64,000 nt of DNA from an uncultured Gammaproteobacteria bacterium. Its GTDB lineage: Bacteria > Patescibacteriota > Microgenomatia > JAUYPR01. The stretch is taken from the NCBI GenBank assembly GCA_964372495.1, contig CAYJQU010000001.1:2935-66934 (forward strand). Reading direction: 5' to 3'. This document shows positions 1-64,000 of this stretch, in pieces; positions within the stretch are counted from its first letter, which is position 1, and every line of letters starts with the position of its first letter. A program made the translations under genes and the position numbers. The notes below the pieces were generated by a model, which was not told the DNA's origin, did not search any database, and saw only the letters and a list, made by a program, of their open reading frames with translations.

Positions 1-594
1 AAAGAGAAACTTATTCTATCGGTTGGCCGCTTTTTTACCGGACTGCATAATAAGAAACATGAAATACTCATTGAGGCTTTTAAACGATTACTACCTCTTG
101 AAAAGGATTCAACATGGCGATTGGTGCTAGCTGGCTCACTTAGCCCTGGTGAAGAAAATAGCGAGTACCTATCCCAACTGCGAGAGAGTGCGCGCGGCTT
201 TCCCATAGCGTTTGCGGTGGATGCACATTTTGGAGAACTTGCTGACTTGTATGGAAGATCGATGTTTTACTGGCACGCTGCCGGATTTGGCGAGGATGAG
301 CAGGAACACCCTGAGCGTTTTGAACATTTCGGTATTACCACGGTTGAAGCTATGGCTGCAGGGTGTGTGCCAATAGTCTTTAACGGTGGGGGACAGCGGG
401 AGATCATTCGCAACGGGCAGGATGGGTATTTGTGGGAAACAGTTGACGAATTAGTAACGATAACTCGCAGGGTTATACAAAATCAGAGTCTTAGAGAAAC
501 TTTTGCTAAGCGAGCGCGAGAAAGGAGCGTTGAGTTTGGGGAGAAAGTAGGGTGTGAGCAATTCAGACGTATTCTTGCCGAGGTGACCACATGA
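1..594 (+). CDS. Glycosyltransferase family 4 (GT-B fold), C-terminal part; 5' end lies outside the window
   Basis: Frame 1 is open from nt 1 (KEKLILSVGRFFTGLHNKKHEILIEAF...). The C-terminal GT4 signature EHFGITTVEAMAAGCVPIV is present (the E-x7-E region). Ends in an ATGA overlap with the next gene. Confidence 0.7.
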   Translation, partial: KEKLILSVGRFFTGLHNKKHEILIEAFKRLLPLEKDSTWRLVLAGSLSPGEENSEYLSQLRESARGFPIAFAVDAHFGELADLYGRSMFYWHAAGFGEDEQEHPERFEHFGITTVEAMAAGCVPIVFNGGGQREIIRNGQDGYLWETVDELVTITRRVIQNQSLRETFAKRARERSVEFGEKVGCEQFRRILAEVTT

Positions 595-2726
595 GGAAGG
601 ATATTCTGTCTTTCCTGTTCATAGTGCTCTATGTAGCTGTTCTATTCTATCCGGTGGCATTGGGCCGGATACCGTTTCCCGCCGATTCGCTGTTAGGACT
701 GTACCATCCGTGGCGTGACGTAGTATGGGATGGGTATACTGCGGGGGTTCCATACCGTAATTTTCTTACAACCGACCCGATGCGGCAAACCTACCCGTGG
801 CGAGAGCTCAGCATCGAACTATGGAAATCAGGAGAAATACCGCTGTGGAATCCTTACAGCTTCACCGGTACGCCGCTTCTTGCAAATTATCAGTCGGCGG
901 TGCTCTACCCACTCAATAGCATATTCTTGCTTGGGGATTTTGCTCGTATGTGGGCGGTCTTGATTCTCCTGACGCCATTACTGTCTCTCTCATTTTTCTA
1001 CCTTTGGATGCGCAGTCAAAGGATTGGGTCGCTAGCTTCAATCCTCGGCGCGGTAAGCTATGGGTTTGGCGGATTTATGATGGGGTGGATGACGTGGGGC
1101 ACTATCGGTCACGTTGCCGCGTGGCTGCCACTCATGCTCCTTGCCATGAACAAATGGTTTGCAAGACCTCAATTTCGCTGGCTTTTTATCTATCTTTTCG
1201 CATCAGTCAGTTCGCTGCTGGCAGGTCACCTCCAATCCGCTCTGTATGTTCAAGCGGTAACGCTGCTCTACGGCGTCGTCGTTGTGCAGAACGTACGGCG
1301 GGTGCTGCTACTTTTGGCCATTCCGATACTCCTGGCGAGTGTTCAGCTACTGCCGACTGTAGAATTTTTATTGCAGTCTGCACGCTCGCAAGACATAACA
1401 GGGCTGCACGGATTTTTGCCCTATAAGCACTTAGTGATGTTTTTGATTCCTGACTTTTTTGGAAATCCAGCAAAACTCAACTACTGGGGAGAATGGAACT
1501 ATCTAGAATTTAATGGCTACATAGGCTTAATTCCGTTATGGCTTGCATTGATTGCCGCAAGGAGTGTACGGACAAGGCTTGTTGCATTTGCCGCTTTGTG
1601 CGTTGGCCTGAGTTTACTTTTTGCGACAAGTAAACCCCTTGGGCAGGTGTTTTCTTTTGTGCAACAGGCAGGCGCATCTCGATTGCTGCTTGTTACCAAT
1701 TTTGGCCTTGCGGTTCTCGCCGGCCTTGGTATGCAGGAGCTGGGTAAGCGGACACAGAGGCACTTTGGCGCATATGGTTTTCTTGTCGGCCTCTTTGGGC
1801 TAGTAGGACTTTTTATACTCTTTGGTTTCGTTACCCGAGCTCCTTGGATACAGAATTTGGGGGTGAGTCTACGTAACAGCGTAGTTCCTATAGCGCTACT
1901 TATACTGATCGGTTGTATAATGCTACTTCGCCCCAAAATACCTAATCGCGCAGTACCCACGATACTAGCGTTCTTGCTTGTTGTTACCGCTTTTGATTTA
2001 GGGCGTTACTTTCTTACTTTTACCCCGTTCTCGCCTGTTTCGTGGATGTATCCGCCGACTCGAGTGCTTGCGTATCTGCAGGCTGATCCTGAGCCTTTTC
2101 GGATAATGGCAACCGACCGCCGTCTCTTGCCCCCAAATGTATCCGTCGCCTATCGCTTAGCATCGGTAGAAGGCTACGATCCTCTGTATCTATCCGATTA
2201 CGGCCGCTATATAGCCCGCAACGAGCAAGGCAGAAGCGATAATCTATCGCTCCAGTTCCATCGCATCATTACCCCACAGCGCATCGATATAGATTTACCT
2301 AACAAGCTAAACGCGAAATATGTTCTCAGCCTGTCTCCTTTAAACAGCGATCAGTTTAAACAAGTGGTTCAGGAAGGAGAAACGAGGTTGTATCACAATA
2401 CGCAAGCGCTGCCGCGTGTGGATATTGACAGAGGGAAGGCTCGGCTCATTCACTATGGGGCTAACAAGGTCAAAGTTGCAGTGAGTTCAGGCGAACCTGC
2501 GACCCTAGTGATGCGAGATCCAGCTACCTTCGGCTGGCATGCGAAGGTTGATAACGATGAGGCACCTATACAGAAGATAGACGGATGGTTTCGAGCGGTG
2601 AATATGCCGGCTGGCGACCATACGGTGACCTTCTCCTATTGGCCGAAAGGGCTGACCCTGGGTATCCTTGGTGCCGTATTTGGCATCGTGCTACTGGAAG
2701 TGGCATTGTGGAGAAAATATCTATGA
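591..2726 (+). CDS. YfhO-family polytopic membrane protein (GT-C-like glycosyltransferase)
   Basis: 711 aa. N-terminal pattern FPADSLLGLYHPWR...LWNPYSFTGTPLLANYQSAVLYP is typical of YfhO. Many TM segments. C-terminal region is shared with the other YfhO paralogs in this window. Confidence 0.8.
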   Translation: MRKDILSFLFIVLYVAVLFYPVALGRIPFPADSLLGLYHPWRDVVWDGYTAGVPYRNFLTTDPMRQTYPWRELSIELWKSGEIPLWNPYSFTGTPLLANYQSAVLYPLNSIFLLGDFARMWAVLILLTPLLSLSFFYLWMRSQRIGSLASILGAVSYGFGGFMMGWMTWGTIGHVAAWLPLMLLAMNKWFARPQFRWLFIYLFASVSSLLAGHLQSALYVQAVTLLYGVVVVQNVRRVLLLLAIPILLASVQLLPTVEFLLQSARSQDITGLHGFLPYKHLVMFLIPDFFGNPAKLNYWGEWNYLEFNGYIGLIPLWLALIAARSVRTRLVAFAALCVGLSLLFATSKPLGQVFSFVQQAGASRLLLVTNFGLAVLAGLGMQELGKRTQRHFGAYGFLVGLFGLVGLFILFGFVTRAPWIQNLGVSLRNSVVPIALLILIGCIMLLRPKIPNRAVPTILAFLLVVTAFDLGRYFLTFTPFSPVSWMYPPTRVLAYLQADPEPFRIMATDRRLLPPNVSVAYRLASVEGYDPLYLSDYGRYIARNEQGRSDNLSLQFHRIITPQRIDIDLPNKLNAKYVLSLSPLNSDQFKQVVQEGETRLYHNTQALPRVDIDRGKARLIHYGANKVKVAVSSGEPATLVMRDPATFGWHAKVDNDEAPIQKIDGWFRAVNMPAGDHTVTFSYWPKGLTLGILGAVFGIVLLEVALWRKYL

Positions 2727-3631
2727 CTGTTATTATTCCGACGTTTAACGGGAAAGAACTTTTAGCAAAAAATCTTCCTCGTATAGTCAAAGCTTCCTCT
2801 GGTGCAGTGGTGATCGTGGTAGACGATGGGAGCACTGATGGCACAGGCCACTGGCTCTCCCAATACTTTCCGAAAGTCGGGATTATTACCCATGCGCGTA
2901 ATCATGGTTTTGCAGCTGCAGTGAACGCAGGAGTGCAAGCTGCCACAACGGATATAGTGGTACTACTCAATAATGATGCGATACCTCACGAGGGGTGGCT
3001 AAAGGCGCTGTCAAGACATTTTGATGACCCATATGTCTTTGCGGTTGGGTGCAGGGAGGAAACAGGCGACGGAGAGAAACGGGTCGTAAGTGGTCGAGGA
3101 GTAGGATACTTTTATCGAGGAACTCTGACGCACGCGCGAGGTATAGAAGGACCCTTCACCCTGTGGGCAAGCGGTGGAAGTGCAGCTTTCTCACGGAGGA
3201 AATGGCGCGAACTGGGCGGAATGGATACACTGTACGCGCCGTTTTACTGGGAGGACATTGATCTCTCCTATCGGGCCTGGAAGAGAGGATGGAGAGTCCT
3301 GTATGAAAAACGAGCGATTGTGACACATGTACATGAGCAGACTATTGGACGCAGGTATTCGCCGTTTTTTATCCGGGTGGTTTCGAGTCGTAATCTCTAT
3401 CTCTTCTTCTGGAAGAATATTACAGACATACGGTTATGGGTGGCGCATCTGACGTGGCTCCCGCTCCACTTGAGTGCGGCGCTTCGGAGGCGGGATGGGG
3501 CATATATCGTAGGATTTCTCTGGGCATGCTGGTATATACCTCTGGTGTGCGTTCGTCGACTGGGAATAGCAAAAGCGACGCGAAGCGACCAGGAAGTAAT
3601 CACACTACATCGTAAGCAAGAGGTTCGATGA
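2723..3631 (+). CDS. Glycosyltransferase family 2 (WbbL/rhamnosyltransferase-like)
   Basis: MTVIIPTFNGKELL...VVDDGSTDGT and the DAIPHEGW and YWEDIDLSYRAWKRG motifs. The ATG overlaps the upstream stop (ATGA). The ORF-track N-terminal extension (2585) would overlap the upstream gene, so it was not used. Confidence 0.8.
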   Translation: MTVIIPTFNGKELLAKNLPRIVKASSGAVVIVVDDGSTDGTGHWLSQYFPKVGIITHARNHGFAAAVNAGVQAATTDIVVLLNNDAIPHEGWLKALSRHFDDPYVFAVGCREETGDGEKRVVSGRGVGYFYRGTLTHARGIEGPFTLWASGGSAAFSRRKWRELGGMDTLYAPFYWEDIDLSYRAWKRGWRVLYEKRAIVTHVHEQTIGRRYSPFFIRVVSSRNLYLFFWKNITDIRLWVAHLTWLPLHLSAALRRRDGAYIVGFLWACWYIPLVCVRRLGIAKATRSDQEVITLHRKQEVR

Positions 3632-5316
3632 TAGGTTTGGTGAGGAAAGGTGGATTGCCTCTCGTTCTGATACTGGTTCTTGCCGTTATACTGCGGTTTG
3701 CACTGCTTGCTACGTACCCCCCTGCACTTTTTGTGGACGAGGCTGCGGTCGGATACAACGCATGGTCTCTTGCGCAGGATCTGCGAGACGAATACGGCAC
3801 TTTTTTGCCAGTTGCATTCAGGTCTTGGGGCACCTATACTGCCCCACTCCAATTTTACCTAGCGATACCCGGCGTACTACTGTGGGGTTTAAATGAGTAT
3901 GGGACTCGGTTTCACGCAGTCCTGCTGGGATCGGCGACGGTTCTCGTACTCTACGTACTGGTGTACCAGTGGTTTGGAAAACGCACGCTGGCCCTTTCCG
4001 CCGCTACCCTGCTCGCACTCTCTCCATGGCATATCCATCAGTCCCGCATGGCGGTTGAGTCCATTATCAGCACTTTTTTCTTTACTCTCGGTGTCTATTT
4101 TCTTGTTCGTTTTCGTGCGGCTTATAAGCTCTTGCCACTCGTAGCGGCTGCTATTTGCTTTGTCTTGACTACATACGCGTACCACTCTGCCCGTTTGACC
4201 GCGCCTTTGTTTTTGTTTCTCTTTATGGTGCTGTATCGAAAGGAGTTGTGGCGGCAGCTGCGGAACGTTCTTATTGCCGCTTTAGTGGGTATTGTGATTG
4301 CATCACCGTTACTGTGGTATGTAATTACCCAACATAATCAAGCGCTGGCGCGGCCTCGTGCCATAAGTAGTATTGGTAATCCTGGTATCGGATTGCAGCT
4401 ATGGGAGTGGACTACAACTGATGGTCCGACTCACCCGTCCTTTTTGACCCGTGCCTTCCATAATAAAGCAGTGTTACATCTGGAGGATTTTTTCCGCCGA
4501 TATCTTTCTCATTTTGATCCCTCATTTTTGTTTATCAGAGGAGATCCACATGAGCGATTTCAAATTCCGAACATAGGCATTCTCTTGTTCATTGGTCTCC
4601 CACTAGTTTTGGTTGGGTTTTTGTCCCTATTTCGCTTTTATCCTGGCAAGGACAGATTATTACTTGTTGGCTGGATAATGCTTCCTCCTGTGGTTTCCTC
4701 ACTTGCGGTTATCACGCCGAATTCCTATCACATGCTCGAGGCAGCTCCTGCCTGGGCAATTCTGATGGCTATGGGTCTATCGATGTGGCTCCGTTTCCTC
4801 AAGCCTATACTGCCGTCCACTGCTCACATCGCTCTTGCATTACTGCTTACCGCCAATGTCTTGTATTATCTCGGGGTATATTACACGGTACTCCCCTATC
4901 AGTTGGCACACTTTTGGGCGTACGGTTTCAAAGAAGGTGTGCTTGCCGTAAAGGAGCTTGAGCGCGGGTACGATACAGTCGTATCGGCAAATCGGCACTA
5001 TATCTATTTTCTTTACTACCTCAGGTATAACCCAAGACGATTTCGTCTCGAGTATGAAAGGGCTCCCGGTGTTGATGAAAATGGATTTGAGCATATCGTT
5101 GCATTTGGCAAGTTTGTGTTTCCAAAAGACTTTAACTGGGAACAGATGCCAAAGCGTCCAGGTATCCTCTACATGGCACCACGCCATCAAATTCCCGACT
5201 ACTGGACGGATGACCCGGAAGGAAGTGGCCTGCGTCGCAACAAGGTTAGGATACTCAAGAAGATATACTTTCCCAACGGGGAGGTTGCGATGAAGGTAGC
5301 AGATGTTATTGAGTAA
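3628..5316 (+). CDS. PMT_2/ArnT-like GT-C membrane glycosyltransferase (GT39/GT83-like), paralog 1
   Basis: 562 aa. N-terminal TM, then loop motif FVDEAAVGYNAWSL...DEYGTFLPV, then SPWHIHQSR. Polytopic. ATGA overlap with the upstream gene. Confidence 0.75.
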   Translation: MIGLVRKGGLPLVLILVLAVILRFALLATYPPALFVDEAAVGYNAWSLAQDLRDEYGTFLPVAFRSWGTYTAPLQFYLAIPGVLLWGLNEYGTRFHAVLLGSATVLVLYVLVYQWFGKRTLALSAATLLALSPWHIHQSRMAVESIISTFFFTLGVYFLVRFRAAYKLLPLVAAAICFVLTTYAYHSARLTAPLFLFLFMVLYRKELWRQLRNVLIAALVGIVIASPLLWYVITQHNQALARPRAISSIGNPGIGLQLWEWTTTDGPTHPSFLTRAFHNKAVLHLEDFFRRYLSHFDPSFLFIRGDPHERFQIPNIGILLFIGLPLVLVGFLSLFRFYPGKDRLLLVGWIMLPPVVSSLAVITPNSYHMLEAAPAWAILMAMGLSMWLRFLKPILPSTAHIALALLLTANVLYYLGVYYTVLPYQLAHFWAYGFKEGVLAVKELERGYDTVVSANRHYIYFLYYLRYNPRRFRLEYERAPGVDENGFEHIVAFGKFVFPKDFNWEQMPKRPGILYMAPRHQIPDYWTDDPEGSGLRRNKVRILKKIYFPNGEVAMKVADVIE

Positions 5317-6952
5317 GGTGGTCACGCGTTCGTCGGCGCTAGTGGTGATTCTTAGTGCAGCCGTGATCCTCCGTTTTGTCGGCCTTGCAAACCATCCTCC
5401 TCTCTACACAGATGAGGCATCGCTTGGGTATAGCGCGTATAGTATTTTGCGCACCGGAGCCGATGAATTTGGACAGAAGTTGCCGGTCAGCCTCCGTTCA
5501 TTTGGCGATTACAAACCGCCGCTGTCGGCATATTTGATGATTCCGGGCATTGCCGCTTTTGGACTCTCAACGACTACCATTCGTTTACCATCGGCCATTA
5601 CTGGTATTGCCACCATCGTGCTCGTGTATTTACTCGTGAAGCTATTGACCGGGAACTCTGCGCTGGCACTTGGTAGCGCTTTTGTGCTGACATTTTCTCC
5701 TTGGCATATTCACCAGTCCCGTATGGCAATGCTTGTGGGTAACACACTCTTCTTTTTCGTGGCCGGGGTGTACACGTGGCTAAAGGGTGCGCGCGACCCG
5801 CGGTGGTATATCCTGAGTGCAATTTCCTTCGCACTGTCCATATATGGATACTATGGCATGCGTGTTGTCGTGCCGCTCATGCTGGGAGCGCTTGTGGTTT
5901 TATATCGTCGAGAGATTGTACGAGGGTGGCGATGGGCGGGCGGCTCGGCTGTTGTATTTATTGTCCTGCTGCTGCCCCTTACGATGCAATTTTTAGGCAA
6001 TAGCGAGGTGCTGTTTGGTAGAGCCCGACATGTGAGCCTGTTTGCTGATGAGGGTGTGCAGCTCAGACTGTGGGAGGCAGCAAGTACCGATGGGCAGCTG
6101 CACCCACTGGTAAGCAGGGTGTTTCACAACAAACTGATCGCGTATGCTGAGGATGCGGTGCGCAGGTTCTTTTCTCATTTTGAGATTGAGTATCTCTTTG
6201 TACGTGGAGACAGGGCTGAGCCTTTTGAGGTTCCAGGAATTGGCCTCTTGTGGCTGTTTGAGTTTCCGTTGGTGTTGGTTGGAATACACGCGCTGAGAAA
6301 GCATAAGAAATTACTACTGCTTGCCTTATTCTGGCTTGGCCTCCACGTATTACCGGCGGCCCTGACGTTTGTAACGCCTGCCTCAAATCGCAGTTTCGGT
6401 GCGGTCGTACCTCTTGCTATCTTTACGGGCGCAGGGGTAGCTGCAGTGGTTTCGAAAAAGCGTATGATACTTCCCTTGATACTACTGCTGTGGTTGGCGG
6501 GTTTAGTCTATGCCGCAAAACAGTATATAATCGTGCTCCCCCGTGATATAGGCCCGCGGGTATATAGTGCAAGCTTTGTGGGCGCAGACAAGCTGGCCGA
6601 GTATCGCAATCGGTATGACCGCATCGTGATTTCTGAACGGGCCAGACTTCCCTACGTACATCTATTGGTACGTTACCAATATGACCCGTGGCGGCTGCAG
6701 CAGGAATTACAGATTAAACCAGGAGTGGATCAGTTCGGCTATGAGCATGTGGACCGGTTCGGCAACATCCAGTACCGGCAGGACGTACTCTGGGAGCGAG
6801 AGAGGATCACCGGGACTACTCTCTATGTAGCGGCTCCACAGGAGGGATTGCCCCGCAGCGAATATCGTCCGAGAGTGCTTACAGAGATACGCTATGAATC
6901 GGGAGACCAGGCTATGCGATTTATCGAAGTGCAACCAATGGAATTAAAGTGA
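5303..6952 (+). CDS. PMT_2/ArnT-like GT-C membrane glycosyltransferase, paralog 2
   Basis: 549 aa. YTDEASLGYSAYSILRTGADEFGQKLPVSLRSFGDYKPP and SPWHIHQSR. Tandem to paralog 1. The start may alternatively be the GTG at 5318. Confidence 0.75.
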   Translation: MLLSKVVTRSSALVVILSAAVILRFVGLANHPPLYTDEASLGYSAYSILRTGADEFGQKLPVSLRSFGDYKPPLSAYLMIPGIAAFGLSTTTIRLPSAITGIATIVLVYLLVKLLTGNSALALGSAFVLTFSPWHIHQSRMAMLVGNTLFFFVAGVYTWLKGARDPRWYILSAISFALSIYGYYGMRVVVPLMLGALVVLYRREIVRGWRWAGGSAVVFIVLLLPLTMQFLGNSEVLFGRARHVSLFADEGVQLRLWEAASTDGQLHPLVSRVFHNKLIAYAEDAVRRFFSHFEIEYLFVRGDRAEPFEVPGIGLLWLFEFPLVLVGIHALRKHKKLLLLALFWLGLHVLPAALTFVTPASNRSFGAVVPLAIFTGAGVAAVVSKKRMILPLILLLWLAGLVYAAKQYIIVLPRDIGPRVYSASFVGADKLAEYRNRYDRIVISERARLPYVHLLVRYQYDPWRLQQELQIKPGVDQFGYEHVDRFGNIQYRQDVLWERERITGTTLYVAAPQEGLPRSEYRPRVLTEIRYESGDQAMRFIEVQPMELK

Positions 6953-8619
6953 GGTACGCGACACTTTGGCTGGTGGGCATTACGATGCTGGGAGCACTCG
7001 TGCGCCTTGCCTACCTTGGGGAGATACCTGCAGGGATAAACAATGATGAGGTGTCGCATGGCTACAATGCGTACAGTATTCTGACCACAGGGAAAGATGA
7101 GTGGGGTAAACCGTGGCCTATAACATCGTTTACCGCATTTGGCGATTACAAACCGCCGGTCTATATTTACCTCACGACAGTTTGGGTTTGGCTATTTGGT
7201 CTTTCTTCTTTTTCAACACGCCTTACATCGGCTCTGGCAGGCATCATTGCAATTCCCCTCGTATTTCTTCTTGTACAGAGGTTCTATGGCAACCGCGTGG
7301 TCGCTTTTATTGCAGCATTGTTTCTGGCGATTTCTCCCTACCATGTCTTTATAAGTCGCAAGGCTGCTGAAAACAACCTTGCGATAACATGGGCACTTGT
7401 GGGTACTTATGCGTTTGCTCGAGCACAAAAGCACGTGGCTTGGCTGTTTGCATCTATGGGGTTTTTCTTACTGATGGCATTTACGCACACCCCTGCTCGT
7501 GGCTTTGCCTTGTTGCTAGTTGCCTGTTTGCTTGTTTTGTATGGTAGGCCACTTTTTGTCCGAGAGAAGTGGAAAATGCTTGTCGCGGTGTCTCTTTTTT
7601 TCCTTCCCACGCTTTCTCTGTTTGCAAGCTGGGAGGGGCAGGCCAGATTGTATCAGAGTACGGAGTATGTTACTCGGGGCCTCTATGCTCGGTTGGATGA
7701 AACACGAGCTGCTTGCCAAAGCTTCGCTCCCCCTTCTGTTTGCCAAATTGCATTTAATAGGCCGACCGCCCGCGTGTGGGATGTACTGGAGAACTACGTA
7801 TCCCACTTTAGTACGAGAACGCTGTTTGTTATTGGTATTCGTAAGTTTGATGCTGGTGATTTGCGCGAACTTGATACGTATGTGTTATCAGGACATGGAC
7901 TATTTTATCTTTTTGGCTTGCCGCTGTTCTTCCTTGGCCTCTACTGCCTGGCACGACAGCTGACAAAGAAAAAAGGGCTGTTTTTGGCCTGGCTTTTGCT
8001 GTCTCCTATCCCTGACAGCTTAACTAGCCCAGGACATGCTAGTCGTATGACAACAATGATCCCCTCGATCGAGATTATCTGCGCGATTGGCTTATGGCAG
8101 TTGTCTGTTTGGATACGATATGTGCGTTTGAAAGCGCTACAGTATGTAGTATATTGTGTACTTGCGGCAGTAGTGGCTGTTAGTGTAACTCGTTTTTTAA
8201 TCACCTACCGCCATTACAGCGATTATGCCTCACGCGCGTTTAAGTTTGGCTACGCCGAGTTGTTTCAATATCTTTCAAACGTAGAGGATCGATATAATCG
8301 AATTTGGATATCCTCGTACTATGGGGAACCGTACATCTACCATCTCTTTTTTCAGCGCTACGCGGCAGACAAAATACATGATACGTCACATATTGACCGT
8401 GTCTGGGTTGCTGATGATCAAGCAGGCGTTTGGTCGCAGGTTTCTCGTATTGGCAAGTACCGGTATGTTTCAGAAGTGGAAGCAAAGGATGTAGGTCTGT
8501 CTGACTTGGTTGTAAATGGCCCGTTTGGTGGTCCGAGGGACGGCAATCTTTTACATGTGGTGCGCGATAAACGTGGCGACGGTGTATTCTATATTTATGA
8601 AGCAAAGCAACGAAACTAA
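6949..8619 (+). CDS. PMT_2/ArnT-like GT-C membrane glycosyltransferase, paralog 3
   Basis: 556 aa. NNDEVSHGYNAYSILTTGKDEWGKPWPITSFTAFGDYKPP and SPYHVFISR. GTG start overlapping the upstream stop (GTGA). Confidence 0.75.
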   Translation: MRYATLWLVGITMLGALVRLAYLGEIPAGINNDEVSHGYNAYSILTTGKDEWGKPWPITSFTAFGDYKPPVYIYLTTVWVWLFGLSSFSTRLTSALAGIIAIPLVFLLVQRFYGNRVVAFIAALFLAISPYHVFISRKAAENNLAITWALVGTYAFARAQKHVAWLFASMGFFLLMAFTHTPARGFALLLVACLLVLYGRPLFVREKWKMLVAVSLFFLPTLSLFASWEGQARLYQSTEYVTRGLYARLDETRAACQSFAPPSVCQIAFNRPTARVWDVLENYVSHFSTRTLFVIGIRKFDAGDLRELDTYVLSGHGLFYLFGLPLFFLGLYCLARQLTKKKGLFLAWLLLSPIPDSLTSPGHASRMTTMIPSIEIICAIGLWQLSVWIRYVRLKALQYVVYCVLAAVVAVSVTRFLITYRHYSDYASRAFKFGYAELFQYLSNVEDRYNRIWISSYYGEPYIYHLFFQRYAADKIHDTSHIDRVWVADDQAGVWSQVSRIGKYRYVSEVEAKDVGLSDLVVNGPFGGPRDGNLLHVVRDKRGDGVFYIYEAKQRN

Positions 8620-9316
8620 CAAGCGGACAGTATCGTTGGTATTTCCGGCATTTAACGAGGAGGCCAATATTGCCCAGGCGATTGCCGAGTTTAAGAGGGC
8701 CCATCGGTTTGACGAAGTTGTAGTAGTCGATAATAACTCAACGGATGCAACGGTAAAGCTTGCGCAAGCGCATGCCCGAGTTATGAAGGAGGAGAGACAA
8801 GGATTTGGGTGGGCGGTACGTCGAGGGCTGGCTGAGGCGCGAAGTGAGCTTATTGTCCTTGCCGAACCGGACGGCACATTTGTTGGGAGAGACGTGCATA
8901 AGCTGTTGGCGTACGCGGACGATTTTGACCTGATAATTGGGACGCGCACTACAAAGGAGCTTATTTGGGGGGAGGCGAATATGGGATGGTTCTTGCGAAT
9001 TGGAAATATAATAGTTGCCAAGTTCATTGAGGTATTGTTTTCCGGTCCCTCGCTATCAGATTGTGGTTGCACGCTGCGCCTTATTAGGCGGGACGCTCTT
9101 GGCAAAATAGCACCATATTTTACTGTGGGAGGGTCGCATTTTCTTCCTGAGATGGTGATACTGGCTCTTCAGCATAACTTGCGGGTAATCGAGATACCAG
9201 TTAACTACCGCACGAGGATAGGCGCTTCAAAAATTACTGGTTCCACCTGGCGCGCGTTTTGGGTTGGTATAGGTATGATTACCCTTGCACTCCGTTGCAG
9301 GCTATTTGGCAGATGA
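8597..9316 (+). CDS. GT2 polyprenyl-phosphate sugar synthase (Dpm1/DPM-synthase-like)
   Basis: MKQSNETNKRTVSLVFPAFNEEANI...VVVDNNSTDAT...AEPDGT. This is the typical Dpm1/ArnC/GtrB architecture. The in-frame ATG at 8597 overlaps the upstream gene by about 23 nt. Confidence 0.7.
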   Translation: MKQSNETNKRTVSLVFPAFNEEANIAQAIAEFKRAHRFDEVVVVDNNSTDATVKLAQAHARVMKEERQGFGWAVRRGLAEARSELIVLAEPDGTFVGRDVHKLLAYADDFDLIIGTRTTKELIWGEANMGWFLRIGNIIVAKFIEVLFSGPSLSDCGCTLRLIRRDALGKIAPYFTVGGSHFLPEMVILALQHNLRVIEIPVNYRTRIGASKITGSTWRAFWVGIGMITLALRCRLFGR

Positions 9317-10158
9317 AATGTGGCATTTGCCGTGCCGGCAGGCTCAATGTAGTTTTTTTGTTAAACGAGAACCAGTCACTATACGATTGTCGGGAATGTG
9401 GCGTTCGGCAGCTCCTTCCGCAGAGAGTAGTCCGCGGTGATTATAGGGAGTCATATTACGATTATTACGGACGAGGCTTGCAGTCGGATGGCGCTCTTGT
9501 ACGGCTGAAAGTACTCACGTACTCCAGGATGCTACGGAAACTGGCTACCTACGTACAGCCAGGCACGCTTCTTGACATAGGATGTGGGTTGGGTCATGCG
9601 ATGAAAGTTGCGAAGGAACTTGGCTGGCGCGTAGTGGGCACGGAATTTTCTCCTGACGCAGCGCGTCTTGCACGAAGGTATACTGACTCACCCGTATATA
9701 TGGGAGACGTACGTTCTCTCAACACGTTCGCCTCGTTTGATGCGATTACCCTATTTGACGTAATCGAGCACTTACCAGATCCAAAACGGGCTCTTGCGCA
9801 CGTCAGTATGTTATTGAAGTCTCATGGGGGAGTGTTGATTGTTACGCCGGATGTAGCCAGTTTATCTTCGAGACTGATGGGCAAAAGGTGGAATCACTAT
9901 CATCCCGACCATTTGTTTTATTTTGACCGCCACTCCATCCAGCAGGTAATTCCAAAAAGTTTGACCATCAGAAGCATTATGCCAACAGTCAAGCTGTTTA
10001 ATCTTGCGTATATCCACGGCTACTTTATGCAATATCCAACTATTGGTTTTACACAGCTTGCGCGCTTTCTCTATGCGGTACTTCCGCAATCAGTACGCGA
10101 GTTTCCCTTTGCGATGCAATCTGGTAGCATGATGGTCATAGCACAAAAAGAACAATGA
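9313..10158 (+). CDS. Class I SAM-dependent methyltransferase with N-terminal Zn-ribbon (CxxC...CxxC)
   Basis: MKCGICRAG...CRECG, then LLDIGCGLGH (SAM motif I), FDAITLFDVIEHLPDP, GGVLIVTPD. ATGA overlap. Paralog of the 58736 gene. Confidence 0.7.
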   Translation: MKCGICRAGRLNVVFLLNENQSLYDCRECGVRQLLPQRVVRGDYRESYYDYYGRGLQSDGALVRLKVLTYSRMLRKLATYVQPGTLLDIGCGLGHAMKVAKELGWRVVGTEFSPDAARLARRYTDSPVYMGDVRSLNTFASFDAITLFDVIEHLPDPKRALAHVSMLLKSHGGVLIVTPDVASLSSRLMGKRWNHYHPDHLFYFDRHSIQQVIPKSLTIRSIMPTVKLFNLAYIHGYFMQYPTIGFTQLARFLYAVLPQSVREFPFAMQSGSMMVIAQKEQ

Positions 10159-11423
10159 AACGTGTAGTTCTTATTGCGATAGTCGTAAGCGGGGCTGCCT
10201 TACGATTGCTCTGGCTTGACTCTTTGCCAGCGGTGGTGACTAACCACGAAGCTACGGTGGCTGTACATGCCTGGAGAGGGAATTTCCGATTATGGTGGGT
10301 AGGAGAAGAGATCGTTTCGCCGGTCCCATGGTTGCTTGCGACCGCCTCTCTTAAGCTATTTGGCTTGTCAACTTTTGCCTTGCGTTTGCCTATAGCGTTA
10401 GCGGGCATATTGTCCGTATATCTCCTGTATCGTCTTGCTCGGCGGTGGTTTAACGAAAACGGAGCGCTCGTTGCAGCAGCAATACTTGCTTTAGCACCAT
10501 GGCATGTGCATCTGTCACGGTTTTTTATCGAAGAGGTAATATTGCTTGCAGCAGTGCTTGCCCTGCTGGTGGGAGTAGCAGAACGGCGTATGTGGGCAAC
10601 GAGCATCGCCGTAGTAGCGGTTATTTTTTCATCATGGCACTGGCTGGATAGACTCCGTGTGGCGATGGTTGATGGTGTTGCTTTGTGGTTTCTCAACATT
10701 TTCAAATACCTTTCATTCGACTGGCTCTTCTTTAGGGGTGATAAATATGTTTTACACGGAATTGGCGATTTAGGGCAGTTGTATACGCTCCTTATTCCGT
10801 TTTTCCTTATTGGCTTATTTGTCTGCTGGGAACGGAAGATAGGAAGGGTAGTATTGCTACTTACGGCAGTGTTTGTTGCAGCTGCCTCGCTTTCACGCTT
10901 TTCTCCAGAGGCACGAGCATCGCTGCTTGCAGCACCATGGATAATGCTCATTATTGGGACTGGCGCTGATAGGAGTGTCTCGTGGACCCGAAAGAAACTG
11001 CCCCGCGTATTTCCTCTCATTGCTCTTGTATTCGGTGCTGTAGCCTTGTACCAAGTTATTTCCTATGTACACTTCTATACAGTTCATTTTGGCAAGCGCT
11101 CGGGATCGGAGTGGTCTTTCGTGTATAAGCAGGTAGCGCCCTTTGTAGCAGGAGTGTACGACCAGTATGATCAAATTGTTGTGTCCAGTCACTACGGGGC
11201 TGCAGCAGAGCAAATGATGTTCCATGCACCCGGCGATTCACCAATTAAAAGTGGGGAAGCTGTCAAAATACACTATGGCACACCGGAGAAACTTGATGCT
11301 ATAGGGCCGAACACCTTGCTGGTCCTTGAACAGCATCTTAAGCCAGGTAATGCGGTGAAACTGAAGGAGTTTAGGCTCGCAAACGACATCACCGCCATGG
11401 TGGCATGGGAGACGCAGCGTTAG
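10155..11423 (+). CDS. Divergent, short PMT_2/ArnT-like GT-C membrane protein (catalytic DE motif degenerate)
   Basis: 422 aa. Retains APWHVHLSR, but the loop motif reads VTNHEATVAVHAW instead of DE..GYNAYS. ATGA overlap. Confidence 0.6.
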   Translation: MKRVVLIAIVVSGAALRLLWLDSLPAVVTNHEATVAVHAWRGNFRLWWVGEEIVSPVPWLLATASLKLFGLSTFALRLPIALAGILSVYLLYRLARRWFNENGALVAAAILALAPWHVHLSRFFIEEVILLAAVLALLVGVAERRMWATSIAVVAVIFSSWHWLDRLRVAMVDGVALWFLNIFKYLSFDWLFFRGDKYVLHGIGDLGQLYTLLIPFFLIGLFVCWERKIGRVVLLLTAVFVAAASLSRFSPEARASLLAAPWIMLIIGTGADRSVSWTRKKLPRVFPLIALVFGAVALYQVISYVHFYTVHFGKRSGSEWSFVYKQVAPFVAGVYDQYDQIVVSSHYGAAAEQMMFHAPGDSPIKSGEAVKIHYGTPEKLDAIGPNTLLVLEQHLKPGNAVKLKEFRLANDITAMVAWETQR

Positions 11424-11425
11424 GC

Positions 11426-11899
11426 ATGCAGAACAACGATTGTATTTTTTGTCGAATCGTATCGGGCGAGGCTCCGGCTCACATTGTATGGGAGGATGAG
11501 AAGCATCTTGCGTTCCTCTCAATATTTCCAAATACGGAGGGCTTCTCAGTAGTTGTTACAAAGCAGCACTATCCAAGTTACGCGTTTGATCTGCGTGATG
11601 AAATTCTGTGTGGTCTGATTGTTGCAGCTGGGAGGGTCGGAAAATTGCTAGACGCAAGTTTCGAAGATGTGGGACGCACCGGCCTTATTTTTGAGGGCTT
11701 CGGTGTTGATCACGTCCACGCAAAACTGTTCCCGATGCATGGAACTGAGCTATCTTCCTGGAAACCGCTCAAGTCAAGTGTTAATAAATACTTTGATCGA
11801 TATGAAGGATACATCTCTTCCCACGACTGCAAGCGGGCTGATGATCAGAAACTTGCAAACCTCGCACGCAAGATTCGGGAGAAGAACCAACTAAAATGA
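11426..11899 (+). CDS. HIT (histidine triad) family nucleotide hydrolase/transferase
   Basis: MQNNDCIFCRIVSGE... and the HIT motif GFGVDHVHAKLFP. The ATG lies 2 nt after the upstream stop. Confidence 0.75.
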   Translation: MQNNDCIFCRIVSGEAPAHIVWEDEKHLAFLSIFPNTEGFSVVVTKQHYPSYAFDLRDEILCGLIVAAGRVGKLLDASFEDVGRTGLIFEGFGVDHVHAKLFPMHGTELSSWKPLKSSVNKYFDRYEGYISSHDCKRADDQKLANLARKIREKNQLK

Positions 11900-11991
11900 T
11901 TCAAATCAATTAAGCAGATTCATGTGATACATATTGTTTGTTACTAGTGAGCTGAGTGATGTTGTAGGGTGTGGTAAAGTACGAGGACCAC

Positions 11992-14418
11992 ATGGCTCGG
12001 GAACGTGATGCACTCTGGATTTTCGGATTAATCTTCCTCGTAATCCTTTTCTTCTGGCCGGTGTTTCTGCAGGGCAATGTAGCTATGAATGGTAACAATC
12101 TGATGAGCTCCTTTGTGCCGTGGCGGTATGAAGAGCACCAGGGGCGAGCGGCCGCTCCATTTGCCAAGCCCGGCATGCTCGATCAATTGCGTTTGTATAT
12201 TCCGTACCTCACCTTTATGCAACGGGAGTTCCGGGCTGGCAGCATTCCCTTGTGGAATCCACACAATTTCTCAGGTACTCCTCTGGTGGCCGAGCTGCAA
12301 TCTGCTGTGTTTTACCCAACCAATATACTACTACTCTTTCTCTCGGTTCCTAACTACTGGAATACGCTTATTATACTCGGATACATCTTAGCGGTTATTT
12401 TTACCTATCTTTATGTCCGTTCGTTGAATCTTGGGCCACCGTTTGCCGCATTTTCTGCAGTGGTATTTGCGTTTTCAAGCTTTATGGTGGCGTGGAGCCA
12501 AGAGGTACTCATGGCAATACATTCGATTGCGTGGCTACCATTGCTTCTGCTTGCCACGGATAGATTCTTAGCGCGTCAGGACCGAAAGTGGTGGGCCGTA
12601 TTCGTTTTTGGATGTACAATGTCATTACTGTCCGGGTATCTCCAAACGAGCCTCTACGTGTTTCTATTTGTGTTCGCATATATGCTGTGGCGGTCTCGGC
12701 GTGGCGGCTTTCGGCTGGGCGTCTTACTCATGTTTGGGATGATGATAGCAGTAGTTGTCAATGCATTGCAGTTTTTACCTGCGCATGAGTTGTATGCACT
12801 TTCGTCACGTAAAATAGTTGATGTGCGTTCCATGTTATCGCACTATCTTCTACAAGTTCCCTGGCTTATCACGTACGTCTTCCCTGATTTTTTTGGACAT
12901 CCAACAACGAGAAATGAAACGCTGTCGTTTGTTGGGACATACTATGAACGTGCGCTCAGCATAGGCACGCTACCAGTTCTGCTTGCATTATTTGCTGTAG
13001 TAACCCGCAAAAAATCTAAGAATCCACGCATTGTTGGTTGGTATGGATTCCTCTGGTTGATTACCCTTTCGCTTTCTTTGCAACTGCCCCTATCGTATCT
13101 TCTTTTTCATCTCGATGTTCCATTCTTTGCAACAGGGATTAGCAACCGCATTCTCTTTTTATCAGCCTTTTGCGGCAGTGTCTTAGGGGCATACGGTCTG
13201 CATGCGGTAGCTAACCAGAAGAGCAAAGCTTTATGGATAACGTTACTTTTTATTCCCTTGTGCTTGGGGATATTCATATGGTGGTATTCTCCGACAACGG
13301 AGCTCCCTAGTATTCGTCGTGATTGGCTTCTTGTTGCAAGAAGGAATGTGATTGTACCAATAGGCCTTGTTATGATCGCGCTTGCCGCGACAGTTCTCTT
13401 TCGGAAACGCATTGGCGCTGCAGTAACTTTACTCTTAATACTGACTCTATTGCAGATCTATTACGGATTTGCCAAATTTATGCCGTTTGCCGACCGGCGG
13501 TATTTCTATCCAACTCACCCCGTGATTGAAGCAATTTTTCAACGTACTGCTTCTTCCTACGAGCGATTTTGGGGATATGGTGGATCGACTTTTGACTATC
13601 CCGGCGCATATATTGAGAATAACTTGGCTACCTCGTTTGGTATTTATGCTGCCGAAGGCTACGATTCTCTCCATGATCATCGGTATGGTCAGTTACTCTT
13701 TGCGGCCTCTAACGGGAGGGTACAAACCAATTTGTCTCGTTCAGATGCGGTGCTGGAACGAGCTCCTGATGTGAACCGTACCTTTACCGCACAAACGAAC
13801 CGTCTTCGCCTGCTTGAACTCCTGGGCGTACGATACATTATCGACCGCGATGAGGAGGCGCCCCGTGCCTCATATCAGGATCCAAAGCGATTTGATAGTA
13901 AAATGTTTGCTAAAGTGTGGCAAGAAGACCTGTGGCGCATCTTTGAGTTTCAGCGAGCCCTTCCACGGGCGTGGTTAGTAGGGAAGGTTTTTATAGCGAG
14001 CTCGGATCAGGAAGTTGTTGACAGGATTCTCGATACTTCGTTTGACCTGCGCAAAACAGTTGTGGTGCAAGAGCCGCTGACTGGAGATACGCTTGCGGAA
14101 TCTGCGGTAGGCAGTGCTCGCATAACTCAGTATCAATCCAGAAGAGTGGTGATCGAGACAGTTGCTGACGCAACCCAGCTTTTAGTGCTGACCGACACCT
14201 TTTTTCCGGGATGGAAAGCGCACGTGGACGGTTTGCAGGTCAAGATATATCGCACTAATTTTGCATTCCGCGGTGTTGTGGTGCCAGGAGGCACTCACAC
14301 GGTGGTTTTTTCTTATGAACCCGAGTCCTTTGAGCGAGGAAAAGAGTTTACTCTACTAGGTGTGGTACTTTTCGCCGTTACATATATCGGCTTACCGAAA
14401 ATAGAGAGAAAGAGATGA
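11992..14418 (+). CDS. YfhO-family polytopic membrane protein, paralog 2
   Basis: LWNPHNFSGTPLVAELQSAVFYP and the C-terminal TDTFFPGWKAHVDGLQV...VVFSYEP. The alternative GTG start at 11971 is possible. Confidence 0.8.
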   Translation: MARERDALWIFGLIFLVILFFWPVFLQGNVAMNGNNLMSSFVPWRYEEHQGRAAAPFAKPGMLDQLRLYIPYLTFMQREFRAGSIPLWNPHNFSGTPLVAELQSAVFYPTNILLLFLSVPNYWNTLIILGYILAVIFTYLYVRSLNLGPPFAAFSAVVFAFSSFMVAWSQEVLMAIHSIAWLPLLLLATDRFLARQDRKWWAVFVFGCTMSLLSGYLQTSLYVFLFVFAYMLWRSRRGGFRLGVLLMFGMMIAVVVNALQFLPAHELYALSSRKIVDVRSMLSHYLLQVPWLITYVFPDFFGHPTTRNETLSFVGTYYERALSIGTLPVLLALFAVVTRKKSKNPRIVGWYGFLWLITLSLSLQLPLSYLLFHLDVPFFATGISNRILFLSAFCGSVLGAYGLHAVANQKSKALWITLLFIPLCLGIFIWWYSPTTELPSIRRDWLLVARRNVIVPIGLVMIALAATVLFRKRIGAAVTLLLILTLLQIYYGFAKFMPFADRRYFYPTHPVIEAIFQRTASSYERFWGYGGSTFDYPGAYIENNLATSFGIYAAEGYDSLHDHRYGQLLFAASNGRVQTNLSRSDAVLERAPDVNRTFTAQTNRLRLLELLGVRYIIDRDEEAPRASYQDPKRFDSKMFAKVWQEDLWRIFEFQRALPRAWLVGKVFIASSDQEVVDRILDTSFDLRKTVVVQEPLTGDTLAESAVGSARITQYQSRRVVIETVADATQLLVLTDTFFPGWKAHVDGLQVKIYRTNFAFRGVVVPGGTHTVVFSYEPESFERGKEFTLLGVVLFAVTYIGLPKIERKR

Positions 14419-16787
14419 TGAGGAAACTGCTGCCATTTGTTGCTTTCGTTGTATATACGCTTATTCTTTTTCGTCCGCTTTTCTTGCAAGGAAAAGTACC
14501 CATGCCAGCAGACGCGCTCGTATCAGGATACTTTCCCTGGAACGCAAGTGGTTGGGAGGGAGCCCAATATGGAATACCCCGCGCTGAAATCATTGCGACC
14601 GACGTGTTCCGGCAACAACTTCCCTGGATAGATCTAACGGTGGCGGAATTAAGACAGGGAAGACTGCCGCTTTGGAATCCATATAATTTTACCGGAATGC
14701 CACTTATGGCAAATCTCCAGTCGCACGTGTGGTTTCCCTGGACGCTTGCATTTGTGCTCTTGCCGCTTACTACCGCATGGACGGCTTTTGTAGTGAGTGT
14801 TCCGATAGTTGGGATGATCGGTATGTACCTCTGGTTGCGAACACGTGCTCTGAGCAAGATTGCCTCGGTATTCGGCGGTATTGCGTTTTCTTCGATGAGT
14901 TTTATAGTACTTTGGCTTCCCTGGGGCTTTATTCCGTATGGCGCGGTACTCTTGCCGTGGATATTGTGGGCAAGCGAGCGAGTACTATCACGTAAACCAT
15001 ATGGTGCAACGATTCTATCAATATTTCTTACGCTGGAGTTGCTTAGCGGTTATATGCAAATTGTCATCTATACGCTGCTGTTTGTGTTGGCATATATCTT
15101 GTGGCGACTATGGCCACGTCTGACGTGGCCATGGCAGGTTCCATGGAAAGAACGATGGGGTTTCTTAGTGAAAGTTAGTTGTTGTGGTGTTGTAGCGCTC
15201 CTGCTTTCTGCCGTGCAGCTTGTCCCTTCGTTTGAAGCCTATCTGCTTTCTGCCAGAGAAGTTTCGGCCTCAACGGCGCTGTTTTACGACTATCTTCTTC
15301 CCCCAAAACATCTTATCACCGCCATTGCTCCTCATTTTTTTGGCAATCCCCAGACGTTTAATTTTTGGGGAGAGCAGCACCAGGAATACATGAGCTACAT
15401 CGGGATAGTTGCATTAATACTGGCTGTCTATCGCCTGATGAGCGCCTTCCGTGAGTCAACTGTGCGTTTTTTTGGTGCGGCGGCGCTGCTTGCACTACTT
15501 TTTGCAATGGTCGAACCGGTAGCATCGCTTCTGGTAGCCCTTAAGATTCCCATTCTTAGCTCTGGTATACCATCGCGTACTTTGTTTCTTGTTCAGACGA
15601 GTATGATTGTGCTTGCTGCCGAGGGGCTGGACGGTCTTAAAGCAGTGCGACGCACGCCCTTGTACGGTACAGTAGTAACTGTGAGCCTGGCATACTTCCT
15701 CGTTGCGCTCGGGGCGTATCTACTGCAAATGCGTGGCCGCCTGATTGCCGCAGATCTAGCACTCGGCCTGTCTAGCTTACGGCTGCCGTCTCTCATATTT
15801 TTACTAGCAGGCGGATTACTCGTTACGACCCTCTATAAACCGCGCTTTCGTTACGCGGTAGGCGTGCTACTTGTTGTTCTTGGGATATTTGAGTACGCAC
15901 GATTTTTTGGACAAAATGTGGCATTTTCGCAAAAGGAGCATGTGTATCCTCCCCATCCAGTTATTGAATGGTTGCAAGCGCGGCCAGGTCATTATCGCCA
16001 TTGGGGTTATGATGAAGCACGTTTTGATCACAACTTTGCAACGTACTACCGTCTCTTTTCTGCAGAGGGCTTCGATTCGCTGTATCCTAAGCGCTATGGA
16101 GAACTCCTCGCATCGGCGCGCAATGGGAGGGTGCCTGCCGAAATCCTTCGGTCCGATGCAGTGATTCCATGGGAGGACACAAAAGGAAGGCGACGATTAT
16201 TTGATTTACTGAGTATACGGTACGTCTTAGCTAGAACTGACCGCGGAGATACAAGTCTTGCTGTGAAATACAAAAGCTTAGGGCGACAGCCGCTCGCTCA
16301 GTTCGGCAACGCGCTGGTATATGAAAATGAGTCTGCCCTCCCACGAACGTATCTGGTCGCTCAGTTCCGGGTGGTGCCTGATCAAGAAGCAAGTATAAAG
16401 ACTCTCTTTGGCGAGGATTTTGATCCGAAGAGGGAAATTGTTCTTGCCAAACGCCCGTCGATCGCAGTTGATTCCGGAAGTGCGAGCGGTTCGGCAAGTA
16501 TTCTCCGATATGAACCTGGAGTGGTAGAAATTAAAGCGAATGCACCTGGCCCATCGCTTCTGGTTTTGAACGACCAATACTATCCAGGCTGGAAAGCGTA
16601 TGTTGATGAAATGGAGCAAGAAATTCTCAGGGCAAACGAGGTATTTCGAGCAGTTGCACTTTCGGCCGGGCAACATGCGGTAGTGTTTCGATATGATCCG
16701 CCCAGTGTGCGTATTGGCTTGGCTGTAAGCATGGTCGGCATCGTACTTCTTGCTGGTGTTGCGCTGGCTGATCGCAGGCATGTCTAA
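14415..16787 (+). CDS. YfhO-family polytopic membrane protein, paralog 3
   Basis: 790 aa. LWNPYNFTGMPLMANLQSHVWFP and the C-terminal NDQYYPGWKAYVDEME...VVFRYDP. ATGA overlap. Confidence 0.8.
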   Translation: MMRKLLPFVAFVVYTLILFRPLFLQGKVPMPADALVSGYFPWNASGWEGAQYGIPRAEIIATDVFRQQLPWIDLTVAELRQGRLPLWNPYNFTGMPLMANLQSHVWFPWTLAFVLLPLTTAWTAFVVSVPIVGMIGMYLWLRTRALSKIASVFGGIAFSSMSFIVLWLPWGFIPYGAVLLPWILWASERVLSRKPYGATILSIFLTLELLSGYMQIVIYTLLFVLAYILWRLWPRLTWPWQVPWKERWGFLVKVSCCGVVALLLSAVQLVPSFEAYLLSAREVSASTALFYDYLLPPKHLITAIAPHFFGNPQTFNFWGEQHQEYMSYIGIVALILAVYRLMSAFRESTVRFFGAAALLALLFAMVEPVASLLVALKIPILSSGIPSRTLFLVQTSMIVLAAEGLDGLKAVRRTPLYGTVVTVSLAYFLVALGAYLLQMRGRLIAADLALGLSSLRLPSLIFLLAGGLLVTTLYKPRFRYAVGVLLVVLGIFEYARFFGQNVAFSQKEHVYPPHPVIEWLQARPGHYRHWGYDEARFDHNFATYYRLFSAEGFDSLYPKRYGELLASARNGRVPAEILRSDAVIPWEDTKGRRRLFDLLSIRYVLARTDRGDTSLAVKYKSLGRQPLAQFGNALVYENESALPRTYLVAQFRVVPDQEASIKTLFGEDFDPKREIVLAKRPSIAVDSGSASGSASILRYEPGVVEIKANAPGPSLLVLNDQYYPGWKAYVDEMEQEILRANEVFRAVALSAGQHAVVFRYDPPSVRIGLAVSMVGIVLLAGVALADRRHV

Positions 16788-19260
16788 CCTACTATCCGAA
16801 AAAGTCCTTCCGGTTATTGCCTTCGTTGCTACGTTTCTTCTATTTTTTTACCCTATTCTTTTTGGCAACGTAGCCTTTAACGGTCCTGCTCTTGTTTCGC
16901 TATATACCCCGTTTATGTTTGAGGAGTATGAGGGGTACCCTGCTGGGGTGCCGAGTATGCAGGGGATGAGCGATCAAATTAAGCTGTACGTTCCGTACCT
17001 GCGATTTACGCGTGACCAGTGGCGCGCTGGGCAGATACCATTATGGAACCCTCATAACTTCTCCGGCACGCCGCACCTTGCAGAATGGCAGTCAGCGGTG
17101 TTCTATCCGCTCATACTACTCGGCTCAGCAATTTCTCTTGTGAACATGTGGCATGTATTAGTCATAACCGGTTTTGTGTTCTGCAGCGTTTTTACCTACT
17201 GGTATCTTCGGACACTTACGCTGTCTCGATTCTCCTCGTTTATTGGTGCACTCTCCTTTGGTGCTGGTTCTGTGGTGGTGCGATGGTCGCAGGAGATTGT
17301 TATGGCTCCACACGCGGTTGCGATGTTACCGCTGTTGCTTATCGGCATAGACAAGTGGATCAAGACAAGACAGTTTCGGTGGTGGCTATTGGGGCTGCTT
17401 GCAGCAACTAACGCACTGCTTTCTGGTTACTTGCAAGTTGCACTGTATGTATTCACTGCGAGCGTTGTCTATCTTGGCTATCGACTGTGGTCATGCGAGG
17501 GTAAGTGGTTGAGAGGTTTGCAGTGGCTGGTAGTGTATGTATGCGCCATAGGCCTCACTGCATGGCAAGTATTGCCTGGCTTCGAGCTGTTTTTGGAGTC
17601 TTCGCGACGTGTGGTTGATATACGATCGCTCCTTTCCCAGTATCTGCTTTCCTGGCAGTTTCTTGTGAATATTCTCATTCCAGATTTTTTTGGTCATCCA
17701 TTGACTCAGAATGAGTACGGATTTGAGATCGGATCGTTCTATGAACGGCCGTTATGGGTCGGCACGCTATCAGTCATAGGGATCGTCATATGGTGGGTGC
17801 ATAGACGGAACATAGGTAGCGATCCTGTGTTTTGGATTGTAGTCGGTTTGCTGTCGCTCAGTATAGTGTTTGCGTTACCAACCTCACGCTTGTTTTATAT
17901 GACCAGGACGCCGTTTTTCTCTGATGCCATCCCTCATAGAATATTGTTTTTACCGTCATTCGCATGGGTGGTTGTTGGGGGAATGGGGCTTGATTGGTGG
18001 TTAAAGCACACTTCTGTTCGAACAATACTTAAAACATCCCTTGTATTCTTTGTATTTTTCCTACTTGTTTTTTTGGTAGTACAGAGTGTGCGGCTGCTAG
18101 GTCTCTCGGTTGCGGATTGGCCTGCATCGGCGGTGTGGACACAGGTTGCACTGCGCAACAGCGTTTTGCCACTACTATTTTTCGCTACGTTCGTGTCTCT
18201 GCTTTTGATTTGGGCGATTGCCGGATGGGTTGCAACGTTACGTCTTCTCGTGCCCACGCTCGTGTTTGGTACTAGAGTGAGAAAAGTGGCGCTTTTCTTG
18301 ATTGCAACGTTTGTTATTTTTGAGCTATGGCTATCGTTTCGAAAATTTACTGTATTTTCGCCGCCTCAGTTTTTCTACCCCAATCCGCTCTTTGTATGGT
18401 TGCAGCAAAATGCTGGCATCGAGCGATTTTGGGGGTATGGGGACGCGTTCGTACCGAACAATCTTGCAACGTATTATGGCCTGTATACCCCGGAAGGATA
18501 CGACTCGCTCAATTCGCATCGATATGCACAACTGCTCCTCAGCATGGAGACGGGGCGGCTTGATAGGCCGGTGTCTCGGTCTGACGCCGGTATGTTGCGA
18601 GCCCCGGATGGTCTTTATGCACTACACGAGCACCCAAGGAGGCTGCGGCTCATGGGAATGCTGAATGTTCGGTACTTTCTTGATAAAGAAGGGGAGATAA
18701 AAACATCTCCGTTTAACGAAAAGAATCGATTTCAGAGTACCGATTTCGAGCTAGCCTGGACGGATGGAAAGTGGAGAATTTTTCGTTTCCCTGGTGCGTA
18801 CCCGCGTGCGTATATGGTTTCTCACTTTGTTGTTGAGAAAGACGACCAAGCTATACTTGATCGATTGTACGATCCATCATTCTCTCCAAGAGATACTGTG
18901 GTGCTGGAAGAAGAACCTCCTGGACATTTGCAGCCTGACATACAAGCAACAGGTAGAGTGGAAATTTTACGTTATACACCGGATGAAGTTATTGTCAGCA
19001 CAAGCTCAAGCGGCAGACAGTTGTTGCTGCTTGCGGACAATTTTTTCCCTGGATGGGTTTCGAAGGTAGATGGGGCTGAGACACCAATGTACCGCGCAAA
19101 CTTTACCTTTCGAGCAGTGTCAGTACCAGCGGGGGAGCATCAAGTCGTGTTTCGGTATGAACCGCAGCCGTTCCGGAATGGGCTCTATATCTCAGGGGCC
19201 ACGCTACTGTTCGTAGGTATTCTCGGCGTTTCCCACCTCCGTCGCCGACCTATGCGTTGA
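16780..19260 (+). CDS. YfhO-family polytopic membrane protein, paralog 4
   Basis: LWNPHNFSGTPHLAEWQSAVFYP and the C-terminal ADNFFPGWVSKVDGAE...VVFRYEP. The internal ATG at 16780 overlaps the upstream stop by 8 nt. Confidence 0.8.
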   Translation: MSNLLSEKVLPVIAFVATFLLFFYPILFGNVAFNGPALVSLYTPFMFEEYEGYPAGVPSMQGMSDQIKLYVPYLRFTRDQWRAGQIPLWNPHNFSGTPHLAEWQSAVFYPLILLGSAISLVNMWHVLVITGFVFCSVFTYWYLRTLTLSRFSSFIGALSFGAGSVVVRWSQEIVMAPHAVAMLPLLLIGIDKWIKTRQFRWWLLGLLAATNALLSGYLQVALYVFTASVVYLGYRLWSCEGKWLRGLQWLVVYVCAIGLTAWQVLPGFELFLESSRRVVDIRSLLSQYLLSWQFLVNILIPDFFGHPLTQNEYGFEIGSFYERPLWVGTLSVIGIVIWWVHRRNIGSDPVFWIVVGLLSLSIVFALPTSRLFYMTRTPFFSDAIPHRILFLPSFAWVVVGGMGLDWWLKHTSVRTILKTSLVFFVFFLLVFLVVQSVRLLGLSVADWPASAVWTQVALRNSVLPLLFFATFVSLLLIWAIAGWVATLRLLVPTLVFGTRVRKVALFLIATFVIFELWLSFRKFTVFSPPQFFYPNPLFVWLQQNAGIERFWGYGDAFVPNNLATYYGLYTPEGYDSLNSHRYAQLLLSMETGRLDRPVSRSDAGMLRAPDGLYALHEHPRRLRLMGMLNVRYFLDKEGEIKTSPFNEKNRFQSTDFELAWTDGKWRIFRFPGAYPRAYMVSHFVVEKDDQAILDRLYDPSFSPRDTVVLEEEPPGHLQPDIQATGRVEILRYTPDEVIVSTSSSGRQLLLLADNFFPGWVSKVDGAETPMYRANFTFRAVSVPAGEHQVVFRYEPQPFRNGLYISGATLLFVGILGVSHLRRRPMR

Positions 19261-19328
19261 GATATTTTCCTGACTCTACTCTCATCGCCAAAAGTTTGCA
19301 ATAGCAAAGTCTTGTCGAACTTATTCTC

Positions 19329-20654
19329 CTATGGTGATGCAACACGTTCTTTGAGTTTGAGTAAAAAACCGAGTGACAGTGGCGCAAGGAGAACGGCAAT
19401 AGGTACGTAGATAATACCCCAGTAGTCATTGTAAGGTAGGGTGCCGAAGCGGAGGAATGCGAGCGGAAAGGGAAGAAAAGAGCTAAGTAAGATAAGACTA
19501 TCTCGCTTGAGCCCTCGATGATAGAGGTGTACACATCCCACTACTGCAAACACAAGAAATAAAATAAATGGCCGAAGGCCAAAGAAGAGGTACTCCCAGG
19601 AAGCAAAGGCTAGTGTTTGTTGCACAAAGAGCAGGCCGTTACTCACAACTCGAGGTGTAAAGAGAGTGCCCCATGCGTTTATAAAGGTGTCAACTCGTGT
19701 GACATGGTAAAGAAAGACCAGACTAAAAACTACAAAGGGAAGAAGGAGGGAAACGACCAATCGTCTCTCTCGGAGTAGCGCAAACACAAAGAGCAGCCCA
19801 ATCGGTAGCAGATATACTTCGCGAATTAATACTGTCAGCGTAAAGAGGATCGTAGCTATCATTAGACGTCTGTTTAACAGTGTGTAGATGCCAGCAATGA
19901 AAGGCACAACTGACCACCACTCCGTCTCTAAAAACATTTGATCTCTCATGGCATAGTGGAAGTAGGGGAATAGAAGATAAGGGGAAAGCAAACCGAGGTC
20001 TGGCTTCAAATATCTACACGAGATACCGTACGCCAGATACAGGATGCCAACACTGAGGACGAGATACACTGCCCATATACCGACGGCACTTTGCCCAGGA
20101 ATGGCTTTCCATATAAGCAAGATGGTAGGGAGTCGCCAACCCCAAACATCGCCGGGAACGATTTGCTGAAATTTTCCTAGTTGTGCCTGTTTGTATGCCT
20201 CGTAATAATCCGCACCCCCTTCCATAAGTTGGTAGGTTTTAAGAAACATACCCGGATCGTTATTATAGGTTCCCACGGGCAGCTCTCTCCCCAGAAACTG
20301 CCGGAGGTCTCCACTTGTGACGATTGCGCTTGCCACAAAACTAATAAGGAGCACGAAAATAGCAATCCTCTGGTACCCCTTTCGAAGGGTTAGATAGATT
20401 CCAGTTGTAGCGCCAATTAATATCCCGAGCAGTATAGGAAAAGTTATCGTTTTAGTTAACGCTACTACAAGACATGCTGCCGCGGTAGTCAGGAGAGCTA
20501 ATACAAGACGAGTACGTGCTGCGAAGATGGGTAGAGAGAAACCAAATACAAAAAATAGTAGGAAAGAATCAAGAGTATTTTGGGGCAAGGGATTGCCAAG
20601 TCCAAGGAGTAGTAAGAATGCTTTCGCAAGCTCGGCAAGCATGGGACCAACCAT
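19329..20654 (-). CDS. Polytopic integral membrane protein of unknown function (possible GT-C-like or polymerase-like)
   Basis: 441 aa, at least 10 predicted TM segments, no recognisable soluble domain. Convergent with the upstream + operon and divergent from the 20730 gene. Confidence 0.5.
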   Translation of the reverse strand: MVGPMLAELAKAFLLLLGLGNPLPQNTLDSFLLFFVFGFSLPIFAARTRLVLALLTTAAACLVVALTKTITFPILLGILIGATTGIYLTLRKGYQRIAIFVLLISFVASAIVTSGDLRQFLGRELPVGTYNNDPGMFLKTYQLMEGGADYYEAYKQAQLGKFQQIVPGDVWGWRLPTILLIWKAIPGQSAVGIWAVYLVLSVGILYLAYGISCRYLKPDLGLLSPYLLFPYFHYAMRDQMFLETEWWSVVPFIAGIYTLLNRRLMIATILFTLTVLIREVYLLPIGLLFVFALLRERRLVVSLLLPFVVFSLVFLYHVTRVDTFINAWGTLFTPRVVSNGLLFVQQTLAFASWEYLFFGLRPFILFLVFAVVGCVHLYHRGLKRDSLILLSSFLPFPLAFLRFGTLPYNDYWGIIYVPIAVLLAPLSLGFLLKLKERVASP

Positions 20655-20729
20655 AACAAAATACCTTATGGGTGTAAATATGAACCGTGCGTGTTGCAGG
20701 ACGTATCAGTTTCCTTTACACTTCCCTGG

Positions 20730-22325
20730 ATGCACGTACGTATTGCATTGGGTTTGATTCTTGCTACTGCAGCGTTTTTGCGTCTGTACCATTTAGGTAG
20801 CAATCCTCCAAGCTTGTATTGGGATGAAGTAAGTCTTGGGTATAACGCCTACAGCATTTTACAGACTGCGCGTGATGAGCACGGCACCTTTTTACCCGTA
20901 GCCACATTTCCTGCGTTTGGTGACTATAAACCGCCGGGATACATTTATACAGTTGTTCCTTCGATAGCGCTATTTGGTTTGACTGAGTTTGCAGTTCGAT
21001 TTCCTTCCGCCGTCTTTGGTATAGCATCGGTACTGCTTATGTTTCTTCTCGGGCGTGTGCTACATTCGCCGCGCCTGGGGATTGTTGCAGCCTGTCTCCT
21101 TACCTTATCGCCTTGGCATCTCCAGCTGACTCGGGGGGCTTTTGAATCGAATATGGCCACCACCCTTGTTCTCTTGGGTGTGTATGCGTGGGTGAAATCT
21201 ACCAAGGCAAATCCGTGGTGGGCGTTGGTTGCCGCCGCAAGCTTTGCGTTGTCTATGTACACCTTTAATGCGCAAAGGCTAATGGCGCCTATTTTTGCGG
21301 CCACACTGGCGCTCGTTTCATGGCCGCACGTAAAAAAGAATATCCGGGTATATCTTGCCTGTGCAGCGACCGCTGTTCTCCTGGTGCTTCCTTTAATCCC
21401 GCATCTTTTATCAGACGAGGGGCAGCTAAGATACCGAGAGGTCAATATTTTTTCGGACGTCGATTTGGTCACCAAAAATGTGTATCGCATGGAGCAGGAT
21501 AATAGTTTCGGGTGGCCGGTGCTCATACACAATCGACGCCTAGAGTATGCCTATCAATTTCTTGATCACTATCTTGATCATTTCAACGGGGATTTTCTCT
21601 TTGTGCGTGGGGATATCAATCCGAGGCTTTCTTCCCAAGTGGTAGGGGGGCTGTATGCTCCGGAGCTTATCTTTATAGTAGTTGGTGCGTACGCTCTCTT
21701 CAAAAAAAAGATTCCCTTCCGATGGTTCTTGATGGCATGGCTGCTTGTGGCCCCTATTCCTGCGGGTTTTGCTCGGGAGACTCCGCATGCCCTGAGGGCT
21801 CTTGCAATGCTGCCTCCGCTGATTTTTATTTCATCGTTTGGCCTTCTCCATCTTGGTAGCGTGCTGCGAGGATATGGTCGGCACCTAGTCCTGTTGTTAC
21901 CTGCCATACTGCTAATGCCGGCCCTTGCGTACCTCCATTATTATCACAAGCACTATCCCATTGAATATGCTGGTGAGTGGCAGTATGGGTACAAGCAGGC
22001 TGTTGAGCTTATGCAGAATCACCCGGATAAAAAGGTAGTCATGACCACGCAGTATGGCAGACCCTATATTTATTTTTTGTTCTACACACGCTATGATCCC
22101 CGTCAGTTTTGGCAGTATAGAGACAAAACGTACAAGGATCAGTATGGGGTGTACTGGGTAACTGGATTTGACCGATTTTCATTTCGCGAGCCGGACTTCA
22201 GCAGAGAGACTCCACGGGATGATACGTTGTATATTGTTGGTCCGGGGAAATTGCCTCCTGGAGACGATATAGTGTACATCAGAAATTTGGATGGCCGCGT
22301 TGTGTTTGAAGCAGCAGTACGTTGA
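20730..22325 (+). CDS. PMT_2/ArnT-like GT-C membrane glycosyltransferase, paralog 5
   Basis: YWDEVSLGYNAYSILQTARDEHGTFLPVATFPAFGDYKPP and SPWHLQLTR. Start chosen at MHVRIALG by analogy with the paralogs; the ORF track starts at 20691. Confidence 0.75.
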   Translation: MHVRIALGLILATAAFLRLYHLGSNPPSLYWDEVSLGYNAYSILQTARDEHGTFLPVATFPAFGDYKPPGYIYTVVPSIALFGLTEFAVRFPSAVFGIASVLLMFLLGRVLHSPRLGIVAACLLTLSPWHLQLTRGAFESNMATTLVLLGVYAWVKSTKANPWWALVAAASFALSMYTFNAQRLMAPIFAATLALVSWPHVKKNIRVYLACAATAVLLVLPLIPHLLSDEGQLRYREVNIFSDVDLVTKNVYRMEQDNSFGWPVLIHNRRLEYAYQFLDHYLDHFNGDFLFVRGDINPRLSSQVVGGLYAPELIFIVVGAYALFKKKIPFRWFLMAWLLVAPIPAGFARETPHALRALAMLPPLIFISSFGLLHLGSVLRGYGRHLVLLLPAILLMPALAYLHYYHKHYPIEYAGEWQYGYKQAVELMQNHPDKKVVMTTQYGRPYIYFLFYTRYDPRQFWQYRDKTYKDQYGVYWVTGFDRFSFREPDFSRETPRDDTLYIVGPGKLPPGDDIVYIRNLDGRVVFEAAVR

Positions 22326-22327
22326 GT

Positions 22328-23977
22328 ATGAAACCTAGGGCACTACTCTTGCTGACGTGCGTTGTTGTCCTGGCCGCATTTCTCCGTCTGTATCGCCTCG
22401 GCGAGGTACCGGTTAATCTCAACTGGGATGAGGCAGCTAGTGGATACAACGCCTATAGTATATTACTCACTGGAAAAGATGAGTTTGGCCGTTCCTGGCC
22501 AGTATTCTTTGAGTCATTCAATGACTTTAAGCACCCTGGCCTTATTTATTCGATTGTTCCTTCGATTGCACTGTTTGGCCTAACACCTTTTGCAGTGCGG
22601 TTGCCGTCAGTTCTCTACGGTACTCTCACGGTACTGGTGGTGTTTTTCCTTGCTCGGCGTTTACTGAAACACGAAAACGGAGCCCTGCTGAGCTCCTTGC
22701 TGCTTGCGCTTTCGCCATGGCACATCCAAGTAAGCCGAGTGGCATTCGAGCAGATTGGGATGATCTTTTTTGTAGTGCTCGGGGTATGGGTGGTGATGAA
22801 AGCATTTGAGCATCCCCGGTGGTATCCGGCTGCATTTGCGGCACTGGCTGCCTCTTTTTACTTTTACTACAGTGTTCGTCTCTTCCTGCCCTTCTTTGCT
22901 TTGGGGCTGCTGTTTCTTTACCTCAAAACGGTGCGAGAGCATTTCCGCTGGGTTGCGGTGGGCGCGCTCGTTGGTGCCCTTCTGCTTTTACCTCTGACAA
23001 TCCAGGTGCTGTCTCCAAAGGGTATCGTGCGCGCGTCTCAAGTGAGCATCTTTACTGATGAAGGTATCAATCTGCACCAGCGGGAGTGGCGAGCCGAGCA
23101 TGGGTACGGTTTGCTTGGGCGTCTGTTGCATCAGAAGATGACTACCTGGGCTAGCGCTGCCGCTTCTGGTTATGTATCACACTTTTCGCTACCCTTCCTC
23201 TTTTTTGATAATGAGCAGGTAGGGCGACATGCGCCGCGCAGGATGGGTATGATGTATGCTATTGAACTGCCATTTCTCCTCTTGGGCATCTATCATCTGA
23301 TACAGAGAAGACGGAGGGAAAGCCTAGTGCTACTTGCATGGTTCCTTTTGGCGCCAGTGCCTGCGATGTTTGCAATACCGACACCGCATGCGCTACGCGC
23401 GATCTTGATGGTCATCCCGCTTGCCATCTTTGTTGCGTTGGGAATGGTGAAGTTCTACTCCTTTATTGCGAGGAGCAGGCTCTCACTCCTTTCCGTTTTT
23501 CTCTTTGGTATCGTGGGGGTTTGGTCTGTCGGATACTACCTTGATAACTATTACACGCATTCGGCCAAACTCTCCTCACGGGATTGGGCTGACGGCCATA
23601 AGCAACTGTTCGCTTTCGTGTCTCCGATTGTTGATCGCTATGAAAAAGTGGCAATGACTGGTTTCCACTGGAGGCCGTATATCTTTATGCTCTTCTATAT
23701 GAAGGTTGACCCGTCAACCTGGCAGGCACAGTATAATCACGCGCATTTTGGTAAGTGGTACTACGACATTTCAGGCTGGGATACGCAGGATCAGCATTAT
23801 CGCCCTGACTTTAATTGGGATAAGATTATTGAGAGTAGCGGGACGCTTGTTATATTAAGCGAAGAGGAAGCGAGTAAGTTCTTGGATAAGGAAGGACGAC
23901 GTGGAGGTTATCGAATACTTACCAGTATCTATGCGGCCGACGGGAATAAAATGTTTGAGGTGATGGAACAACTATGA
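22328..23977 (+). CDS. PMT_2/ArnT-like GT-C membrane glycosyltransferase, paralog 6
   Basis: NWDEAASGYNAYSILLTGKDEFGRSWPVFFESFNDFKHP and SPWHIQVSR. First ATG in frame; a TTG at 22322 is possible. Confidence 0.75.
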   Translation: MKPRALLLLTCVVVLAAFLRLYRLGEVPVNLNWDEAASGYNAYSILLTGKDEFGRSWPVFFESFNDFKHPGLIYSIVPSIALFGLTPFAVRLPSVLYGTLTVLVVFFLARRLLKHENGALLSSLLLALSPWHIQVSRVAFEQIGMIFFVVLGVWVVMKAFEHPRWYPAAFAALAASFYFYYSVRLFLPFFALGLLFLYLKTVREHFRWVAVGALVGALLLLPLTIQVLSPKGIVRASQVSIFTDEGINLHQREWRAEHGYGLLGRLLHQKMTTWASAAASGYVSHFSLPFLFFDNEQVGRHAPRRMGMMYAIELPFLLLGIYHLIQRRRRESLVLLAWFLLAPVPAMFAIPTPHALRAILMVIPLAIFVALGMVKFYSFIARSRLSLLSVFLFGIVGVWSVGYYLDNYYTHSAKLSSRDWADGHKQLFAFVSPIVDRYEKVAMTGFHWRPYIFMLFYMKVDPSTWQAQYNHAHFGKWYYDISGWDTQDQHYRPDFNWDKIIESSGTLVILSEEEASKFLDKEGRRGGYRILTSIYAADGNKMFEVMEQL

Positions 23978-24693
23978 AAAGGTTAGAGATTCTGGTCCTT
24001 ATTCCGACATACAACGAGAGGGAAAATGTGCCATTACTGGTGCAAGAGGTACTAGGTATCCGAGATGATATCGGCATTGTTATCGTGGATGATAACTCAC
24101 CTGATGGAACCGGCGCTGTCGCTGAGGAGCTGGCGAGGAAATACCCGGATCGTGTGCATGTGATCCACCGCAAAGGAGAACGGGGGAGAGGAACTGCTGG
24201 AGTACGAGGATTCAAGTATATTATTACTCAGCCTGCTACGTTTGCTCTCGAGATGGACGCCGACTTTTCGCACGACCCGAAATACGTACCAGAGTTTTTA
24301 AAGGAGATTGCGTATTATGATGTAGTAGTCGGATCGCGTTTTGTACGAGGTGGCAAGGATGCTCATCGGACTATCCTGCGGCGCATCATGAGTCTCGCTA
24401 GTCGTCTCGTGTACCGAGCCATTCTCGGGCTTCCTCTTACCGACATTGGGAGCGGTTACAAATGTTATCGGATGGAGGTGTTGCGGTCGCTCCCATGGGA
24501 GCGGTTTTACTCGTACGGCATATCGATTAGCATGGAGGAGCTATTCCGTATTGCTCGCAAAGGCTATAGAGTCAAGGAGATTCCAATCGAGTTTTATGAC
24601 CGACGTTCTGGGAAGTCGAAATTAACGTTGTCAGATGCGATAGAGCCAGCTATTGTTGCCGTTCGTTTAGTACTGAGCCTCGGTAGAGCATAA
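23974..24693 (+). CDS. GT2 polyprenyl-phosphate mannose/glucose synthase (Dpm1-like)
   Basis: LVLIPTYNERENV...IVIVDDNSPDGTG...EMDADFSHDP...GSRF. Classic Dpm1/Ppm1 motif order. ATGA overlap. Confidence 0.8.
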   Translation: MKRLEILVLIPTYNERENVPLLVQEVLGIRDDIGIVIVDDNSPDGTGAVAEELARKYPDRVHVIHRKGERGRGTAGVRGFKYIITQPATFALEMDADFSHDPKYVPEFLKEIAYYDVVVGSRFVRGGKDAHRTILRRIMSLASRLVYRAILGLPLTDIGSGYKCYRMEVLRSLPWERFYSYGISISMEELFRIARKGYRVKEIPIEFYDRRSGKSKLTLSDAIEPAIVAVRLVLSLGRA

Positions 24694-24697
24694 ACCG

Positions 24698-26218
24698 CTA
24701 CAGAGGAATATCCGCAGCTATAATCGGCCAGGCAGGTTCGGTTGCGACCGCACGTCCTGGATGCCGGTATCTGAGTTTATAGAGCTTAAGCGAGTCGGTT
24801 ATCACCCACCCATTTTCCACGTCGTAGGGTCCTGGCGCGTACAATTCATTGTATTGAGCGCGCAGCACTTTTTGCAGGGAATTTGCAAGCACATAGATAG
24901 CATCGCTTTGACCAAACCCTTCCGCGCCTAATAAAACAATGCCGTTGATGGTCACAAAATAGCGATACGGATGTGCCAGGATATCGCTGTCTTCCAGTGA
25001 GAGTAAATTCGCCCGCTGTGTCTTGGTTGAGCTTTCTGCTATGTACCGAGCAACCTGTTGCATGCGAGGTAGTGGCACGGTGTCCGGCGTCTTCGTAAGA
25101 TGGTAATGCAAGAAAATCGCTATGCCAAAGGCCCACACGGTAATAAAGAGCGTACGATACATCCGCTCTTTCCAGAAACGACTAACGATCAACATCTGCA
25201 ATAGCCAGAATGAGATCGCGAGCGGTAGCAGGTGGTACGCCTTCGTGTCTTCCTGGCTCAAGAGAGCGAGGAAGGGATACGTCAGAAGCAGCGTTATAAA
25301 GAATGTAAGTACTAGAAACTGCGCGAAGAGATCACCTTTCTTCCATCGGGTAACAAGCAGATAGAGCCCAATACCAAATTGTATAAGAGCTATGGTGGTG
25401 ATAAGCGGCGGAAAGAACGGCGAAACTGTAAGAGCAAGAAAACTGTTGGTATAGTTGTTAATAATAAGATCGCCGGGATGATTTTCCTGATTCTGCAATC
25501 GAGCAAGGATGGTGGTAGAGAAGCTAGTCCAGTGGTAAAACTGATGTCGCAAGTTAAACACAATAAGCGGGGAGAGAGCGAGCAGATACCCAGATGCTAA
25601 AGTGATTAGGTGTGAGAAATGAGTCTGTCGAGTAAGAGCGATCCATAAGATAAAGGTGAGCGGCAGCACTACGATACCACTTATGTGCACATGCAAAATC
25701 ATCCCTGCTAAGAACCCAGCGACAAATACGGCTCTGAGCGCTCGATTTTTGATGGCTTCCCAGAGCGACAGATAGTACAGCGGTACGAGTATCAAAAGTA
25801 ACGCAGGGGGAAACGGTTTGTTGCTGTAGGATACAAAAGCCATGCTTAGGGCAAATGTGAGTGCTGTGATACAGGCCACTTTTACATCAAACAACCGACT
25901 AGCAATGCGCCAAGAGAGAGCAACGCTTACTATCCCTATAAAGACGTTGAGAAGCCCAAGGCTGCGCGGGTCAAACTGCCCTATATACAGCGCTGGCATT
26001 CCTAAGTAGTAGTACAATGGCCCCATAGGTATCCGGAGATTGCTTTGGACGTCGCCGACGAGGGGTATCTTTTTAATCTGTAGAAGGGTATACAGCTCGT
26101 TTGTTATTCTGCTCTCGTCGACCATAAAGGGCATGTGGGTTGGCAGGTCGGCCAGTCGAACAAGGATTGCGATGGCAATAATTCCTACTAAAGTGAGTGT
26201 ATTTGTAAAATGATTCAT
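24698..26218 (-). CDS. Polytopic membrane protein, GT-C-like (ArnT/PMT-like topology)
   Basis: Start taken at MNHFTNTL (TM follows). Loop motif FMVDESRITNELY (DE). Many TM segments. The upstream 63 codons of the ORF track lack TM character and were not used. Confidence 0.55.
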   Translation of the reverse strand: MNHFTNTLTLVGIIAIAILVRLADLPTHMPFMVDESRITNELYTLLQIKKIPLVGDVQSNLRIPMGPLYYYLGMPALYIGQFDPRSLGLLNVFIGIVSVALSWRIASRLFDVKVACITALTFALSMAFVSYSNKPFPPALLLILVPLYYLSLWEAIKNRALRAVFVAGFLAGMILHVHISGIVVLPLTFILWIALTRQTHFSHLITLASGYLLALSPLIVFNLRHQFYHWTSFSTTILARLQNQENHPGDLIINNYTNSFLALTVSPFFPPLITTIALIQFGIGLYLLVTRWKKGDLFAQFLVLTFFITLLLTYPFLALLSQEDTKAYHLLPLAISFWLLQMLIVSRFWKERMYRTLFITVWAFGIAIFLHYHLTKTPDTVPLPRMQQVARYIAESSTKTQRANLLSLEDSDILAHPYRYFVTINGIVLLGAEGFGQSDAIYVLANSLQKVLRAQYNELYAPGPYDVENGWVITDSLKLYKLRYRHPGRAVATEPAWPIIAADIPL

Positions 26219-27910
26219 GTGCAAAAACAACAGGCAGTAGCGCTGGCATTGGTAATTCTTTCCTCGCTCATTGCGTTGCTGCCCTATTTTAGCAGAGGAA
26301 TTCCGCGTACGTATGACTCCTATCATCGCCTCAGCCGAGCGGCAAAGTATTACGTGGCCTTGCACCAACACCAAATTCCACCACGCTGGATAGGGACTGT
26401 GGACCACGGGGTAGGAAGCCCGATTTTCGGTTATTTGTATCCTTTGGGTTACGTAATTACTGCTCTGTTACATATGGGTGGAGTGACGCTTATAGACGCT
26501 ATGCGCTTCTTGTATATTGCGGGATTTATGGCCTCTGGACTTACTATGTATTTGTTTCTCAGGACCCAGTTTAGTACTCTTGCCTCACTCACCGGCGCGT
26601 TGCTATATCAGTGGGCCCCCTACAGAACGGTACAGCTCTATGTGCGAGGTGCCCCTGAAGAAATCATCGGGTACGCGCTAGTGCCTCTTATATTCCTGTC
26701 CCTCTATCGCATATATCGGGATCAAAAACATGCTTGGTTTGTATGTGGTTTGCTGATGGGTTTACTTATTCTTACAATCGGGACGGTTACCGTTCTCTTT
26801 ATGCCCCTCCTCGTCAGTTTCGTTGTGGGGTTAACTATTCTATTTCGCAAGCTAGCATACATAAGGCAGTTTACAAAATCAGTAGTGCTCGCGGTTGCTA
26901 TCGGATCGATTATTCTCATACCTTACTTTTTTGAACGATCTCTTATCCAACTTAATAATGTCTATGCTGTATACAAAGATAATTTTATATCTCTTACCTC
27001 CCTTATTCATGCTCGATGGACCTTTGTTCCTACACCCCAGGAGCTTGGAAAACCTCACCTGTTGGTTTTGGCATTGAGCGCCTACATTATATTTAAGCGG
27101 CGTATTGCATCTGTCTTCCTTCGCTATCTTTTTATTATGCTCATTGCATGGGCGGTGCTATATCTGCTCTTGGCAGTCGATAATCCATTCACCCGTACAA
27201 TGTGGCAGCATGCTTCATTTCTCAAGGTGGTTTATGTTCCTACCTTACTGTTAGGGCCCTTGGTATTTTTTACAAGTACACTCGCCGCTTTCTTAATCTC
27301 GCTACTGCGCTACAGAGTGTTACTCAGTACTGTGCTCGTATGGTCAGCATTAGTCCTCAATATCTCGGCAGTAAAGGCTGAGTCCTATATGTATGAGCAT
27401 GACGCGAATTTGTATTCACTCAATGGCACTACGGCAGGGTTTGATGAGTTTCTTCCTGTCGCCGCGCGCAAATTCGGAGACTTTTTCATCCAGGCTGAGG
27501 CCCTCACGCCTGTATTGGGGTCACTTCAATACACGATACTGCAACAGAGGTATCACAGTTGGATAGTATCGTTCAATGCTGCTAGCGATGACCGGCTCAT
27601 TATTCATCAACTCTATTTTCCAGGGTGGCGTGCACGTATTGACGGTCGTGCGGTTCCGCTTGGCTACACGATGCCCTCAAAGGACGAAGCGGTAGCAAAG
27701 AAAACGCTTGATCAGGGACTTATGGTGGTATCTATACCACGCGGTGTCCATACGCTGACCCTTGAGTACAAAGGTACGCTCGGCCAGAAAGCTGGGGAAT
27801 TGATTACGGGTTTGGGATTAGTTTTTATTGCAGGGTATGGTCTTGTACACCGCGACTATATCTGGAGACACATTCGTAAGCGAGATGCACGCAGTAACAC
27901 TTTGGTGTAG
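26210..27910 (+). CDS. Divergent YfhO-like polytopic membrane protein
   Basis: 566 aa. N-terminal YDSYHRLSRAAKYY...PPRWIGTVDHGVGSP is shared with the 40347(-) and 54844(-) genes. C-terminal LYFPGWRARIDGRAVP matches the YfhO C-terminal motif. Confidence 0.6.
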   Translation: MIHVQKQQAVALALVILSSLIALLPYFSRGIPRTYDSYHRLSRAAKYYVALHQHQIPPRWIGTVDHGVGSPIFGYLYPLGYVITALLHMGGVTLIDAMRFLYIAGFMASGLTMYLFLRTQFSTLASLTGALLYQWAPYRTVQLYVRGAPEEIIGYALVPLIFLSLYRIYRDQKHAWFVCGLLMGLLILTIGTVTVLFMPLLVSFVVGLTILFRKLAYIRQFTKSVVLAVAIGSIILIPYFFERSLIQLNNVYAVYKDNFISLTSLIHARWTFVPTPQELGKPHLLVLALSAYIIFKRRIASVFLRYLFIMLIAWAVLYLLLAVDNPFTRTMWQHASFLKVVYVPTLLLGPLVFFTSTLAAFLISLLRYRVLLSTVLVWSALVLNISAVKAESYMYEHDANLYSLNGTTAGFDEFLPVAARKFGDFFIQAEALTPVLGSLQYTILQQRYHSWIVSFNAASDDRLIIHQLYFPGWRARIDGRAVPLGYTMPSKDEAVAKKTLDQGLMVVSIPRGVHTLTLEYKGTLGQKAGELITGLGLVFIAGYGLVHRDYIWRHIRKRDARSNTLV

Positions 27911-27927
27911 AATTACCCTGTTGCCTT

Positions 27928-28536
27928 ATGCGAGATGACATTGATGCATACATCGGTGAGTACGTGGGTAGTCTTAGGAAACTGCTCGACGAACTTCCCC
28001 GAGAACCGTTGATTGCCGCATTTGAAATGCTGTGGGCCGCCTACCGGCAAGATAAGCAGATCTTCTTTTGTGGAAACGGCGGGAGTGCCGCATCCTCCTC
28101 ACATAGCGCCCAGGATTTAGCAAAAGGATCCATGGGGCGCAAGGGCGACCTACCAGTGAAAGCAGTCAGGGCGATAGCATTGACAAACGATATTGGACAG
28201 ATAACCGCGTGGGCCAACGACGTAAGTTACGAGTATATCTTTGCGGGGCAGTTGAAGATTCTTATGAACCCAGGAGATGTCCTTATTGGTATCTCTGGTA
28301 GCGGCAACTCGCCTAACGTGCTGCGCGCCCTTACGTTCGCAAAGGAGCGTGGGGGCAGGACTATTGCGCTTGTGGCGTTTGACGGCGGCAAAATGAGGCA
28401 GCTTGCCGATATTGTGGTCCATATCCCAAGTACCCATTATGGGCAGCTTGAGGACGTTCATATGTCCATTGGGCATATGATGGCATATTGGATGCAGAAG
28501 AGGATTCTGGAAGAACAACACCAAAGGGAAGCATAA
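27928..28536 (+). CDS. gmhA: D-sedoheptulose-7-phosphate isomerase (SIS domain)
   Basis: 202 aa. FFCGNGGSAASSSHSAQD and ISGSGNSPNV, which are the SIS/GmhA signature, with typical length. First gene of the heptose cassette. Confidence 0.8.
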   Translation: MRDDIDAYIGEYVGSLRKLLDELPREPLIAAFEMLWAAYRQDKQIFFCGNGGSAASSSHSAQDLAKGSMGRKGDLPVKAVRAIALTNDIGQITAWANDVSYEYIFAGQLKILMNPGDVLIGISGSGNSPNVLRALTFAKERGGRTIALVAFDGGKMRQLADIVVHIPSTHYGQLEDVHMSIGHMMAYWMQKRILEEQHQREA

Positions 28537-28542
28537 AGGCGT

Positions 28543-29250
28543 ATGAAAGCAGTGATTTTGGCCGGCGGCCTCGGAGCGAAAGTGCAACATTTGGTCCCGG
28601 ATCGTCCTAAGCCCATGGCTGATATCGCCGGCAAGCCCTTCCTCGCGTATGTAGTTGATCAGCTGAAGCGCCAGGGTATCACCCAACTCGTGCTATGTCT
28701 CCACTATCTACCTGAAGTCATTATTAACTACTTCGGTGACGGGAAAGAGCAGGGTCTTCAGATCGAATATTCCGTGGAGAATCGACTTATGGGGACAGGT
28801 GGTGCTCTCAAGCATGCACAACACTATATTGATGAGAGCCCCTTTTTCGTATTGAATGGTGATACCTATATTGAGTTACAGTACGGCAAGATGGTACAGT
28901 TCCATACCAAGCACCAGGGGATTGGTACCATCGCCCTGAGCACATCTCAGGATATTTCCGAGTATGGACTGATCAAAACGGAAGGTGACGGACGAATTAC
29001 GCTGTTTGGCGAGAAGCTGAGAAATTTACACATCAGTGGCCAGATCAATGGAGGTGTGTATCTACTGGAGTCGGAAATCTTGGACCTAATAGCTCCTTCT
29101 GAACCAACCTCGCTTGAGAAGGAAGTGTTTCCGAGCTTGCTGTATCTTGATCGACCGCTCTATGGATTCAAAACAGAGCGGATGTTCGTGGATATCGGCT
29201 TACCAGAGCAATTGGAGCGGGCAAAGCTTATATTGCCCAAGAGACCATAA
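28543..29250 (+). CDS. hddC: Sugar-1-phosphate nucleotidyltransferase, probable D-glycero-alpha-D-manno-heptose-1-phosphate guanylyltransferase
   Basis: MKAVILAGGLGAK...RPKPM...GKP...GTGGAL...LNGD, an NTP-transferase fold. Sits between gmhA and hddA. Confidence 0.65.
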   Translation: MKAVILAGGLGAKVQHLVPDRPKPMADIAGKPFLAYVVDQLKRQGITQLVLCLHYLPEVIINYFGDGKEQGLQIEYSVENRLMGTGGALKHAQHYIDESPFFVLNGDTYIELQYGKMVQFHTKHQGIGTIALSTSQDISEYGLIKTEGDGRITLFGEKLRNLHISGQINGGVYLLESEILDLIAPSEPTSLEKEVFPSLLYLDRPLYGFKTERMFVDIGLPEQLERAKLILPKRP

Positions 29251-29251
29251 G

Positions 29252-30259
29252 ATGATTATCAGGGCTCGCGCGCCGCTGCGCATAAGCTTTTGTGGGGGGG
29301 GCACTGATATTACACCGTACCCAGAGCAGAAGGGCGGCGTGGCGTTGTCGGTGACCATTGACAAGTTTGCATACGTCTCGCTGCAGCCCCGAGACGATGA
29401 GCGGTTGGTAGTTAAGTCACTCGACTATAATATTACTGCTCGCTACAAGCTCAATGAGCAGCTCATCTATGATGGCGAGCTTGATTTAGTAAAAGCGGTC
29501 GTAAAGTCGCTTGGGCTTGAGCGTGGGGTAGACCTTTTTCTCCACTCAGACGCGACGCCAGGATCTGGCCTCGGGTCTTCATCCTCTATGATGGTAGCGC
29601 TGCTTGGTGTTTTCAACCACTGGCTACGCCGCACTATGACTGCGTATGAAGTGGCTGAGCTTGCCTACTTTATTGAGCGAAAGAGCTTGGGTAGCAAAGG
29701 TGGTCGGCAAGATCAATTTGCATCGGCGTTTGGCGGATTTAATTTCATGGAGTTTGAAGCAGATACCACTATCGTCAACCCCTTACGTGTGCGTCCTGAA
29801 ATCTTTAATGAGTTGCATTATCATTTACTTCTAGTAGCAACGGGTGAGTATCGCAGTGCCAGTCGACTACAGCAGGAACAGCTTCGCGAGCCAGCAGAGC
29901 GAAGCGGGTCAGATGTGGACCCCTTGGATACCATGAAGGAGATTACTCTGGAGATGAAAAAGGTTTTATTGCGAGAGCAGCTAGACTCCTTTGGGGCGCT
30001 TCTCCATGAAGCGTGGCTCGTCAAGCAGCGGACGCATAAAGATATAGCCAGTAGCGGCATCGAAGAGATCTACGAAGCGGCTCGTGAGCGTGGTGCTACT
30101 GGTGGTAAAGTTTTGGGAGCTCCTGGAAGTGGATCACTCCTTTTGTACTGCGCATTTGACAAAAAACAGAAGATAGCAAAATACTTGGTCCAGAAGGGAG
30201 CAGAGATCGTGCCATTTCACTTTGAGGCACAGGGATTACAGACGTGGGATGTCAAGTAG
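29252..30259 (+). CDS. hddA: GHMP kinase, D-glycero-alpha-D-manno-heptose-7-phosphate kinase
   Basis: MIIRARAPLRISFCGGGTDI...PGSGLGSSSS (GHMP ATP motif). The ATG lies 2 nt after the upstream stop. Contains a G8 tract at 29294-29301. Confidence 0.8.
   Translation: MIIRARAPLRISFCGGGTDITPYPEQKGGVALSVTIDKFAYVSLQPRDDERLVVKSLDYNITARYKLNEQLIYDGELDLVKAVVKSLGLERGVDLFLHSDATPGSGLGSSSSMMVALLGVFNHWLRRTMTAYEVAELAYFIERKSLGSKGGRQDQFASAFGGFNFMEFEADTTIVNPLRVRPEIFNELHYHLLLVATGEYRSASRLQQEQLREPAERSGSDVDPLDTMKEITLEMKKVLLREQLDSFGALLHEAWLVKQRTHKDIASSGIEEIYEAARERGATGGKVLGAPGSGSLLLYCAFDKKQKIAKYLVQKGAEIVPFHFEAQGLQTWDVK
29294..29301. repeat. G8 homopolymeric tract inside hddA codons 15-17 (GGG GGG GGC)
   Basis: ttttgtGGGGGGGGcact, encoding the GHMP N-terminal CGGGT. 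The frame is intact here. Confidence 0.8.
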
Positions 30260-30260
30260 T

Positions 30261-30884
30261 ATGGCGGCTTGCGATCACGGGCACCATGTGCTTCTGGGAG
30301 GTGACCAAGAAGTAGATTGGGGCAGGCCAGCTGTATTTCTTGACCGAGATGGCGTCATAAACAAAGAGGTACATTTACTCCATAAGCTTGAGGACCTTAT
30401 ATTGATCCCGCAAGCTAGAGCGCTGGGCAAACTAACGCAGCATCATTATCCCTTATTTGTCGTGACTAATCAGACGGTTGCTGCCCGCGGGTTGTGCAAC
30501 AGTCAAACGGTGTCTGCTATCAATCGCAAAGTGTTGAGAATGCTCTCGTCTCAAGAAACGTCCATCGTTGCCCTCTATTGTTGTATGCATAGTGAAAAGG
30601 CAGACGTGGCTGCCTACCGGAAGGTGTGCTCATGGCGCAAGCCAGCCTCAGGCATACTGAGGGCTATTGCGCGTAAGTACCCTATTCATCTGAATCGGAG
30701 TTATGTCGTAGGCGATCAGGCACGCGATCTGCTCATGGGACACGAGGTGGGAGCAGCCACCATCATGGTGCTTACTGGGCATGGCGGGAAGGATGCGTTG
30801 TATAGCGCACAGGCAGACTATGTTGTTGCGGATATCGGTGAAGCGGTGAATATTATTTTGAAGGGGCAGAATGGCACAGGTTAA
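30261..30884 (+). CDS. gmhB: D,D-heptose-1,7-bisphosphate phosphatase (HAD-IIIA)
   Basis: VFLDRDGVINKE (HAD motif I), VVTNQ and VVGDQARD motifs. The start may be the ATG at 30249 or 30261. Confidence 0.75.
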   Translation: MAACDHGHHVLLGGDQEVDWGRPAVFLDRDGVINKEVHLLHKLEDLILIPQARALGKLTQHHYPLFVVTNQTVAARGLCNSQTVSAINRKVLRMLSSQETSIVALYCCMHSEKADVAAYRKVCSWRKPASGILRAIARKYPIHLNRSYVVGDQARDLLMGHEVGAATIMVLTGHGGKDALYSAQADYVVADIGEAVNIILKGQNGTG

Positions 30885-31563
30885 GGGTCTAATTCTGGCC
30901 GGGGGACTGGGCACTCGCATGAAGGATGTGATTACCGCTGCTCCTAAAGTGCTCCTGCCTATAGGGGGGAAGCCGGTGCTTCAGCTTCTTGTCGAGCACC
31001 TGGCACGGCATCATATCACCGACATTGGAATTTCGCTTTACTGGGATTCTGATGTTATCAGAAATCATATGGGGAACGGAGGGCGATTTGGGGTGCGATT
31101 TACCTACATTGTTGAACGAGAAGCGCGTGGCAGCGGAGGAGCATTGTATGAGGCCTCCAGGTTTCTTGACCGCACGGCGGTTGTAGTAAACGGTGACATA
31201 GTGACTACAGTTGATATTTCCAAGCTTATCGAGTGGCATCGCAGCAAAGGTGGGATTGCCACAATAGTAGTTCACCCCACAGACCATCCGCATGATAGTG
31301 ATATGATTGAAGTGAACGAGGAAGGAAGGGTATTGCGTATTGCGCGCGGTGACTCGGTGTCAGACGTGGCTAATGCCGGCATGTTTGTGTTTGAGCAAGC
31401 GATTATAGAGTTTGCAAAAGACCAGAAGGAGTCACTCGAGCAAAAGCTACTGCCACGAGTAGTTGCTGCGGGTAAACCGGTGTATGCCTATTACACTGAG
31501 GAGTATATAAAGGATATGGGTACGCCGGAGCGTTACCGGGAAGTGATGCAGGATTTCGCTTAA
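30871..31563 (+). CDS. Second sugar-1-phosphate nucleotidyltransferase (specificity unknown; cytidylyl- or guanylyltransferase candidate)
   Basis: MAQVKGLILAGGLGTRMK...PKVLLPIGGKPVL...GSGGAL...VNGD. Paralogous fold to hddC. Confidence 0.7.
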   Translation: MAQVKGLILAGGLGTRMKDVITAAPKVLLPIGGKPVLQLLVEHLARHHITDIGISLYWDSDVIRNHMGNGGRFGVRFTYIVEREARGSGGALYEASRFLDRTAVVVNGDIVTTVDISKLIEWHRSKGGIATIVVHPTDHPHDSDMIEVNEEGRVLRIARGDSVSDVANAGMFVFEQAIIEFAKDQKESLEQKLLPRVVAAGKPVYAYYTEEYIKDMGTPERYREVMQDFA

Positions 31564-33183
31564 GTGCACGCACGCTATCTTATTCTGATTCTCTTAGTGG
31601 CAGCGATTCTGCGGTTTGCGGCCATGGCAGTCATTCCTCCTGGGCTGGATTGGGATGAGGCGGCGGTAGGATATAACGCGTACAGTCTTCTGAAGACCGG
31701 CCGTGATGAATACGGCACTTTTTGGCCGCTCCTGTTTCGCTCCTTTGACGATTATAAGCTGCCAGCCATCGTGTACCTTACCGTGCCGAGTGTAGCGCTT
31801 TTTGGCTTAAATGCGTTTGCTGTCCGATTTCCCTCTGCCCTATTGGGAGTGGCTAGCGTCGGCCTTGTATATATACTGGCGAAAGAGATAACTGGTAAGC
31901 GAAAGGTTGCACTCCTTGCGTCACTGCTGATGGCTATCTCGTCCTGGCATCTCCATTTTAGCCGCGTTGGGTTTGAGCCGAATGTGGCGTTCTTTTTCGT
32001 GTTACTGGGAATTACTTTTATTCTGAGACGAGGGGACAGTATGACGGGGTGGCTTTTCGGGGCCGCTAGTTTCGCCCTGAGTTTATATAGCTACCACGCC
32101 ACAAAGATAATTGTTCCTCTCTTGCTGCCGCTTCTTATTTGGTATAAGGCTGGAGGTCCCAAATCAAGGGGTACACAATACATCGCCATGGTGATTACCG
32201 GGGTAAGTGTATTATTTGCACTGACGCTGCCGCTTTTGCTGGTGAGCACAAGTAAAGAGAGCCAATCGAGGCTTGCCCAAACCGGCTTTGTCAATCACCC
32301 GACCATTATCGAGTCGCTCAACCAAAAGATTGGCGAGGATCGTTTGGGAAAGGGAATACTACCTGCCCTCTGGCATAATCGCCTACAAGCGTATGGGGAA
32401 GCGTTCATCAATCGGTACCTTGCCCACCTATCTCCACAGTTTCTTGTTGGGGGAGAGCAACTCAATTTCCGACTCGGACTAAAAGATGCAGGGAAACTTT
32501 CGCTCCCCACGTTTTTCTTTCTTGCCTGGGGTCTCTTCCGTCTTGGAAGGCTTGGTCGAAGGAAGGCAGCATTATTACTTTCCTGGCTCGGTATTGGACT
32601 ACTTCCCGGAGCGGTTGGGGTTGAGTATCCGCACGCGCTGCGGGCGCTGAATGCAGTTGCACCCATGACTATTGTAGCGGCGTGGGGCTTATGGTGTATA
32701 GCGGAAGCAGCGCGAAGAAGATGGCGCTTTATTGCCCTGGCCAAGTTTGGCTTGACACCAGCGGTTCTTACTGCGGTAGTTGCGTTTAGTACAGTACAGT
32801 ATCTCCATGAGTATTACGTCCACTTTCCACTGTATGGCGGCTTTGACTGGCAGGCCAGTCACAGAGAGATGGTACAAGAAGTAGAACGACAGCGGATCCA
32901 TTTTGACCGAGTTGTGGTAAGTACGAAGTTCTTTAGGCCACATATCTTTTACGCGTTCTACACCAAGATGGATCCGGGTTCCTATCAAACCCAGGTAGGA
33001 GATAACCTCGATGTCGTGAGGCTCTACAATATAGAATTTCGTCGCATCGAGTGGCTTGCTGATCAGGAGCATACTAACACCTTGCTGGTTGCAACGGAAA
33101 CTGATGTTCCGAAGGGTGTAGAGGTAATCACCACCATTCATTTTCCCGATGGTGGAGAAGCATTTCGGTTCATTGCGCTATGA
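31564..33183 (+). CDS. PMT_2/ArnT-like GT-C membrane glycosyltransferase, paralog 7
   Basis: DWDEAAVGYNAYSLLKTGRDEYGTFWPLLFRSFDDYKLP and SSWHLHFSR. GTG start immediately after the upstream TAA. Confidence 0.75.
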   Translation: MHARYLILILLVAAILRFAAMAVIPPGLDWDEAAVGYNAYSLLKTGRDEYGTFWPLLFRSFDDYKLPAIVYLTVPSVALFGLNAFAVRFPSALLGVASVGLVYILAKEITGKRKVALLASLLMAISSWHLHFSRVGFEPNVAFFFVLLGITFILRRGDSMTGWLFGAASFALSLYSYHATKIIVPLLLPLLIWYKAGGPKSRGTQYIAMVITGVSVLFALTLPLLLVSTSKESQSRLAQTGFVNHPTIIESLNQKIGEDRLGKGILPALWHNRLQAYGEAFINRYLAHLSPQFLVGGEQLNFRLGLKDAGKLSLPTFFFLAWGLFRLGRLGRRKAALLLSWLGIGLLPGAVGVEYPHALRALNAVAPMTIVAAWGLWCIAEAARRRWRFIALAKFGLTPAVLTAVVAFSTVQYLHEYYVHFPLYGGFDWQASHREMVQEVERQRIHFDRVVVSTKFFRPHIFYAFYTKMDPGSYQTQVGDNLDVVRLYNIEFRRIEWLADQEHTNTLLVATETDVPKGVEVITTIHFPDGGEAFRFIAL

Positions 33184-33959
33184 ATATTACGGTGGTGGTC
33201 ATTACCAAAGATGAAGAAGAGATGCTCCCAGGCTGTTTGGATTCAGTTGGGTGGGCGCGTGAGCTACTTGTGGTCGATTCGCACTCAACCGATAGAACAG
33301 TTGCCATCGCAGAGAAGCACGGAGCCCGAGTGGTAACGGTCGATTTTGAAGGGTATGGCAAGATGCGCGAGGCTGCTTTGGCGCACATGCGTACTAAGTG
33401 GGTGTTTTATCTTGATGCAGATGAACGGGCTGAGGAGGGGCTGGAACACGAGGTTGGCACGCTTTTGGAATCAGGTACTGCAACAGCGGCAAGAATGCCC
33501 CGTAAAAATATCATGCTCGGGAAATGGTGCCAATATGGCGGCTGGTACCCAGACTATCAAACGAGGCTCTTTCGAGTTAAGTACCTGAGGGGCTGGAAAG
33601 GGCAACTGCACGAAAATCCTCTTTATGATGGGCCCACTACTACCCTGTCTCACGGATTGGTCCATCTGACCAGCAAAAGTATTGATGCCATGCTTGCAAA
33701 GACCATGCGCTGGTCGCAGGAGGAAGCGCGGTTACTACACGAATCCAGGCATCCTCAGATGTCTGGTTGGCGTTTTTTCCGGGTTATGGGGGCAGTTTTA
33801 TACGACAGAATGGTGAAAGGACAAGCGTGGAGAGATGGAACTGCGGGAGTGCTACTTGCTCTTTACCAGATGTTTTCTGCCTTCGTTACTTATGCAAAAC
33901 TGTGGGAACTCCAAGAAAAAAAGCGGATAGAAAAGGCATATAAGGTGCTTGATGAGTGA
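33180..33959 (+). CDS. GT2 glycosyltransferase, WaaE/KdtX-like
   Basis: MNITVVVITKDEEEML...VVDSHSTDRT...YLDADE...GGWYPDYQTRLFR. ATGA overlap. Confidence 0.7.
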   Translation: MNITVVVITKDEEEMLPGCLDSVGWARELLVVDSHSTDRTVAIAEKHGARVVTVDFEGYGKMREAALAHMRTKWVFYLDADERAEEGLEHEVGTLLESGTATAARMPRKNIMLGKWCQYGGWYPDYQTRLFRVKYLRGWKGQLHENPLYDGPTTTLSHGLVHLTSKSIDAMLAKTMRWSQEEARLLHESRHPQMSGWRFFRVMGAVLYDRMVKGQAWRDGTAGVLLALYQMFSAFVTYAKLWELQEKKRIEKAYKVLDE

Positions 33960-34725
33960 ACCGGAGAAGGTGCCGAAATTGTCGGTTGCAGTTGCAACCT
34001 TTAATGAAGAGAGCACTATTCGTACATGCTTTGATAGTGTCAAGAATCTTGCAGATGAGATAGTAGTGGTTGACGGAGGTTCAACCGATAACACAGTTGA
34101 GGCTGCCCACCGGTTTACTCGCAAGGTACTAGTGACCGATAATCCGCCCATTTTCCACATCAATAAGCAGAAAGCAATCGATGCGTGTAGTGGTAAGTGG
34201 GTACTGCAACTGGATGCGGATGAAGTAGTTTCTGCAGACCTGGCTAGCGAGATTAAAGCAGTAGTAGCATCGGATACCCCACACAGCGGGTTTTATATAA
34301 GGCGCAAAAACTTTTTTTTAGGCAAATGGATACGAAAAGGTGGGTGGTATCCTGATCCAGTTATTCGACTATTTAAGCGAGGCAAAGGGTATCTGCCCTG
34401 CAAAAGTGTACATGAGCAAATGCACATCGACGGCTCAGTCGGAGCGCTAAGACACGATCTACTGCACTATTCCTACCGAAATATGAAGGAGTATTGGAGG
34501 AAGGCAGAAAGCTATATTGCACAGCGGGTGCGGGACTTACGCGAACAATACAAGGGTATGCATTTGTGGAGCTTGTGGCTTTCTCCACTTGGGAAATTTG
34601 TATCTCTGTACCTTCGCCACCAGTTAATTCTTGAGGGGTATCATGGACTTCTGCTGGCATGGGCCTCCGCGCTCCAGGAATACAAGGCAGTGCGGAGATA
34701 TCTTGAGTATGCGAATTCTCATTGA
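33952..34725 (+). CDS. GT2 glycosyltransferase, WaaE/KdtX-like (tandem paralog)
   Basis: LSVAVATFNEEST...VVVDGGSTDNT...LQLDADE...GGWYPDPVIRLFKR. Contains a T8 tract at 34312-34319. Confidence 0.7.
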   Translation: MSEPEKVPKLSVAVATFNEESTIRTCFDSVKNLADEIVVVDGGSTDNTVEAAHRFTRKVLVTDNPPIFHINKQKAIDACSGKWVLQLDADEVVSADLASEIKAVVASDTPHSGFYIRRKNFFLGKWIRKGGWYPDPVIRLFKRGKGYLPCKSVHEQMHIDGSVGALRHDLLHYSYRNMKEYWRKAESYIAQRVRDLREQYKGMHLWSLWLSPLGKFVSLYLRHQLILEGYHGLLLAWASALQEYKAVRRYLEYANSH

Positions 34726-35752
34726 CCTCCATACATTATCAGCAGAGAGAAGAGGCCGTGGAAGTGGTCGTTATGTCACTGAGTTGGTACGTGCATTGCA
34801 CGAGTATCTTCCTGAACACGCGATTGAGGTTACGGAGTCTGAGCCGAGGGGAACATACGATGTCGTTCACTATCCGTTCTTTGATTTTTTCTCGCCGACG
34901 CTGCCCCTCCGACGCCCAGCGCCAGCGGTGGTTACAATACACGATGTGATCCCTCTGCAATACCCCTCTTTCTACCCGAAGGGTGTACGAGGCTTCTTTA
35001 TATGGAAACGTCAGCAGTGGGCACTTGCGCGCGTTTCACGCATTCTGACCGACGCACAAGCCTCTGTTGCCCCTATTGCACACTATACAGGCGTTCCAAT
35101 AGAGAAAATCACTGCAATCCCCCTTGCGGTAAGCTCGGCATTTCACGCTCCTATTTCCCAAAAGGGTCTTGAGGAGGTGCAAAGTAAATACCGATTGCCC
35201 GCAACGTTTATCCTGTACGTTGGTGATGCAAATTGGAATAAGAATGTAAAGATCCTTCTTGAAACTGCTAGTGACCTTAACATTGACGTCGTGCTTGTGG
35301 GAGGGATATGGTGCAAAACGGCCGGGGGGCATGTAGAGGAGGCGCCGCTCAGGGATATTCTTGCCCGTTTCGGGGACGCTCCCTGGCTACATCGCGTAGG
35401 GCAAATTCCGGACAGTGATCTTGTAGGTTTATACAGGAGCGCTGCGGTACTAGTACAACCTTCTCTAGCGGAAGGCTTTAGTTTTCCAGTGCTTGAGGCG
35501 ATGACCGTCGGATGCCCTGTAGTAGCAAGCGATATTGCAATACACCGTGAACTTGCAAATGATGCTGTTTTGTATTTTAATCCTGGCAAGAAAGATATGT
35601 TGATTGACACGATCCGTACAGTACTTGATGAATCTCTCCGTGTACGCGGCGATCTTATCCTGAGGGGCAAAAAACGAGCGGCAGCGTTTACATGGAAAAG
35701 GACGGTGCACCAAGTGGCTAAAGTGTACAGGGTAGCTGCTCATGGCAAATGA
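34709..35752 (+). CDS. Glycosyltransferase family 4 (GT-B)
   Basis: MRILIDLH... and the C-terminal LVQPSLAEGFSFPVLEAMTVGCPVVASD (E-x7-E). Start at the internal ATG, overlapping the upstream gene by 17 nt. The ORF-track extension was not used. Confidence 0.75.
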   Translation: MRILIDLHTLSAERRGRGSGRYVTELVRALHEYLPEHAIEVTESEPRGTYDVVHYPFFDFFSPTLPLRRPAPAVVTIHDVIPLQYPSFYPKGVRGFFIWKRQQWALARVSRILTDAQASVAPIAHYTGVPIEKITAIPLAVSSAFHAPISQKGLEEVQSKYRLPATFILYVGDANWNKNVKILLETASDLNIDVVLVGGIWCKTAGGHVEEAPLRDILARFGDAPWLHRVGQIPDSDLVGLYRSAAVLVQPSLAEGFSFPVLEAMTVGCPVVASDIAIHRELANDAVLYFNPGKKDMLIDTIRTVLDESLRVRGDLILRGKKRAAAFTWKRTVHQVAKVYRVAAHGK

Positions 35753-36423
35753 AGACTGTTATTGTAGTGCCGGCGTACAACGAAGAGCTGGTTTTGGGAT
35801 CGGTCCTTGATCAGCTGACTGCCGCGCGTTTTTCCGATGCCACTATAGTGGTAATCGATGACGGTTCTACCGATAAGACTGCCATGGTAGCTGCTAAACA
35901 GGGCGCTTTCGTGCTACGACATCTTCGTAATGTGGGGCTTGGTGCAGCACTTGCCACCGGTATTGCTGCAGCGCGTAGATTAGACGCTGACATTGTTGCC
36001 ACCTTTGACGCTGACGGTCAACACACGGTAGCGGACCTGAAGAGGGCGCTTGGGCCGGTGGTTTCCGAAAAGGCAGATGTTGTTATCGGTTCGCGGCTGA
36101 AATCTCCCGGTATGCCACGGACACGGTGGCTTATTAACTGGGTTGCCAATATTTTCACTTGGCTGCTCTATGGTGTTTGGACAACCGATTCACAGTCGGG
36201 GCTGCGAGTATTTTCTCGCCAGGCGTTACGAGTGATCAATCTTCGGACGAGTCGTATGGAAGTTTCATCAGAAGTTTTTGCTGAAATTGCGCAGCATAAA
36301 CTACGGTTTTTAGAAGTCCCGATACAACCTGTATATACAGCATATTCAATAGCCAAGGGGCAACGATTAAGCAATAGTGTGGATGTTGCATGGAAGCTGC
36401 TCCTCCGCCAGTTGCGGGTATGA
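35749..36423 (+). CDS. GT2 polyprenyl-phosphate sugar synthase (GtrB/ArnC/Dpm1-like)
   Basis: MKTVIVVPAYNEE...VVIDDGSTDKT...FDADGQH...GSR. ATGA overlap. Followed by a DUF2304-like small membrane protein. Confidence 0.75.
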   Translation: MKTVIVVPAYNEELVLGSVLDQLTAARFSDATIVVIDDGSTDKTAMVAAKQGAFVLRHLRNVGLGAALATGIAAARRLDADIVATFDADGQHTVADLKRALGPVVSEKADVVIGSRLKSPGMPRTRWLINWVANIFTWLLYGVWTTDSQSGLRVFSRQALRVINLRTSRMEVSSEVFAEIAQHKLRFLEVPIQPVYTAYSIAKGQRLSNSVDVAWKLLLRQLRV

Positions 36424-36447
36424 ACCGATAATGGTAAGCTCCGAGGC

Positions 36448-36789
36448 ATGATTATACAGATAGTGCTTGGCATTTTTATTATCTTTGCAGTTAGTAGGGT
36501 GGTCCTGCAGGTCAAGAGCGGCAATTTATCACTCTTTTCTTTCGGTTTTTGGTCAGCCCTTTTTACCTTTGGACTGGTGGGTCTTGCATTTCCAGAATTA
36601 TCGACACGGTTTGCTCGCCTTGTGGGCATTGGCCGAGGTGTTGACGCTGTCATCTATGCGTCCATATTGTTATTGTTTTATCTCGTGTTTCGTCTCCACG
36701 TACTGCTTGAAGATCTTCGCCAGGAAGTAGTAGGCATCTTGCGCGAAATTGCATTGCAGAAACTACCTTCCAAGAAACCCCGTGCATGA
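36448..36789 (+). CDS. Small membrane protein, DUF2304-like (frequent partner of Dpm1-like GT2; possible GtrA-like accessory)
   Basis: 113 aa with 3-4 TM segments (IVLGIFIIFAVSRVV...GIGRGVDAVIYASILLLFYLVFRL) and a charged C-terminal tail. Confidence 0.55.
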   Translation: MIIQIVLGIFIIFAVSRVVLQVKSGNLSLFSFGFWSALFTFGLVGLAFPELSTRFARLVGIGRGVDAVIYASILLLFYLVFRLHVLLEDLRQEVVGILREIALQKLPSKKPRA

Positions 36790-37913
36790 AAATCGTACTC
36801 GTTACTGAGTATTTCCCCTCTGCTCGTAGCATCATTACTGGCGGTGTCGAGCGGCGAGTAGCTCGCATTGCTCAATTGCTTGCCAAGTATCACACAGTTA
36901 CCGTGCTGGCGGCCAACACAGTCGAGCGCGGCCAGCGTGAAGTTGCTGGGTTGCGCGTAGTGCGGTGTGGTCAGAAGCGTACGTACACTAGTCGCGGATC
37001 GCTACTTACCCGCTTACACATGCTCTTGGACATGTTTCAGAAAGGAAAGACACTTGAGTGCGATATCGTTGAAGCCAGTAACGCCACGGTGTATCTAGCT
37101 GGTTTCTTCATCGGCCTTGCAGCAAAGGCGAAACGAGTAGCATGGGTGCCAGATGTATTTGGGAGGAACGTGCTTGGCTCCCTGGGAGTTATCTCTGGGA
37201 TTGCGGCGCTTCTTATGGAGCGCGTGGGGTTGCTGCTACCGTGGGATCACTACATTGCGTTGAGTCGGCAAACAGAGGTGAAGCTGAGGAGACTCGGGGT
37301 TGCTGGTAAGAAAATTTCAGTCGTGTATGGGGGAGTGGATGTTGATGTTGAGAGGGCTAAGCCAGCCTCATATGAGCAGATACTAACTGTTTCACGCCTC
37401 GTCCCGTATAAACGGGTAGAGGATATTATTGCCGCGATGCGGCTGGTGAAACAAAAAGTTCCTAGCGCTCGCCTTCGTATTGTGGGAGATGGGTCGCAAC
37501 GAGAAAGGCTCGTCTGTATGGCACGGGAAGGCGGCGTAGGGGACTGCGTGCAGTTTATCGCTCATGTGACGGACGCTAAGCTGCAAACGGTCATGTCGAA
37601 AGCTGCCGTGTATTGTTCCGCCTCCACTGTTGAAGGTTTCGGGTTGTCAGTTATGGAGGCTATGGCACGTGGCATACCAGCGGTGATCCCTGATATTAAG
37701 ATTCACCGGGAGGTTAATACAGGAAAAGGAGTGCTATATTTCAGGCCGCAAGACCACAGAGATTTAGCGGATAAACTCATACGTCTTTTAACAGAGAAGA
37801 ACCTCTGGGAGAAAAGGAGCCGAGAAGCACGCGACCTGGCTTCGCGCTACAGTTGGCCCCTTATTGCCGCCCACACGCTTGGGGTATACAATAAGACGAT
37901 TAAAAGGAAATGA
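36786..37913 (+). CDS. Glycosyltransferase family 4 (GT-B)
   Basis: MKIVLVTEYFP...GGVERRV and C-terminal SASTVEGFGLSVMEAMARGIPAV. ATGA overlap. Confidence 0.8.
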   Translation: MKIVLVTEYFPSARSIITGGVERRVARIAQLLAKYHTVTVLAANTVERGQREVAGLRVVRCGQKRTYTSRGSLLTRLHMLLDMFQKGKTLECDIVEASNATVYLAGFFIGLAAKAKRVAWVPDVFGRNVLGSLGVISGIAALLMERVGLLLPWDHYIALSRQTEVKLRRLGVAGKKISVVYGGVDVDVERAKPASYEQILTVSRLVPYKRVEDIIAAMRLVKQKVPSARLRIVGDGSQRERLVCMAREGGVGDCVQFIAHVTDAKLQTVMSKAAVYCSASTVEGFGLSVMEAMARGIPAVIPDIKIHREVNTGKGVLYFRPQDHRDLADKLIRLLTEKNLWEKRSREARDLASRYSWPLIAAHTLGVYNKTIKRK

Positions 37914-38923
37914 AAGTCGTTGTTACTGGTGGTGCGGGGTTTATTGGGAGTAATATTGCTGCGCACTGCGCCAAAAAGGGAGATACGGTAGTTGCTATTG
38001 ATAACCTGTCGCGAGCGGGAACCGAGCGGAATATAAAGTGGTTTAAAAAGGACTTTCCCCAGATATCTTTTATACAGGGAGACATTCGTGACAGTGGCGC
38101 CTTAGAGATTGCGTTTAGCGGAGCGGATCTAATCTATCACATGGCTGCGCAGGTGGCTGTAACAACGTCGGTCGAGGACCCGCGGACTGATTTTGAAGTA
38201 AACGCTCTTGGCACCTTCAATGTACTGGAAGCTACTCGGACAAGGGCACCGGGCGCAATCGTTATTTATGCTTCTACCAACAAGGTGTATGGAGGCATGG
38301 AACAAGCTTCTGTACAAGAAATACATGGACGGTGGGAGTATGCTGACGAGCAGTTGCGCGGCAGCGGAATTCCCGAGTCGTTCCAACTGGATTTCCATTC
38401 ACCGTACGGCTGTTCAAAGGGTGCTGGCGACCAGTACGTGCGTGATTACGCCCGCATCTATGGTCTCAAAACCATTGTGTTCCGCCAATCGTGCATCTAC
38501 GGCCCTCGGCAATTTGGGAATGAGGATCAAGGATGGGTAATGTACTTTACCAAAGCTGCGCTTGAGGGAAATCCTATTACTATCTACGGAGACGGCAAGC
38601 AGATTCGGGATATCTTGCACGTTGATGATCTGATTGCTGCATATGAGGCCGGGATAGAACGAATTGACCACACCAGCGGACAGATTTTTAACATAGGTGG
38701 TTCGCCGCGGAATACGATATCTCTCCTAGAACTTATTGCGTGGCTGGAACGGACGCTTCAGAAAAAAGTGTCCTATTCTTTTGCGGACTGGCGGCCAGGC
38801 GACCAGAAAGTGTATGTTTCGGATGTTTCTGCTCTTAAGTCGATTGTTGGGTGGGAGCCGAAGATAGAAAGAGAACAAGGGCTCCAGTCGCTTCTTACGT
38901 GGGCTCAAGAAATTGTTGGCTAA
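37910..38923 (+). CDS. NAD-dependent sugar epimerase, CDP-paratose 2-epimerase (Tyv/RfbE)-like
   Basis: VVTGGAGFIGSN...DNLSRAGTERNIKW...YASTNKVYGG...QLDFHSPYGCSKGAGDQYVRDYARIYGLKTIVFRQSCIYGPRQFGNEDQGWV...NIGG...ISLLEL. This motif set matches, from memory, the CDP-tyvelose 2-epimerase family. Confidence 0.7.
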   Translation: MKVVVTGGAGFIGSNIAAHCAKKGDTVVAIDNLSRAGTERNIKWFKKDFPQISFIQGDIRDSGALEIAFSGADLIYHMAAQVAVTTSVEDPRTDFEVNALGTFNVLEATRTRAPGAIVIYASTNKVYGGMEQASVQEIHGRWEYADEQLRGSGIPESFQLDFHSPYGCSKGAGDQYVRDYARIYGLKTIVFRQSCIYGPRQFGNEDQGWVMYFTKAALEGNPITIYGDGKQIRDILHVDDLIAAYEAGIERIDHTSGQIFNIGGSPRNTISLLELIAWLERTLQKKVSYSFADWRPGDQKVYVSDVSALKSIVGWEPKIEREQGLQSLLTWAQEIVG

Positions 38924-40394
38924 AAAGCTTTCCGCGATTGCGTTTCTTGTCATCCTGACATTTGGCGTACTGTGGCAGGGGATTGACAAGCCTTTTATCG
39001 GGCAACATGACTGGAACGGAGCGTTCTTTGGGGGAATTGTCAGAAACTATCTTCGGTATGGACTGCTTACCACGAAATTTGGACAGGTATCAGGTATAAA
39101 CTACAGTACCGACAACTCTTTTCGTTACCACACCAACCATCCGTCAGGGTTTCATCTACTACTTACGCTGTCTTCCTGGATTTTTGGGCTGTCTGAGAAG
39201 TCGCTGCGGGTAGTGCCGGTCATGTTTTCAGCACTTGCCGTCGTGTATTTGTATCTTATCAGCACCTACCTTTTTAATCGCCAGGTTGGTTTGCTTGCCA
39301 GCGTACTAATACTTGCTACCCCGATGCTTCGGTATTACGGGAAGCTGCCTGTCTATGAGCCAGTGGTGTTGGCTATTATCCTGATGGGCTTATATCACGG
39401 ACTTTTATGGGTAGACAAGAGGAGGAGGCGTGACGGCGTGCTCACTGCGTTCGCTATCATCTTCTCAGGAGTGGTTGACTGGACAGGATTCTACTTCTGG
39501 CCGCTCTTTTTCCTCTGGAGCTTTATTGTAAACAGAAAAGTACCTGGGGCTATTGTATTTTGGCTGGTGTGGCTTGCAACACTCGTCCTACTTTTTGGGC
39601 ACATTTGGCTGTTAGCTGGAAGTCCCTTTGGAGGCGGCATCAGTCGGGCATTTTGGGGACGTATTGGCGTTGGGGTAGCTACTGGTGTGGCTCCATTCGC
39701 ATGGGGAGAGTTCATTGTTCAGGAAGCTCGTTGGGTAGTTGTGTATTACACACGAACTGTAGTTACGTTATCTGCAGTGTGGTGTCTATACGGCGCATGG
39801 AGATGGTTGAGGGGCAACACCTCCTTAGGTACAAAGGTTTTATTGCTTCTTGCTCCATTGGGAATTATACACAATGTGATATTTCATCAAGCAGCATGGA
39901 TCCATGACTATTTGCTCTATTACCTTATGCCGTTCCTTACGCTGAGTGCCGCTTCTGTTGTATGGCTTGCTGTAAAACGGTCGACACCGTTCATGCTTAT
40001 TGGACTGTTACTGGTGGGAACAGTTTGGTTTGAGCGAGCTCCCTTTGTAGACGCTCTTACCAGGTCGAATATGAGCCAGCCTGGATACGAATTAGGGACG
40101 TGGTTGGGAAGCACGAGTGAGCCCGGTACTCGGTTTGTGGTAGCTTCCAGCGAATTTGGTGGCTTTTTTGGCACCTTCGCGAGCTTTTATGCTGATCGGC
40201 CACTCCTGTTTTTAAAACCATCAGTTGGCGAGTGGTCAGATATTCTTGCCACGTTTAAGCCTCGTTATTTGATAGAAGTGAAGACGCACAATGAGATAGA
40301 TGAGTCATTTAGACAGAGGTATCTACGGGAAGAGCCCGTTGCGACTTCAGGCCCTTTTATTCAATATACCGTTACGTACCCAGGAAGTTCCTAG
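38913..40394 (+). CDS. Polytopic membrane protein, GT-C-like (divergent)
   Basis: 493 aa, many TM segments. No ATG nearby; TTG start inferred. The 3' end overlaps the convergent 40347(-) gene by 48 nt. Confidence 0.5.
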   Translation: MLAKKLSAIAFLVILTFGVLWQGIDKPFIGQHDWNGAFFGGIVRNYLRYGLLTTKFGQVSGINYSTDNSFRYHTNHPSGFHLLLTLSSWIFGLSEKSLRVVPVMFSALAVVYLYLISTYLFNRQVGLLASVLILATPMLRYYGKLPVYEPVVLAIILMGLYHGLLWVDKRRRRDGVLTAFAIIFSGVVDWTGFYFWPLFFLWSFIVNRKVPGAIVFWLVWLATLVLLFGHIWLLAGSPFGGGISRAFWGRIGVGVATGVAPFAWGEFIVQEARWVVVYYTRTVVTLSAVWCLYGAWRWLRGNTSLGTKVLLLLAPLGIIHNVIFHQAAWIHDYLLYYLMPFLTLSAASVVWLAVKRSTPFMLIGLLLVGTVWFERAPFVDALTRSNMSQPGYELGTWLGSTSEPGTRFVVASSEFGGFFGTFASFYADRPLLFLKPSVGEWSDILATFKPRYLIEVKTHNEIDESFRQRYLREEPVATSGPFIQYTVTYPGSS

Positions 40395-41933
40395 TATTGC
40401 AAGAGTTAAAAGGGCCAGACTGTTACCAAAACTGCGGATGGGAGTATTCTTGAGTGTAATTGTGAGATCCGACTTTCCAGAGGGGATAGAAAGACTCATG
40501 CGGCCCCCTAGTGATTCGTCAGGAACCAGTGTTTGTTGTTCTCCATTGACCCGGGCTGTCCATCCTGGCCAATAGAAGCGGTTGATGATAACTGTTGAGG
40601 ACTCAGTTGTCTCTACGGACGCCGTAATTGTATGACCTCTTTCGTCCCTGAATTGGACAGTACCGGCTGGGTTGTTGAGTAGTAGACTTGGAGCGATTGG
40701 GATGCGAAGCTTTTTCACCGTATCCCGATCGGCCCATCTTGGTAGAAATTCGCCGTCTGTGTCAGCTGTGAAAGGAATGATGCCGCTGATGCTCGATTTT
40801 TCCACTTGAAGAGCGTTGACACCGAGGTGATTACGGTTAGCTAAGATGAAAAGAGTGATCAGCGCAGCCGAGAAGAAGACTCGTCTTTTGTCGAGCAGTA
40901 GCCCTGTGAGTAGCGCAACGCCCAGCAGTGCGCTGTTAAGGAATCTCCACGGGTAGAGTACATTTGAGACAAGGGGTACTATTTTATAGAGCGGTATCGC
41001 GACAGGTTGGGTTAGAATGAGTGAACCAATGGTAGCTAAGAAGCCAAAGAGAAAAAGTCTATTTTTTCCTCTTGCGAAAAAAATACAGAGGGCAAATACT
41101 GTCCAATGAATAATCCCGAGCTGAAATGACATGGCACCACCACCCCACGGAGAGTACAAAATTGATTGCCATGGCGGAAAGTTTGCAAGATAAGCGGACT
41201 TAAGGAGTCCTGAGATGTGGGATGTTGAAGATTCTATCACCGCAGGAACCCAGAAGAAAGCTGAAAGGCCCAATCCAATAAATACTTCATGCAGCAGTGC
41301 AACGAAAGGAATTGGTCTCCTTGAGGCCATAAATACGTAGAAAAAGAAGATCGTAGTTCCTATAAGAGCTAATACATTGTGTGAAAGTATGAGTAGAGCC
41401 AGAGGTATACCTACAATGCCTCGTCTATGGGGGTAGCGATGAAGGAGGTGGTAAGCATATAGAAGGAGTGGTAGAAATAAAGTTGCCACCACTTCTCCCA
41501 CGGCTCCGCGGTGATAGAGATTCAAGAGTTTATAGGGAGCCCATACCCATGCGACAGCGCCGACTGTTGCCGCAATAGCTCCCAAGAAACTTCTAAGCCA
41601 CAGGTAAGCGGCGAGACCGGATAGGAGGGTAGCGGCCGCTAGGACAATTTTGAGCGAAACAACTGCCGACAATCCGGAAGCGTAGAGTGGGGTTGTCAAT
41701 ATATACGGGAGAGGGAAGTTAAACGATAGAACAGGAGATCCGAGGCCAGAAGCTAGGTTTCCTGCCCAGCGAGGCGGGAACTGTCCTTCCCAAAAAGCTT
41801 GCTTGTAGGCAGCGACTCTCTGGAGGTGCGCAACGCCGTCCTGGCTTTCGTAGAAGTGCGGCCCAACAAGCGGAGCAAGAAGGGGAGTGAGCACAAGAGA
41901 AAATATGGCTAGTGTAATAAGAGTTCTGCTCAT
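40347..41933 (-). CDS. Divergent YfhO-like polytopic membrane protein
   Basis: N-terminal FYESQDGVAHLQRVAAYKQAF...PPRWAGNLASGLGSP and C-terminal RFYWPGWTARVNGEQQ. Paralog of the 26210 and 54844(-) genes. Confidence 0.6.
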   Translation of the reverse strand: MSRTLITLAIFSLVLTPLLAPLVGPHFYESQDGVAHLQRVAAYKQAFWEGQFPPRWAGNLASGLGSPVLSFNFPLPYILTTPLYASGLSAVVSLKIVLAAATLLSGLAAYLWLRSFLGAIAATVGAVAWVWAPYKLLNLYHRGAVGEVVATLFLPLLLYAYHLLHRYPHRRGIVGIPLALLILSHNVLALIGTTIFFFYVFMASRRPIPFVALLHEVFIGLGLSAFFWVPAVIESSTSHISGLLKSAYLANFPPWQSILYSPWGGGAMSFQLGIIHWTVFALCIFFARGKNRLFLFGFLATIGSLILTQPVAIPLYKIVPLVSNVLYPWRFLNSALLGVALLTGLLLDKRRVFFSAALITLFILANRNHLGVNALQVEKSSISGIIPFTADTDGEFLPRWADRDTVKKLRIPIAPSLLLNNPAGTVQFRDERGHTITASVETTESSTVIINRFYWPGWTARVNGEQQTLVPDESLGGRMSLSIPSGKSDLTITLKNTPIRSFGNSLALLTLAILGTSWVRNGILNKRA

Positions 41934-41947
41934 CCTTCTGGTACAAT

Positions 41948-43381
41948 ATGCCCAATTGTAACAGAGTAGTGAAAGCCTTAATTCTTCTACTGGTACTGGC
42001 TGCCACGATACGTTTTTGGGGTCTGGGCAATTTCGATATCAGTCCCGATGAGTATCACTTTATTCAGGACGCATATCGGTTATATACCCACGACCCCTAC
42101 ATGGACGCGCGTCACCATCCATTCCGCCACGGCCAGCCATTCGTAGGTCATCCGTATTTTGCGCAGTACTGGATGATCCTTTTTTTCAACGCTCTCGGAC
42201 CATCAGTTGCTTCGGGAAGGGCCGTTATGGTTGTGGCCAATCTGGTCGCACTCGTGGGAACGTATGTGCTTGGGAGCATGCTATTTTCGAGAAAAGTTGG
42301 CCTTACTGCCGCTGCACTACTAGTTTTGCTCCCTCACGATCTTCGCTACGCGCGTGATGCACACCTTGATCCTATGCTTGGCGCAACAGTGGTATGGTCG
42401 GCCATAGCCTTATGGAAGGTGTTGACGACAAAACAGCATCATTGGGCAGCCTGGCTCGGTGTCATTTCCGCGTTTGTCTGGGCAACTAAGATAAATGGCC
42501 TCTTTCTCTTTGTCTTTTTTGCTCTAGCTGTCCTCCTATGGAGGAAGGGAGTACCTTTGCTTGCATGGATTCGCCAGCACGTTGCCTTATTGGCCACCGC
42601 GGCAGGTTTTTTTGTTGTTACCCTTGGGATCCTGGTATCGCCCGGAGCGTACGTGGACGCGCTCCTGAATCCAGCAGATCCTGAAATTGCGGGATTTTCC
42701 AAGGTCGTTATGCCATTTTTTACCTCTGGTCCACAGATGGTAAAGCATCTGATATCGACATTGTATAGCTATCCGTTCGCGCTTCTTATAGTGTTGGGGC
42801 TTGGGCGTTTACTGCTGAGGCGTGGTAAAGCCGATTTGTTTCTCCTGAGCATTCTTATTGCGTATGGGCATATTTTCATAACCCATGTTGGGCATAGTGG
42901 GGAGTATGGATATATCACCCTGAATCCCTATTTTGGGATCCTGGCAGCGTCAGTAGTCACCGGGCTGCCAAGGCGGCTTGCTTTTCCTGTAGCTGCTGTC
43001 GTTGTCCTACTCTACTTTCCTATAACCATTGTTCACGGGATGCGACTTGACGTTGGTGGTTTTAGCCAGTTTTCTCAGTTTAACGACTCAAACTTTCGGT
43101 ATGGCCAAACAGTATATAGAGATGCCATACAGGCAATTAATGAGCTGGGTGGCACTCCCACCGTGCTTTGGGTTCGGAAGGGAGACCGGCATGCTCCCTT
43201 GATGGAGATTCGCGGAGGGGTGCGCTTTTGGCCGCTCATACCACTTGCCGAGGCGGATACCGTTTTGACTGCTCATCCAGAGAAAGTTGCTGAACTGACA
43301 AGTACTCACGCGTTTCATGTCTACAGGCAGTTTCAATTCAAAGACGACCTGGTGTGGTTGCTGCGTAAAAATGAACAGTAA
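41948..43381 (+). CDS. PMT_2/ArnT-like GT-C membrane glycosyltransferase (divergent)
   Basis: 477 aa. TM, then FDISPDEYHFIQDAYRLY (DE loop). Polytopic. Divergent from the 40347(-) gene across a 14-nt gap. Confidence 0.6.
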   Translation: MPNCNRVVKALILLLVLAATIRFWGLGNFDISPDEYHFIQDAYRLYTHDPYMDARHHPFRHGQPFVGHPYFAQYWMILFFNALGPSVASGRAVMVVANLVALVGTYVLGSMLFSRKVGLTAAALLVLLPHDLRYARDAHLDPMLGATVVWSAIALWKVLTTKQHHWAAWLGVISAFVWATKINGLFLFVFFALAVLLWRKGVPLLAWIRQHVALLATAAGFFVVTLGILVSPGAYVDALLNPADPEIAGFSKVVMPFFTSGPQMVKHLISTLYSYPFALLIVLGLGRLLLRRGKADLFLLSILIAYGHIFITHVGHSGEYGYITLNPYFGILAASVVTGLPRRLAFPVAAVVVLLYFPITIVHGMRLDVGGFSQFSQFNDSNFRYGQTVYRDAIQAINELGGTPTVLWVRKGDRHAPLMEIRGGVRFWPLIPLAEADTVLTAHPEKVAELTSTHAFHVYRQFQFKDDLVWLLRKNEQ

Positions 43382-44510
43382 GTCTACACACATCTTAGTA
43401 CTGATAGATTCATGGTTTCCATATATCGGGGGTGGGCCGGTGCATGTGTGGGAGCTTGCACGTGAGCTCGTGCATAACTACTCGTACACAGTGACAGTAG
43501 TAACTCGAAAGCTGCCGGGTGACACATGCTCACGAATGGCCCCGTCTCAATTTGGTGGCAAGCTATTGGTGCATGCTGTGGGGCCGGTGCTACCGTGGGA
43601 ACATGTAGTAGGAAGACTATGGTACGTGGTGAGCGCGTTTTTTATTGGATTGCAAACGAAGGCTGATGTAATCCATGCGCACGCTTTCTCGCCATGTTGG
43701 GTTGCCAAGGTCTTAGGTAGAATCAAGGGGTGCCCAGTTGTGGTGACGGTGCATGGTACTCGTTTACTAAGCGATGCAGCTATGGGGCATGGCATGCTGG
43801 ATGGATGCTATAGGTATCTTGAGGAACGAATACTACTCCATACTCGGTACTCCCGAGTTATAAGTGTTGATGAGCAGCTCTTGCGGCTACCATCTGTCAA
43901 TAGGCCGCTGACGGTTATTCCCAATGGGACCCATATTCCTAAAGAGCGGAGAAAGAAACGGGTGCGTGCGGAAATACAACTACTCTTTGTCGGCAGATTG
44001 GTAGCGCAGAAGAATATCGCAAGTCTTATTACGGCGATCAGTGATGTCATAGAGGCGTTCCCACTGGTGCGGGTCGTTATAGTTGGAGATGGACCAGAGA
44101 GGACCTTTCTTGAAGATATGATTAAACAGAAGCGGCTTTCCGCACATATTCGATTTGCTGGAAAGGTTCCTGAAGAAAAAGTGGAGCAGTACTATAGAGA
44201 TGCAGATGCGTTTGTCCTTCCTTCATTGTATGAAGGACACTCGCTTGCGCTCCTTGCGGCGTGTGTATATGAACTGCCGGTTATTGCCACGGATGTAGGC
44301 GCCAACAGACATATGGTGAAGGATGGCGTGAACGGATATCTTGTCCCTCCCGGAGACACCAAGAAGCTATGCGATGCAATACTCAAACTGTGTGCGAGCA
44401 GGGAGAAACACCAGATGGGAAGTACGTCACGAGCTATGATTGCACGGTATAGCTGGGCCAACACTGCTCGTCAGACCCACCGTGTGTATCAGGAGCTACT
44501 TGACCAATGA
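43371..44510 (+). CDS. Glycosyltransferase family 4 (GT-B)
   Basis: MNSKSTHILVLIDSWFPYIGGGPVHV... and C-terminal LPSLYEGHSLALLAACVYELPVIATD. The ATG overlaps the upstream stop by 11 nt. Confidence 0.8.
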   Translation: MNSKSTHILVLIDSWFPYIGGGPVHVWELARELVHNYSYTVTVVTRKLPGDTCSRMAPSQFGGKLLVHAVGPVLPWEHVVGRLWYVVSAFFIGLQTKADVIHAHAFSPCWVAKVLGRIKGCPVVVTVHGTRLLSDAAMGHGMLDGCYRYLEERILLHTRYSRVISVDEQLLRLPSVNRPLTVIPNGTHIPKERRKKRVRAEIQLLFVGRLVAQKNIASLITAISDVIEAFPLVRVVIVGDGPERTFLEDMIKQKRLSAHIRFAGKVPEEKVEQYYRDADAFVLPSLYEGHSLALLAACVYELPVIATDVGANRHMVKDGVNGYLVPPGDTKKLCDAILKLCASREKHQMGSTSRAMIARYSWANTARQTHRVYQELLDQ

Positions 44511-45304
44511 AACCACTGGTGAGTGTCGTCATGAGCGTCTACAATGGTGAAGCTTTTGTGGCAGAAGCGGTTAAAAGTATATTGCGCCAGTCCTTTGAGA
44601 ATTTTGAATTTATCATTGGAAACGACGGGTCTACAGATAAGACAGCAAATATCCTCCGCTCGTTTTCTGATAAGCGGATTAAACTGACACATTTCCGCAA
44701 ACGCCTAACACTGACGTTAGCTCTCAATAAGCTGTTAAAGAAGGCAACGGGATCATTAATAGCCCGAATGGATGCTGACGACAGAGCGCATCCGCAGCGC
44801 CTGGCGCAACAGACGTTATTTCTTCAGCGGCATGCAAAGTATGCCTTGGTGGGGAGCTGGTTTCGTCTTATCGATGCCGATGGCACGAAGATACGTACCA
44901 TGAAGATGCCAGTTACTGATGGCGAGATTCGGCGGGTTGTGATGCGGTATAACCCCGTGTGTCACCCGAGCATGATGTTCCGAAAGAGTCTAATTGATAC
45001 GATTGGAGTGTACGATCCTGATCTGAATGGGGCCGAGGATTACGACTTGGTATTGCGCGCTTTAACCGTCACGAAAGTGGCAAATATCCCAAGGTACTTG
45101 CTTGAGTATCGGATAGTAGATACCTCAGTGTCGCTTGCACATATGGACCGCGTCTTGCATCAGTCACAGCGTGCTCGTGTTAAGGCATTACGGCAATATA
45201 ATTATCCAAGACGACTCGCAATTCATCTGTTTATTCCCAGTATCACTGCTTTAGTGCCTTCAATGTTAAAGGTAAAGCTGCTCAGATGGGCAGGATATGT
45301 ATGA
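44507..45304 (+). CDS. Glycosyltransferase family 2
   Basis: VSVVMSVYNGEAFV...IIGNDGSTDKT...RMDADD...GAEDYDL. ATGA overlap. Confidence 0.8.
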   Translation: MKPLVSVVMSVYNGEAFVAEAVKSILRQSFENFEFIIGNDGSTDKTANILRSFSDKRIKLTHFRKRLTLTLALNKLLKKATGSLIARMDADDRAHPQRLAQQTLFLQRHAKYALVGSWFRLIDADGTKIRTMKMPVTDGEIRRVVMRYNPVCHPSMMFRKSLIDTIGVYDPDLNGAEDYDLVLRALTVTKVANIPRYLLEYRIVDTSVSLAHMDRVLHQSQRARVKALRQYNYPRRLAIHLFIPSITALVPSMLKVKLLRWAGYV

Positions 45305-46410
45305 TCATTGCTTCACCGCAACTTGGATTAAATCCTAATGCTGCTCTTGGGGCTGAGCGGATAGACGCAGAAATTATAAAGGGACTTGCTGAGAAAGGGC
45401 ATAGCATTCATGTTCTTCTTCCTAAGAATAAGACTCATGTTGGGCACTCAAACATTCATCCTACGTATACACCGATATCTGCTATCGCTCCACCATACAT
45501 ATTCAATCTTTTTGTCATAATCTACCTTCACCGGTTGTATAAACAGGTTCGATTTGGGCTTATTCGGTGCCATAATCCGTACTTCGTTGGTATTGCTTCA
45601 CTGCTGTTTAAAATGGTACACCCCGAAGTATTGGTTGTGACGGTGTACTACCATCAAGAAACCAGTTGGTTGCAGCAGTTGTTGGATCCGATTTTATTGC
45701 CTCGCTTTGATAGGATTGTAGTAATAAGCAATACTACCAGGCGTTTTCTCCTGGAGAAATATAGGTTGCCTGATGAAAAAGTATGTATGGTTAGCTGCGG
45801 CGTTGATCCATCGCTCGCCAAGCGTTCTCGATCTAAAACGCTTGTTGCTCGACATAACCTTCACGGGAAGAAGGTATTGCTGGTTTTTTCTCGACTTATT
45901 CCGCGCAAAAATCCGCTGTTTGCGCTCGATGTACTTGCTAAAATTCCCGATGACAATGTTGTTCTTGTGATTGCAGGAACAGGACCGTTGGGATTGTGGC
46001 TACGATTAAAATCTTATATCTTGGGCATCTCGCATAGAGTACAGTGGGTTGGGCGCGTACATCACCGGGATCGTTGCGCCTATTTTAATCTTGCCGATAT
46101 CTATCTGCTGCCCAGCAAGAATGAGGGATTTGGGATGATGCCGCTTGAGAGTCTTCTTTGTGAACGGGTACCCATCGTGAGCGACCAGGGATCTCTTCCT
46201 GAAATTATCCAAGACGGTGTAGACGGGTTCGTTTTACCACTTGATCCAAGTGTGTGGGCGGATACGATACGAAGCTTACTTTCAAATGAGAGAAAAAGAG
46301 TTTCTATGGGGAAAAAGGGTAGAGAGCGAGTTGAGAAAACGTATACATGGTCAAGGTCGGTACGTTTGACAGAAGTCTGTTTTCTTTCACTCCTTACAGC
46401 CGATGCGTAG
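45301..46410 (+). CDS. Glycosyltransferase family 4 (GT-B)
   Basis: C-terminal LLPSKNEGFGMMPLESLLCERVPIV. ATGA overlap. The ORF-track extension from 45286 was not used. Confidence 0.75.
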   Translation: MIIASPQLGLNPNAALGAERIDAEIIKGLAEKGHSIHVLLPKNKTHVGHSNIHPTYTPISAIAPPYIFNLFVIIYLHRLYKQVRFGLIRCHNPYFVGIASLLFKMVHPEVLVVTVYYHQETSWLQQLLDPILLPRFDRIVVISNTTRRFLLEKYRLPDEKVCMVSCGVDPSLAKRSRSKTLVARHNLHGKKVLLVFSRLIPRKNPLFALDVLAKIPDDNVVLVIAGTGPLGLWLRLKSYILGISHRVQWVGRVHHRDRCAYFNLADIYLLPSKNEGFGMMPLESLLCERVPIVSDQGSLPEIIQDGVDGFVLPLDPSVWADTIRSLLSNERKRVSMGKKGRERVEKTYTWSRSVRLTEVCFLSLLTADA

Positions 46411-47167
46411 TCTGATTACGAGAATGAAATACGCCACTCATGTCGGTAGCTCTTTGTCCATGCGCCTTGTTTACCTTACTGGGAAGTATCCATATCCAGT
46501 ACATCCGAAGCACTTGGTATCAAACCCATTGTGGTTTAAGAGAGTATTGAGAAAGAATGCGCGGGTGCTTGATTTGGGTTGTGGTAATGGGCAGATAACA
46601 CTCAAAAGTGCCCAGTATTGTCACTGGATTGTAGGGGTGGAAAGAAATCCAACAAATCTCGAGACGGCACATACAGAAGTGAGGAAACGGAGTATCCACA
46701 ACGTTTCCTTTGTCAGGGCTGACTTGGAGCAGCAACTACCGTTTCACGCACAATCGTTCGACGTAGTGCTTCTGCTTGACGTACTGGAGCATGTGGAAAA
46801 GGATGCTCAACTACTGAGGGGAATACATAGGATTTTGACAAAACGTGGAGTTGTGTGTGTGGCAGTACCGAATCGTGAGACACGCTGGAAGAGGGAACAA
46901 CGAAAAGCTGGTTTGTCCGGTTACTCCGACAAGGATCACAAGCGGGAATACACAGAAGAAGAAATTCGGGGTTGCATGGAAGCTTCTGGATTCCAAATTC
47001 AATCGATCGAACCGGTCACCTACGATACATGGGCTGCAGGACTGATTGATCTATTAGGGGGAATTTCTCTGTCTCTCTATGACAGATGTAGTGTATGGAA
47101 AAGACGTATGGTTATTCGATATCCGGGGGAGACGACAGGGTGGCGGATTATAGGGCAAAAATTATGA
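46403..47167 (+). CDS. Class I SAM-dependent methyltransferase
   Basis: VLDLGCGNGQ (motif I), FDVVLLLDVLEHV, GVVCVAVPN. Overlaps the upstream gene by 8 nt. Confidence 0.7.
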   Translation: MRSLITRMKYATHVGSSLSMRLVYLTGKYPYPVHPKHLVSNPLWFKRVLRKNARVLDLGCGNGQITLKSAQYCHWIVGVERNPTNLETAHTEVRKRSIHNVSFVRADLEQQLPFHAQSFDVVLLLDVLEHVEKDAQLLRGIHRILTKRGVVCVAVPNRETRWKREQRKAGLSGYSDKDHKREYTEEEIRGCMEASGFQIQSIEPVTYDTWAAGLIDLLGGISLSLYDRCSVWKRRMVIRYPGETTGWRIIGQKL

Positions 47168-48396
47168 AGGTTCTCCAGGTTCTTGATTATTACCGTCCGT
47201 ATGGCGGAGGGGGAGCTGAGTGGAGCGTGCTTGAGTTAAGTCGGGGTCTTCGTGAGTATGGTATTGAATGTACTACGATCGCTCCAGGATGGGGGGAGCC
47301 GTCGGAGGAGAGTGCGTATGGAATATTCAGTTCGTTTGCTGTACCAGTGCGGCCCAAGCCAAACAGCGTTCTATCTCCAATATGGCTCTCAAATCCTTTT
47401 TTCTGGGTGTGGTCGGGGCTATGGATTCTTTTGAAGATCATAGCCGAACGCCCCGATATAGTGCATGTTCATGGAAAATATATGATTCCAGGTTCTGTTA
47501 TCGCTGGTGCGGTGACTCGGGCGAAAATAGTAGTAACACTGCGGGACTATATTCCGTTATGCCCGTGGGGCGTATGTCTTTTTGGTGGCGGGAGTACTCA
47601 CAAGGGCATAGTAGATTTCCTCAGTGACGAGCTTCCACAGTATATGCGTCTTTATGGGCTCCAAGGGAGTTGGCGAAAGGTCGTAGTCCTCCTAGGGGGC
47701 TTATGGGGGTTTGTGTATGCTGCAATCTTAAGAGGCTGCTTATCAAGGGCAACTCAGGCCATCTATTTATCTGATCTACAGGCTGGTTTCTATCGCAAAA
47801 GTGGATACCCAAAAGGTGTGATTATTGGGAATCGCTGTACGGTGGATCGGTCCAAGATATATAGGGTTACGAATACAGTATTGTACGCTGGGAGACTGAG
47901 TTATGGAAAGGGCGTTGATAGATTACTTGCAGCGTGGAAAGCGATCGTCGAGAAAAAACCTGGATGGCAGTTAGTGTTGTGCGGAGACGGACCGCTCCGT
48001 GAGCTGGCTGAATTATATCGGCGTCAGCAAAATAGAATTATCATACAGGGGTATAATTCCCACGAGGAACTTTTGAGAATGTATAAAAAAGTCGCGTTTA
48101 CCGTTGTGCCATCGGTATGGCCGGAGCCGTTTGGGCGGGTAGTCATGGAGTCGGTTCTTTCTGGGACACCCGTCTTGGCAACTACCCATACTGGTACCGC
48201 AGGATTCGTACGCTCGTGCCGGGTGGGGTGGATTGTAGAGCCAGATGTTGATGCGCTTTCTAGGGGACTTTTCCTGGCAACTGCCAATGCGGCCTCAATA
48301 CGTAGAAGGATTGGAGCGCAACGCAGTCAACTCGCAACTCAATGGGATACTGCGGTTGTTGAGGAACACATGAGAATATACAGGAGCTTTTTATGA
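47164..48396 (+). CDS. Glycosyltransferase family 4 (GT-B)
   Basis: MKVLQVLDYYRPYGGGGAEW... and C-terminal VVPSVWPEPFGRVVMESVLSGTPVLAT. ATGA overlap. Confidence 0.8.
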   Translation: MKVLQVLDYYRPYGGGGAEWSVLELSRGLREYGIECTTIAPGWGEPSEESAYGIFSSFAVPVRPKPNSVLSPIWLSNPFFWVWSGLWILLKIIAERPDIVHVHGKYMIPGSVIAGAVTRAKIVVTLRDYIPLCPWGVCLFGGGSTHKGIVDFLSDELPQYMRLYGLQGSWRKVVVLLGGLWGFVYAAILRGCLSRATQAIYLSDLQAGFYRKSGYPKGVIIGNRCTVDRSKIYRVTNTVLYAGRLSYGKGVDRLLAAWKAIVEKKPGWQLVLCGDGPLRELAELYRRQQNRIIIQGYNSHEELLRMYKKVAFTVVPSVWPEPFGRVVMESVLSGTPVLATTHTGTAGFVRSCRVGWIVEPDVDALSRGLFLATANAASIRRRIGAQRSQLATQWDTAVVEEHMRIYRSFL

Positions 48397-49481
48397 GGCT
48401 GGGGATTGTTTTGGCACCGGGGGAAAGTCTTGCGGTGTTGCGTGAGTCAGGTCAGGATGAGCGGTTTCTGAAGTACTACATTCCCCAGTATGAACGGGCG
48501 TTTGAGCATATCAGCCTTTTTTCATACGCAGCTGAGTCCCATGTGATTTCAACAAAGACCAGCGTTGTGCCAAATCGACATTATCTGAACCGTTTCCTGT
48601 ACCTGGCGCTCATGCCTTTCCTGACGCCTCTTGGTACATGTGATGTGATACGAGTAACTCAGGCTACCAGCATCTTACCTGCTGTTCTTGCCAAGTGCCT
48701 CTTTGGCAGTAGGGTAGTGGTGACGTATGGCTATGATTACGTTGCTTTTGCCAAGGCCGAGGAGAAACAGCTTCTTGCGTTCCTACTTCCTTACTACTTG
48801 CACCTTTTGCGTTTTGCGGATGCGGTCATTGTTACAACTCAGGATCTCAAGATTACTATCAAGCCATTTGCGGGAAGTGCCAGAGTAGTACTTATTCCAA
48901 ATGGGGTTGATTTGGATTTCTTTACCCCCAGCAAGAAGCAAAAGGGGCCGCCGTGGAACGTACTGTATGTGGGTCGTATGGAGCCAACCAAAAATGTTGA
49001 TACACTTATACGTGCGGTTGCATCGACCGATTGCGCCTCTGAAATTCATCTGACGTGTGTGGGTTCTGGTAGCAAGCGCGCAAAGCTTTTGGGGTTGGCC
49101 AAACAACTTGGAGTTAAGGCAAGATTTACGGGAGCAGTGCCACACACCAAGCTACCGCTCCTGCTTAAGGAAGCACATGTGTTTGTGCTCATATCGAGCG
49201 CTGAAGGACATCCCAAAGCACTCATTGAGGCACTAGGGGCAGGGCTTCCGTGTCTTGTGTCAGAGGAAGCAGGACGTGCGGTGGGGATACGAGATGGAGA
49301 GGAAGGAGTCACCGTTGCGGTGGAAGTTCCGGAAGTTGCTCGTGCGTTGTATGCGTTACTCTCCATGCGCTCTTTGGGGGTAATGGGAAAAAAGGCCCGT
49401 GCTTTGGCTGCTACCCATTTCGACTTAAAAAAACTGTTAGGCAGAGAAACTGATCTGCTTATCTCTCTGTGCCTTCGATGA
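48393..49481 (+). CDS. Glycosyltransferase family 4 (GT-B)
   Basis: C-terminal FVLISSAEGHPKALIEALGAGLPCLVSE. ATGA overlap. Confidence 0.75.
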   Translation: MRLGIVLAPGESLAVLRESGQDERFLKYYIPQYERAFEHISLFSYAAESHVISTKTSVVPNRHYLNRFLYLALMPFLTPLGTCDVIRVTQATSILPAVLAKCLFGSRVVVTYGYDYVAFAKAEEKQLLAFLLPYYLHLLRFADAVIVTTQDLKITIKPFAGSARVVLIPNGVDLDFFTPSKKQKGPPWNVLYVGRMEPTKNVDTLIRAVASTDCASEIHLTCVGSGSKRAKLLGLAKQLGVKARFTGAVPHTKLPLLLKEAHVFVLISSAEGHPKALIEALGAGLPCLVSEEAGRAVGIRDGEEGVTVAVEVPEVARALYALLSMRSLGVMGKKARALAATHFDLKKLLGRETDLLISLCLR

Positions 49482-50563
49482 AAGTTCACTTTCTCTTCCC
49501 ATCTCCAAAGAAGCCATGGGTTGCACTAGTGAAGAACGGCAAGGCACCTGATCATCCACTGTATGGTCTCACCTATTTTCCAGGGTTAGGTCTGGATGTG
49601 TCCTTTAGCGACAAGGGATTTACCGATAGTATCGCTAGTTTTCTGTTTTCTCTAGTTGATCGGTGGTTTCGGTCGCGGACGTACATGGGTTTTAAGCCAC
49701 TTGTCGTACTGGCGCAGCTGGTCGAAATGAGGAGAGCACAGGTGATTGTCAGTTTTGCTGAGAACGTAGGCCTGCCAGCATTGCTGTGTAAAAAACTTAG
49801 ATTTATTTCTGCCCCTGTCGTTTTTGTAAGCATTGGCTTTGACCACAGATTCTTGCGGCGAGCATCTTTTATGAGACGATTTGTGGGGATTTTACTAAAA
49901 GAAGCCAGGCGGATTGTCGTATACTCAAAAAAGGAGAAGGAAGTGTATCATAAAGTTTTTGGGATTTCACCGGAGAAATTACGCGTGGTTTCCCTGGGAG
50001 TGGATATGGAGTTTCTCAGACCAGAAGAGTCTGAAGAGCCAATTGATATTCTTGCAGCAGGAAGAGATTACGGGAGAGACTTTGGCACATTGCTTGAGGC
50101 TATACGCGGCACCCAGTATACGGTTGTGCTCGTTTGCCCAAAAGAACACCTGCCAAATACCCCGTTACCAGAGAACGTAACACATTACGAGCATGTCAGC
50201 TATAGGAAAATGCGTACGCTGTACAGCAAAACTAAGATTGTTGCAGTGACAGTGCATCCCTATAAGACGTCCGGCCAATTCGGTATTCTTGAGGCATGGG
50301 CGATGGGAAAGGCCGTTATTGCAAGCGATGTTTCGCGTATTGTGACTGCGTTTTCAGCAGTTGACGGAGAACATTATCGCCTTGTTACTCCAGGAAGTGT
50401 CACCAAGTTACGCGAGGTGATTGACGAACTACTCGGAAGTGCCTCGCTGTGGAGACGCTACGGGCGGCAAGGACGGAGCTTAGTAGTACATAATCACACC
50501 AGCAAGTCCTATGCTCAGGCAGTGGCCTCTGTAGTAAAGGAAGTTGTTGATGGGCAAGGCTGA
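49478..50563 (+). CDS. GT-B fold glycosyltransferase (GT4-like, divergent)
   Basis: C-terminal HPYKTSGQFGILEAWAMGKAVIASD. ATGA overlap. Confidence 0.6.
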   Translation: MKVHFLFPSPKKPWVALVKNGKAPDHPLYGLTYFPGLGLDVSFSDKGFTDSIASFLFSLVDRWFRSRTYMGFKPLVVLAQLVEMRRAQVIVSFAENVGLPALLCKKLRFISAPVVFVSIGFDHRFLRRASFMRRFVGILLKEARRIVVYSKKEKEVYHKVFGISPEKLRVVSLGVDMEFLRPEESEEPIDILAAGRDYGRDFGTLLEAIRGTQYTVVLVCPKEHLPNTPLPENVTHYEHVSYRKMRTLYSKTKIVAVTVHPYKTSGQFGILEAWAMGKAVIASDVSRIVTAFSAVDGEHYRLVTPGSVTKLREVIDELLGSASLWRRYGRQGRSLVVHNHTSKSYAQAVASVVKEVVDGQG

Positions 50564-51641
50564 GCTGTCGGTTTGCTATTTCGGGTCTTATGCCCGCAAG
50601 TATTCGCGAAACAAGATACTGATTGATGGTCTTACGAAAAACAACGTAGTAGTTTTGCATTGCCAGAGCTCATCTGGTTTGTTCCTGTGGCGCTACGCAG
50701 AGCTTCTGAGGACCTATTGGCCACTTCGAGGTAGTGTCGATGTAGTACTCGTGGGATTTCGAGGACATCTGGATATGCCGCTGGCGTGGCTCCTTGGCAG
50801 GATAAGTGGAAAGAAGATAATTTTCGATGCGTTCATCTCTATTTACGATACCTACTTAAATGATAGGAAGATTTTTTCAAAGTATAGCATTCGCGCAATT
50901 TTCTATTATATCGTTGACTGGTTTGCGATTACACTTGCCGATCATGTCGTATTAGATACAAATGCTCAGATTGATTATTTTACGAGGACTTTTCGGCAAC
51001 CCCGTAGTAAGTTTACTAGAATATTTGTGGGTGGGGATGATACCGTATTTGTTCCACGGAAAAAGAGACCAAAACAATATATTCTTGTCGAGTGGCATGG
51101 TATTTTCACTAGGTTGCATGGACTGGAAACTGTGCTTGAGGCGGCAAAGCGTCTTGAGCAAAATTCCCAGATACGATTTTTAGTGATAGGTGATAATCCA
51201 CATTTTCGGATATCTGATCGGGCGCACCAGCTCCTGACGGTGAAGAAGCCCAAGAATCTCTTATGGGAGAGGTCGCTGCCGCTTGAGCAGCTTGCGCAAC
51301 GTGTGACTGAAGCTGACATCAGCCTTGGCCACTTCGGTACAACAGAAAAAGCGCTCAACGTGTTAACAAATAAAATCTTTCATGGACTAGCTGTAGGGAA
51401 CGCGGTGATTGTAGAAAGCTCTCCGGCGTCCAGTGAGCTACTGACCGATGGCATCAATTGTGTCTTTGCGAAATCAGGGGATGCGAAGAGTTTAGCACAG
51501 AAGATTGAATATTTGGTTGAGAATGAAGATGTGCGTTCCAGGATCGCCGAAGCAGGGCACTCTTTATTTTTTGAAAGACTGACGAATTATAAGCTGGGAG
51601 GGGAATTAAAGCGATGTATTCTGCAGGTAATAGAGATCTAA
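50550..51641 (+). CDS. Putative GT-B fold glycosyltransferase (divergent, AT-richer gene)
   Basis: 365 aa. Rossmann-like alternation. C-terminal GNAVIVESSPASSELLTDGINCV resembles the GT1 donor-binding region. Last gene of the + operon. Confidence 0.5.
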   Translation: MGKAELSVCYFGSYARKYSRNKILIDGLTKNNVVVLHCQSSSGLFLWRYAELLRTYWPLRGSVDVVLVGFRGHLDMPLAWLLGRISGKKIIFDAFISIYDTYLNDRKIFSKYSIRAIFYYIVDWFAITLADHVVLDTNAQIDYFTRTFRQPRSKFTRIFVGGDDTVFVPRKKRPKQYILVEWHGIFTRLHGLETVLEAAKRLEQNSQIRFLVIGDNPHFRISDRAHQLLTVKKPKNLLWERSLPLEQLAQRVTEADISLGHFGTTEKALNVLTNKIFHGLAVGNAVIVESSPASSELLTDGINCVFAKSGDAKSLAQKIEYLVENEDVRSRIAEAGHSLFFERLTNYKLGGELKRCILQVIEI

Positions 51642-51653
51642 AATTTCTTCGGT

Positions 51654-51691
51654 AGAGTATGTTCAATATATCAGTATATTGAACATACTCT
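51654..51691. terminator. Bidirectional intrinsic terminator: perfect 17-bp inverted repeat with 4-nt loop
   Basis: AGAGTATGTTCAATATA-tcag-TATATTGAACATACTCT, followed by TTTTAATG on + and an A/T-rich stretch on -. Lies between the convergent 50550(+) and 51693(-) genes. Confidence 0.6.
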
Positions 51692-51692
51692 T

Positions 51693-53006
51693 TTAATGTC
51701 GTGCTAAGAACTCGGTTACAACGTCGGCAACATAGTTTCGTTCTTGCTTTCCAATCCCCGGCCAGACGCCGATGAAGAATGTGTCTTCGAGTATTTTGTC
51801 TGAATTGGTGAGCTCGCCAACGACGCGGTGAGGGATATTACGATACGGTGCATGCCGTAGAATGTTTCCTGCAAAGAGTGAGCGAGTCTCGACCAGATGC
51901 TCTTCAAGATACAGGGTAATATCTCTTCGAGAAAATGGCGCGCCATCTTTAATAGTGAGGGGGAAGCTGAACCAGCAAGGATCGGCTTTTGGCAGCGACC
52001 GCGGGAGTATGAAATAATCTTCATACTTTTTGAATAATTGATAAAAGAATTCAAAATTTTCTCTTCTTTTTTTCACAAATTCAGGAAATCGGTCCAGTTG
52101 CACAAATCCCATTGCGGCTTGTACCTCCGTAGGTTTGAGGTTAAAGCCTATATTGGCGAACATATACTTGTGGTCCGCGGGATGCCCGTTAATGAGGAAA
52201 CCAAATCGATTATTGCAAGCTCCCATGGGGTTTTGCTCAGTTGATTTGCAGTAGCATGCCCGTCCCCAATCCCTCAATGAGAGAGCAGTCTTGTACAACC
52301 GTTCGTCGCTGACGAACACGGCTCCTCCTTCGCCAGCTGTTGTCATATGATGTGCAGGGTAGAATGACTCAGTAGCCAGAATGCCGAAACTTCCCGTTTT
52401 TTTGCCCGCATACTCCGATCCAAGAGCATCGCAATTATCTTCAATCAGGAGCAACGCGTGTTCCTTGCACAGACGCGTAAGTGTGTCCATGGCGTTTGGG
52501 TTTCCAAGTGTATGCGGGACAAAGATGGCCTTTGTTTTGCGACCGATGGCGTCTGAAAACTTCTCGGCAGGTATGTTTAAGGTGTCGAGTGCAACATCCA
52601 AAAAGACTGGTGTAAGTCGGTAAAAAAGGAGTGGATTTACGGTAGTTGGAAACGTGCAGGCTGGTGTAATGACCTCGTCACCCTCACGAAGTCCCCAGGA
52701 GAAATTTGGTGACGAGAGGGTAGCAATGGCAAGCAAGCTTGCCGATGAACCACTATTAGTAAGAAGTGCTTTCGGCACTCCTATATAGGAAGCAAGTTTT
52801 TTTTCTAGTTGTTCGCCTAAGGATCCGAGTCCAAACCACCCGTCTAGTATCGCGGTAACCATCGCCGTTACTTCCTGTTCGCCATAGTAGGCACCCGCAT
52901 AGCGGACGCGGGTTTTTCCCGGTATGAATTGGCGCATCTCCTGTTGGTGAGCGACGTATTGCTGGATGAGTGTAAGCAAGCGTTTTTTTATGGTATCGCC
53001 CTTCAT
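51693..53006 (-). CDS. DegT/DnrJ-fold PLP/PMP enzyme, CDP-4-keto-6-deoxyglucose 3-dehydrase (RfbH/DdhC, E1)-like
   Basis: 437 aa. LRDWGRACYCKSTEQNPMGACNNRFG...HKYMFANIGFNLKPTEVQAAMGFVQLDRFPEFV. The Cys cluster after DWGR and the overall pattern resemble RfbH/E1 rather than a plain aminotransferase. Confidence 0.65.
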   Translation of the reverse strand: MKGDTIKKRLLTLIQQYVAHQQEMRQFIPGKTRVRYAGAYYGEQEVTAMVTAILDGWFGLGSLGEQLEKKLASYIGVPKALLTNSGSSASLLAIATLSSPNFSWGLREGDEVITPACTFPTTVNPLLFYRLTPVFLDVALDTLNIPAEKFSDAIGRKTKAIFVPHTLGNPNAMDTLTRLCKEHALLLIEDNCDALGSEYAGKKTGSFGILATESFYPAHHMTTAGEGGAVFVSDERLYKTALSLRDWGRACYCKSTEQNPMGACNNRFGFLINGHPADHKYMFANIGFNLKPTEVQAAMGFVQLDRFPEFVKKRRENFEFFYQLFKKYEDYFILPRSLPKADPCWFSFPLTIKDGAPFSRRDITLYLEEHLVETRSLFAGNILRHAPYRNIPHRVVGELTNSDKILEDTFFIGVWPGIGKQERNYVADVVTEFLARH

Positions 53007-54005
53007 TTAGTTGGCCCAGTAGTGGGATTTGTATTGGCGATAGAAGGTAATCGTCTTTGCGAGCCCTTCCGTAAGTGGTGTTCTGGGCTTCCAGCCAGAG
53101 ATAGAGTGAAACTTTTGGTAATCACCGATATAGTCTCCGCTTTCGATCTTTCTGCGCTCCTCAGTGTACTCCTTGTATTCAATGCGTCCACTTTTGGCGA
53201 TTTCAATGGCTTGTTGAACGAACGCAACGAGTGATACTCCCTGGTTACTACTTATCACGAATGCATTCCCTTCTGCCTCAGGGATACTGGCTGAAAGCAG
53301 GAATGCGTGTGTTGCGTCGTCTACGTGTAGAAAATCACGCAGCTGCTTGCCATTTCCGAAGATTGGTACTGCTTCGTCATCAATGATCAGGCGGAGAAAG
53401 AAGTTTTGTACGCCGTATTTTGTATGCTGCATCTGGTGTCGATGACCGTAGATATTGGTGAGGCGCAAACTGACAGCTCTGAGCCCACAGATGCGACGGT
53501 AAATAAAGTGATAGTGCTCACCGGCGATTTTATGTGCGCCATATATGTCGATTGGTTCCATCGGAGTTTCTTCGGTAACTGGCAGTGCAGCAGGAACCCC
53601 ATACTGTGCTCGAGACCCAGCGTACACTACCAACACATGCGGATTAACCTCGCGACAGGCTTCTAGCAGTGTAAGCTGGCCACGACAGTTTATATCGAGG
53701 TCTAGGTAGGGATCTTTCATGCTATCGACATGGCTTGTTTGTGCTGCGATGTTAAAAATAATGTCCTTTTCTTTAACAGCTTTTTGTATTGCCTCGCGGT
53801 CACGTATGTCTCCCGTGATGAAGTGTACGCGATCCCTGATCTCCTCTATATTAAAAAGATTCCCCCCGTACCCTGGTAGGAGCGCGTCATAAAGGGTTAC
53901 ATCTGCCTTAAATTCGATAAGGGCTTGGGCAAGATTACTTCCTAGAAAACCTAGTCCGCCAGTAATAAGAATCTTCTTTCCCGGGAAGAATTGTGTTGGA
54001 TTCAC
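53007..54005 (-). CDS. NAD(P)-dependent sugar epimerase/dehydratase (extended SDR)
   Basis: ILITGGLGFLGSN (Rossmann) and the YGAHK catalytic YxxxK. Immediately upstream of the RfbH-like gene with no intergenic gap. Confidence 0.75.
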   Translation of the reverse strand: MNPTQFFPGKKILITGGLGFLGSNLAQALIEFKADVTLYDALLPGYGGNLFNIEEIRDRVHFITGDIRDREAIQKAVKEKDIIFNIAAQTSHVDSMKDPYLDLDINCRGQLTLLEACREVNPHVLVVYAGSRAQYGVPAALPVTEETPMEPIDIYGAHKIAGEHYHFIYRRICGLRAVSLRLTNIYGHRHQMQHTKYGVQNFFLRLIIDDEAVPIFGNGKQLRDFLHVDDATHAFLLSASIPEAEGNAFVISSNQGVSLVAFVQQAIEIAKSGRIEYKEYTEERRKIESGDYIGDYQKFHSISGWKPRTPLTEGLAKTITFYRQYKSHYWAN

Positions 54006-54025
54006 GAGCCAATTGTATCAAATTT

Positions 54026-54847
54026 CTATTGACGCGGCCGTTTTGTAGCTACCACAAAGATGTTAGCTCTGAAATCAGAATCGCTTCGGATGTACGAGGC
54101 AAGTGGGCGGAACAGTTTTACGCGTGTGCCTCTTGCAAATACCCTTCTAGTTCCATACAAGATTTTATACAGTTGGGAGGGTACCGAGAACGGTAATCCA
54201 AGTTCAAATAACATCAGCATCCTGGGAGTAATCGTTCCAGAAACTGACTCGATGGTGAATCCCGCGTTCTTGGCTAAAGCTAGCCATCTTCTTTCCGACG
54301 GGAGAAATACGTGCTTGAACGCTTTGTTAATAGCCCTATAGTAGAGGTGGGCAAGTGGCTCAAGGCTTAGCGCTCGTAGGATTTTTACCATGAGCAGTCC
54401 TGAGTACAACTGGTTAGTAGGCACTGAGAAGTAAAAACGGCCGCCCAGCTTTAGTATTCGATATACCTCCTGAAACACACGTTCATTGTTGGGTATATGT
54501 TCAAGTGTGCTGATAGAAATAACAGTGCCAAAACTTCGTGCTTTGAATGGTAAGTCTCGAGCGTCGGCTACAATGGTCTTGCGATATTTTCCGCAAGAGG
54601 TGGCATGGAGTATCTCTTTTGGACTAATATCAAGACCCACTTCAACTTGCGAGGAAAAAAACACACCGCCAAATTCACCAAAGCCACAACCAATATCGAG
54701 CACTGGTTTCGTGAGTCTATGCTTAGCCAGCTCTTGCGCTTCACCGGAGCGCCAAATGGCAAGTGACAGTGGAGCTATTCGTAGATACCTCTCAAAGTAC
54801 ACTGAGCTTGCAGTTGGTAGCGTCTCTTTGGATAATGTGGTAGTCAT
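54026..54847 (-). CDS. Class I SAM-dependent methyltransferase
   Basis: VLDIGCGFGEFG, FGTVISISTLEHI, LGGRFYFSVP. Confidence 0.7.
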   Translation of the reverse strand: MTTTLSKETLPTASSVYFERYLRIAPLSLAIWRSGEAQELAKHRLTKPVLDIGCGFGEFGGVFFSSQVEVGLDISPKEILHATSCGKYRKTIVADARDLPFKARSFGTVISISTLEHIPNNERVFQEVYRILKLGGRFYFSVPTNQLYSGLLMVKILRALSLEPLAHLYYRAINKAFKHVFLPSERRWLALAKNAGFTIESVSGTITPRMLMLFELGLPFSVPSQLYKILYGTRRVFARGTRVKLFRPLASYIRSDSDFRANIFVVATKRPRQ

Positions 54848-56454
54848 CGTCGGCGGAGGCTGCCTAGCAGAAGAGAACCGGCCATTCCCAGGGAGGAAAC
54901 AAGCGAGATGTTGTTACCAAGTTGGCGCAGGGGTGTTTCCGTGAATCGAAGCGTCAACGTATACGTGCCGGCTGGTATCACAGAGGTTATCATACCAGAG
55001 GGCTCAATGGGAATCTCTGTACCGTTTCTCGTCAGTCGCCATCCTGGGAAGTTGAGGATGGAGAACTGTATGTGCGAGTCTGTGGCGACGTTGGCAGACA
55101 ATTTTGCATTAGCGGCTTTCCGGTCTGTGAGCAGTAGGGTTGCATCCCCTGAGAGAACCTTTGCAAATTCTTTGGGTGTATTGTTTGCATGTTGCGGCGC
55201 GCCCTTTGGTAGAAGATACACGTCAAGCTTTTTCGGATCGTAGAAGGATTGATAATACTGTGTATCTTGGTGATGCCAGCCATGCCCTGATGAATAGTGC
55301 CTACTGGGTGTAATAGCCAGTATCACAAGTAGTAAAAATAGTACCGTTGGTAAGCGAACATGGGAAATTGTGTACGCTGCCAAAAAGCTAGTAACGAACG
55401 TAGTAAGAGTAAGAAACCGCCATGGGAAAAGAAGGGTGCGCAAGGGTGACACATTATCCCACAGAAATTTACTGTAGGTAGTTATAAGGAATATCGCAGC
55501 AATGCTGAGGAGTGCGCCAAACAGTGGTACGACAGGGACACTCCGCCGTCGCAGCAAGATCAAAGAGCATGCCGAAAACCCGGCAAGCAGGAATATACTT
55601 TGGGTGAGACCAACTTGAATTCCAGTGCCAATCGGTTTGCCAATGATCGGAAAGTGAACTAACTGGGCCAGTGGCAGAAGGTGACCCTCATAAATGGAGA
55701 AGTACGTTTTCTCAAGTTCTACATACTGTTGTTCAAACACCATAGGAAACCACTGATAAGCGGCAAGCAAAAAGCCAAGAGCCGTCGAAACGCAATAAAG
55801 GAAGATAGCGCTGCGCTGTTTGTGGAGAATGTAAAAAGCGTACAGAAGTGCAATGGGTAGAAATATCATGAGGGTCAACGCGTGCGTGGTGATAAAACCA
55901 AAGAAAATGAGTGCCGAAAAAATAATCCATTTATGGTCTCCCCCGCGGAGTTTGTGTGGAGTGAGGAAAAGGAGCGGAATAAAAATGAACGAAAGTGCCT
56001 CTCCGAGAGCTCCACGTTCGTATAGATCCGCAAGCCGATAGGGAGCACTTATATAAACGATGGAACCGAAGAGGGCAGTCTTTTGGAAAAAATAGGTTCT
56101 CAGAAATGCAAAGCAGGTAATTCCAGAAAGTGCGGTGGAGGCAAAAAGGAGCAGTTTAAATATCGACTCAAAATCGAGGTATGTGGCCAGGTGAATAAAC
56201 GCTCCGATGTAGTATGGCAAACTGTAGTTGTATACGAACGTCGGATACCCATAGCCAAAGTACCAGTTGTCGAGCCAGCGAACGGGAACATGACCTTCCT
56301 GTAATGCCTTTGTGAATTGCGCAAGTCGCGCAATGTGGATTGTGCCGTCATGCGATGTAAAGACTCCTGGAGTTAGGAGGTTGCTTGCAAGGATAAAAGA
56401 GATTATTACGATTAGTATCTGCGGCCAGTAGTGAAAACGGCGAGGCCTCTTCAT
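54844..56454 (-). CDS. Divergent YfhO-like polytopic membrane protein
   Basis: N-terminal FTSHDGTIHIARLAQFTKAL...VPVRWLDNWYFGYGYP and C-terminal LNFPGWRLTRNGTEIP. Paralog of the 26210 and 40347(-) genes. Confidence 0.6.
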   Translation of the reverse strand: MKRPRRFHYWPQILIVIISFILASNLLTPGVFTSHDGTIHIARLAQFTKALQEGHVPVRWLDNWYFGYGYPTFVYNYSLPYYIGAFIHLATYLDFESIFKLLLFASTALSGITCFAFLRTYFFQKTALFGSIVYISAPYRLADLYERGALGEALSFIFIPLLFLTPHKLRGGDHKWIIFSALIFFGFITTHALTLMIFLPIALLYAFYILHKQRSAIFLYCVSTALGFLLAAYQWFPMVFEQQYVELEKTYFSIYEGHLLPLAQLVHFPIIGKPIGTGIQVGLTQSIFLLAGFSACSLILLRRRSVPVVPLFGALLSIAAIFLITTYSKFLWDNVSPLRTLLFPWRFLTLTTFVTSFLAAYTISHVRLPTVLFLLLVILAITPSRHYSSGHGWHHQDTQYYQSFYDPKKLDVYLLPKGAPQHANNTPKEFAKVLSGDATLLLTDRKAANAKLSANVATDSHIQFSILNFPGWRLTRNGTEIPIEPSGMITSVIPAGTYTLTLRFTETPLRQLGNNISLVSSLGMAGSLLLGSLRRR

Positions 56455-56460
56455 GTTCTA

Positions 56461-57996
56461 CTATGGTAGCCGCGCTATCTGATGGTAGCTGATCGTTAAG
56501 CGAGTGTGTTCGTTTATACGTAAGGCAGTTAGGGTACAGCAGGGTCCGAGGCGAATTATTTGTTTTTGATCGTCCACTACCCATTCAGAAAATTGGTTTT
56601 CGAAAAAGACGATTGTCCTGACGTTGCTGGGAAGTAAAAATGAATCCTGCGGACGCTCGAAGCGGCTCGTGCGATTGTTGTATGTGGTGAAAACCTTATT
56701 TTGTACTAAGCTCCCCTGTCTTGAGACATCTTCAAACACATAGACCTGAAAATATGGGAGGAAATAGGCTGCATGCCTCCATTGTCTATGATCGCTCACA
56801 ATCAGTGTGGTCTGTGAATTAAAGGTTTCGCGAATGTAGCCAATTTTGGATTCGAATAAGCGATCGTTTGCGCGGATACTTGCGTATCCCAAGTATTGTG
56901 GCCGGTCTGAATCTAGATCACGAAAGAAGAAATGTGTATTGAACACTACGACAACTGAAAGTGTTGCGCTTAATATGAGCTTACGGCCATTTTCATTGAT
57001 GAGGCTATGGGCACTGTGGTCAATAAAGTATGCCAGGAGAATTGTTGCGGGGAGAAGAAGCGCAAGGGTATGAGCTGGGTGGTCAGACTTAAGGAAGACT
57101 TGAAAAAGAGCAATAGGCACCACCCATAGACTGAAAAAGAGCAACCGTGCTCTGTTGAGTGGAAGTGAGTACCTGCCGGTTCGGATTCTCGCAAGGACTG
57201 CATAAAGCACCGGATACGAATAGAATAGGAGTGCTATGGTAAATGCGCTCATGAAGCTGACAGCGAGTGTAGTGGCATAAAATTTTGTGTTGGCGATACC
57301 CGGTGGCTGCAAATCAGTAGCTGCCCTTAGTAACAGACCGAGGTAGCCAGCTATTCCTCCAGTAATGGACAGTAGCGGAATTATCCACATGAGGCAAAGA
57401 AGAAATGTTGTGAGCACTACTCGTTTTTTCTCGTGAGGAGTAATGATGCCTAGGTAGTACAAAAGGGGAAGTCCCACGTTTATGATTTCGTGCGGGCGTA
57501 TGCCCAACAAGATAGTCAGGGAGAGCGGTAGTAAAAAAAGGTGACTACGTCCCTTCCATCTGGCCTCCGCAATGCACCAGATTACTGTTGCATGGAAGAA
57601 TAACGCCACGATATATGGGAGGGCCACAATCCCAAAGAACCAAAAAGTAGTAGAGGTAAGAAAGAGAAGAGATGCAATAAAACCTGTTCTGCTGTTGCAT
57701 ATTGCCCTTCCAATCAGAAACGTGAGTAGTGCTACCCCAGCACTAAAAAGGACAGATAAGAAGGTAAGCGTTTGCAATGGACCTCCAATGAGTGGGACCA
57801 ATAGTCTACCTGTCATTACGTACAGGAAGTAGCCGGGGAATCCAGGCTCGTTGTTTGGAATATCGTAGACGATAAGGCCGCGAGCGTATCCAATACTGTC
57901 TGAAACTATGGGAAACCGCTCTTGCGTAATAAAGCGGAGGATAAAGGTAGTAGCAAACATGCACAGTGCAAACAGAGCAATGCGAGAGAAATGCAT
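56461..57996 (-). CDS. Polytopic membrane protein, GT-C-like (divergent)
   Basis: 511 aa, about 12 TM segments, N-terminal loop after TM1. Sits within the GT2 / GT-C / YfhO-like operon on the - strand. Confidence 0.5.
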   Translation of the reverse strand: MHFSRIALFALCMFATTFILRFITQERFPIVSDSIGYARGLIVYDIPNNEPGFPGYFLYVMTGRLLVPLIGGPLQTLTFLSVLFSAGVALLTFLIGRAICNSRTGFIASLLFLTSTTFWFFGIVALPYIVALFFHATVIWCIAEARWKGRSHLFLLPLSLTILLGIRPHEIINVGLPLLYYLGIITPHEKKRVVLTTFLLCLMWIIPLLSITGGIAGYLGLLLRAATDLQPPGIANTKFYATTLAVSFMSAFTIALLFYSYPVLYAVLARIRTGRYSLPLNRARLLFFSLWVVPIALFQVFLKSDHPAHTLALLLPATILLAYFIDHSAHSLINENGRKLILSATLSVVVVFNTHFFFRDLDSDRPQYLGYASIRANDRLFESKIGYIRETFNSQTTLIVSDHRQWRHAAYFLPYFQVYVFEDVSRQGSLVQNKVFTTYNNRTSRFERPQDSFLLPSNVRTIVFFENQFSEWVVDDQKQIIRLGPCCTLTALRINEHTRLTISYHQIARLP

Positions 57997-58002
57997 GTCT
58001 CT

Positions 58003-58692
58003 TTAACCTTTCAATGCGTTATGTAGCAGTAGTAACTCCTTGGGTGAACGAATGATGCGTTCCATTATGGACGACACGGGCGTTCGTTGTTCTGCAACAG
58101 TTACAGGAAGTTCTTTGATACGAAAGCTTTGGCGCTCGGCGCGGATCATGAGTTCTGTGTCAAATAGCTCGTGGAAGTCTCGGCAGGCTTCAGCAAGTTT
58201 CTTCGCAACAGCAGTTCGCATGAGCTTCAAGCCGTGAGTGTCTGACCCCCGATATCCGAAAGCATGTTTAAGGAGGAGTGTAAACAGGATTGTAATAAAC
58301 CTTCTCCACAATGGTCGTTTGTCGTGTGATCCCTTGAGCGTTTTTGAACCAGTGATGATGTCATAGTTGTCTACGGAAGCCAGTGCGGCTTTTAGGAAAG
58401 CCAGATCGTAGTAATCGACATTGAAGATAGCCACCAAATCGGTACGCGTATGTTTAATTCCTTCTTTCAAAGCGATGCCGTATCCAGCGCTGCTTAGTAC
58501 TATGGTTTTGATAAGGGGGTTTCTAGAGGCCTCCCTCTGTGCGATCTCGCGTGTTGCGTCAGTGCTTCCGTTTTCTATGATCAGAATGTTTGGTTTAATC
58601 GGCTGTAAGCCTTTTTCGATTCTGCGAATGGAGCGGGCAAGTAGAAGCTCTTCGTTGTGGGTTGGTAGAAGAATAGTAAGCGACTGCTGCAT
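58003..58692 (-). CDS. GT2 polyprenyl-phosphate sugar synthase (Dpm1-like)
   Basis: LTILLPTHNEE...ILIIENGSTDAT...NVDYYDL. Confidence 0.7.
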   Translation of the reverse strand: MQQSLTILLPTHNEELLLARSIRRIEKGLQPIKPNILIIENGSTDATREIAQREASRNPLIKTIVLSSAGYGIALKEGIKHTRTDLVAIFNVDYYDLAFLKAALASVDNYDIITGSKTLKGSHDKRPLWRRFITILFTLLLKHAFGYRGSDTHGLKLMRTAVAKKLAEACRDFHELFDTELMIRAERQSFRIKELPVTVAEQRTPVSSIMERIIRSPKELLLLHNALKG

Positions 58693-58735
58693 GGTTAGTC
58701 ACTTTACACCAAATGTAGGCAAAAAGGTACAATAG

Positions 58736-59602
58736 GTGGCTGTGCAGAGTATCTGTATCATATGTGGCCAGTCCTCCTTTATTTCACACCTTGGTTCACT
58801 GTTGAAGTGCCAGAAGTGTTCTCTCATCGTGGCGAAAGAGGCTTTTGAAACTATCGATTTTGCCACGCTCTACTCCGGCGATTATTTTTTCGGTATTGAG
58901 TATCGTGATTATATTGCCGAAAAGGAGCTGTTATCAAAAGGGTTTTCTGCCCGTCTTGGCGCAATAGAAAAACTAAAGCGGGGAGGAAAGTTGCTAGAGA
59001 TAGGCTGCGCATATGGATTTTTTTTGGAAATTGCCAGGAGAAGTTTTGAGGTTGCGGGGATAGATATTTCCAAAGATGCCACCGATTACGCAAGAAACGT
59101 ACTTAAACTCCCGGCAATACGTGGCGATTTTCTTATTCATCCATTTCCACAGCGTACATACGACGTGGTATGTCTATGGGATACCATAGAACATTTGCAG
59201 AGGCCGGATCTGTATCTTGAGAAAATCGCGCGGCTGCTGCGGCCTGGCGGCATCCTCTGTCTCACGACAGGCAACATCGATCGCTTGCTGCCCCGCATTC
59301 AGGGAGCAAGATGGAGGATGATTCACCCCCCGACCCATTTGTATTATTTTTCCTTTCATACCCTGCGGCGGTTGCTTAATAAATACGGATTCATGGTATA
59401 TTCTGAAAAATACCCCGGTTCATGGAGAAGCCTGCCCCATATTCTACATGGTTTAGGCATGAAAAGTGCCTTTTTTGCTAACCTAGAAAAGAAAACTAGG
59501 AAAATATCATTGCTGGGTTCTGTATCACTTTACTATAATGCTTTCGATATCATGTATCTTATAGCTCAGAAGGAAAATAGCCAGTTTTCTCACGGATCCT
59601 GA
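58736..59602 (+). CDS. Class I SAM-dependent methyltransferase with N-terminal Zn-ribbon (paralog of the 9313 gene)
   Basis: CIICGQ...CQKCS, then LLEIGCAYGF, YDVVCLWDTIEHLQRPD, GGILCLTTGN, HPPTHLYYF (compare HYHPDHLFYF in the 9313 gene). GTG start. Confidence 0.7.
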   Translation: MAVQSICIICGQSSFISHLGSLLKCQKCSLIVAKEAFETIDFATLYSGDYFFGIEYRDYIAEKELLSKGFSARLGAIEKLKRGGKLLEIGCAYGFFLEIARRSFEVAGIDISKDATDYARNVLKLPAIRGDFLIHPFPQRTYDVVCLWDTIEHLQRPDLYLEKIARLLRPGGILCLTTGNIDRLLPRIQGARWRMIHPPTHLYYFSFHTLRRLLNKYGFMVYSEKYPGSWRSLPHILHGLGMKSAFFANLEKKTRKISLLGSVSLYYNAFDIMYLIAQKENSQFSHGS

Positions 59603-59611
59603 AGTGCAACT

Positions 59612-61507
59612 ATGACGGTAATTTTTGCTTTTACGAAAAATGATGCACTCTGGGCCGTTCGCTGGCAGCGCCAGTCAAAAAATTCGGTGAAGATTCTTGC
59701 GCCTACTATTGCTGCACAAATGGTTCTTCGTAAAGAAAACATTCCTCCCCATACGTATTTCTCCGAGGTTCTCCACCGTCCCCATAACTACGCTCAACGG
59801 ACGCTAACGCTTGGCAGGCGCACTTATAACACAACTCGCGTATTTCTGGAGCAGTTTGATAATTCGCTCGAGATATGCGGGGTTCCTCTTAAAACAATCC
59901 TGACTTTACGTTTTGAATATGAATTCTATGTAACTATCGCAGCTTACGACCTATATAAAAACATTGAACGTACCTGGCATCCAAAAGAATACATAGTACC
60001 TACTCACCAGTCAGTAGGAGATACCTTGGGAAATACCGATGCAACGTGGTTTTCAGCATTTGCGATAGCCCATTACTTTGCTCCTGCCGAGAAAGTTCGT
60101 TACTACCAAAATGAGGATTACCTCCTAGGAATTGCTGATAAATTGCGCCGCCTGACGTCGTTTGTATTTCCAGTAACCGTCGCTACAAAAAAAATTCTGA
60201 TCACAGGAAGGCGCCGATTGTCTGATATTTTCCGGTGGATATACCCAATTCACCTGACGCCGCGAGATATCCTATTTTATTCATTTGGGTATAATCTTGA
60301 TTACTACCATACGTTCTTTAAGATGGCGAGGACGTGTGGTTTTATAGACAGGATGCATGTTATTTGCGGCACACAGCCACTTGAGGCTGAATGGTTACTC
60401 GATTTTCACCAAATACCTTTCACACCACTTCGACATTTGATTGACTCCAGTCTCAAACGGAAAATACGTGCAGAAGCTCAAAAAATCTCTTACCGCATAT
60501 CACGCATAAAAACTCGAACACTGATGCAATGGTTGCCACAAACAAACCCTGCGTCACTCAAACGCGCGCTCGCCGACAGAGCATTTTTTGTAATACAGAG
60601 TCTAGCAACGCGATATATTCCACATGTTGCTGTCTCGGAGCTTGCTATGAATAAGATTAGACCGAAGCTGGTTATTACCACTCACGATCCAGCACCATCA
60701 GCATCACCGTTTGTTATCCTTGCTAATAAACATAACATCAATACGCTGCTCCTTTTACATGGAGTTATAGATGATTCCCAGATGGGCGCTTGGTTTCAAA
60801 GCAAAGACATTCAGTTATGGGGTGAATGGATGATAAAAAATTTTCCCACCTGTAAGAATCGCACAAGCCAGCCTAAACTGCATACAACGGGTTTTCCCTG
60901 TCTCGATAACGCATTTCACGAGCGGGATACGTTGCAAAAATTTTCGTATCAATACCTTTCTTCTAAAAAACCACTCATTTTTACACTTCTCCTCACCCAG
61001 TATCTTCCCGATACATTCGTCATGTCGAAGTTTCTCGACGAACTCTTTTTTGAGCTAAAAAGGGAGCATGTCTCTGTTCGCATAGTTGCTCGCACTCACC
61101 GAGGACAATCGACTACAGGATTCCATGAGCTGGCGCAGTACTATGACATCCAGTTCGCCCTCAACAACCATCAGTTACTTGAGACTCTGATCCGCAATTC
61201 GGACCTTGTGCTTTCAATGGATACAACCGCAATCCTCTGGCCGATGATCGAAAAAAAACCGCTCTTTTATACGACCCCCTGGTGGGGCAGCGGAACTCTA
61301 CCTATCAAGGAATATAACGCTGCCTATATACCTGAAAGTGCCCAACACCTTATTCAGAAGATAAAGCAATACACCCGTATTCCTAGCCTTGTTACGGAAT
61401 ACTATGAGAATCAGCAGCTTTTCTTAAAGGAGTTTGCTGGTATGGCCACTAGTGACTCATCAAAAAGGACACTTGACCTCATAAGATCCTTTCTAGACAT
61501 AGATTAG
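59612..61507 (+). CDS. Large soluble protein of uncertain function; weak resemblance to the CDP-glycerol glycerophosphotransferase (TagB/TagF, Glyphos_transf) C-terminal domain
   Basis: 631 aa, low-GC gene. The C-terminal stretch NSDLVLSMDTTAILWPMIEKKPLFYTTPWWG resembles the TagF-family segment (sD.LITDYSS...kP.i.Y.PTWR). Two A8 tracts lie in the coding sequence. Confidence 0.35.
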   Translation: MTVIFAFTKNDALWAVRWQRQSKNSVKILAPTIAAQMVLRKENIPPHTYFSEVLHRPHNYAQRTLTLGRRTYNTTRVFLEQFDNSLEICGVPLKTILTLRFEYEFYVTIAAYDLYKNIERTWHPKEYIVPTHQSVGDTLGNTDATWFSAFAIAHYFAPAEKVRYYQNEDYLLGIADKLRRLTSFVFPVTVATKKILITGRRRLSDIFRWIYPIHLTPRDILFYSFGYNLDYYHTFFKMARTCGFIDRMHVICGTQPLEAEWLLDFHQIPFTPLRHLIDSSLKRKIRAEAQKISYRISRIKTRTLMQWLPQTNPASLKRALADRAFFVIQSLATRYIPHVAVSELAMNKIRPKLVITTHDPAPSASPFVILANKHNINTLLLLHGVIDDSQMGAWFQSKDIQLWGEWMIKNFPTCKNRTSQPKLHTTGFPCLDNAFHERDTLQKFSYQYLSSKKPLIFTLLLTQYLPDTFVMSKFLDELFFELKREHVSVRIVARTHRGQSTTGFHELAQYYDIQFALNNHQLLETLIRNSDLVLSMDTTAILWPMIEKKPLFYTTPWWGSGTLPIKEYNAAYIPESAQHLIQKIKQYTRIPSLVTEYYENQQLFLKEFAGMATSDSSKRTLDLIRSFLDID

Positions 61508-61516
61508 TGTACGCTT

Positions 61517-62240
61517 TTATTCTTTCTTACCGACAAAGATCCAACGGAAGCTACTTTTTATATCAAACATACTGATATCATAGTAGCCTGTTGTGAGTGC
61601 CTTAAACATTGAAAAAAGATTTACTAGCTCATCGACATCCCGCACACAATAAATAATTTCATGAAGACCATAGAGTCGGTGAGTTTTGTCATCAATGCGG
61701 ATATCGTATATGTTTTCATTGTAGACTGCTTTTGTATGATATCTAATGTAGGAGTTGGTTGGACCTGCAATAGTGATAAATATGACACCTCCTGGTCGAA
61801 GACATCGATAGAGGTCCTGACATACTCTTTTGATATATTCTGTTGAGGACAGATATTCCATTACCTGGTTAACGATCACTATATCAAAGAAATTATCTTT
61901 GAAAGGGAGTTGCTTAAAGTGGATTGGTATGAGAGAGAAACGGGATAGATGCTTACTGTCGATATTTCGGCTCTCAAAATTTTCTCGTACAAGATCAGTA
62001 AAGTTTTTTGCAACATCAACTCCCCAAACGTCGTAGCCTTTTTCTATAAAAAATAAACTATTGTTGCCCGCTCCACAGCCGTAATCGAGCACACGGCCCC
62101 TCGGGATATGTTTTTTTTAGGTAAACATTGTGAAATTGAATGACCCATAACGTTGGGTATCGGAGGAAGGCTTCTTTCGCAGCATAAAGTCTTTCATAGT
62201 TTTCCCTGTTGACCCTGCGCATATCGCTCTTTTGGTTCAT
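61517..62240 (-). pseudogene. SAM-dependent methyltransferase interrupted by a +1/-1 frameshift in an A8 (T8 on +) homopolymer; candidate phase-variable gene or sequencing error
   Basis: The N-terminal ORF 62058..62240 (...NRENYERLYAAKEAF...VYLKKTYPEG) and the C-terminal ORF 61517..62092 (VLDYGCGAGNNS..., motif I) are in different frames. Deleting one A from the A8 run (+ strand T8 at 62111-62118) gives a continuous ...LKKHIPRGRVLDYGCGAG... reading frame. Confidence 0.6.
62111..62118. repeat. T8/A8 homopolymeric tract at the frameshift site of the methyltransferase gene
   Basis: tatgTTTTTTTTagg on +. The frame switch maps exactly to this run. Confidence 0.8.
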
Positions 62241-62298
62241 GATTACCCTTTGTAAAACAAGATTGTATTATATCGTGTTACGTGGCTTTTTACCAGAG

Positions 62299-63042
62299 CT
62301 AGATGAACCGATAGCCTTTCGAGCGGAATTCGCGAATGCACTCCGCTGTTGGTGTCTTATAAATTCGTGCATCAAGTTGCGGGGCCTTTTTGAAATTTAT
62401 GGGCTGCGATAATATGGTATTGATAAGCCGTGCGCCTGTCTGAAAAACTTGTTCGTAGAGTTTAAAAATGCTACGATGCGCGATCGGAATGATCTCTTGC
62501 GCAAGCATAGGACCATGATCAAGGACATTTGTCATCTTGTGTAAGGTTACGCCGATCTGTGGCTCATTGTGGTACAGTGCCCAGAAGATAGGGTAAAGAC
62601 CGCGGTATTTTGGGAGAAGAGAAGCATGCTTATTTATCCACCCCCATCGGGGAATTGCTAGTAAGCTTTTTGGAACGAATTGGCTTGTTTGTGCTACGAT
62701 AATATCTGGTTTCAGGGAATGTAGGATAGTTGTGGCATCACCTGAGTTGAGGGATGTAAAAAGGAACGTTTGTATCCCATGGCGGCGCATTGTTTCTGCT
62801 ACGGAAATTGGGGGATGATTCCAAAAGAAGGATACGCATTTCCTGTACATGTAGACTATACACAGCTTTGCCAGTTCCTGCGGTGAAAGAATCCTGGCGA
62901 TTTCTGTAAGCGATGCAAAAGAATTTCTCCTATACGGGTGAATAATACACCCAACGACTTTATTTCCATGAGCGGTAAGTATCTCGTTGAAAAAAGCGGG
63001 GAGGAAGAACGGTTCTTCAAATGAAACAAGCACAATTCTCAT
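62299..63042 (-). CDS. Sugar N-formyltransferase (Formyl_trans_N family; Fmt/ArnA-N/VioF-like)
   Basis: MRIVLVSFEEPFF... and HASLLPKYRGLYPIFWALYHNEPQIGVTLHKM (formyltransferase SLLP motif with catalytic His). ATGA overlap with the upstream deacetylase. The ORF-track extension to 63114 was not used. Confidence 0.7.
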   Translation of the reverse strand: MRIVLVSFEEPFFLPAFFNEILTAHGNKVVGCIIHPYRRNSFASLTEIARILSPQELAKLCIVYMYRKCVSFFWNHPPISVAETMRRHGIQTFLFTSLNSGDATTILHSLKPDIIVAQTSQFVPKSLLAIPRWGWINKHASLLPKYRGLYPIFWALYHNEPQIGVTLHKMTNVLDHGPMLAQEIIPIAHRSIFKLYEQVFQTGARLINTILSQPINFKKAPQLDARIYKTPTAECIREFRSKGYRFI

Positions 63043-63983
63043 AAGAAACGATCTTGTCGGACTATTTCTGCAATAGCTTGTAACGTCGTGAACTTGTATC
63101 TGCTTGAAAACCAAGAGAGAATCGCGTGATAGATGTATGTTCTCTCCTTTGCGCTCCTCTGCATTCCTGGGTGCCGAGTGAACCAGGAAAAACCTTCGGA
63201 TGGAGAGTCAACGAGGTCAATGCCATGTATCTCAAAATTGATGAACGACATCTTTTCAAGAAGAGGCGAGACAAGCCGGAAGTAATTCGTTCCGAGCGCA
63301 AGCTGGGTTGTACCAAATAGAGGTAATCGTACAGTAGGCACCACCGTAATCGGAATTTCTACGAGCGGGGAATCTAAGTCGGTCTGCGTAACAGATGTTG
63401 AGGCGCAGCGATAGGGTTTCAGCGGCGCAGTAATGACAGAGATCGGCCCCATACTGGCAAGTGAAGCACGTTGTTTGGTTTTCAAATACAATGCGGCTCG
63501 TAAAAGTGGATGTGCGATGGTTGGGTGCACCGAGGAATCATACCAGTATCCAAGCCTTTTCAATATTTGAAGCGTGTCGCTGTCGATGTTATACCCAGGT
63601 GCTCGAAAACCAACCATTGTATAGCGAAGTTTTTGCCATACCAGCTCATGCGTTTTTTTCACCTCCTCAGCTTTCATTTCCTGGGTTAGTTTATGAAAGT
63701 TATGATGATGGCTATACGTGTGGTTGGCTATCTCGTGACCCTTGGCCAGAATCGCTTTAAGAGCGGCGAGTCTTTTCTTGTTCGTTAAGTCTCTTCCGAC
63801 AACGAAAAAGGTAGCCTTTGCACTGAACTCATCAAGGAGCTTCAGTATACGGGGCAGGCTTTGTTCATACACGTATTCTTTTGTAGGCGTAAAGGTCTGT
63901 ATGCCGTAGACTTTGGCATAGTCTAATTCATGATCGAGATCTATTGAAACGGATACAGTGCGGTTAGGTGGAATTTTTAGCAT
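63039..63983 (-). CDS. Polysaccharide deacetylase (CE4, NodB homology domain)
   Basis: ATFFVVGRD...HEIANHTYSHH (NodB motifs 1-2) and FRAPGYN. Confidence 0.75.
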   Translation of the reverse strand: MLKIPPNRTVSVSIDLDHELDYAKVYGIQTFTPTKEYVYEQSLPRILKLLDEFSAKATFFVVGRDLTNKKRLAALKAILAKGHEIANHTYSHHHNFHKLTQEMKAEEVKKTHELVWQKLRYTMVGFRAPGYNIDSDTLQILKRLGYWYDSSVHPTIAHPLLRAALYLKTKQRASLASMGPISVITAPLKPYRCASTSVTQTDLDSPLVEIPITVVPTVRLPLFGTTQLALGTNYFRLVSPLLEKMSFINFEIHGIDLVDSPSEGFSWFTRHPGMQRSAKERTYIYHAILSWFSSRYKFTTLQAIAEIVRQDRFL

Positions 63984-64000
63984 AGTAAGTGATAAGTTCG

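Follow-up and report, generated by a model that had tools for sequence, protein, structure and literature searches.

An RfbH/E1-type dehydrase and a TyvE-family epimerase in separate operons of a surface-glycan island

What does it mean that genes resembling those for an RfbH-like dehydrase and a Tyv-like epimerase lie together in one large surface-glycan island? The sequence-only reading of the window (the whole 64-kb stretch analysed, part of a 208-kb contig) took them for components of one CDP-3,6-dideoxyhexose pathway divided over two operons, and considered this unusual, as such sugars are classically restricted to a few Gram-negative O-antigens. The coordinates and motifs on which that reading was built are all present in the sequence and its translations, and the setting among GT-C enzymes is borne out by at least 14 GT-C-like ORFs in the window.

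The dehydrase and its family

51693-53006 (-), RfbH/E1-type PMP- and [2Fe-2S]-dependent NDP-4-keto-hexose 3-dehydrase, 437 aa, last gene of its operon

The translation of this gene carries RDWGRACYCKSTEQNPMGACNNRFG...DHKYMFANIGFNLKPTEVQAAMGFVQL and scores 525 bits against the NCBIfam RfbH model NF011936, which is above the cut-off of 423. It matches Yersinia E1 (PDB 3bcx) with 392 bits and 44% identity over 434 aa; the E1/DdhC/AscC/RfbH enzymes of Yersinia and Salmonella (CDP-6-deoxy-L-threo-D-glycero-4-hexulose 3-dehydrase) have the same full length of 437 aa. His219 (E1 His220) and Cys192, Cys251, Cys253 and Cys264 (E1 Cys193, Cys251, Cys253 and Cys261) are invariant in 121 of 121 homologs, so neither a PLP-binding Lys nor a poorly conserved Cys motif, the two signs that the sequence-only reading had itself named against its E1 assignment, was found. 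The protein is thus predicted to combine the DegT fold with a catalytic His replacing the PLP-binding Lys and with four conserved Cys for a [2Fe-2S] cluster and, judged by these residues, it is a genuine E1/RfbH-class enzyme, not an aminotransferase. Its Cys spacing, counted from the alignment, is C-X58-C-X1-C-X10-C versus C-X57-C-X1-C-X7-C in Yersinia E1, and the 3-residue insertion in this region is common to its clade.

The same four-Cys [2Fe-2S] motif, and His in place of Lys, are described for E1 and SpnQ (PMC8987622), the latter being, like its actinomycete relatives, an E1-type NDP-hexose 3,4-dehydratase of the dTDP pathway. ColD, the GDP-4-keto-6-deoxymannose 3-dehydratase of the colitose pathway, shares the fold and the catalytic His and needs no E3; it lacks an Fe-S cluster, and its PMP is restored by glutamate (PMC8987622). 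The window protein reaches only 181 bits against ColD, compared with 392 against E1, and retains all four Cys.

At the gene level, the view that such enzymes are restricted proved wrong: at least 7,999 database clusters match RfbH at E<=1e-30, and matches occur in more than 597 metagenome stretches, including those of Patescibacteria and DPANN archaea. PMT_2 GT-C genes also surround relatives of the window RfbH.

Partner genes and the Tyv-like operon

The complete classical cluster of a Sphingomonas plasmid (E3-rfbF-rfbG-rfbH-rfbC-SDR) was used as the query of a six-frame tblastn search of the 64-kb window. E3 gave no match even at E<=10, and no ferredoxin-type cysteine motif occurs in any real gene of the window. 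A true RfbG was not found there either, the only matches being the window's two extended-SDR genes, at 25-26% identity. The two nucleotidyltransferases (NTases) of the window, at 28543 and 30871, reach no more than 29-31% identity with RfbF, and neither a 4-ketoreductase nor a Prt-type reductase is encoded in the 64 kb. In this respect the sequence-only reading, which could recognise no E3, cytidylyltransferase or 4,6-dehydratase, is confirmed. RfbF, RfbG, E3 and Prt may lie outside the window, and their presence would restore the classical pathway.

Absence of E3 beside RfbH is the norm. An E3/FNR-like gene accompanies RfbH at only about 7 of about 90 loci; the match is strong in L078 (and in the reference L009), weak in L089, L028, L042, L026 and L070, and a marginal 36-aa match in L037. 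The rfbH genes of Streptomyces plasmids, 44-46% identical to the window RfbH, likewise have no E3 neighbour in their rfbB-rfbH clusters; they adjoin a canonical dTDP-glucose 4,6-dehydratase (rfbB), a 2,3-dehydratase and PKS genes, none of which occurs in the window. SpnQ has no dedicated E3, which is replaced by general ferredoxin/FNR or flavodoxin/reductase pairs (PMC8987622).

The nucleotidyltransferases belong to the following region:

27928-30884 (+), GDP-D-glycero-alpha-D-manno-heptose cassette (Pfam SIS, NTP_transferase, GHMP kinase, HAD)
27928-28536 (+), GmhA-like
28543-29250 (+), HddC-like NTase
29114-30259 (+), HddA-like kinase
30222-30884 (+), GmhB-like phosphatase
30871-31563 (+), second sugar-1-phosphate nucleotidyltransferase (best NCBIfam matches man1P guanylyltransferase, 132 bits, and HddC, 93 bits)

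The NCBIfam matches to heptose-cassette families rank first for three of the four genes and, although all under cut-off, are coherent as a set; for 28543-29250, man1P guanylyltransferase ranks slightly above HddC. The NTase at 30871, which had been put forward as a cytidylyltransferase candidate, was rejected as RfbF-like: it is 29% identical to RfbF and 31% to its paralog at 28543, matches G1P_cyt_trans with only 70.6 bits (cut-off 300), and follows the GmhA/HddC/HddA/GmhB genes.

The epimerase gene lies further along the same strand, in an operon with the order NTase ... PpgS-like GT2, DUF2304, GT4, Tyv-like, GT-C:

35749-36423 (+), PpgS-like GT2 upstream of the Tyv-like gene (NCBIfam PpgS 154.7 bits, under the 370 cut-off)
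36448-36789 (+), DUF2304 small membrane protein upstream of the Tyv-like gene (Pfam DUF2304, 66 bits)
37910-38923 (+), TyvE-family (CDP-tyvelose 2-epimerase-like) NAD+-dependent sugar-nucleotide 2-epimerase, 337 aa
38913-40394 (+), GT-C (Pfam PMT_2, 29.3 bits), overlapping the end of the Tyv-like gene

The motif set reported earlier for the Tyv-like protein (DNLSRAG, STNKVYG, QLDFHSPYGCSKGAGDQY, DQGWV, NIGG...SLLEL) is complete. It scores 352 bits against Thermodesulfatator TaTyvE (9rl0; 47% identity) and 301 bits against Salmonella Tyv (1orr), and shares with them the TNK segment, the Thr/Tyr/Lys triad and the Gln205 equivalent, whereas the VAM of the family reads VAV (alignment based on PMC13098431). 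On these sequence features, it is a true TyvE-family 2-epimerase.

Could both enzymes nevertheless serve a classical CDP-paratose/tyvelose (or related 3,6-dideoxyhexose) pathway, with the partners elsewhere in the genome and the sugar installed by glycosyltransferases of the island? Both family assignments are solid, and 10 of 80 metagenomic loci have a Tyv-like homolog (40-51% identical) adjoining RfbH, the usual gene order being RfbH, Prt-like SDR, Tyv. At L005, an RfbH ortholog (57% identical) stands beside RfbF, itself 41% identical to Sphingomonas RfbF, and an S-D-K-type RfbG-like SDR; moreover, the conserved glycosyltransferase partner of RfbH is the final gene of the plus-strand glycosyltransferase array. 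Against this, RfbF, RfbG, E3 and Prt are all missing from a 64-kb stretch of glycan island that otherwise looks self-contained, and the Tyv-like gene is 13 kb away on the opposite strand, flanked by PpgS-like GT2, DUF2304, GT4 and GT-C genes, with no Prt-like, RfbH, RfbF or RfbG neighbour. In addition, rfbH is absent from the clusters of the three cultured Tyv-like homologs examined (51-53% identity), and a neighbour-joining tree without bootstrap support puts the window RfbH in a clade in which strong RfbF/RfbG adjacency is uncommon and the partner dehydratase may be of S-D-K or of T-D-E type. Substrate preference points the same way: TaTyvE converts CDP-glucose and CDP-mannose into each other (PMC13098431, PMC7851689), but CDP-3-deoxy-glucose is not a substrate for it (PMC7851689). 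A single pathway spread over the two operons is therefore not upheld as first proposed, and in the wider form given here we regard it as unlikely, if still worth serious consideration. Most likely, the Tyv-like enzyme supplies a 2-epimeric NDP-hexose within its own operon; a link with the E1 product is possible.

The minus-strand operon and its SDR

A tightly packed operon of six genes runs from 58692 to 51693 and ends with RfbH; the list gives the five genes ahead of RfbH and, outside the operon, the two features that lie beyond it:

58003-58692 (-), GT2 of polyprenyl-phosphate hexose synthase type, first gene of the operon (Pfam Glycos_transf_2)
56461-57996 (-), probable GT-C-like membrane protein (weak assignment: Pfam TMEM260-like, 21.5 bits, below the 24.2 cut-off)
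54844-56454 (-), GT-C-like polytopic membrane protein (PTPS_related, Pfam PF10131, 30 bits)
54026-54847 (-), class I SAM-dependent methyltransferase (Pfam Methyltransf_11/23/25)
53007-54005 (-), extended SDR of an uncharacterised subfamily (G-[ST]-R-x-Q-Y-G; S131/Y155/K159; Asp40 of NAD+ type)
51654-51691, perfect 17-bp inverted repeat (17 pairs, loop of 4) in the gap between GT and RfbH
50544-51641 (+), GT-B glycosyltransferase (Pfam Glyco_trans_1_2/GT4-like), convergent with RfbH

The protein encoded at 54844-56454 has paralogs at 40347-41933 and 26210-27910 (26% identity), and the GT2 matches the NCBIfam models for dolichyl-phosphate hexose transferase, PpgS and ArnC, all below threshold. 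The inverted repeat within the 51-bp gap is likely to be a bidirectional terminator. In L004-L007, the next gene downstream of RfbH encodes a homolog of the GT-B protein (45-67% identity) and is convergent with it, and no homolog was found at 80 more distant RfbH loci; by this distribution the GT-B protein is a conserved partner of the window's RfbH clade. A formyltransferase (62299-63114) and a deacetylase (63039-63983) are located 9-11 kb from RfbH.

The SDR gene had been described as fused tail-to-head with RfbH. The two genes do abut, the TAA stop codon directly preceding the RfbH ATG, and are probably translationally coupled, but they are not fused. No NCBIfam model matches the SDR at or above its cut-off. 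It has S-R-A-Q where dehydratases have T-D-E; in the alignment, Arg132, invariant among 120 homologs, and Ala133 take the places of the RmlB Asp-Glu. To our knowledge, every characterised 4,6-dehydratase has an Asp/Glu (or Asp/Lys) acid/base pair, and this SDR has neither. Asp40, of NAD+ type, is invariant in the subfamily, whereas the reductases adjoining RfbH elsewhere have NADPH-type Arg/Ser motifs. Because of S-R-A instead of T-D-E/S-D-K, and of an Asp unlike the motifs of those reductases, the SDR fits neither of the functions suggested for it, 4,6-dehydratase or terminal synthase, cleanly.

The second of these functions would make the SDR a terminal 4-ketoreductase of the Prt/RfbS/RfbJ kind, or an epimerase that follows E1, with the 4,6-dehydratase encoded elsewhere. 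In the metagenomic loci L016, L022 and L061, each with an RfbG-type dehydratase of its own, a second SDR is directly beside RfbH, so an SDR at that position is often the reductase; the S-R-A motif without dehydratase residues and the best single PDB match, the epimerase TaTyvE (133 bits), are also consistent with this. However, the RfbH-adjoining reductases are only 26-31% identical to the window SDR, and carry G-T-C-x-E-Y-G besides their Arg/Ser after beta-2. Furthermore, its true relatives precede an RmlD-type reductase or an aminotransferase, which would make a ketoreductase redundant or pointless. We consider this role improbable.

In related loci, the gene that comes right after the SDR encodes E1, an RmlD-like reductase or a Lys-type aminotransferase, and it is from this gene order only that we infer the SDR to be the keto-sugar-forming partner of E1. 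The context sample is small, about 12 independent loci. Among the Tyr-type relatives (52-54% identical), the order is SDR328, RmlD-like reductase, E1 in L010; SDR329, RmlD in L095 (TIGR01214, 260 bits, cut-off exceeded); and SDR327, second SDR of 303 aa on contig P0151. The Asn-type relatives (41-50% identical), a sister subgroup in which Asn replaces the catalytic Tyr, are directly followed by a Lys-type DegT aminotransferase in L094/L097, L096, two Azospirillum plasmids and Indioceanicola; given this replacement, they are imperfect proxies for the window SDR.

The Arn (ArnA/B/C/D/T) and mycobacterial PpgS-Rv3632-Rv3779 modules share with this operon a small polyprenyl-phosphate-type GT2 with GT-C transferases, and SDR and DegT-family sugar-nucleotide tailoring enzymes in one operon; the PpgS-like GT2 with DUF2304 elsewhere in the window is a further likeness. 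Points of difference are a DegT-family member with His (a dehydrase) in place of Lys (an aminotransferase), an SDR without the ArnA/UXS Ser-Glu motif, and GT2 matches that are all far under the family cut-offs. Might the E1-like protein then act mainly as a transaminase, its amino sugar being processed on a lipid carrier by the formyltransferase and deacetylase? In favour of this, the two lie 9-11 kb from RfbH, related SDRs in L094 and L097 occur in the order GT2, SDR, Lys-type DegT, close to a polysaccharide deacetylase and large membrane proteins, and SpnQ has aminotransferase activity without reductase (PMC8987622). E1 and ColD, on the other hand, show no such activity (PMC8987622), and the window protein has an invariant His, not Lys, together with four invariant Cys. 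Moreover, the formyltransferase and deacetylase belong to a different transcription unit running off the window end. An aminosugar module of this kind is very improbable; the likeness to the Arn and PpgS modules may point to lipid-linked transfer of a sugar.

A proposed route to the surface glycan

The reading that we somewhat favour is that SDR and E1 make a deoxysugar for a surface glycan, housekeeping reductases taking the place of E3, and the Tyv-like enzyme working in the other operon. Compared with the Yersinia and Salmonella E1, the window RfbH has no adjacent E3 (DdhD/AscD), RfbF or RfbG and is preceded by the uncharacterised SDR inside a GT2/GT-C operon. The abutting NAD+-type SDR of the S-R-A-Q subfamily would form an NDP-keto-sugar, whether by non-canonical 4,6-dehydration or by oxidation at C4. 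E1 would form a PMP ketimine at C4 and expel the 3-OH, and its [2Fe-2S] cluster would pass on electrons from housekeeping ferredoxin or flavodoxin reductases, as in SpnQ. The product would be an NDP-3-deoxy-4-keto sugar, 3,6-dideoxy if the SDR dehydrates, to be completed by some ketoreductase. The sugar would reach the cell-surface glycan through the conserved convergent glycosyltransferase or a GT2/GT-C polyprenyl-phosphate route of the kind used by the Arn and PpgS/Rv3779 modules.

The RfbH and Tyv-like proteins are members of widespread families. Their genes belong to different operons of one large surface-glycan island, and no classical partner genes accompany them in the window. They therefore speak for a deoxysugar pathway that is ordinary and incompletely resolved, not for a rare find.

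The E1-type dehydrase and its operon

The last gene of a compact six-gene operon encodes a protein of 437 aa that is, judged by its sequence, an E1-type dehydrase, and PMP/[2Fe-2S] chemistry is predicted for it.

Genes of the minus-strand operon, from first to last
58692-58003, minus strand: GT2 glycosyltransferase
57996-56461, minus strand: GT-C-like protein
56454-54844, minus strand: GT-C-like protein
54847-54026, minus strand: methyltransferase
54005-53007, minus strand: SDR
53006-51693, minus strand: RfbH

The sequence-only reading had described the last gene as RfbH/DdhC-like with the Cys cluster of E1, which is borne out both by the family model and by alignment with E1. The protein scores 525.4 bits on NCBIfam NF011936 (RfbH equivalog, EC 1.17.1.1 E1 component; residues 3-435 aligned), for which the curated cut-off is 423 bits. 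In a PDB search, E1 of Yersinia pseudotuberculosis (3bcx) was matched at 392 bits, with 44% identity over 434 residues, ColD (dehydratase of the E3-less colitose pathway) at 181 bits and true aminotransferases at no more than 146. His219 aligns with E1 His220, the position marked by the deposited H220K variant (3bb8), and in the same column the DegT neighbours in loci L094 and L096 from other genomes or metagenomes show Lys. Cys192, Cys251, Cys253 and Cys264 are aligned with E1 Cys193, 251, 253 and 261. His219 and all four Cys residues are invariant in 121 of 121 aligned sequences (the best 120 of at least 7,999 database homologs and one Sphingomonas RfbH); therefore neither a PLP-binding Lys nor a variable Cys cluster, the two features named beforehand as speaking against E1, is present. 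The sole deviation is an insertion of three residues that changes the Cys spacing to C-X1-C-X10-C, compared with C-X1-C-X7-C in E1, and this insertion is common to the whole environmental RfbH clade. The replacement of Lys by His and the four-Cys [2Fe-2S] motif are the features that set E1 and SpnQ apart from aminotransferases and from ColD (PMC8987622); the four-Cys motif is absent from ColD, whereas the 437-aa protein has all four Cys residues.

The three genes named in the sequence-only reading (RfbH, the abutting SDR, and the Tyv-like gene at 37910-38923 on the plus strand) were all found in the sequence with their coordinates and quoted motifs. The SDR and RfbH genes had been read as fused, but they are separate, as the TAA stop of the SDR gene directly abuts the ATG of the RfbH gene. 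A perfect 17-bp hairpin (51654-51691) lies between this operon and a convergent glycosyltransferase gene (50544-51641, plus strand). Homologs of this GT-B gene are located directly downstream of RfbH, and convergent with it, in the related loci L004 (67% identity) and L005-L007 (45-47%). The convergent GT-B is kept beside RfbH in every close relative examined, whereas the upstream genes vary between loci; no such homolog was found in 80 more distant RfbH loci. The GT at 50544-51641 is the best candidate for the transferase of the E1-derived sugar.

Within the RfbH clade of the window, the upstream partners are RfbF (glucose-1-phosphate cytidylyltransferase) and an S-D-K SDR in L005, an RmlD-like SDR and an FdtA-like cupin in L006, GT2 and GT-C in L007, and a T-D-E dehydratase in L014. 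Because these partners vary within the clade, the nucleotide carrier cannot be inferred from them. In an RfbH tree, which is indicative only (neighbour-joining, no bootstrap), the clade that holds the window protein is separate from the large RfbF/RfbG-associated group, which also includes the Streptomyces dTDP-type enzymes.

Two side observations concern the L005 locus (GCA_040960375.1, contig JBFOMN010000878.1). A 631-aa protein at 59612-61507 (plus strand), which has no Pfam match, has a homolog there (10385-12253, 29% identity, 250 bits) that comes directly after the conserved GT; it may be another, uncharacterised protein conserved in the surroundings of RfbH. At 600-4313 of the same locus a TPP-dependent enzyme, an HMGL-like aldolase and an acetaldehyde dehydrogenase stand beside RfbF, RfbG-like and RfbH genes, a set that recalls branched-chain (yersiniose-type) 3,6-dideoxyhexose synthesis.

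Reductase and CDP-sugar partners

The E1-type gene is intact, it lies in a GT2/GT-C/methyltransferase/SDR operon next to a conserved convergent GT, and it has no dedicated reductase in the window. The complete classical cluster from a Sphingomonas plasmid (E3-rfbF-rfbG-rfbH-rfbC-SDR) served as the query set for six-frame tblastn against the window. With the Sphingomonas E3 (DdhD/AscD reductase), only matches of at most 29 aa at E ≥ 1.7 were found in the 64 kb (E ≤ 10), and a six-frame search of the window gave no ferredoxin-type or Fe-S motif in real genes, its one match being spurious and out of frame. No RfbF/DdhA is present in the window, where the two nucleotidyltransferases reach 95.9 bits (28543) and 70.6 bits (30871) on TIGR02623 against a cut-off of 300, with 31% and 29% identity to Sphingomonas RfbF, respectively. 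No RfbG/DdhB (CDP-glucose 4,6-dehydratase) is present either, as both SDRs of the window score 77-78 bits on TIGR02622 (cut-off 278); the RfbG query matched these two genes at 25-26% identity, and their motifs are S-R-A and T-N-K, not S/T-D-K. Ten reductase queries for a terminal 4-ketoreductase (Prt/RfbS, RfbJ, AscF-like) likewise matched just the two known SDR genes in the window, at 21-31% identity. The tblastn results and the scores below cut-off agree with the sequence-only reading that E3, RfbG and the cytidylyltransferase are not evident in the window.

The absence of E3 beside RfbH is typical. The protein search with RfbH returned at least 7,999 clusters at E ≤ 1e-30, the best 120 of which are 52-76% identical to the query; those that are named come from Patescibacteria, DPANN archaea and others and are annotated as RfbH. 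A metagenome scan gave at least 597 confirmed stretches, of which 80 loci were taken as the neighbourhood sample. RfbF and RfbG flank RfbH in about half of these loci, and an E3 homolog adjoins it at E < 1e-8 in two (L078 and L089). The E3 searches of the sampled loci all rest on one query, the Sphingomonas E3. The seven closest RfbH contexts (L001-L008) have no E3, nor do Streptomyces rfbB-rfbH clusters. SpnQ is reduced by generic ferredoxin or flavodoxin reductases (PMC8987622). In addition, weak FNR-like ORFs occur just downstream of RfbH in L028, L042, L026 and L070 (the match in L037 is a marginal one of 36 aa). They share 18-24% identity with the C-terminal part of E3, no ferredoxin domain was detected in them, and they may be divergent, ferredoxin-less substitutes of E3.

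Dideoxyhexoses had been regarded as restricted in distribution and their GT-C setting as unusual. At gene level this view does not hold, considering the number of clusters and stretches and the presence of RfbH relatives among PMT_2 GT-C genes in L006, L007 and L010. The RfbH and Tyv-like proteins each add a member to a family already known and widespread, and to this extent the finding is ordinary.

The Tyv-like epimerase and the glycan island

The Tyv-like protein (337 aa) belongs to the CDP-tyvelose 2-epimerase family TyvE (SDR1E, EC 5.1.3.10), an assignment by sequence that is firm. It scores 352 bits against the Thermodesulfatator enzyme TaTyvE (PDB 9rl0; 47% identity) and 301 bits against Salmonella Tyv (1orr). 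The catalytic triad (Thr124, Tyr164 and Lys168) and the TNK segment, together with a VAM segment and Gln205, are features of the family (PMC13098431). STNKVYG and YGCSK align with both TaTyvE and Salmonella Tyv, the VAM segment reads V-A-V (Met to Val), and the Gln of DQGW, equivalent to Gln205, is conserved. The 2-epimerase motifs reported earlier for this gene are thus supported by scores, triad and TNK.

It had also been proposed that the two genes form one pathway split over two operons. Both families are indeed present in separate operons, but the unity of the E1 and Tyv-like genes is unproven. A Tyv-like gene (40-51% identity) is found in 10 of the 80 RfbH loci, usually in the order RfbH, Prt-like, Tyv; in the window it is located 13 kb from RfbH, in another operon and on the other strand, and neither Prt nor ddh genes adjoin it. 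The Tyv-like gene is closely preceded by a PpgS-like GT2 (155 bits, below cut-off), DUF2304 and GT4, and it overlaps a GT-C; these surroundings resemble the way in which epimerase, GT2, small membrane protein and GT-C are arranged in lipid-linked sugar modules. No rfbH was found in the clusters of three cultured homologs that are 51-53% identical (Bradyrhizobium, Azospirillum brasilense and Ensifer). TaTyvE interconverts CDP-glucose and CDP-mannose (PMC13098431, PMC7851689) and does not accept CDP-3-deoxy-glucose (PMC7851689). A classical CDP pathway split in this way, with its remaining partners elsewhere in the genome, appears doubtful for this locus. As a separate observation, the pair of PpgS-like GT2 and DUF2304 (35749-36789, plus strand) occurs as in mycobacterial Rv3631/Rv3632, and L095 has it too, close to an SDR of the same subfamily as that in the window.

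The window as a whole is a surface-glycan island of about 48% GC, consisting almost entirely of glycosyltransferases, methyltransferases and sugar-nucleotide enzymes, with at least 14 GT-C-like ORFs (PMT_2, PMT, PTPS_related or YfhO). No tRNA genes were found in it, and promoter-like sites were no more frequent than in shuffled sequence. Genes for a GmhA-like protein, an HddC-like nucleotidyltransferase, an HddA-like GHMP kinase and a GmhB-like phosphatase (27928-30884, plus strand), all with scores below NCBIfam cut-offs, form what is probably a GDP-D-glycero-alpha-D-manno-heptose route, complete-looking as it stands; heptose would not be expected in a non-LPS glycan island. The nucleotidyltransferase at 30871, which directly follows this cassette (region to 31563), is a 31% paralog of the HddC-like enzyme and is nearer to mannose-1-phosphate guanylyltransferase and HddC than to RfbF. 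Its position and its low TIGR02623 score and RfbF identity argue against the earlier suggestion of a cytidylyltransferase. Heptose was considered as the E1 substrate and rejected, because 21 kb separate the cassette from the E1 gene, the two are on opposite strands and in different operons, and nothing links them. Elsewhere in the island, three tandem paralogous ORFs of 815, 790 and 836 aa (11971-19260, plus strand; 31-38% mutual identity) have no NCBIfam match except one faint PgfM2-like tail, and a HIT-family protein (11405-11899, plus strand) might be a sugar-nucleotide hydrolase or phosphorylase. At the window edge a formyltransferase (62299-63114, minus strand; ArnA-N/Fmt-like) overlaps a polysaccharide deacetylase (63039-63983, minus strand; ArnD-like). 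Both are pieces of an Arn-like formyl-aminosugar route, of which the remaining genes may lie beyond 64000.

The abutting SDR and the proposed pathway

The S-R-x-Q family of the abutting SDR and its coupling to keto-sugar consumers are the most interesting part of the finding. No NCBIfam model assigns this SDR to a characterised family at cut-off, and a profile of its subfamily lies at about the same distance from GalE-like, TyvE, RmlB-like, Pal and UXS structures in the PDB (all within 194-146 bits). The 4,6-dehydratases (RmlB, Gmd, RfbG and PglF types) carry an acid/base pair right after the catalytic Ser/Thr (T-D-E, S-E or D-K). In this place the SDR has S131-R132-A133-Q134, compared with T-D-E in RmlB, S-D-K in RfbG and T-N-K in Tyv; all 120 homologs have Arg132, and G, Q, A, N or S occupies position 133. 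By the known rules the SDR is not a 4,6-dehydratase. Terminal synthase, the other role suggested for it beforehand, also fits poorly, since the family has an invariant or nearly invariant NAD+-type Asp40, the type found in enzymes with a transient oxidation of the substrate, unlike the reductases beside RfbH elsewhere, which have an NADPH-type Arg/Ser after beta-2 and G-T-C-x-E-Y-G. A terminal reductase or epimerase is unlikely, even though the missing acid/base pair is a point against a keto-forming role.

The family (database homologs P0126-P0244; loci L094, L096, L099, L105 and L106) splits at about 62:58 into Tyr-type members and Asn-type members, which have Asn (DVNGINK) in place of the catalytic Tyr of YxxxK. 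Arg132, His92, Asp94 and Asp40 are invariant or nearly so in both. Each Asn-type member examined is followed by a Lys-type DegT aminotransferase.

The genes that follow the SDR point to its product. Among Tyr-type relatives (52-54% identical), the next gene in L095 is an RmlD-type 4-ketoreductase (260 bits on TIGR01214, above cut-off); L010 has the SDR, then an RmlD-type reductase and then an E1-type gene; and on the P0151 contig a second SDR of 303 aa follows. In the window lineage E1 is the gene directly after the SDR. Asn-type relatives (41-50% identical) have the aminotransferase next in L094/L097, L096, two Azospirillum plasmids and Indioceanicola. Keto-sugars are consumed by E1, RmlD and aminotransferases alike, and for this reason the simplest reading, drawn from about 12 loci that belong partly to the Asn-type subgroup, is that the SDR family makes the keto-sugar. 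A uronate decarboxylase (ArnA-like), in which Arg132 could bind the carboxylate, was considered and is kept only as a minor possibility: the S-E motif is missing, and no UDP-glucose dehydrogenase was found in the window or around those close SDR relatives whose contexts were examined.

An Arn-like aminosugar module would comprise a Lys-type DegT aminotransferase, a UXS-like decarboxylase (T-S-E), an ArnC-type GT2 and an ArnT-type GT-C. The operon shares with it only the GT2-plus-GT-C architecture; its DegT member has His, not Lys, the SDR is without S-E, and on the ArnC model (cut-off 529) its GT2 reaches 23 bits. An Arn-like aminosugar reading is very improbable. The pathway that we favour, by a little over even confidence, runs from SDR through E1 and a ketoreductase to a GT. 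The SDR would make an NDP-4-keto sugar, from which E1 would remove the 3-OH via PMP and [2Fe-2S], with electrons from housekeeping ferredoxin or flavodoxin reductases. A further ketoreductase would finish the sugar, and the conserved GT or the GT2/GT-C lipid-carrier route would install it on a surface glycan. Beyond this, it is proposed only tentatively that the G-[ST]-R-x-Q-Y-G SDR family could represent keto-sugar-forming enzymes of an uncharacterised kind, which lack the Asp/Glu pair, work either as non-canonical 4,6-dehydratases or as C4 oxidases, and feed E1, an RmlD-like reductase or an aminotransferase. SDR and E1 might then be a minimal E3-independent 3-deoxygenation cassette, its product reaching the surface via a GT2/GT-C lipid carrier in an uncultured, GT-C-rich lineage.

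A match to the RfbH or Tyv family alone does not predict a paratose or tyvelose O-antigen. E1-type dehydrases are common among uncultured bacteria and archaea, where E3 is usually missing and RfbF/RfbG are often missing as well, and TyvE-family epimerases are also found outside dideoxyhexose clusters. If the proposed roles hold, SDR, E1 and a generic flavodoxin reductase would provide a compact test system for E3-less reduction of E1, and the same locus would test the function of the widespread S-R-x-Q SDR family. The GT2/GT-C lipid-carrier decoration modules that dominate this region of the genome would also gain a deoxysugar variant.

Follow-up and report, generated by a model that had tools for sequence, protein, structure and literature searches.

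A poly-A tract found as A7 and A8 in a predicted surface-sugar methyltransferase gene of an uncultivated bacterium: a possible phase-variable switch

When a methyltransferase gene of an uncultivated bacterium is broken at a run of eight adenines, is the break an error of sequencing or assembly, the lesion of a gene that is being lost, or one of the two positions of a switch? The question arose from a 64-kb stretch of DNA (64,000 nucleotides, here called the window), for which a reading made from the sequence alone had proposed a phase-variable locus. In a few host-adapted pathogens, the ON/OFF switching of glycan-modifying genes by homopolymers is well known. To our knowledge, uncultivated environmental lineages have hardly been studied in this respect, and no paper dealing with phase variation in Patescibacteria was found in the literature searched, where the two terms came up together in a single paper, once each and on a different subject.

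The gene for a class I SAM-dependent methyltransferase of 240 aa lies on the - strand (61517..62240), and a +1 frameshift interrupts it at an A8 homopolymer (- strand; T8 on the + strand, 62111..62118). In frame 0, the reading starts from an ATG at 62240 on the - strand and covers 43 native codons to ...FHNVYLKK. Beyond the tract, frame 0 continues for 17 out-of-frame codons (TYPEGPCARLRLWSGQQ) up to a TAG at 62060-62058, and the resulting 5' ORF of 60 aa (62058..62240, - strand) therefore consists of 43 native residues and a 17-residue out-of-frame tail. This ORF was called as a separate gene on the contig of a second sequencing run, ERR3478686, too. The +1 frame reads VLDYGCGAGNNS... from the tract up to a TAA at 61519-61517, and its sequence directly after the tract can also be written HIPRGRVLDYGCGAGNNS...; it contains a 3' ORF of 191 aa from a GTG at 62092 (61517..62092, - strand), which begins at strand beta-1 and SAM motif I. 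The tract occupies codons 41-44 of 240, near the 5' end of the gene, and is made up of the last base of Leu41 (CTA), Lys42 and Lys43 (AAA AAA) and one surplus A. When the frames were re-read, the sequence-only reading, which had placed a one-nucleotide offset between the two ORF pieces at exactly this run, was found to be correct in every detail.

Deletion of one A yielded a 240-aa protein containing ...YLKKHIPRGRVLDYGCGAG... The repaired junction, YLKKHIPRGRVLDYGCG, agreed with the consensus YLKxxIPxGRVLDYGCG in an alignment of 23 full-length homologues as well as with the sequence of the four closest intact copies, which are in frame with A7, and the repaired protein retained all of the invariant columns of the family alignment (35/35). 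The proposal that removing one A restores the protein was thus borne out. With respect to tract length, the locus behaves as a homopolymeric-tract phase-variable locus should, the A8 tract breaking the frame and the A7 tract giving a full-length protein that matches the consensus.

The repaired protein matched Pfam Methyltransf_11 (2e-18) and Methyltransf_25 (8e-17) above the gathering scores. A database search returned 33 homologues, of which the closest, about 26-28, were all approximately 240 aa long and covered 94-100% of the repaired protein. The glycine-rich SAM motif I, LDYGCGAG, was invariant across the family alignment, and an AF2 model (pLDDT 91) showed a Rossmann fold with class I methyltransferases as the top PDB matches. 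Both defining features of a class I SAM-dependent methyltransferase, the Rossmann-like fold and SAM motif I, were therefore present in the repaired protein. With regard to the substrate, no assignment came from NCBIfam, from a PDB sequence search or from Foldseek, where all matches were to class I methyltransferases in general, at 19% identity or less, and there was no NCBIfam equivalog match.

The 191-aa fragment of the A8 allele keeps SAM motif I and the whole Rossmann core, and its GTG at 62092 is preceded, at a distance of 4 nt, by the Shine-Dalgarno-like hexamer GAGGGG (62097..62102, - strand), a candidate internal start site. These features would be expected if the broken gene encoded a functional split enzyme, the fragment being active alone or together with the 60-aa peptide. 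However, helices 3-20 and 31-44 of the predicted structure are missing from the fragment, and these helices (within residues 1-48) hold 15 residues that are invariant or nearly so, FLRYP, W32 and FHN among them, so that loss of function is expected for the OFF allele. The hexamer encodes conserved P-R-G residues and is for this reason probably fortuitous rather than an evolved start signal, and the number of split genes among the homologues was zero. A functional split enzyme is hardly credible on this evidence, and the fragment, which is without the most conserved part of the protein in the model, is presumably inactive.

To compare the same locus in independent material, same-species contigs were located in two sequencing runs by exact-sequence look-up of neighbouring proteins, and the comparison comprises three observations of the species, all of them assemblies. 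In the contigs of ERR3478686, which span 43,969 bp of the window, 45 SNPs and 0 indels were counted, and the A8 tract was present with the identical 60 + 191-aa split. In contrast, an A7 tract and an intact gene, called as a 234-aa protein (P0035), were present in the three contigs of ERR4904391 (L004, L081 and L083), which agreed with the window at all other bases covered (8,675 of 8,675). One A in the tract was the sole difference between contig L004 and the window over 2,989 aligned bases, which places the break at the tract. Different tract lengths, A7 and A8, were thus found in otherwise identical DNA (0 SNPs in 8,675 bp), as represented by assemblies in which a mosaic consensus is possible. 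A natural A7/A8 polymorphism at this locus is very probably real.

Further copies were sought more widely. When the 60-aa ORF, the 191-aa ORF and the formyltransferase encoded next to them were looked up by exact protein sequence, the ERR3478686 contig alone was matched, and neither a tract-spanning degenerate pattern nor a conserved gene-internal pattern had a match in JGI metagenome contigs. A scan of GTDB genomes gave no close relative, the best match being 54% identical and from a SAR202 MAG, which indicates that the species is not represented in the GTDB genomes scanned.

Homopolymers are a classic site of consensus errors, and a sequencing or assembly error in either the window or contig L004, with one tract length in nature, was the mundane alternative put forward at the outset. 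The window strain and the ERR4904391 contigs, being otherwise identical, could also come from related read sets. This explanation has to contend with the A8 tract being repeated in the ERR3478686 contigs, where 45 SNPs and 0 indels were counted in 44 kb. Moreover, all 22 tracts of at least 7 nt in the parts covered by ERR3478686 had the same length as in the window (ungapped alignments), as did six of the seven covered by ERR4904391, including a G8 and three other 8-mers. The methyltransferase gene was the sole broken gene among approximately 53, and long ORFs tiled the rest of the 64 kb without gaps. A second broken gene had been suspected at 121-594 and was found to be an intact gene cut by the edge of the window. 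Finally, A7 was found in all relatives, so that neither length is implausible. With A8 in a second strain, A7 in otherwise identical DNA, intact orthologues and no sign of decay, an error has become very unlikely.

The tract was then compared in near and distant relatives. An intact gene with exactly A7 at the homologous site was present in three public assemblies, L001, L077 and L002 (88%, 86% and 80% aa identity, respectively), where the tract codons are CTA/TTA AAA AAA CAT/TAT/CAC. Together with L004, the A7 state was therefore found in all four intact relatives, and the comparison with related genomes that the sequence-only reading had called for gave orthologues that are intact and hence not split. 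No A run was found at the tract position in more distant members of the methyltransferase family. Since A7 occurs in the near relatives and no run in the distant ones, the window allele represents a one-base insertion in a clade-specific A7 tract. AAA was used in all four relatives at 7 of the 12 invariant Lys columns of the gene, and conservation of AAA AAA at the tract was not significant when tested against codon usage (AAA vs AAG, four relatives).

The in-frame A7 state of these four relatives also bears on recoding, by which the A8 allele would still yield full-length enzyme, either through RNA-polymerase slippage with loss of one A or through +1 ribosomal frameshifting on AAA-A. Poly-A runs are known sites of transcriptional slippage; in Citrobacter rodentium tssM1, slippage at an A11 run results in approximately 20% frameshifting (PMC4256274), and the run found here would permit re-pairing of tRNA-Lys. 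Like tssM1, the present gene has an internal poly-A run beyond which the reading continues in another frame. In tssM1, however, the out-of-frame layout is conserved and functional and the run is A11, whereas the relatives of the present gene are in frame and its run is A8, shorter than documented slippage sites. Recoding would moreover need a shift of +1 or -2, and no stop or rare codon and no stimulatory element was evident at the site. Ribosomal frameshifting by -1 on A-AAA-AAA was rejected, as the -1 frame meets a stop after approximately 23 codons. Recoding as a source of the full-length enzyme is accordingly given very little weight, and at most a leaky expression of the OFF state would be expected from it.

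If the A8 allele were an old pseudogene, further decay should be visible. The pairwise dN/dS of the repaired gene was 0.118 and 0.10 compared to L001 and L077, respectively, and 0.086 was obtained between the intact L001 and L077 genes. There was a single lesion, the invariant residues were kept, dN/dS was within 0.10-0.12 and an identical intact allele exists, none of which is the picture of a decaying pseudogene. From the nearly equal dN/dS, the lack of a second lesion and the occurrence of an identical intact allele in nature, it follows that the inactivation is recent or intermittent. Two outcomes had been named in advance as contrary to a switch, a consensus error and a fixed pseudogene with split orthologues; neither was encountered, as both ON and OFF alleles exist and the orthologues are intact.

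The differences between the window and ERR3478686 were unevenly distributed. SNPs were strongly clustered at 7743-7845, 25721-27781 and 55181-55413, with eight of them within approximately 100 bp of one PMT_2 GT-C gene, and long SNP-free blocks extended over 46919-55180 and 59879-64000. Nearer to the tract, strain SNPs are located at 59504 and 59878. The clustering suggests recombination or localised diversification in glycosyltransferase genes. The left end of contig L004 corresponded to window position 59399, one base past a site at which the strains differ (59398), which hints that both strains co-occur in the ERR4904391 sample and break the assembly graph at 59398.

How often the tract has changed bears on whether it acts as a switch or is a young frameshift. 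ERR4904391 carried the window allele at all three covered sites that separate the window from ERR3478686 (3/3), and the grouping of the window with ERR4904391, taken together with the A7 outgroup, implies at least two tract changes, either a gain plus a reversion or two gains; the grouping rests on these three sites. When the SNPs were polarised with L077 and L002 as outgroups, the two outgroups disagreed. No difference separates the window from ERR3478686 in the 4.1 kb that surround the tract (59879-64000), and with the SNPs clustered elsewhere, a single change could be enough if recombination or a mosaic consensus was involved.

A single event would be sufficient for a one-off loss of function, in which A7 changed to A8 once in one lineage and the allele is a young pseudogene drifting or segregating among conspecific strains, and switching is neither elevated nor reversible. 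On this reading, the window contig would represent either a genuine A8 strain or a mosaic consensus in which co-occurring strains are mixed. One tract change is enough for this explanation given the uncertain rooting, recombination or mosaic assembly, and it is in keeping with a short tract, with a conservation no greater than codon usage predicts and with the position at which contig L004 begins, which suggests mixed strains in the sample. In contrast, it does not readily accommodate the finding that ERR4904391 equals the window at every strain-discriminating site covered and yet differs at the tract. A coverage-based mosaic would have to take the alleles of strain 1 at all 45 SNP sites and the allele of strain 2 at the tract alone. 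Secondary decay was also missing, with dN/dS at 0.1. A one-off loss of function is thus a possible but rather unlikely explanation.

The tract itself, at seven or eight A, is shorter than the classical poly-G contingency tracts and equals the length of inlA-type tracts. Saccharibacteria are without mutS and mutL (PMC8406219). Against a switch, no length variation was seen in the 26 other homopolymers of at least 7 nt in the window, which include six further 8-nt tracts, for example at 29294-29301, 60187-60194 and 61251-61258. In favour of a switch are the occurrence of A7 and A8 in identical backgrounds, the tract as the sole difference in 8.7 kb and the presence of A8 in two strains. The original claim of a phase-variable switch therefore stands in part. 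Both alleles exist in otherwise identical DNA, but the tract is short, its conservation does not exceed the expectation from codon usage, and one event plus a mosaic could suffice. On balance, we favour with moderate confidence a tract that behaves in a switch-like manner, recurrent or reversible, as a low-grade form of homopolymeric-tract phase variation of a glycan-decorating enzyme.

Which decoration would be affected was addressed from the genomic context. The methyltransferase gene stands last in a - strand cluster with the order NeuB, NeuC, a PylC-like ATP-grasp ligase, an RmlD-like reductase, a polysaccharide deacetylase (63039..63983, - strand), a formyltransferase (62299..63042, - strand; Pfam Formyl_trans_N 4.5e-20, a gene call from contig L003) immediately upstream of the methyltransferase, and the methyltransferase itself. 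The portion from the RmlD-like gene to NeuB lies past the end of the window and was read on the ERR3478686 contig. NeuB (TIGR03569) and NeuC (TIGR03568) both scored above their cut-offs, and the order was the same in L077, except that the RmlD-like gene was not called there. Homologues of the methyltransferase were located within 6 kb of NeuB and/or NeuC homologues in MAGs of Chloroflexota (SAR202), Acidobacteriota, Elusimicrobiota and Verrucomicrobiota. Owing to this adjacency to NeuB/NeuC here and in four other phyla, the enzyme most likely methylates a nonulosonic-acid (sialic-acid-like) derivative as a decoration of a surface sugar. Farther along, at 9259-12200 of L003 and past the window end, genes for a 379-aa Methyltransf_23 protein and a 602-aa carbamoyltransferase (NodU-like) are divergent from NeuB, and a DegT aminotransferase comes next. 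These genes point to further modifications of the same sugar, for example carbamoylation.

On its other side, the methyltransferase stop codon is separated by a 9-nt spacer from a convergent gene of 631 aa (59612..61507, + strand), the product of which had no Pfam or NCBIfam match. The gene was kept as the convergent neighbour of the methyltransferase in L077 and L002 (77% and 54% identity, respectively). Upstream, a TATAAT hexamer (62267..62272, - strand) was found 27 nt ahead of the ATG and was kept in all four lineages amid otherwise diverged spacer DNA. A scan for the sigma-70 consensus upstream of the methyltransferase gave no full promoter and no matching -35 element. The conserved hexamer suggests that the methyltransferase gene may have its own promoter. 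The gene had also been described as low in GC, and its GC content of 38.5% (GC3 34%) was indeed the lowest in the window, approximately 3.9 SD below the gene mean of 48.1 +/- 2.5%. This composition suggests a different ancestry or horizontal acquisition.

The placement of the tract inside a glycosylation island was likewise confirmed, the whole 64-kb window forming one such island. At least 14 GT-C membrane glycosyltransferases (PMT_2, YfhO and PTPS_related) were present, among them a tandem of three large YfhO genes (11971-19260) and a fourth at 591-2726. The island also contained many GT2 and GT4 genes, five other methyltransferases and sugar-nucleotide enzymes, including a heptose-nucleotide pathway (SIS, NTP transferase, GHMP kinase and HAD). 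In the GHMP-kinase (HddA-like) gene, the GGG of SFCGGGTD is encoded by a G8 run (29294-29301, approximately codons 16-18). This run, of the classical phase-variation type, was of equal length in the window, ERR3478686 and ERR4904391. For one YfhO protein, all seven named database matches (7/7) were from Curtissbacteria, Levybacteria, Roizmanbacteria or 'Patescibacteria group', at 27-35% identity, which makes a Microgenomatia-like bacterium of the CPR (Patescibacteria) the probable source of the window.

Two known systems resemble the locus from different sides. Functionally, the closest known case appears to be Cj1325 (ptmH) of C. jejuni, compared here by genomic association with NeuB/NeuC. 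PtmH is an acetimidino-N-methyltransferase of the flagellar legionaminic-acid pathway, which converts CMP-Leg5Am7Ac to its N-methyl form (PMC3766260), and the tract in its gene ranges over G8-11, with G9 in frame, and varies within populations (PMC3025981). Shared by both are a SAM methyltransferase acting on a nonulosonic acid (predicted in our case), a glycosylation island next to NeuB/NeuC-type genes and an intragenic homopolymer with ON and OFF lengths. In contrast, the Cj1325 tract is a poly-G of 8-11 with high rates and mixed lengths measured in cultures, whereas the tract found here is a poly-A of 7 or 8 known from assemblies; C. jejuni is a host-associated pathogen, and the bacterium studied here is uncultivated and probably belongs to the CPR.

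Mechanistically, the closest known case would be the 5' poly-A tract of L. monocytogenes inlA, in which A7 is in frame and A6 frameshifted, the alleles differing by a single A (PMC2831843). Rates at that tract were 4e-8 to 5.5e-7, approximately 1000-fold above those of point mutation, and the frameshift has had at least two origins (PMC2831843). The two loci have in common the type and length of the tract, its position near the 5' end of the gene and the difference of a single A between ON and OFF alleles. They differ in that the OFF state of inlA is a deletion (A6) and here an insertion (A8), in that the rates for inlA are experimental, and in that InlA is a surface protein and the product here a glycan-modifying enzyme. 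The rates between A6 and A7 in inlA are also far below those of classical phase variation.

In the simplest mechanism, slipped-strand mispairing at the homopolymer during replication would add or remove one A (A7 <-> A8), as we infer from where the indel lies and from what is established about mutagenesis at homopolymers. The A8 state would give the 60-aa stub and at best the N-terminally truncated 191-aa fragment (OFF), and the A7 state the full-length methyltransferase (ON), so that the tract would serve as a mutational ON/OFF toggle. With the methyltransferase gene at the end of the cluster and probably under a promoter of its own, switching would change one glycan decoration without polar effects on sugar synthesis. 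The slippage itself, its reversibility, the substrate and any benefit to the organism are presumed rather than observed. Whether the locus goes further, being an evolved contingency locus in which a clade-specific poly-A tract reversibly toggles methylation of a sialic-acid-like sugar within a single strain of a CPR (Microgenomatia-like) bacterium, can be suggested only tentatively, and we consider it doubtful.

These findings show from public assemblies alone that both tract states occur in otherwise identical DNA, in the nonulosonic-acid cluster of a very large glycosylation island. The mechanism is of a known and familiar kind, here in an unusual organism. Should mixed tract lengths not occur within samples, the A8 tract would be an ordinary young frameshift allele. 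Should they occur, surface-glycan phase variation would extend to this radiation, and the methyl decoration of a sialic-acid-like sugar would look like a trait on which selection fluctuates, for instance through contact with phage or host. A true contingency locus would be the first documented repeat-mediated phase variation in the Candidate Phyla Radiation, and it would provide these tiny, probably episymbiotic cells with a heritable ON/OFF heterogeneity of the surface that may serve in phage evasion or host recognition.
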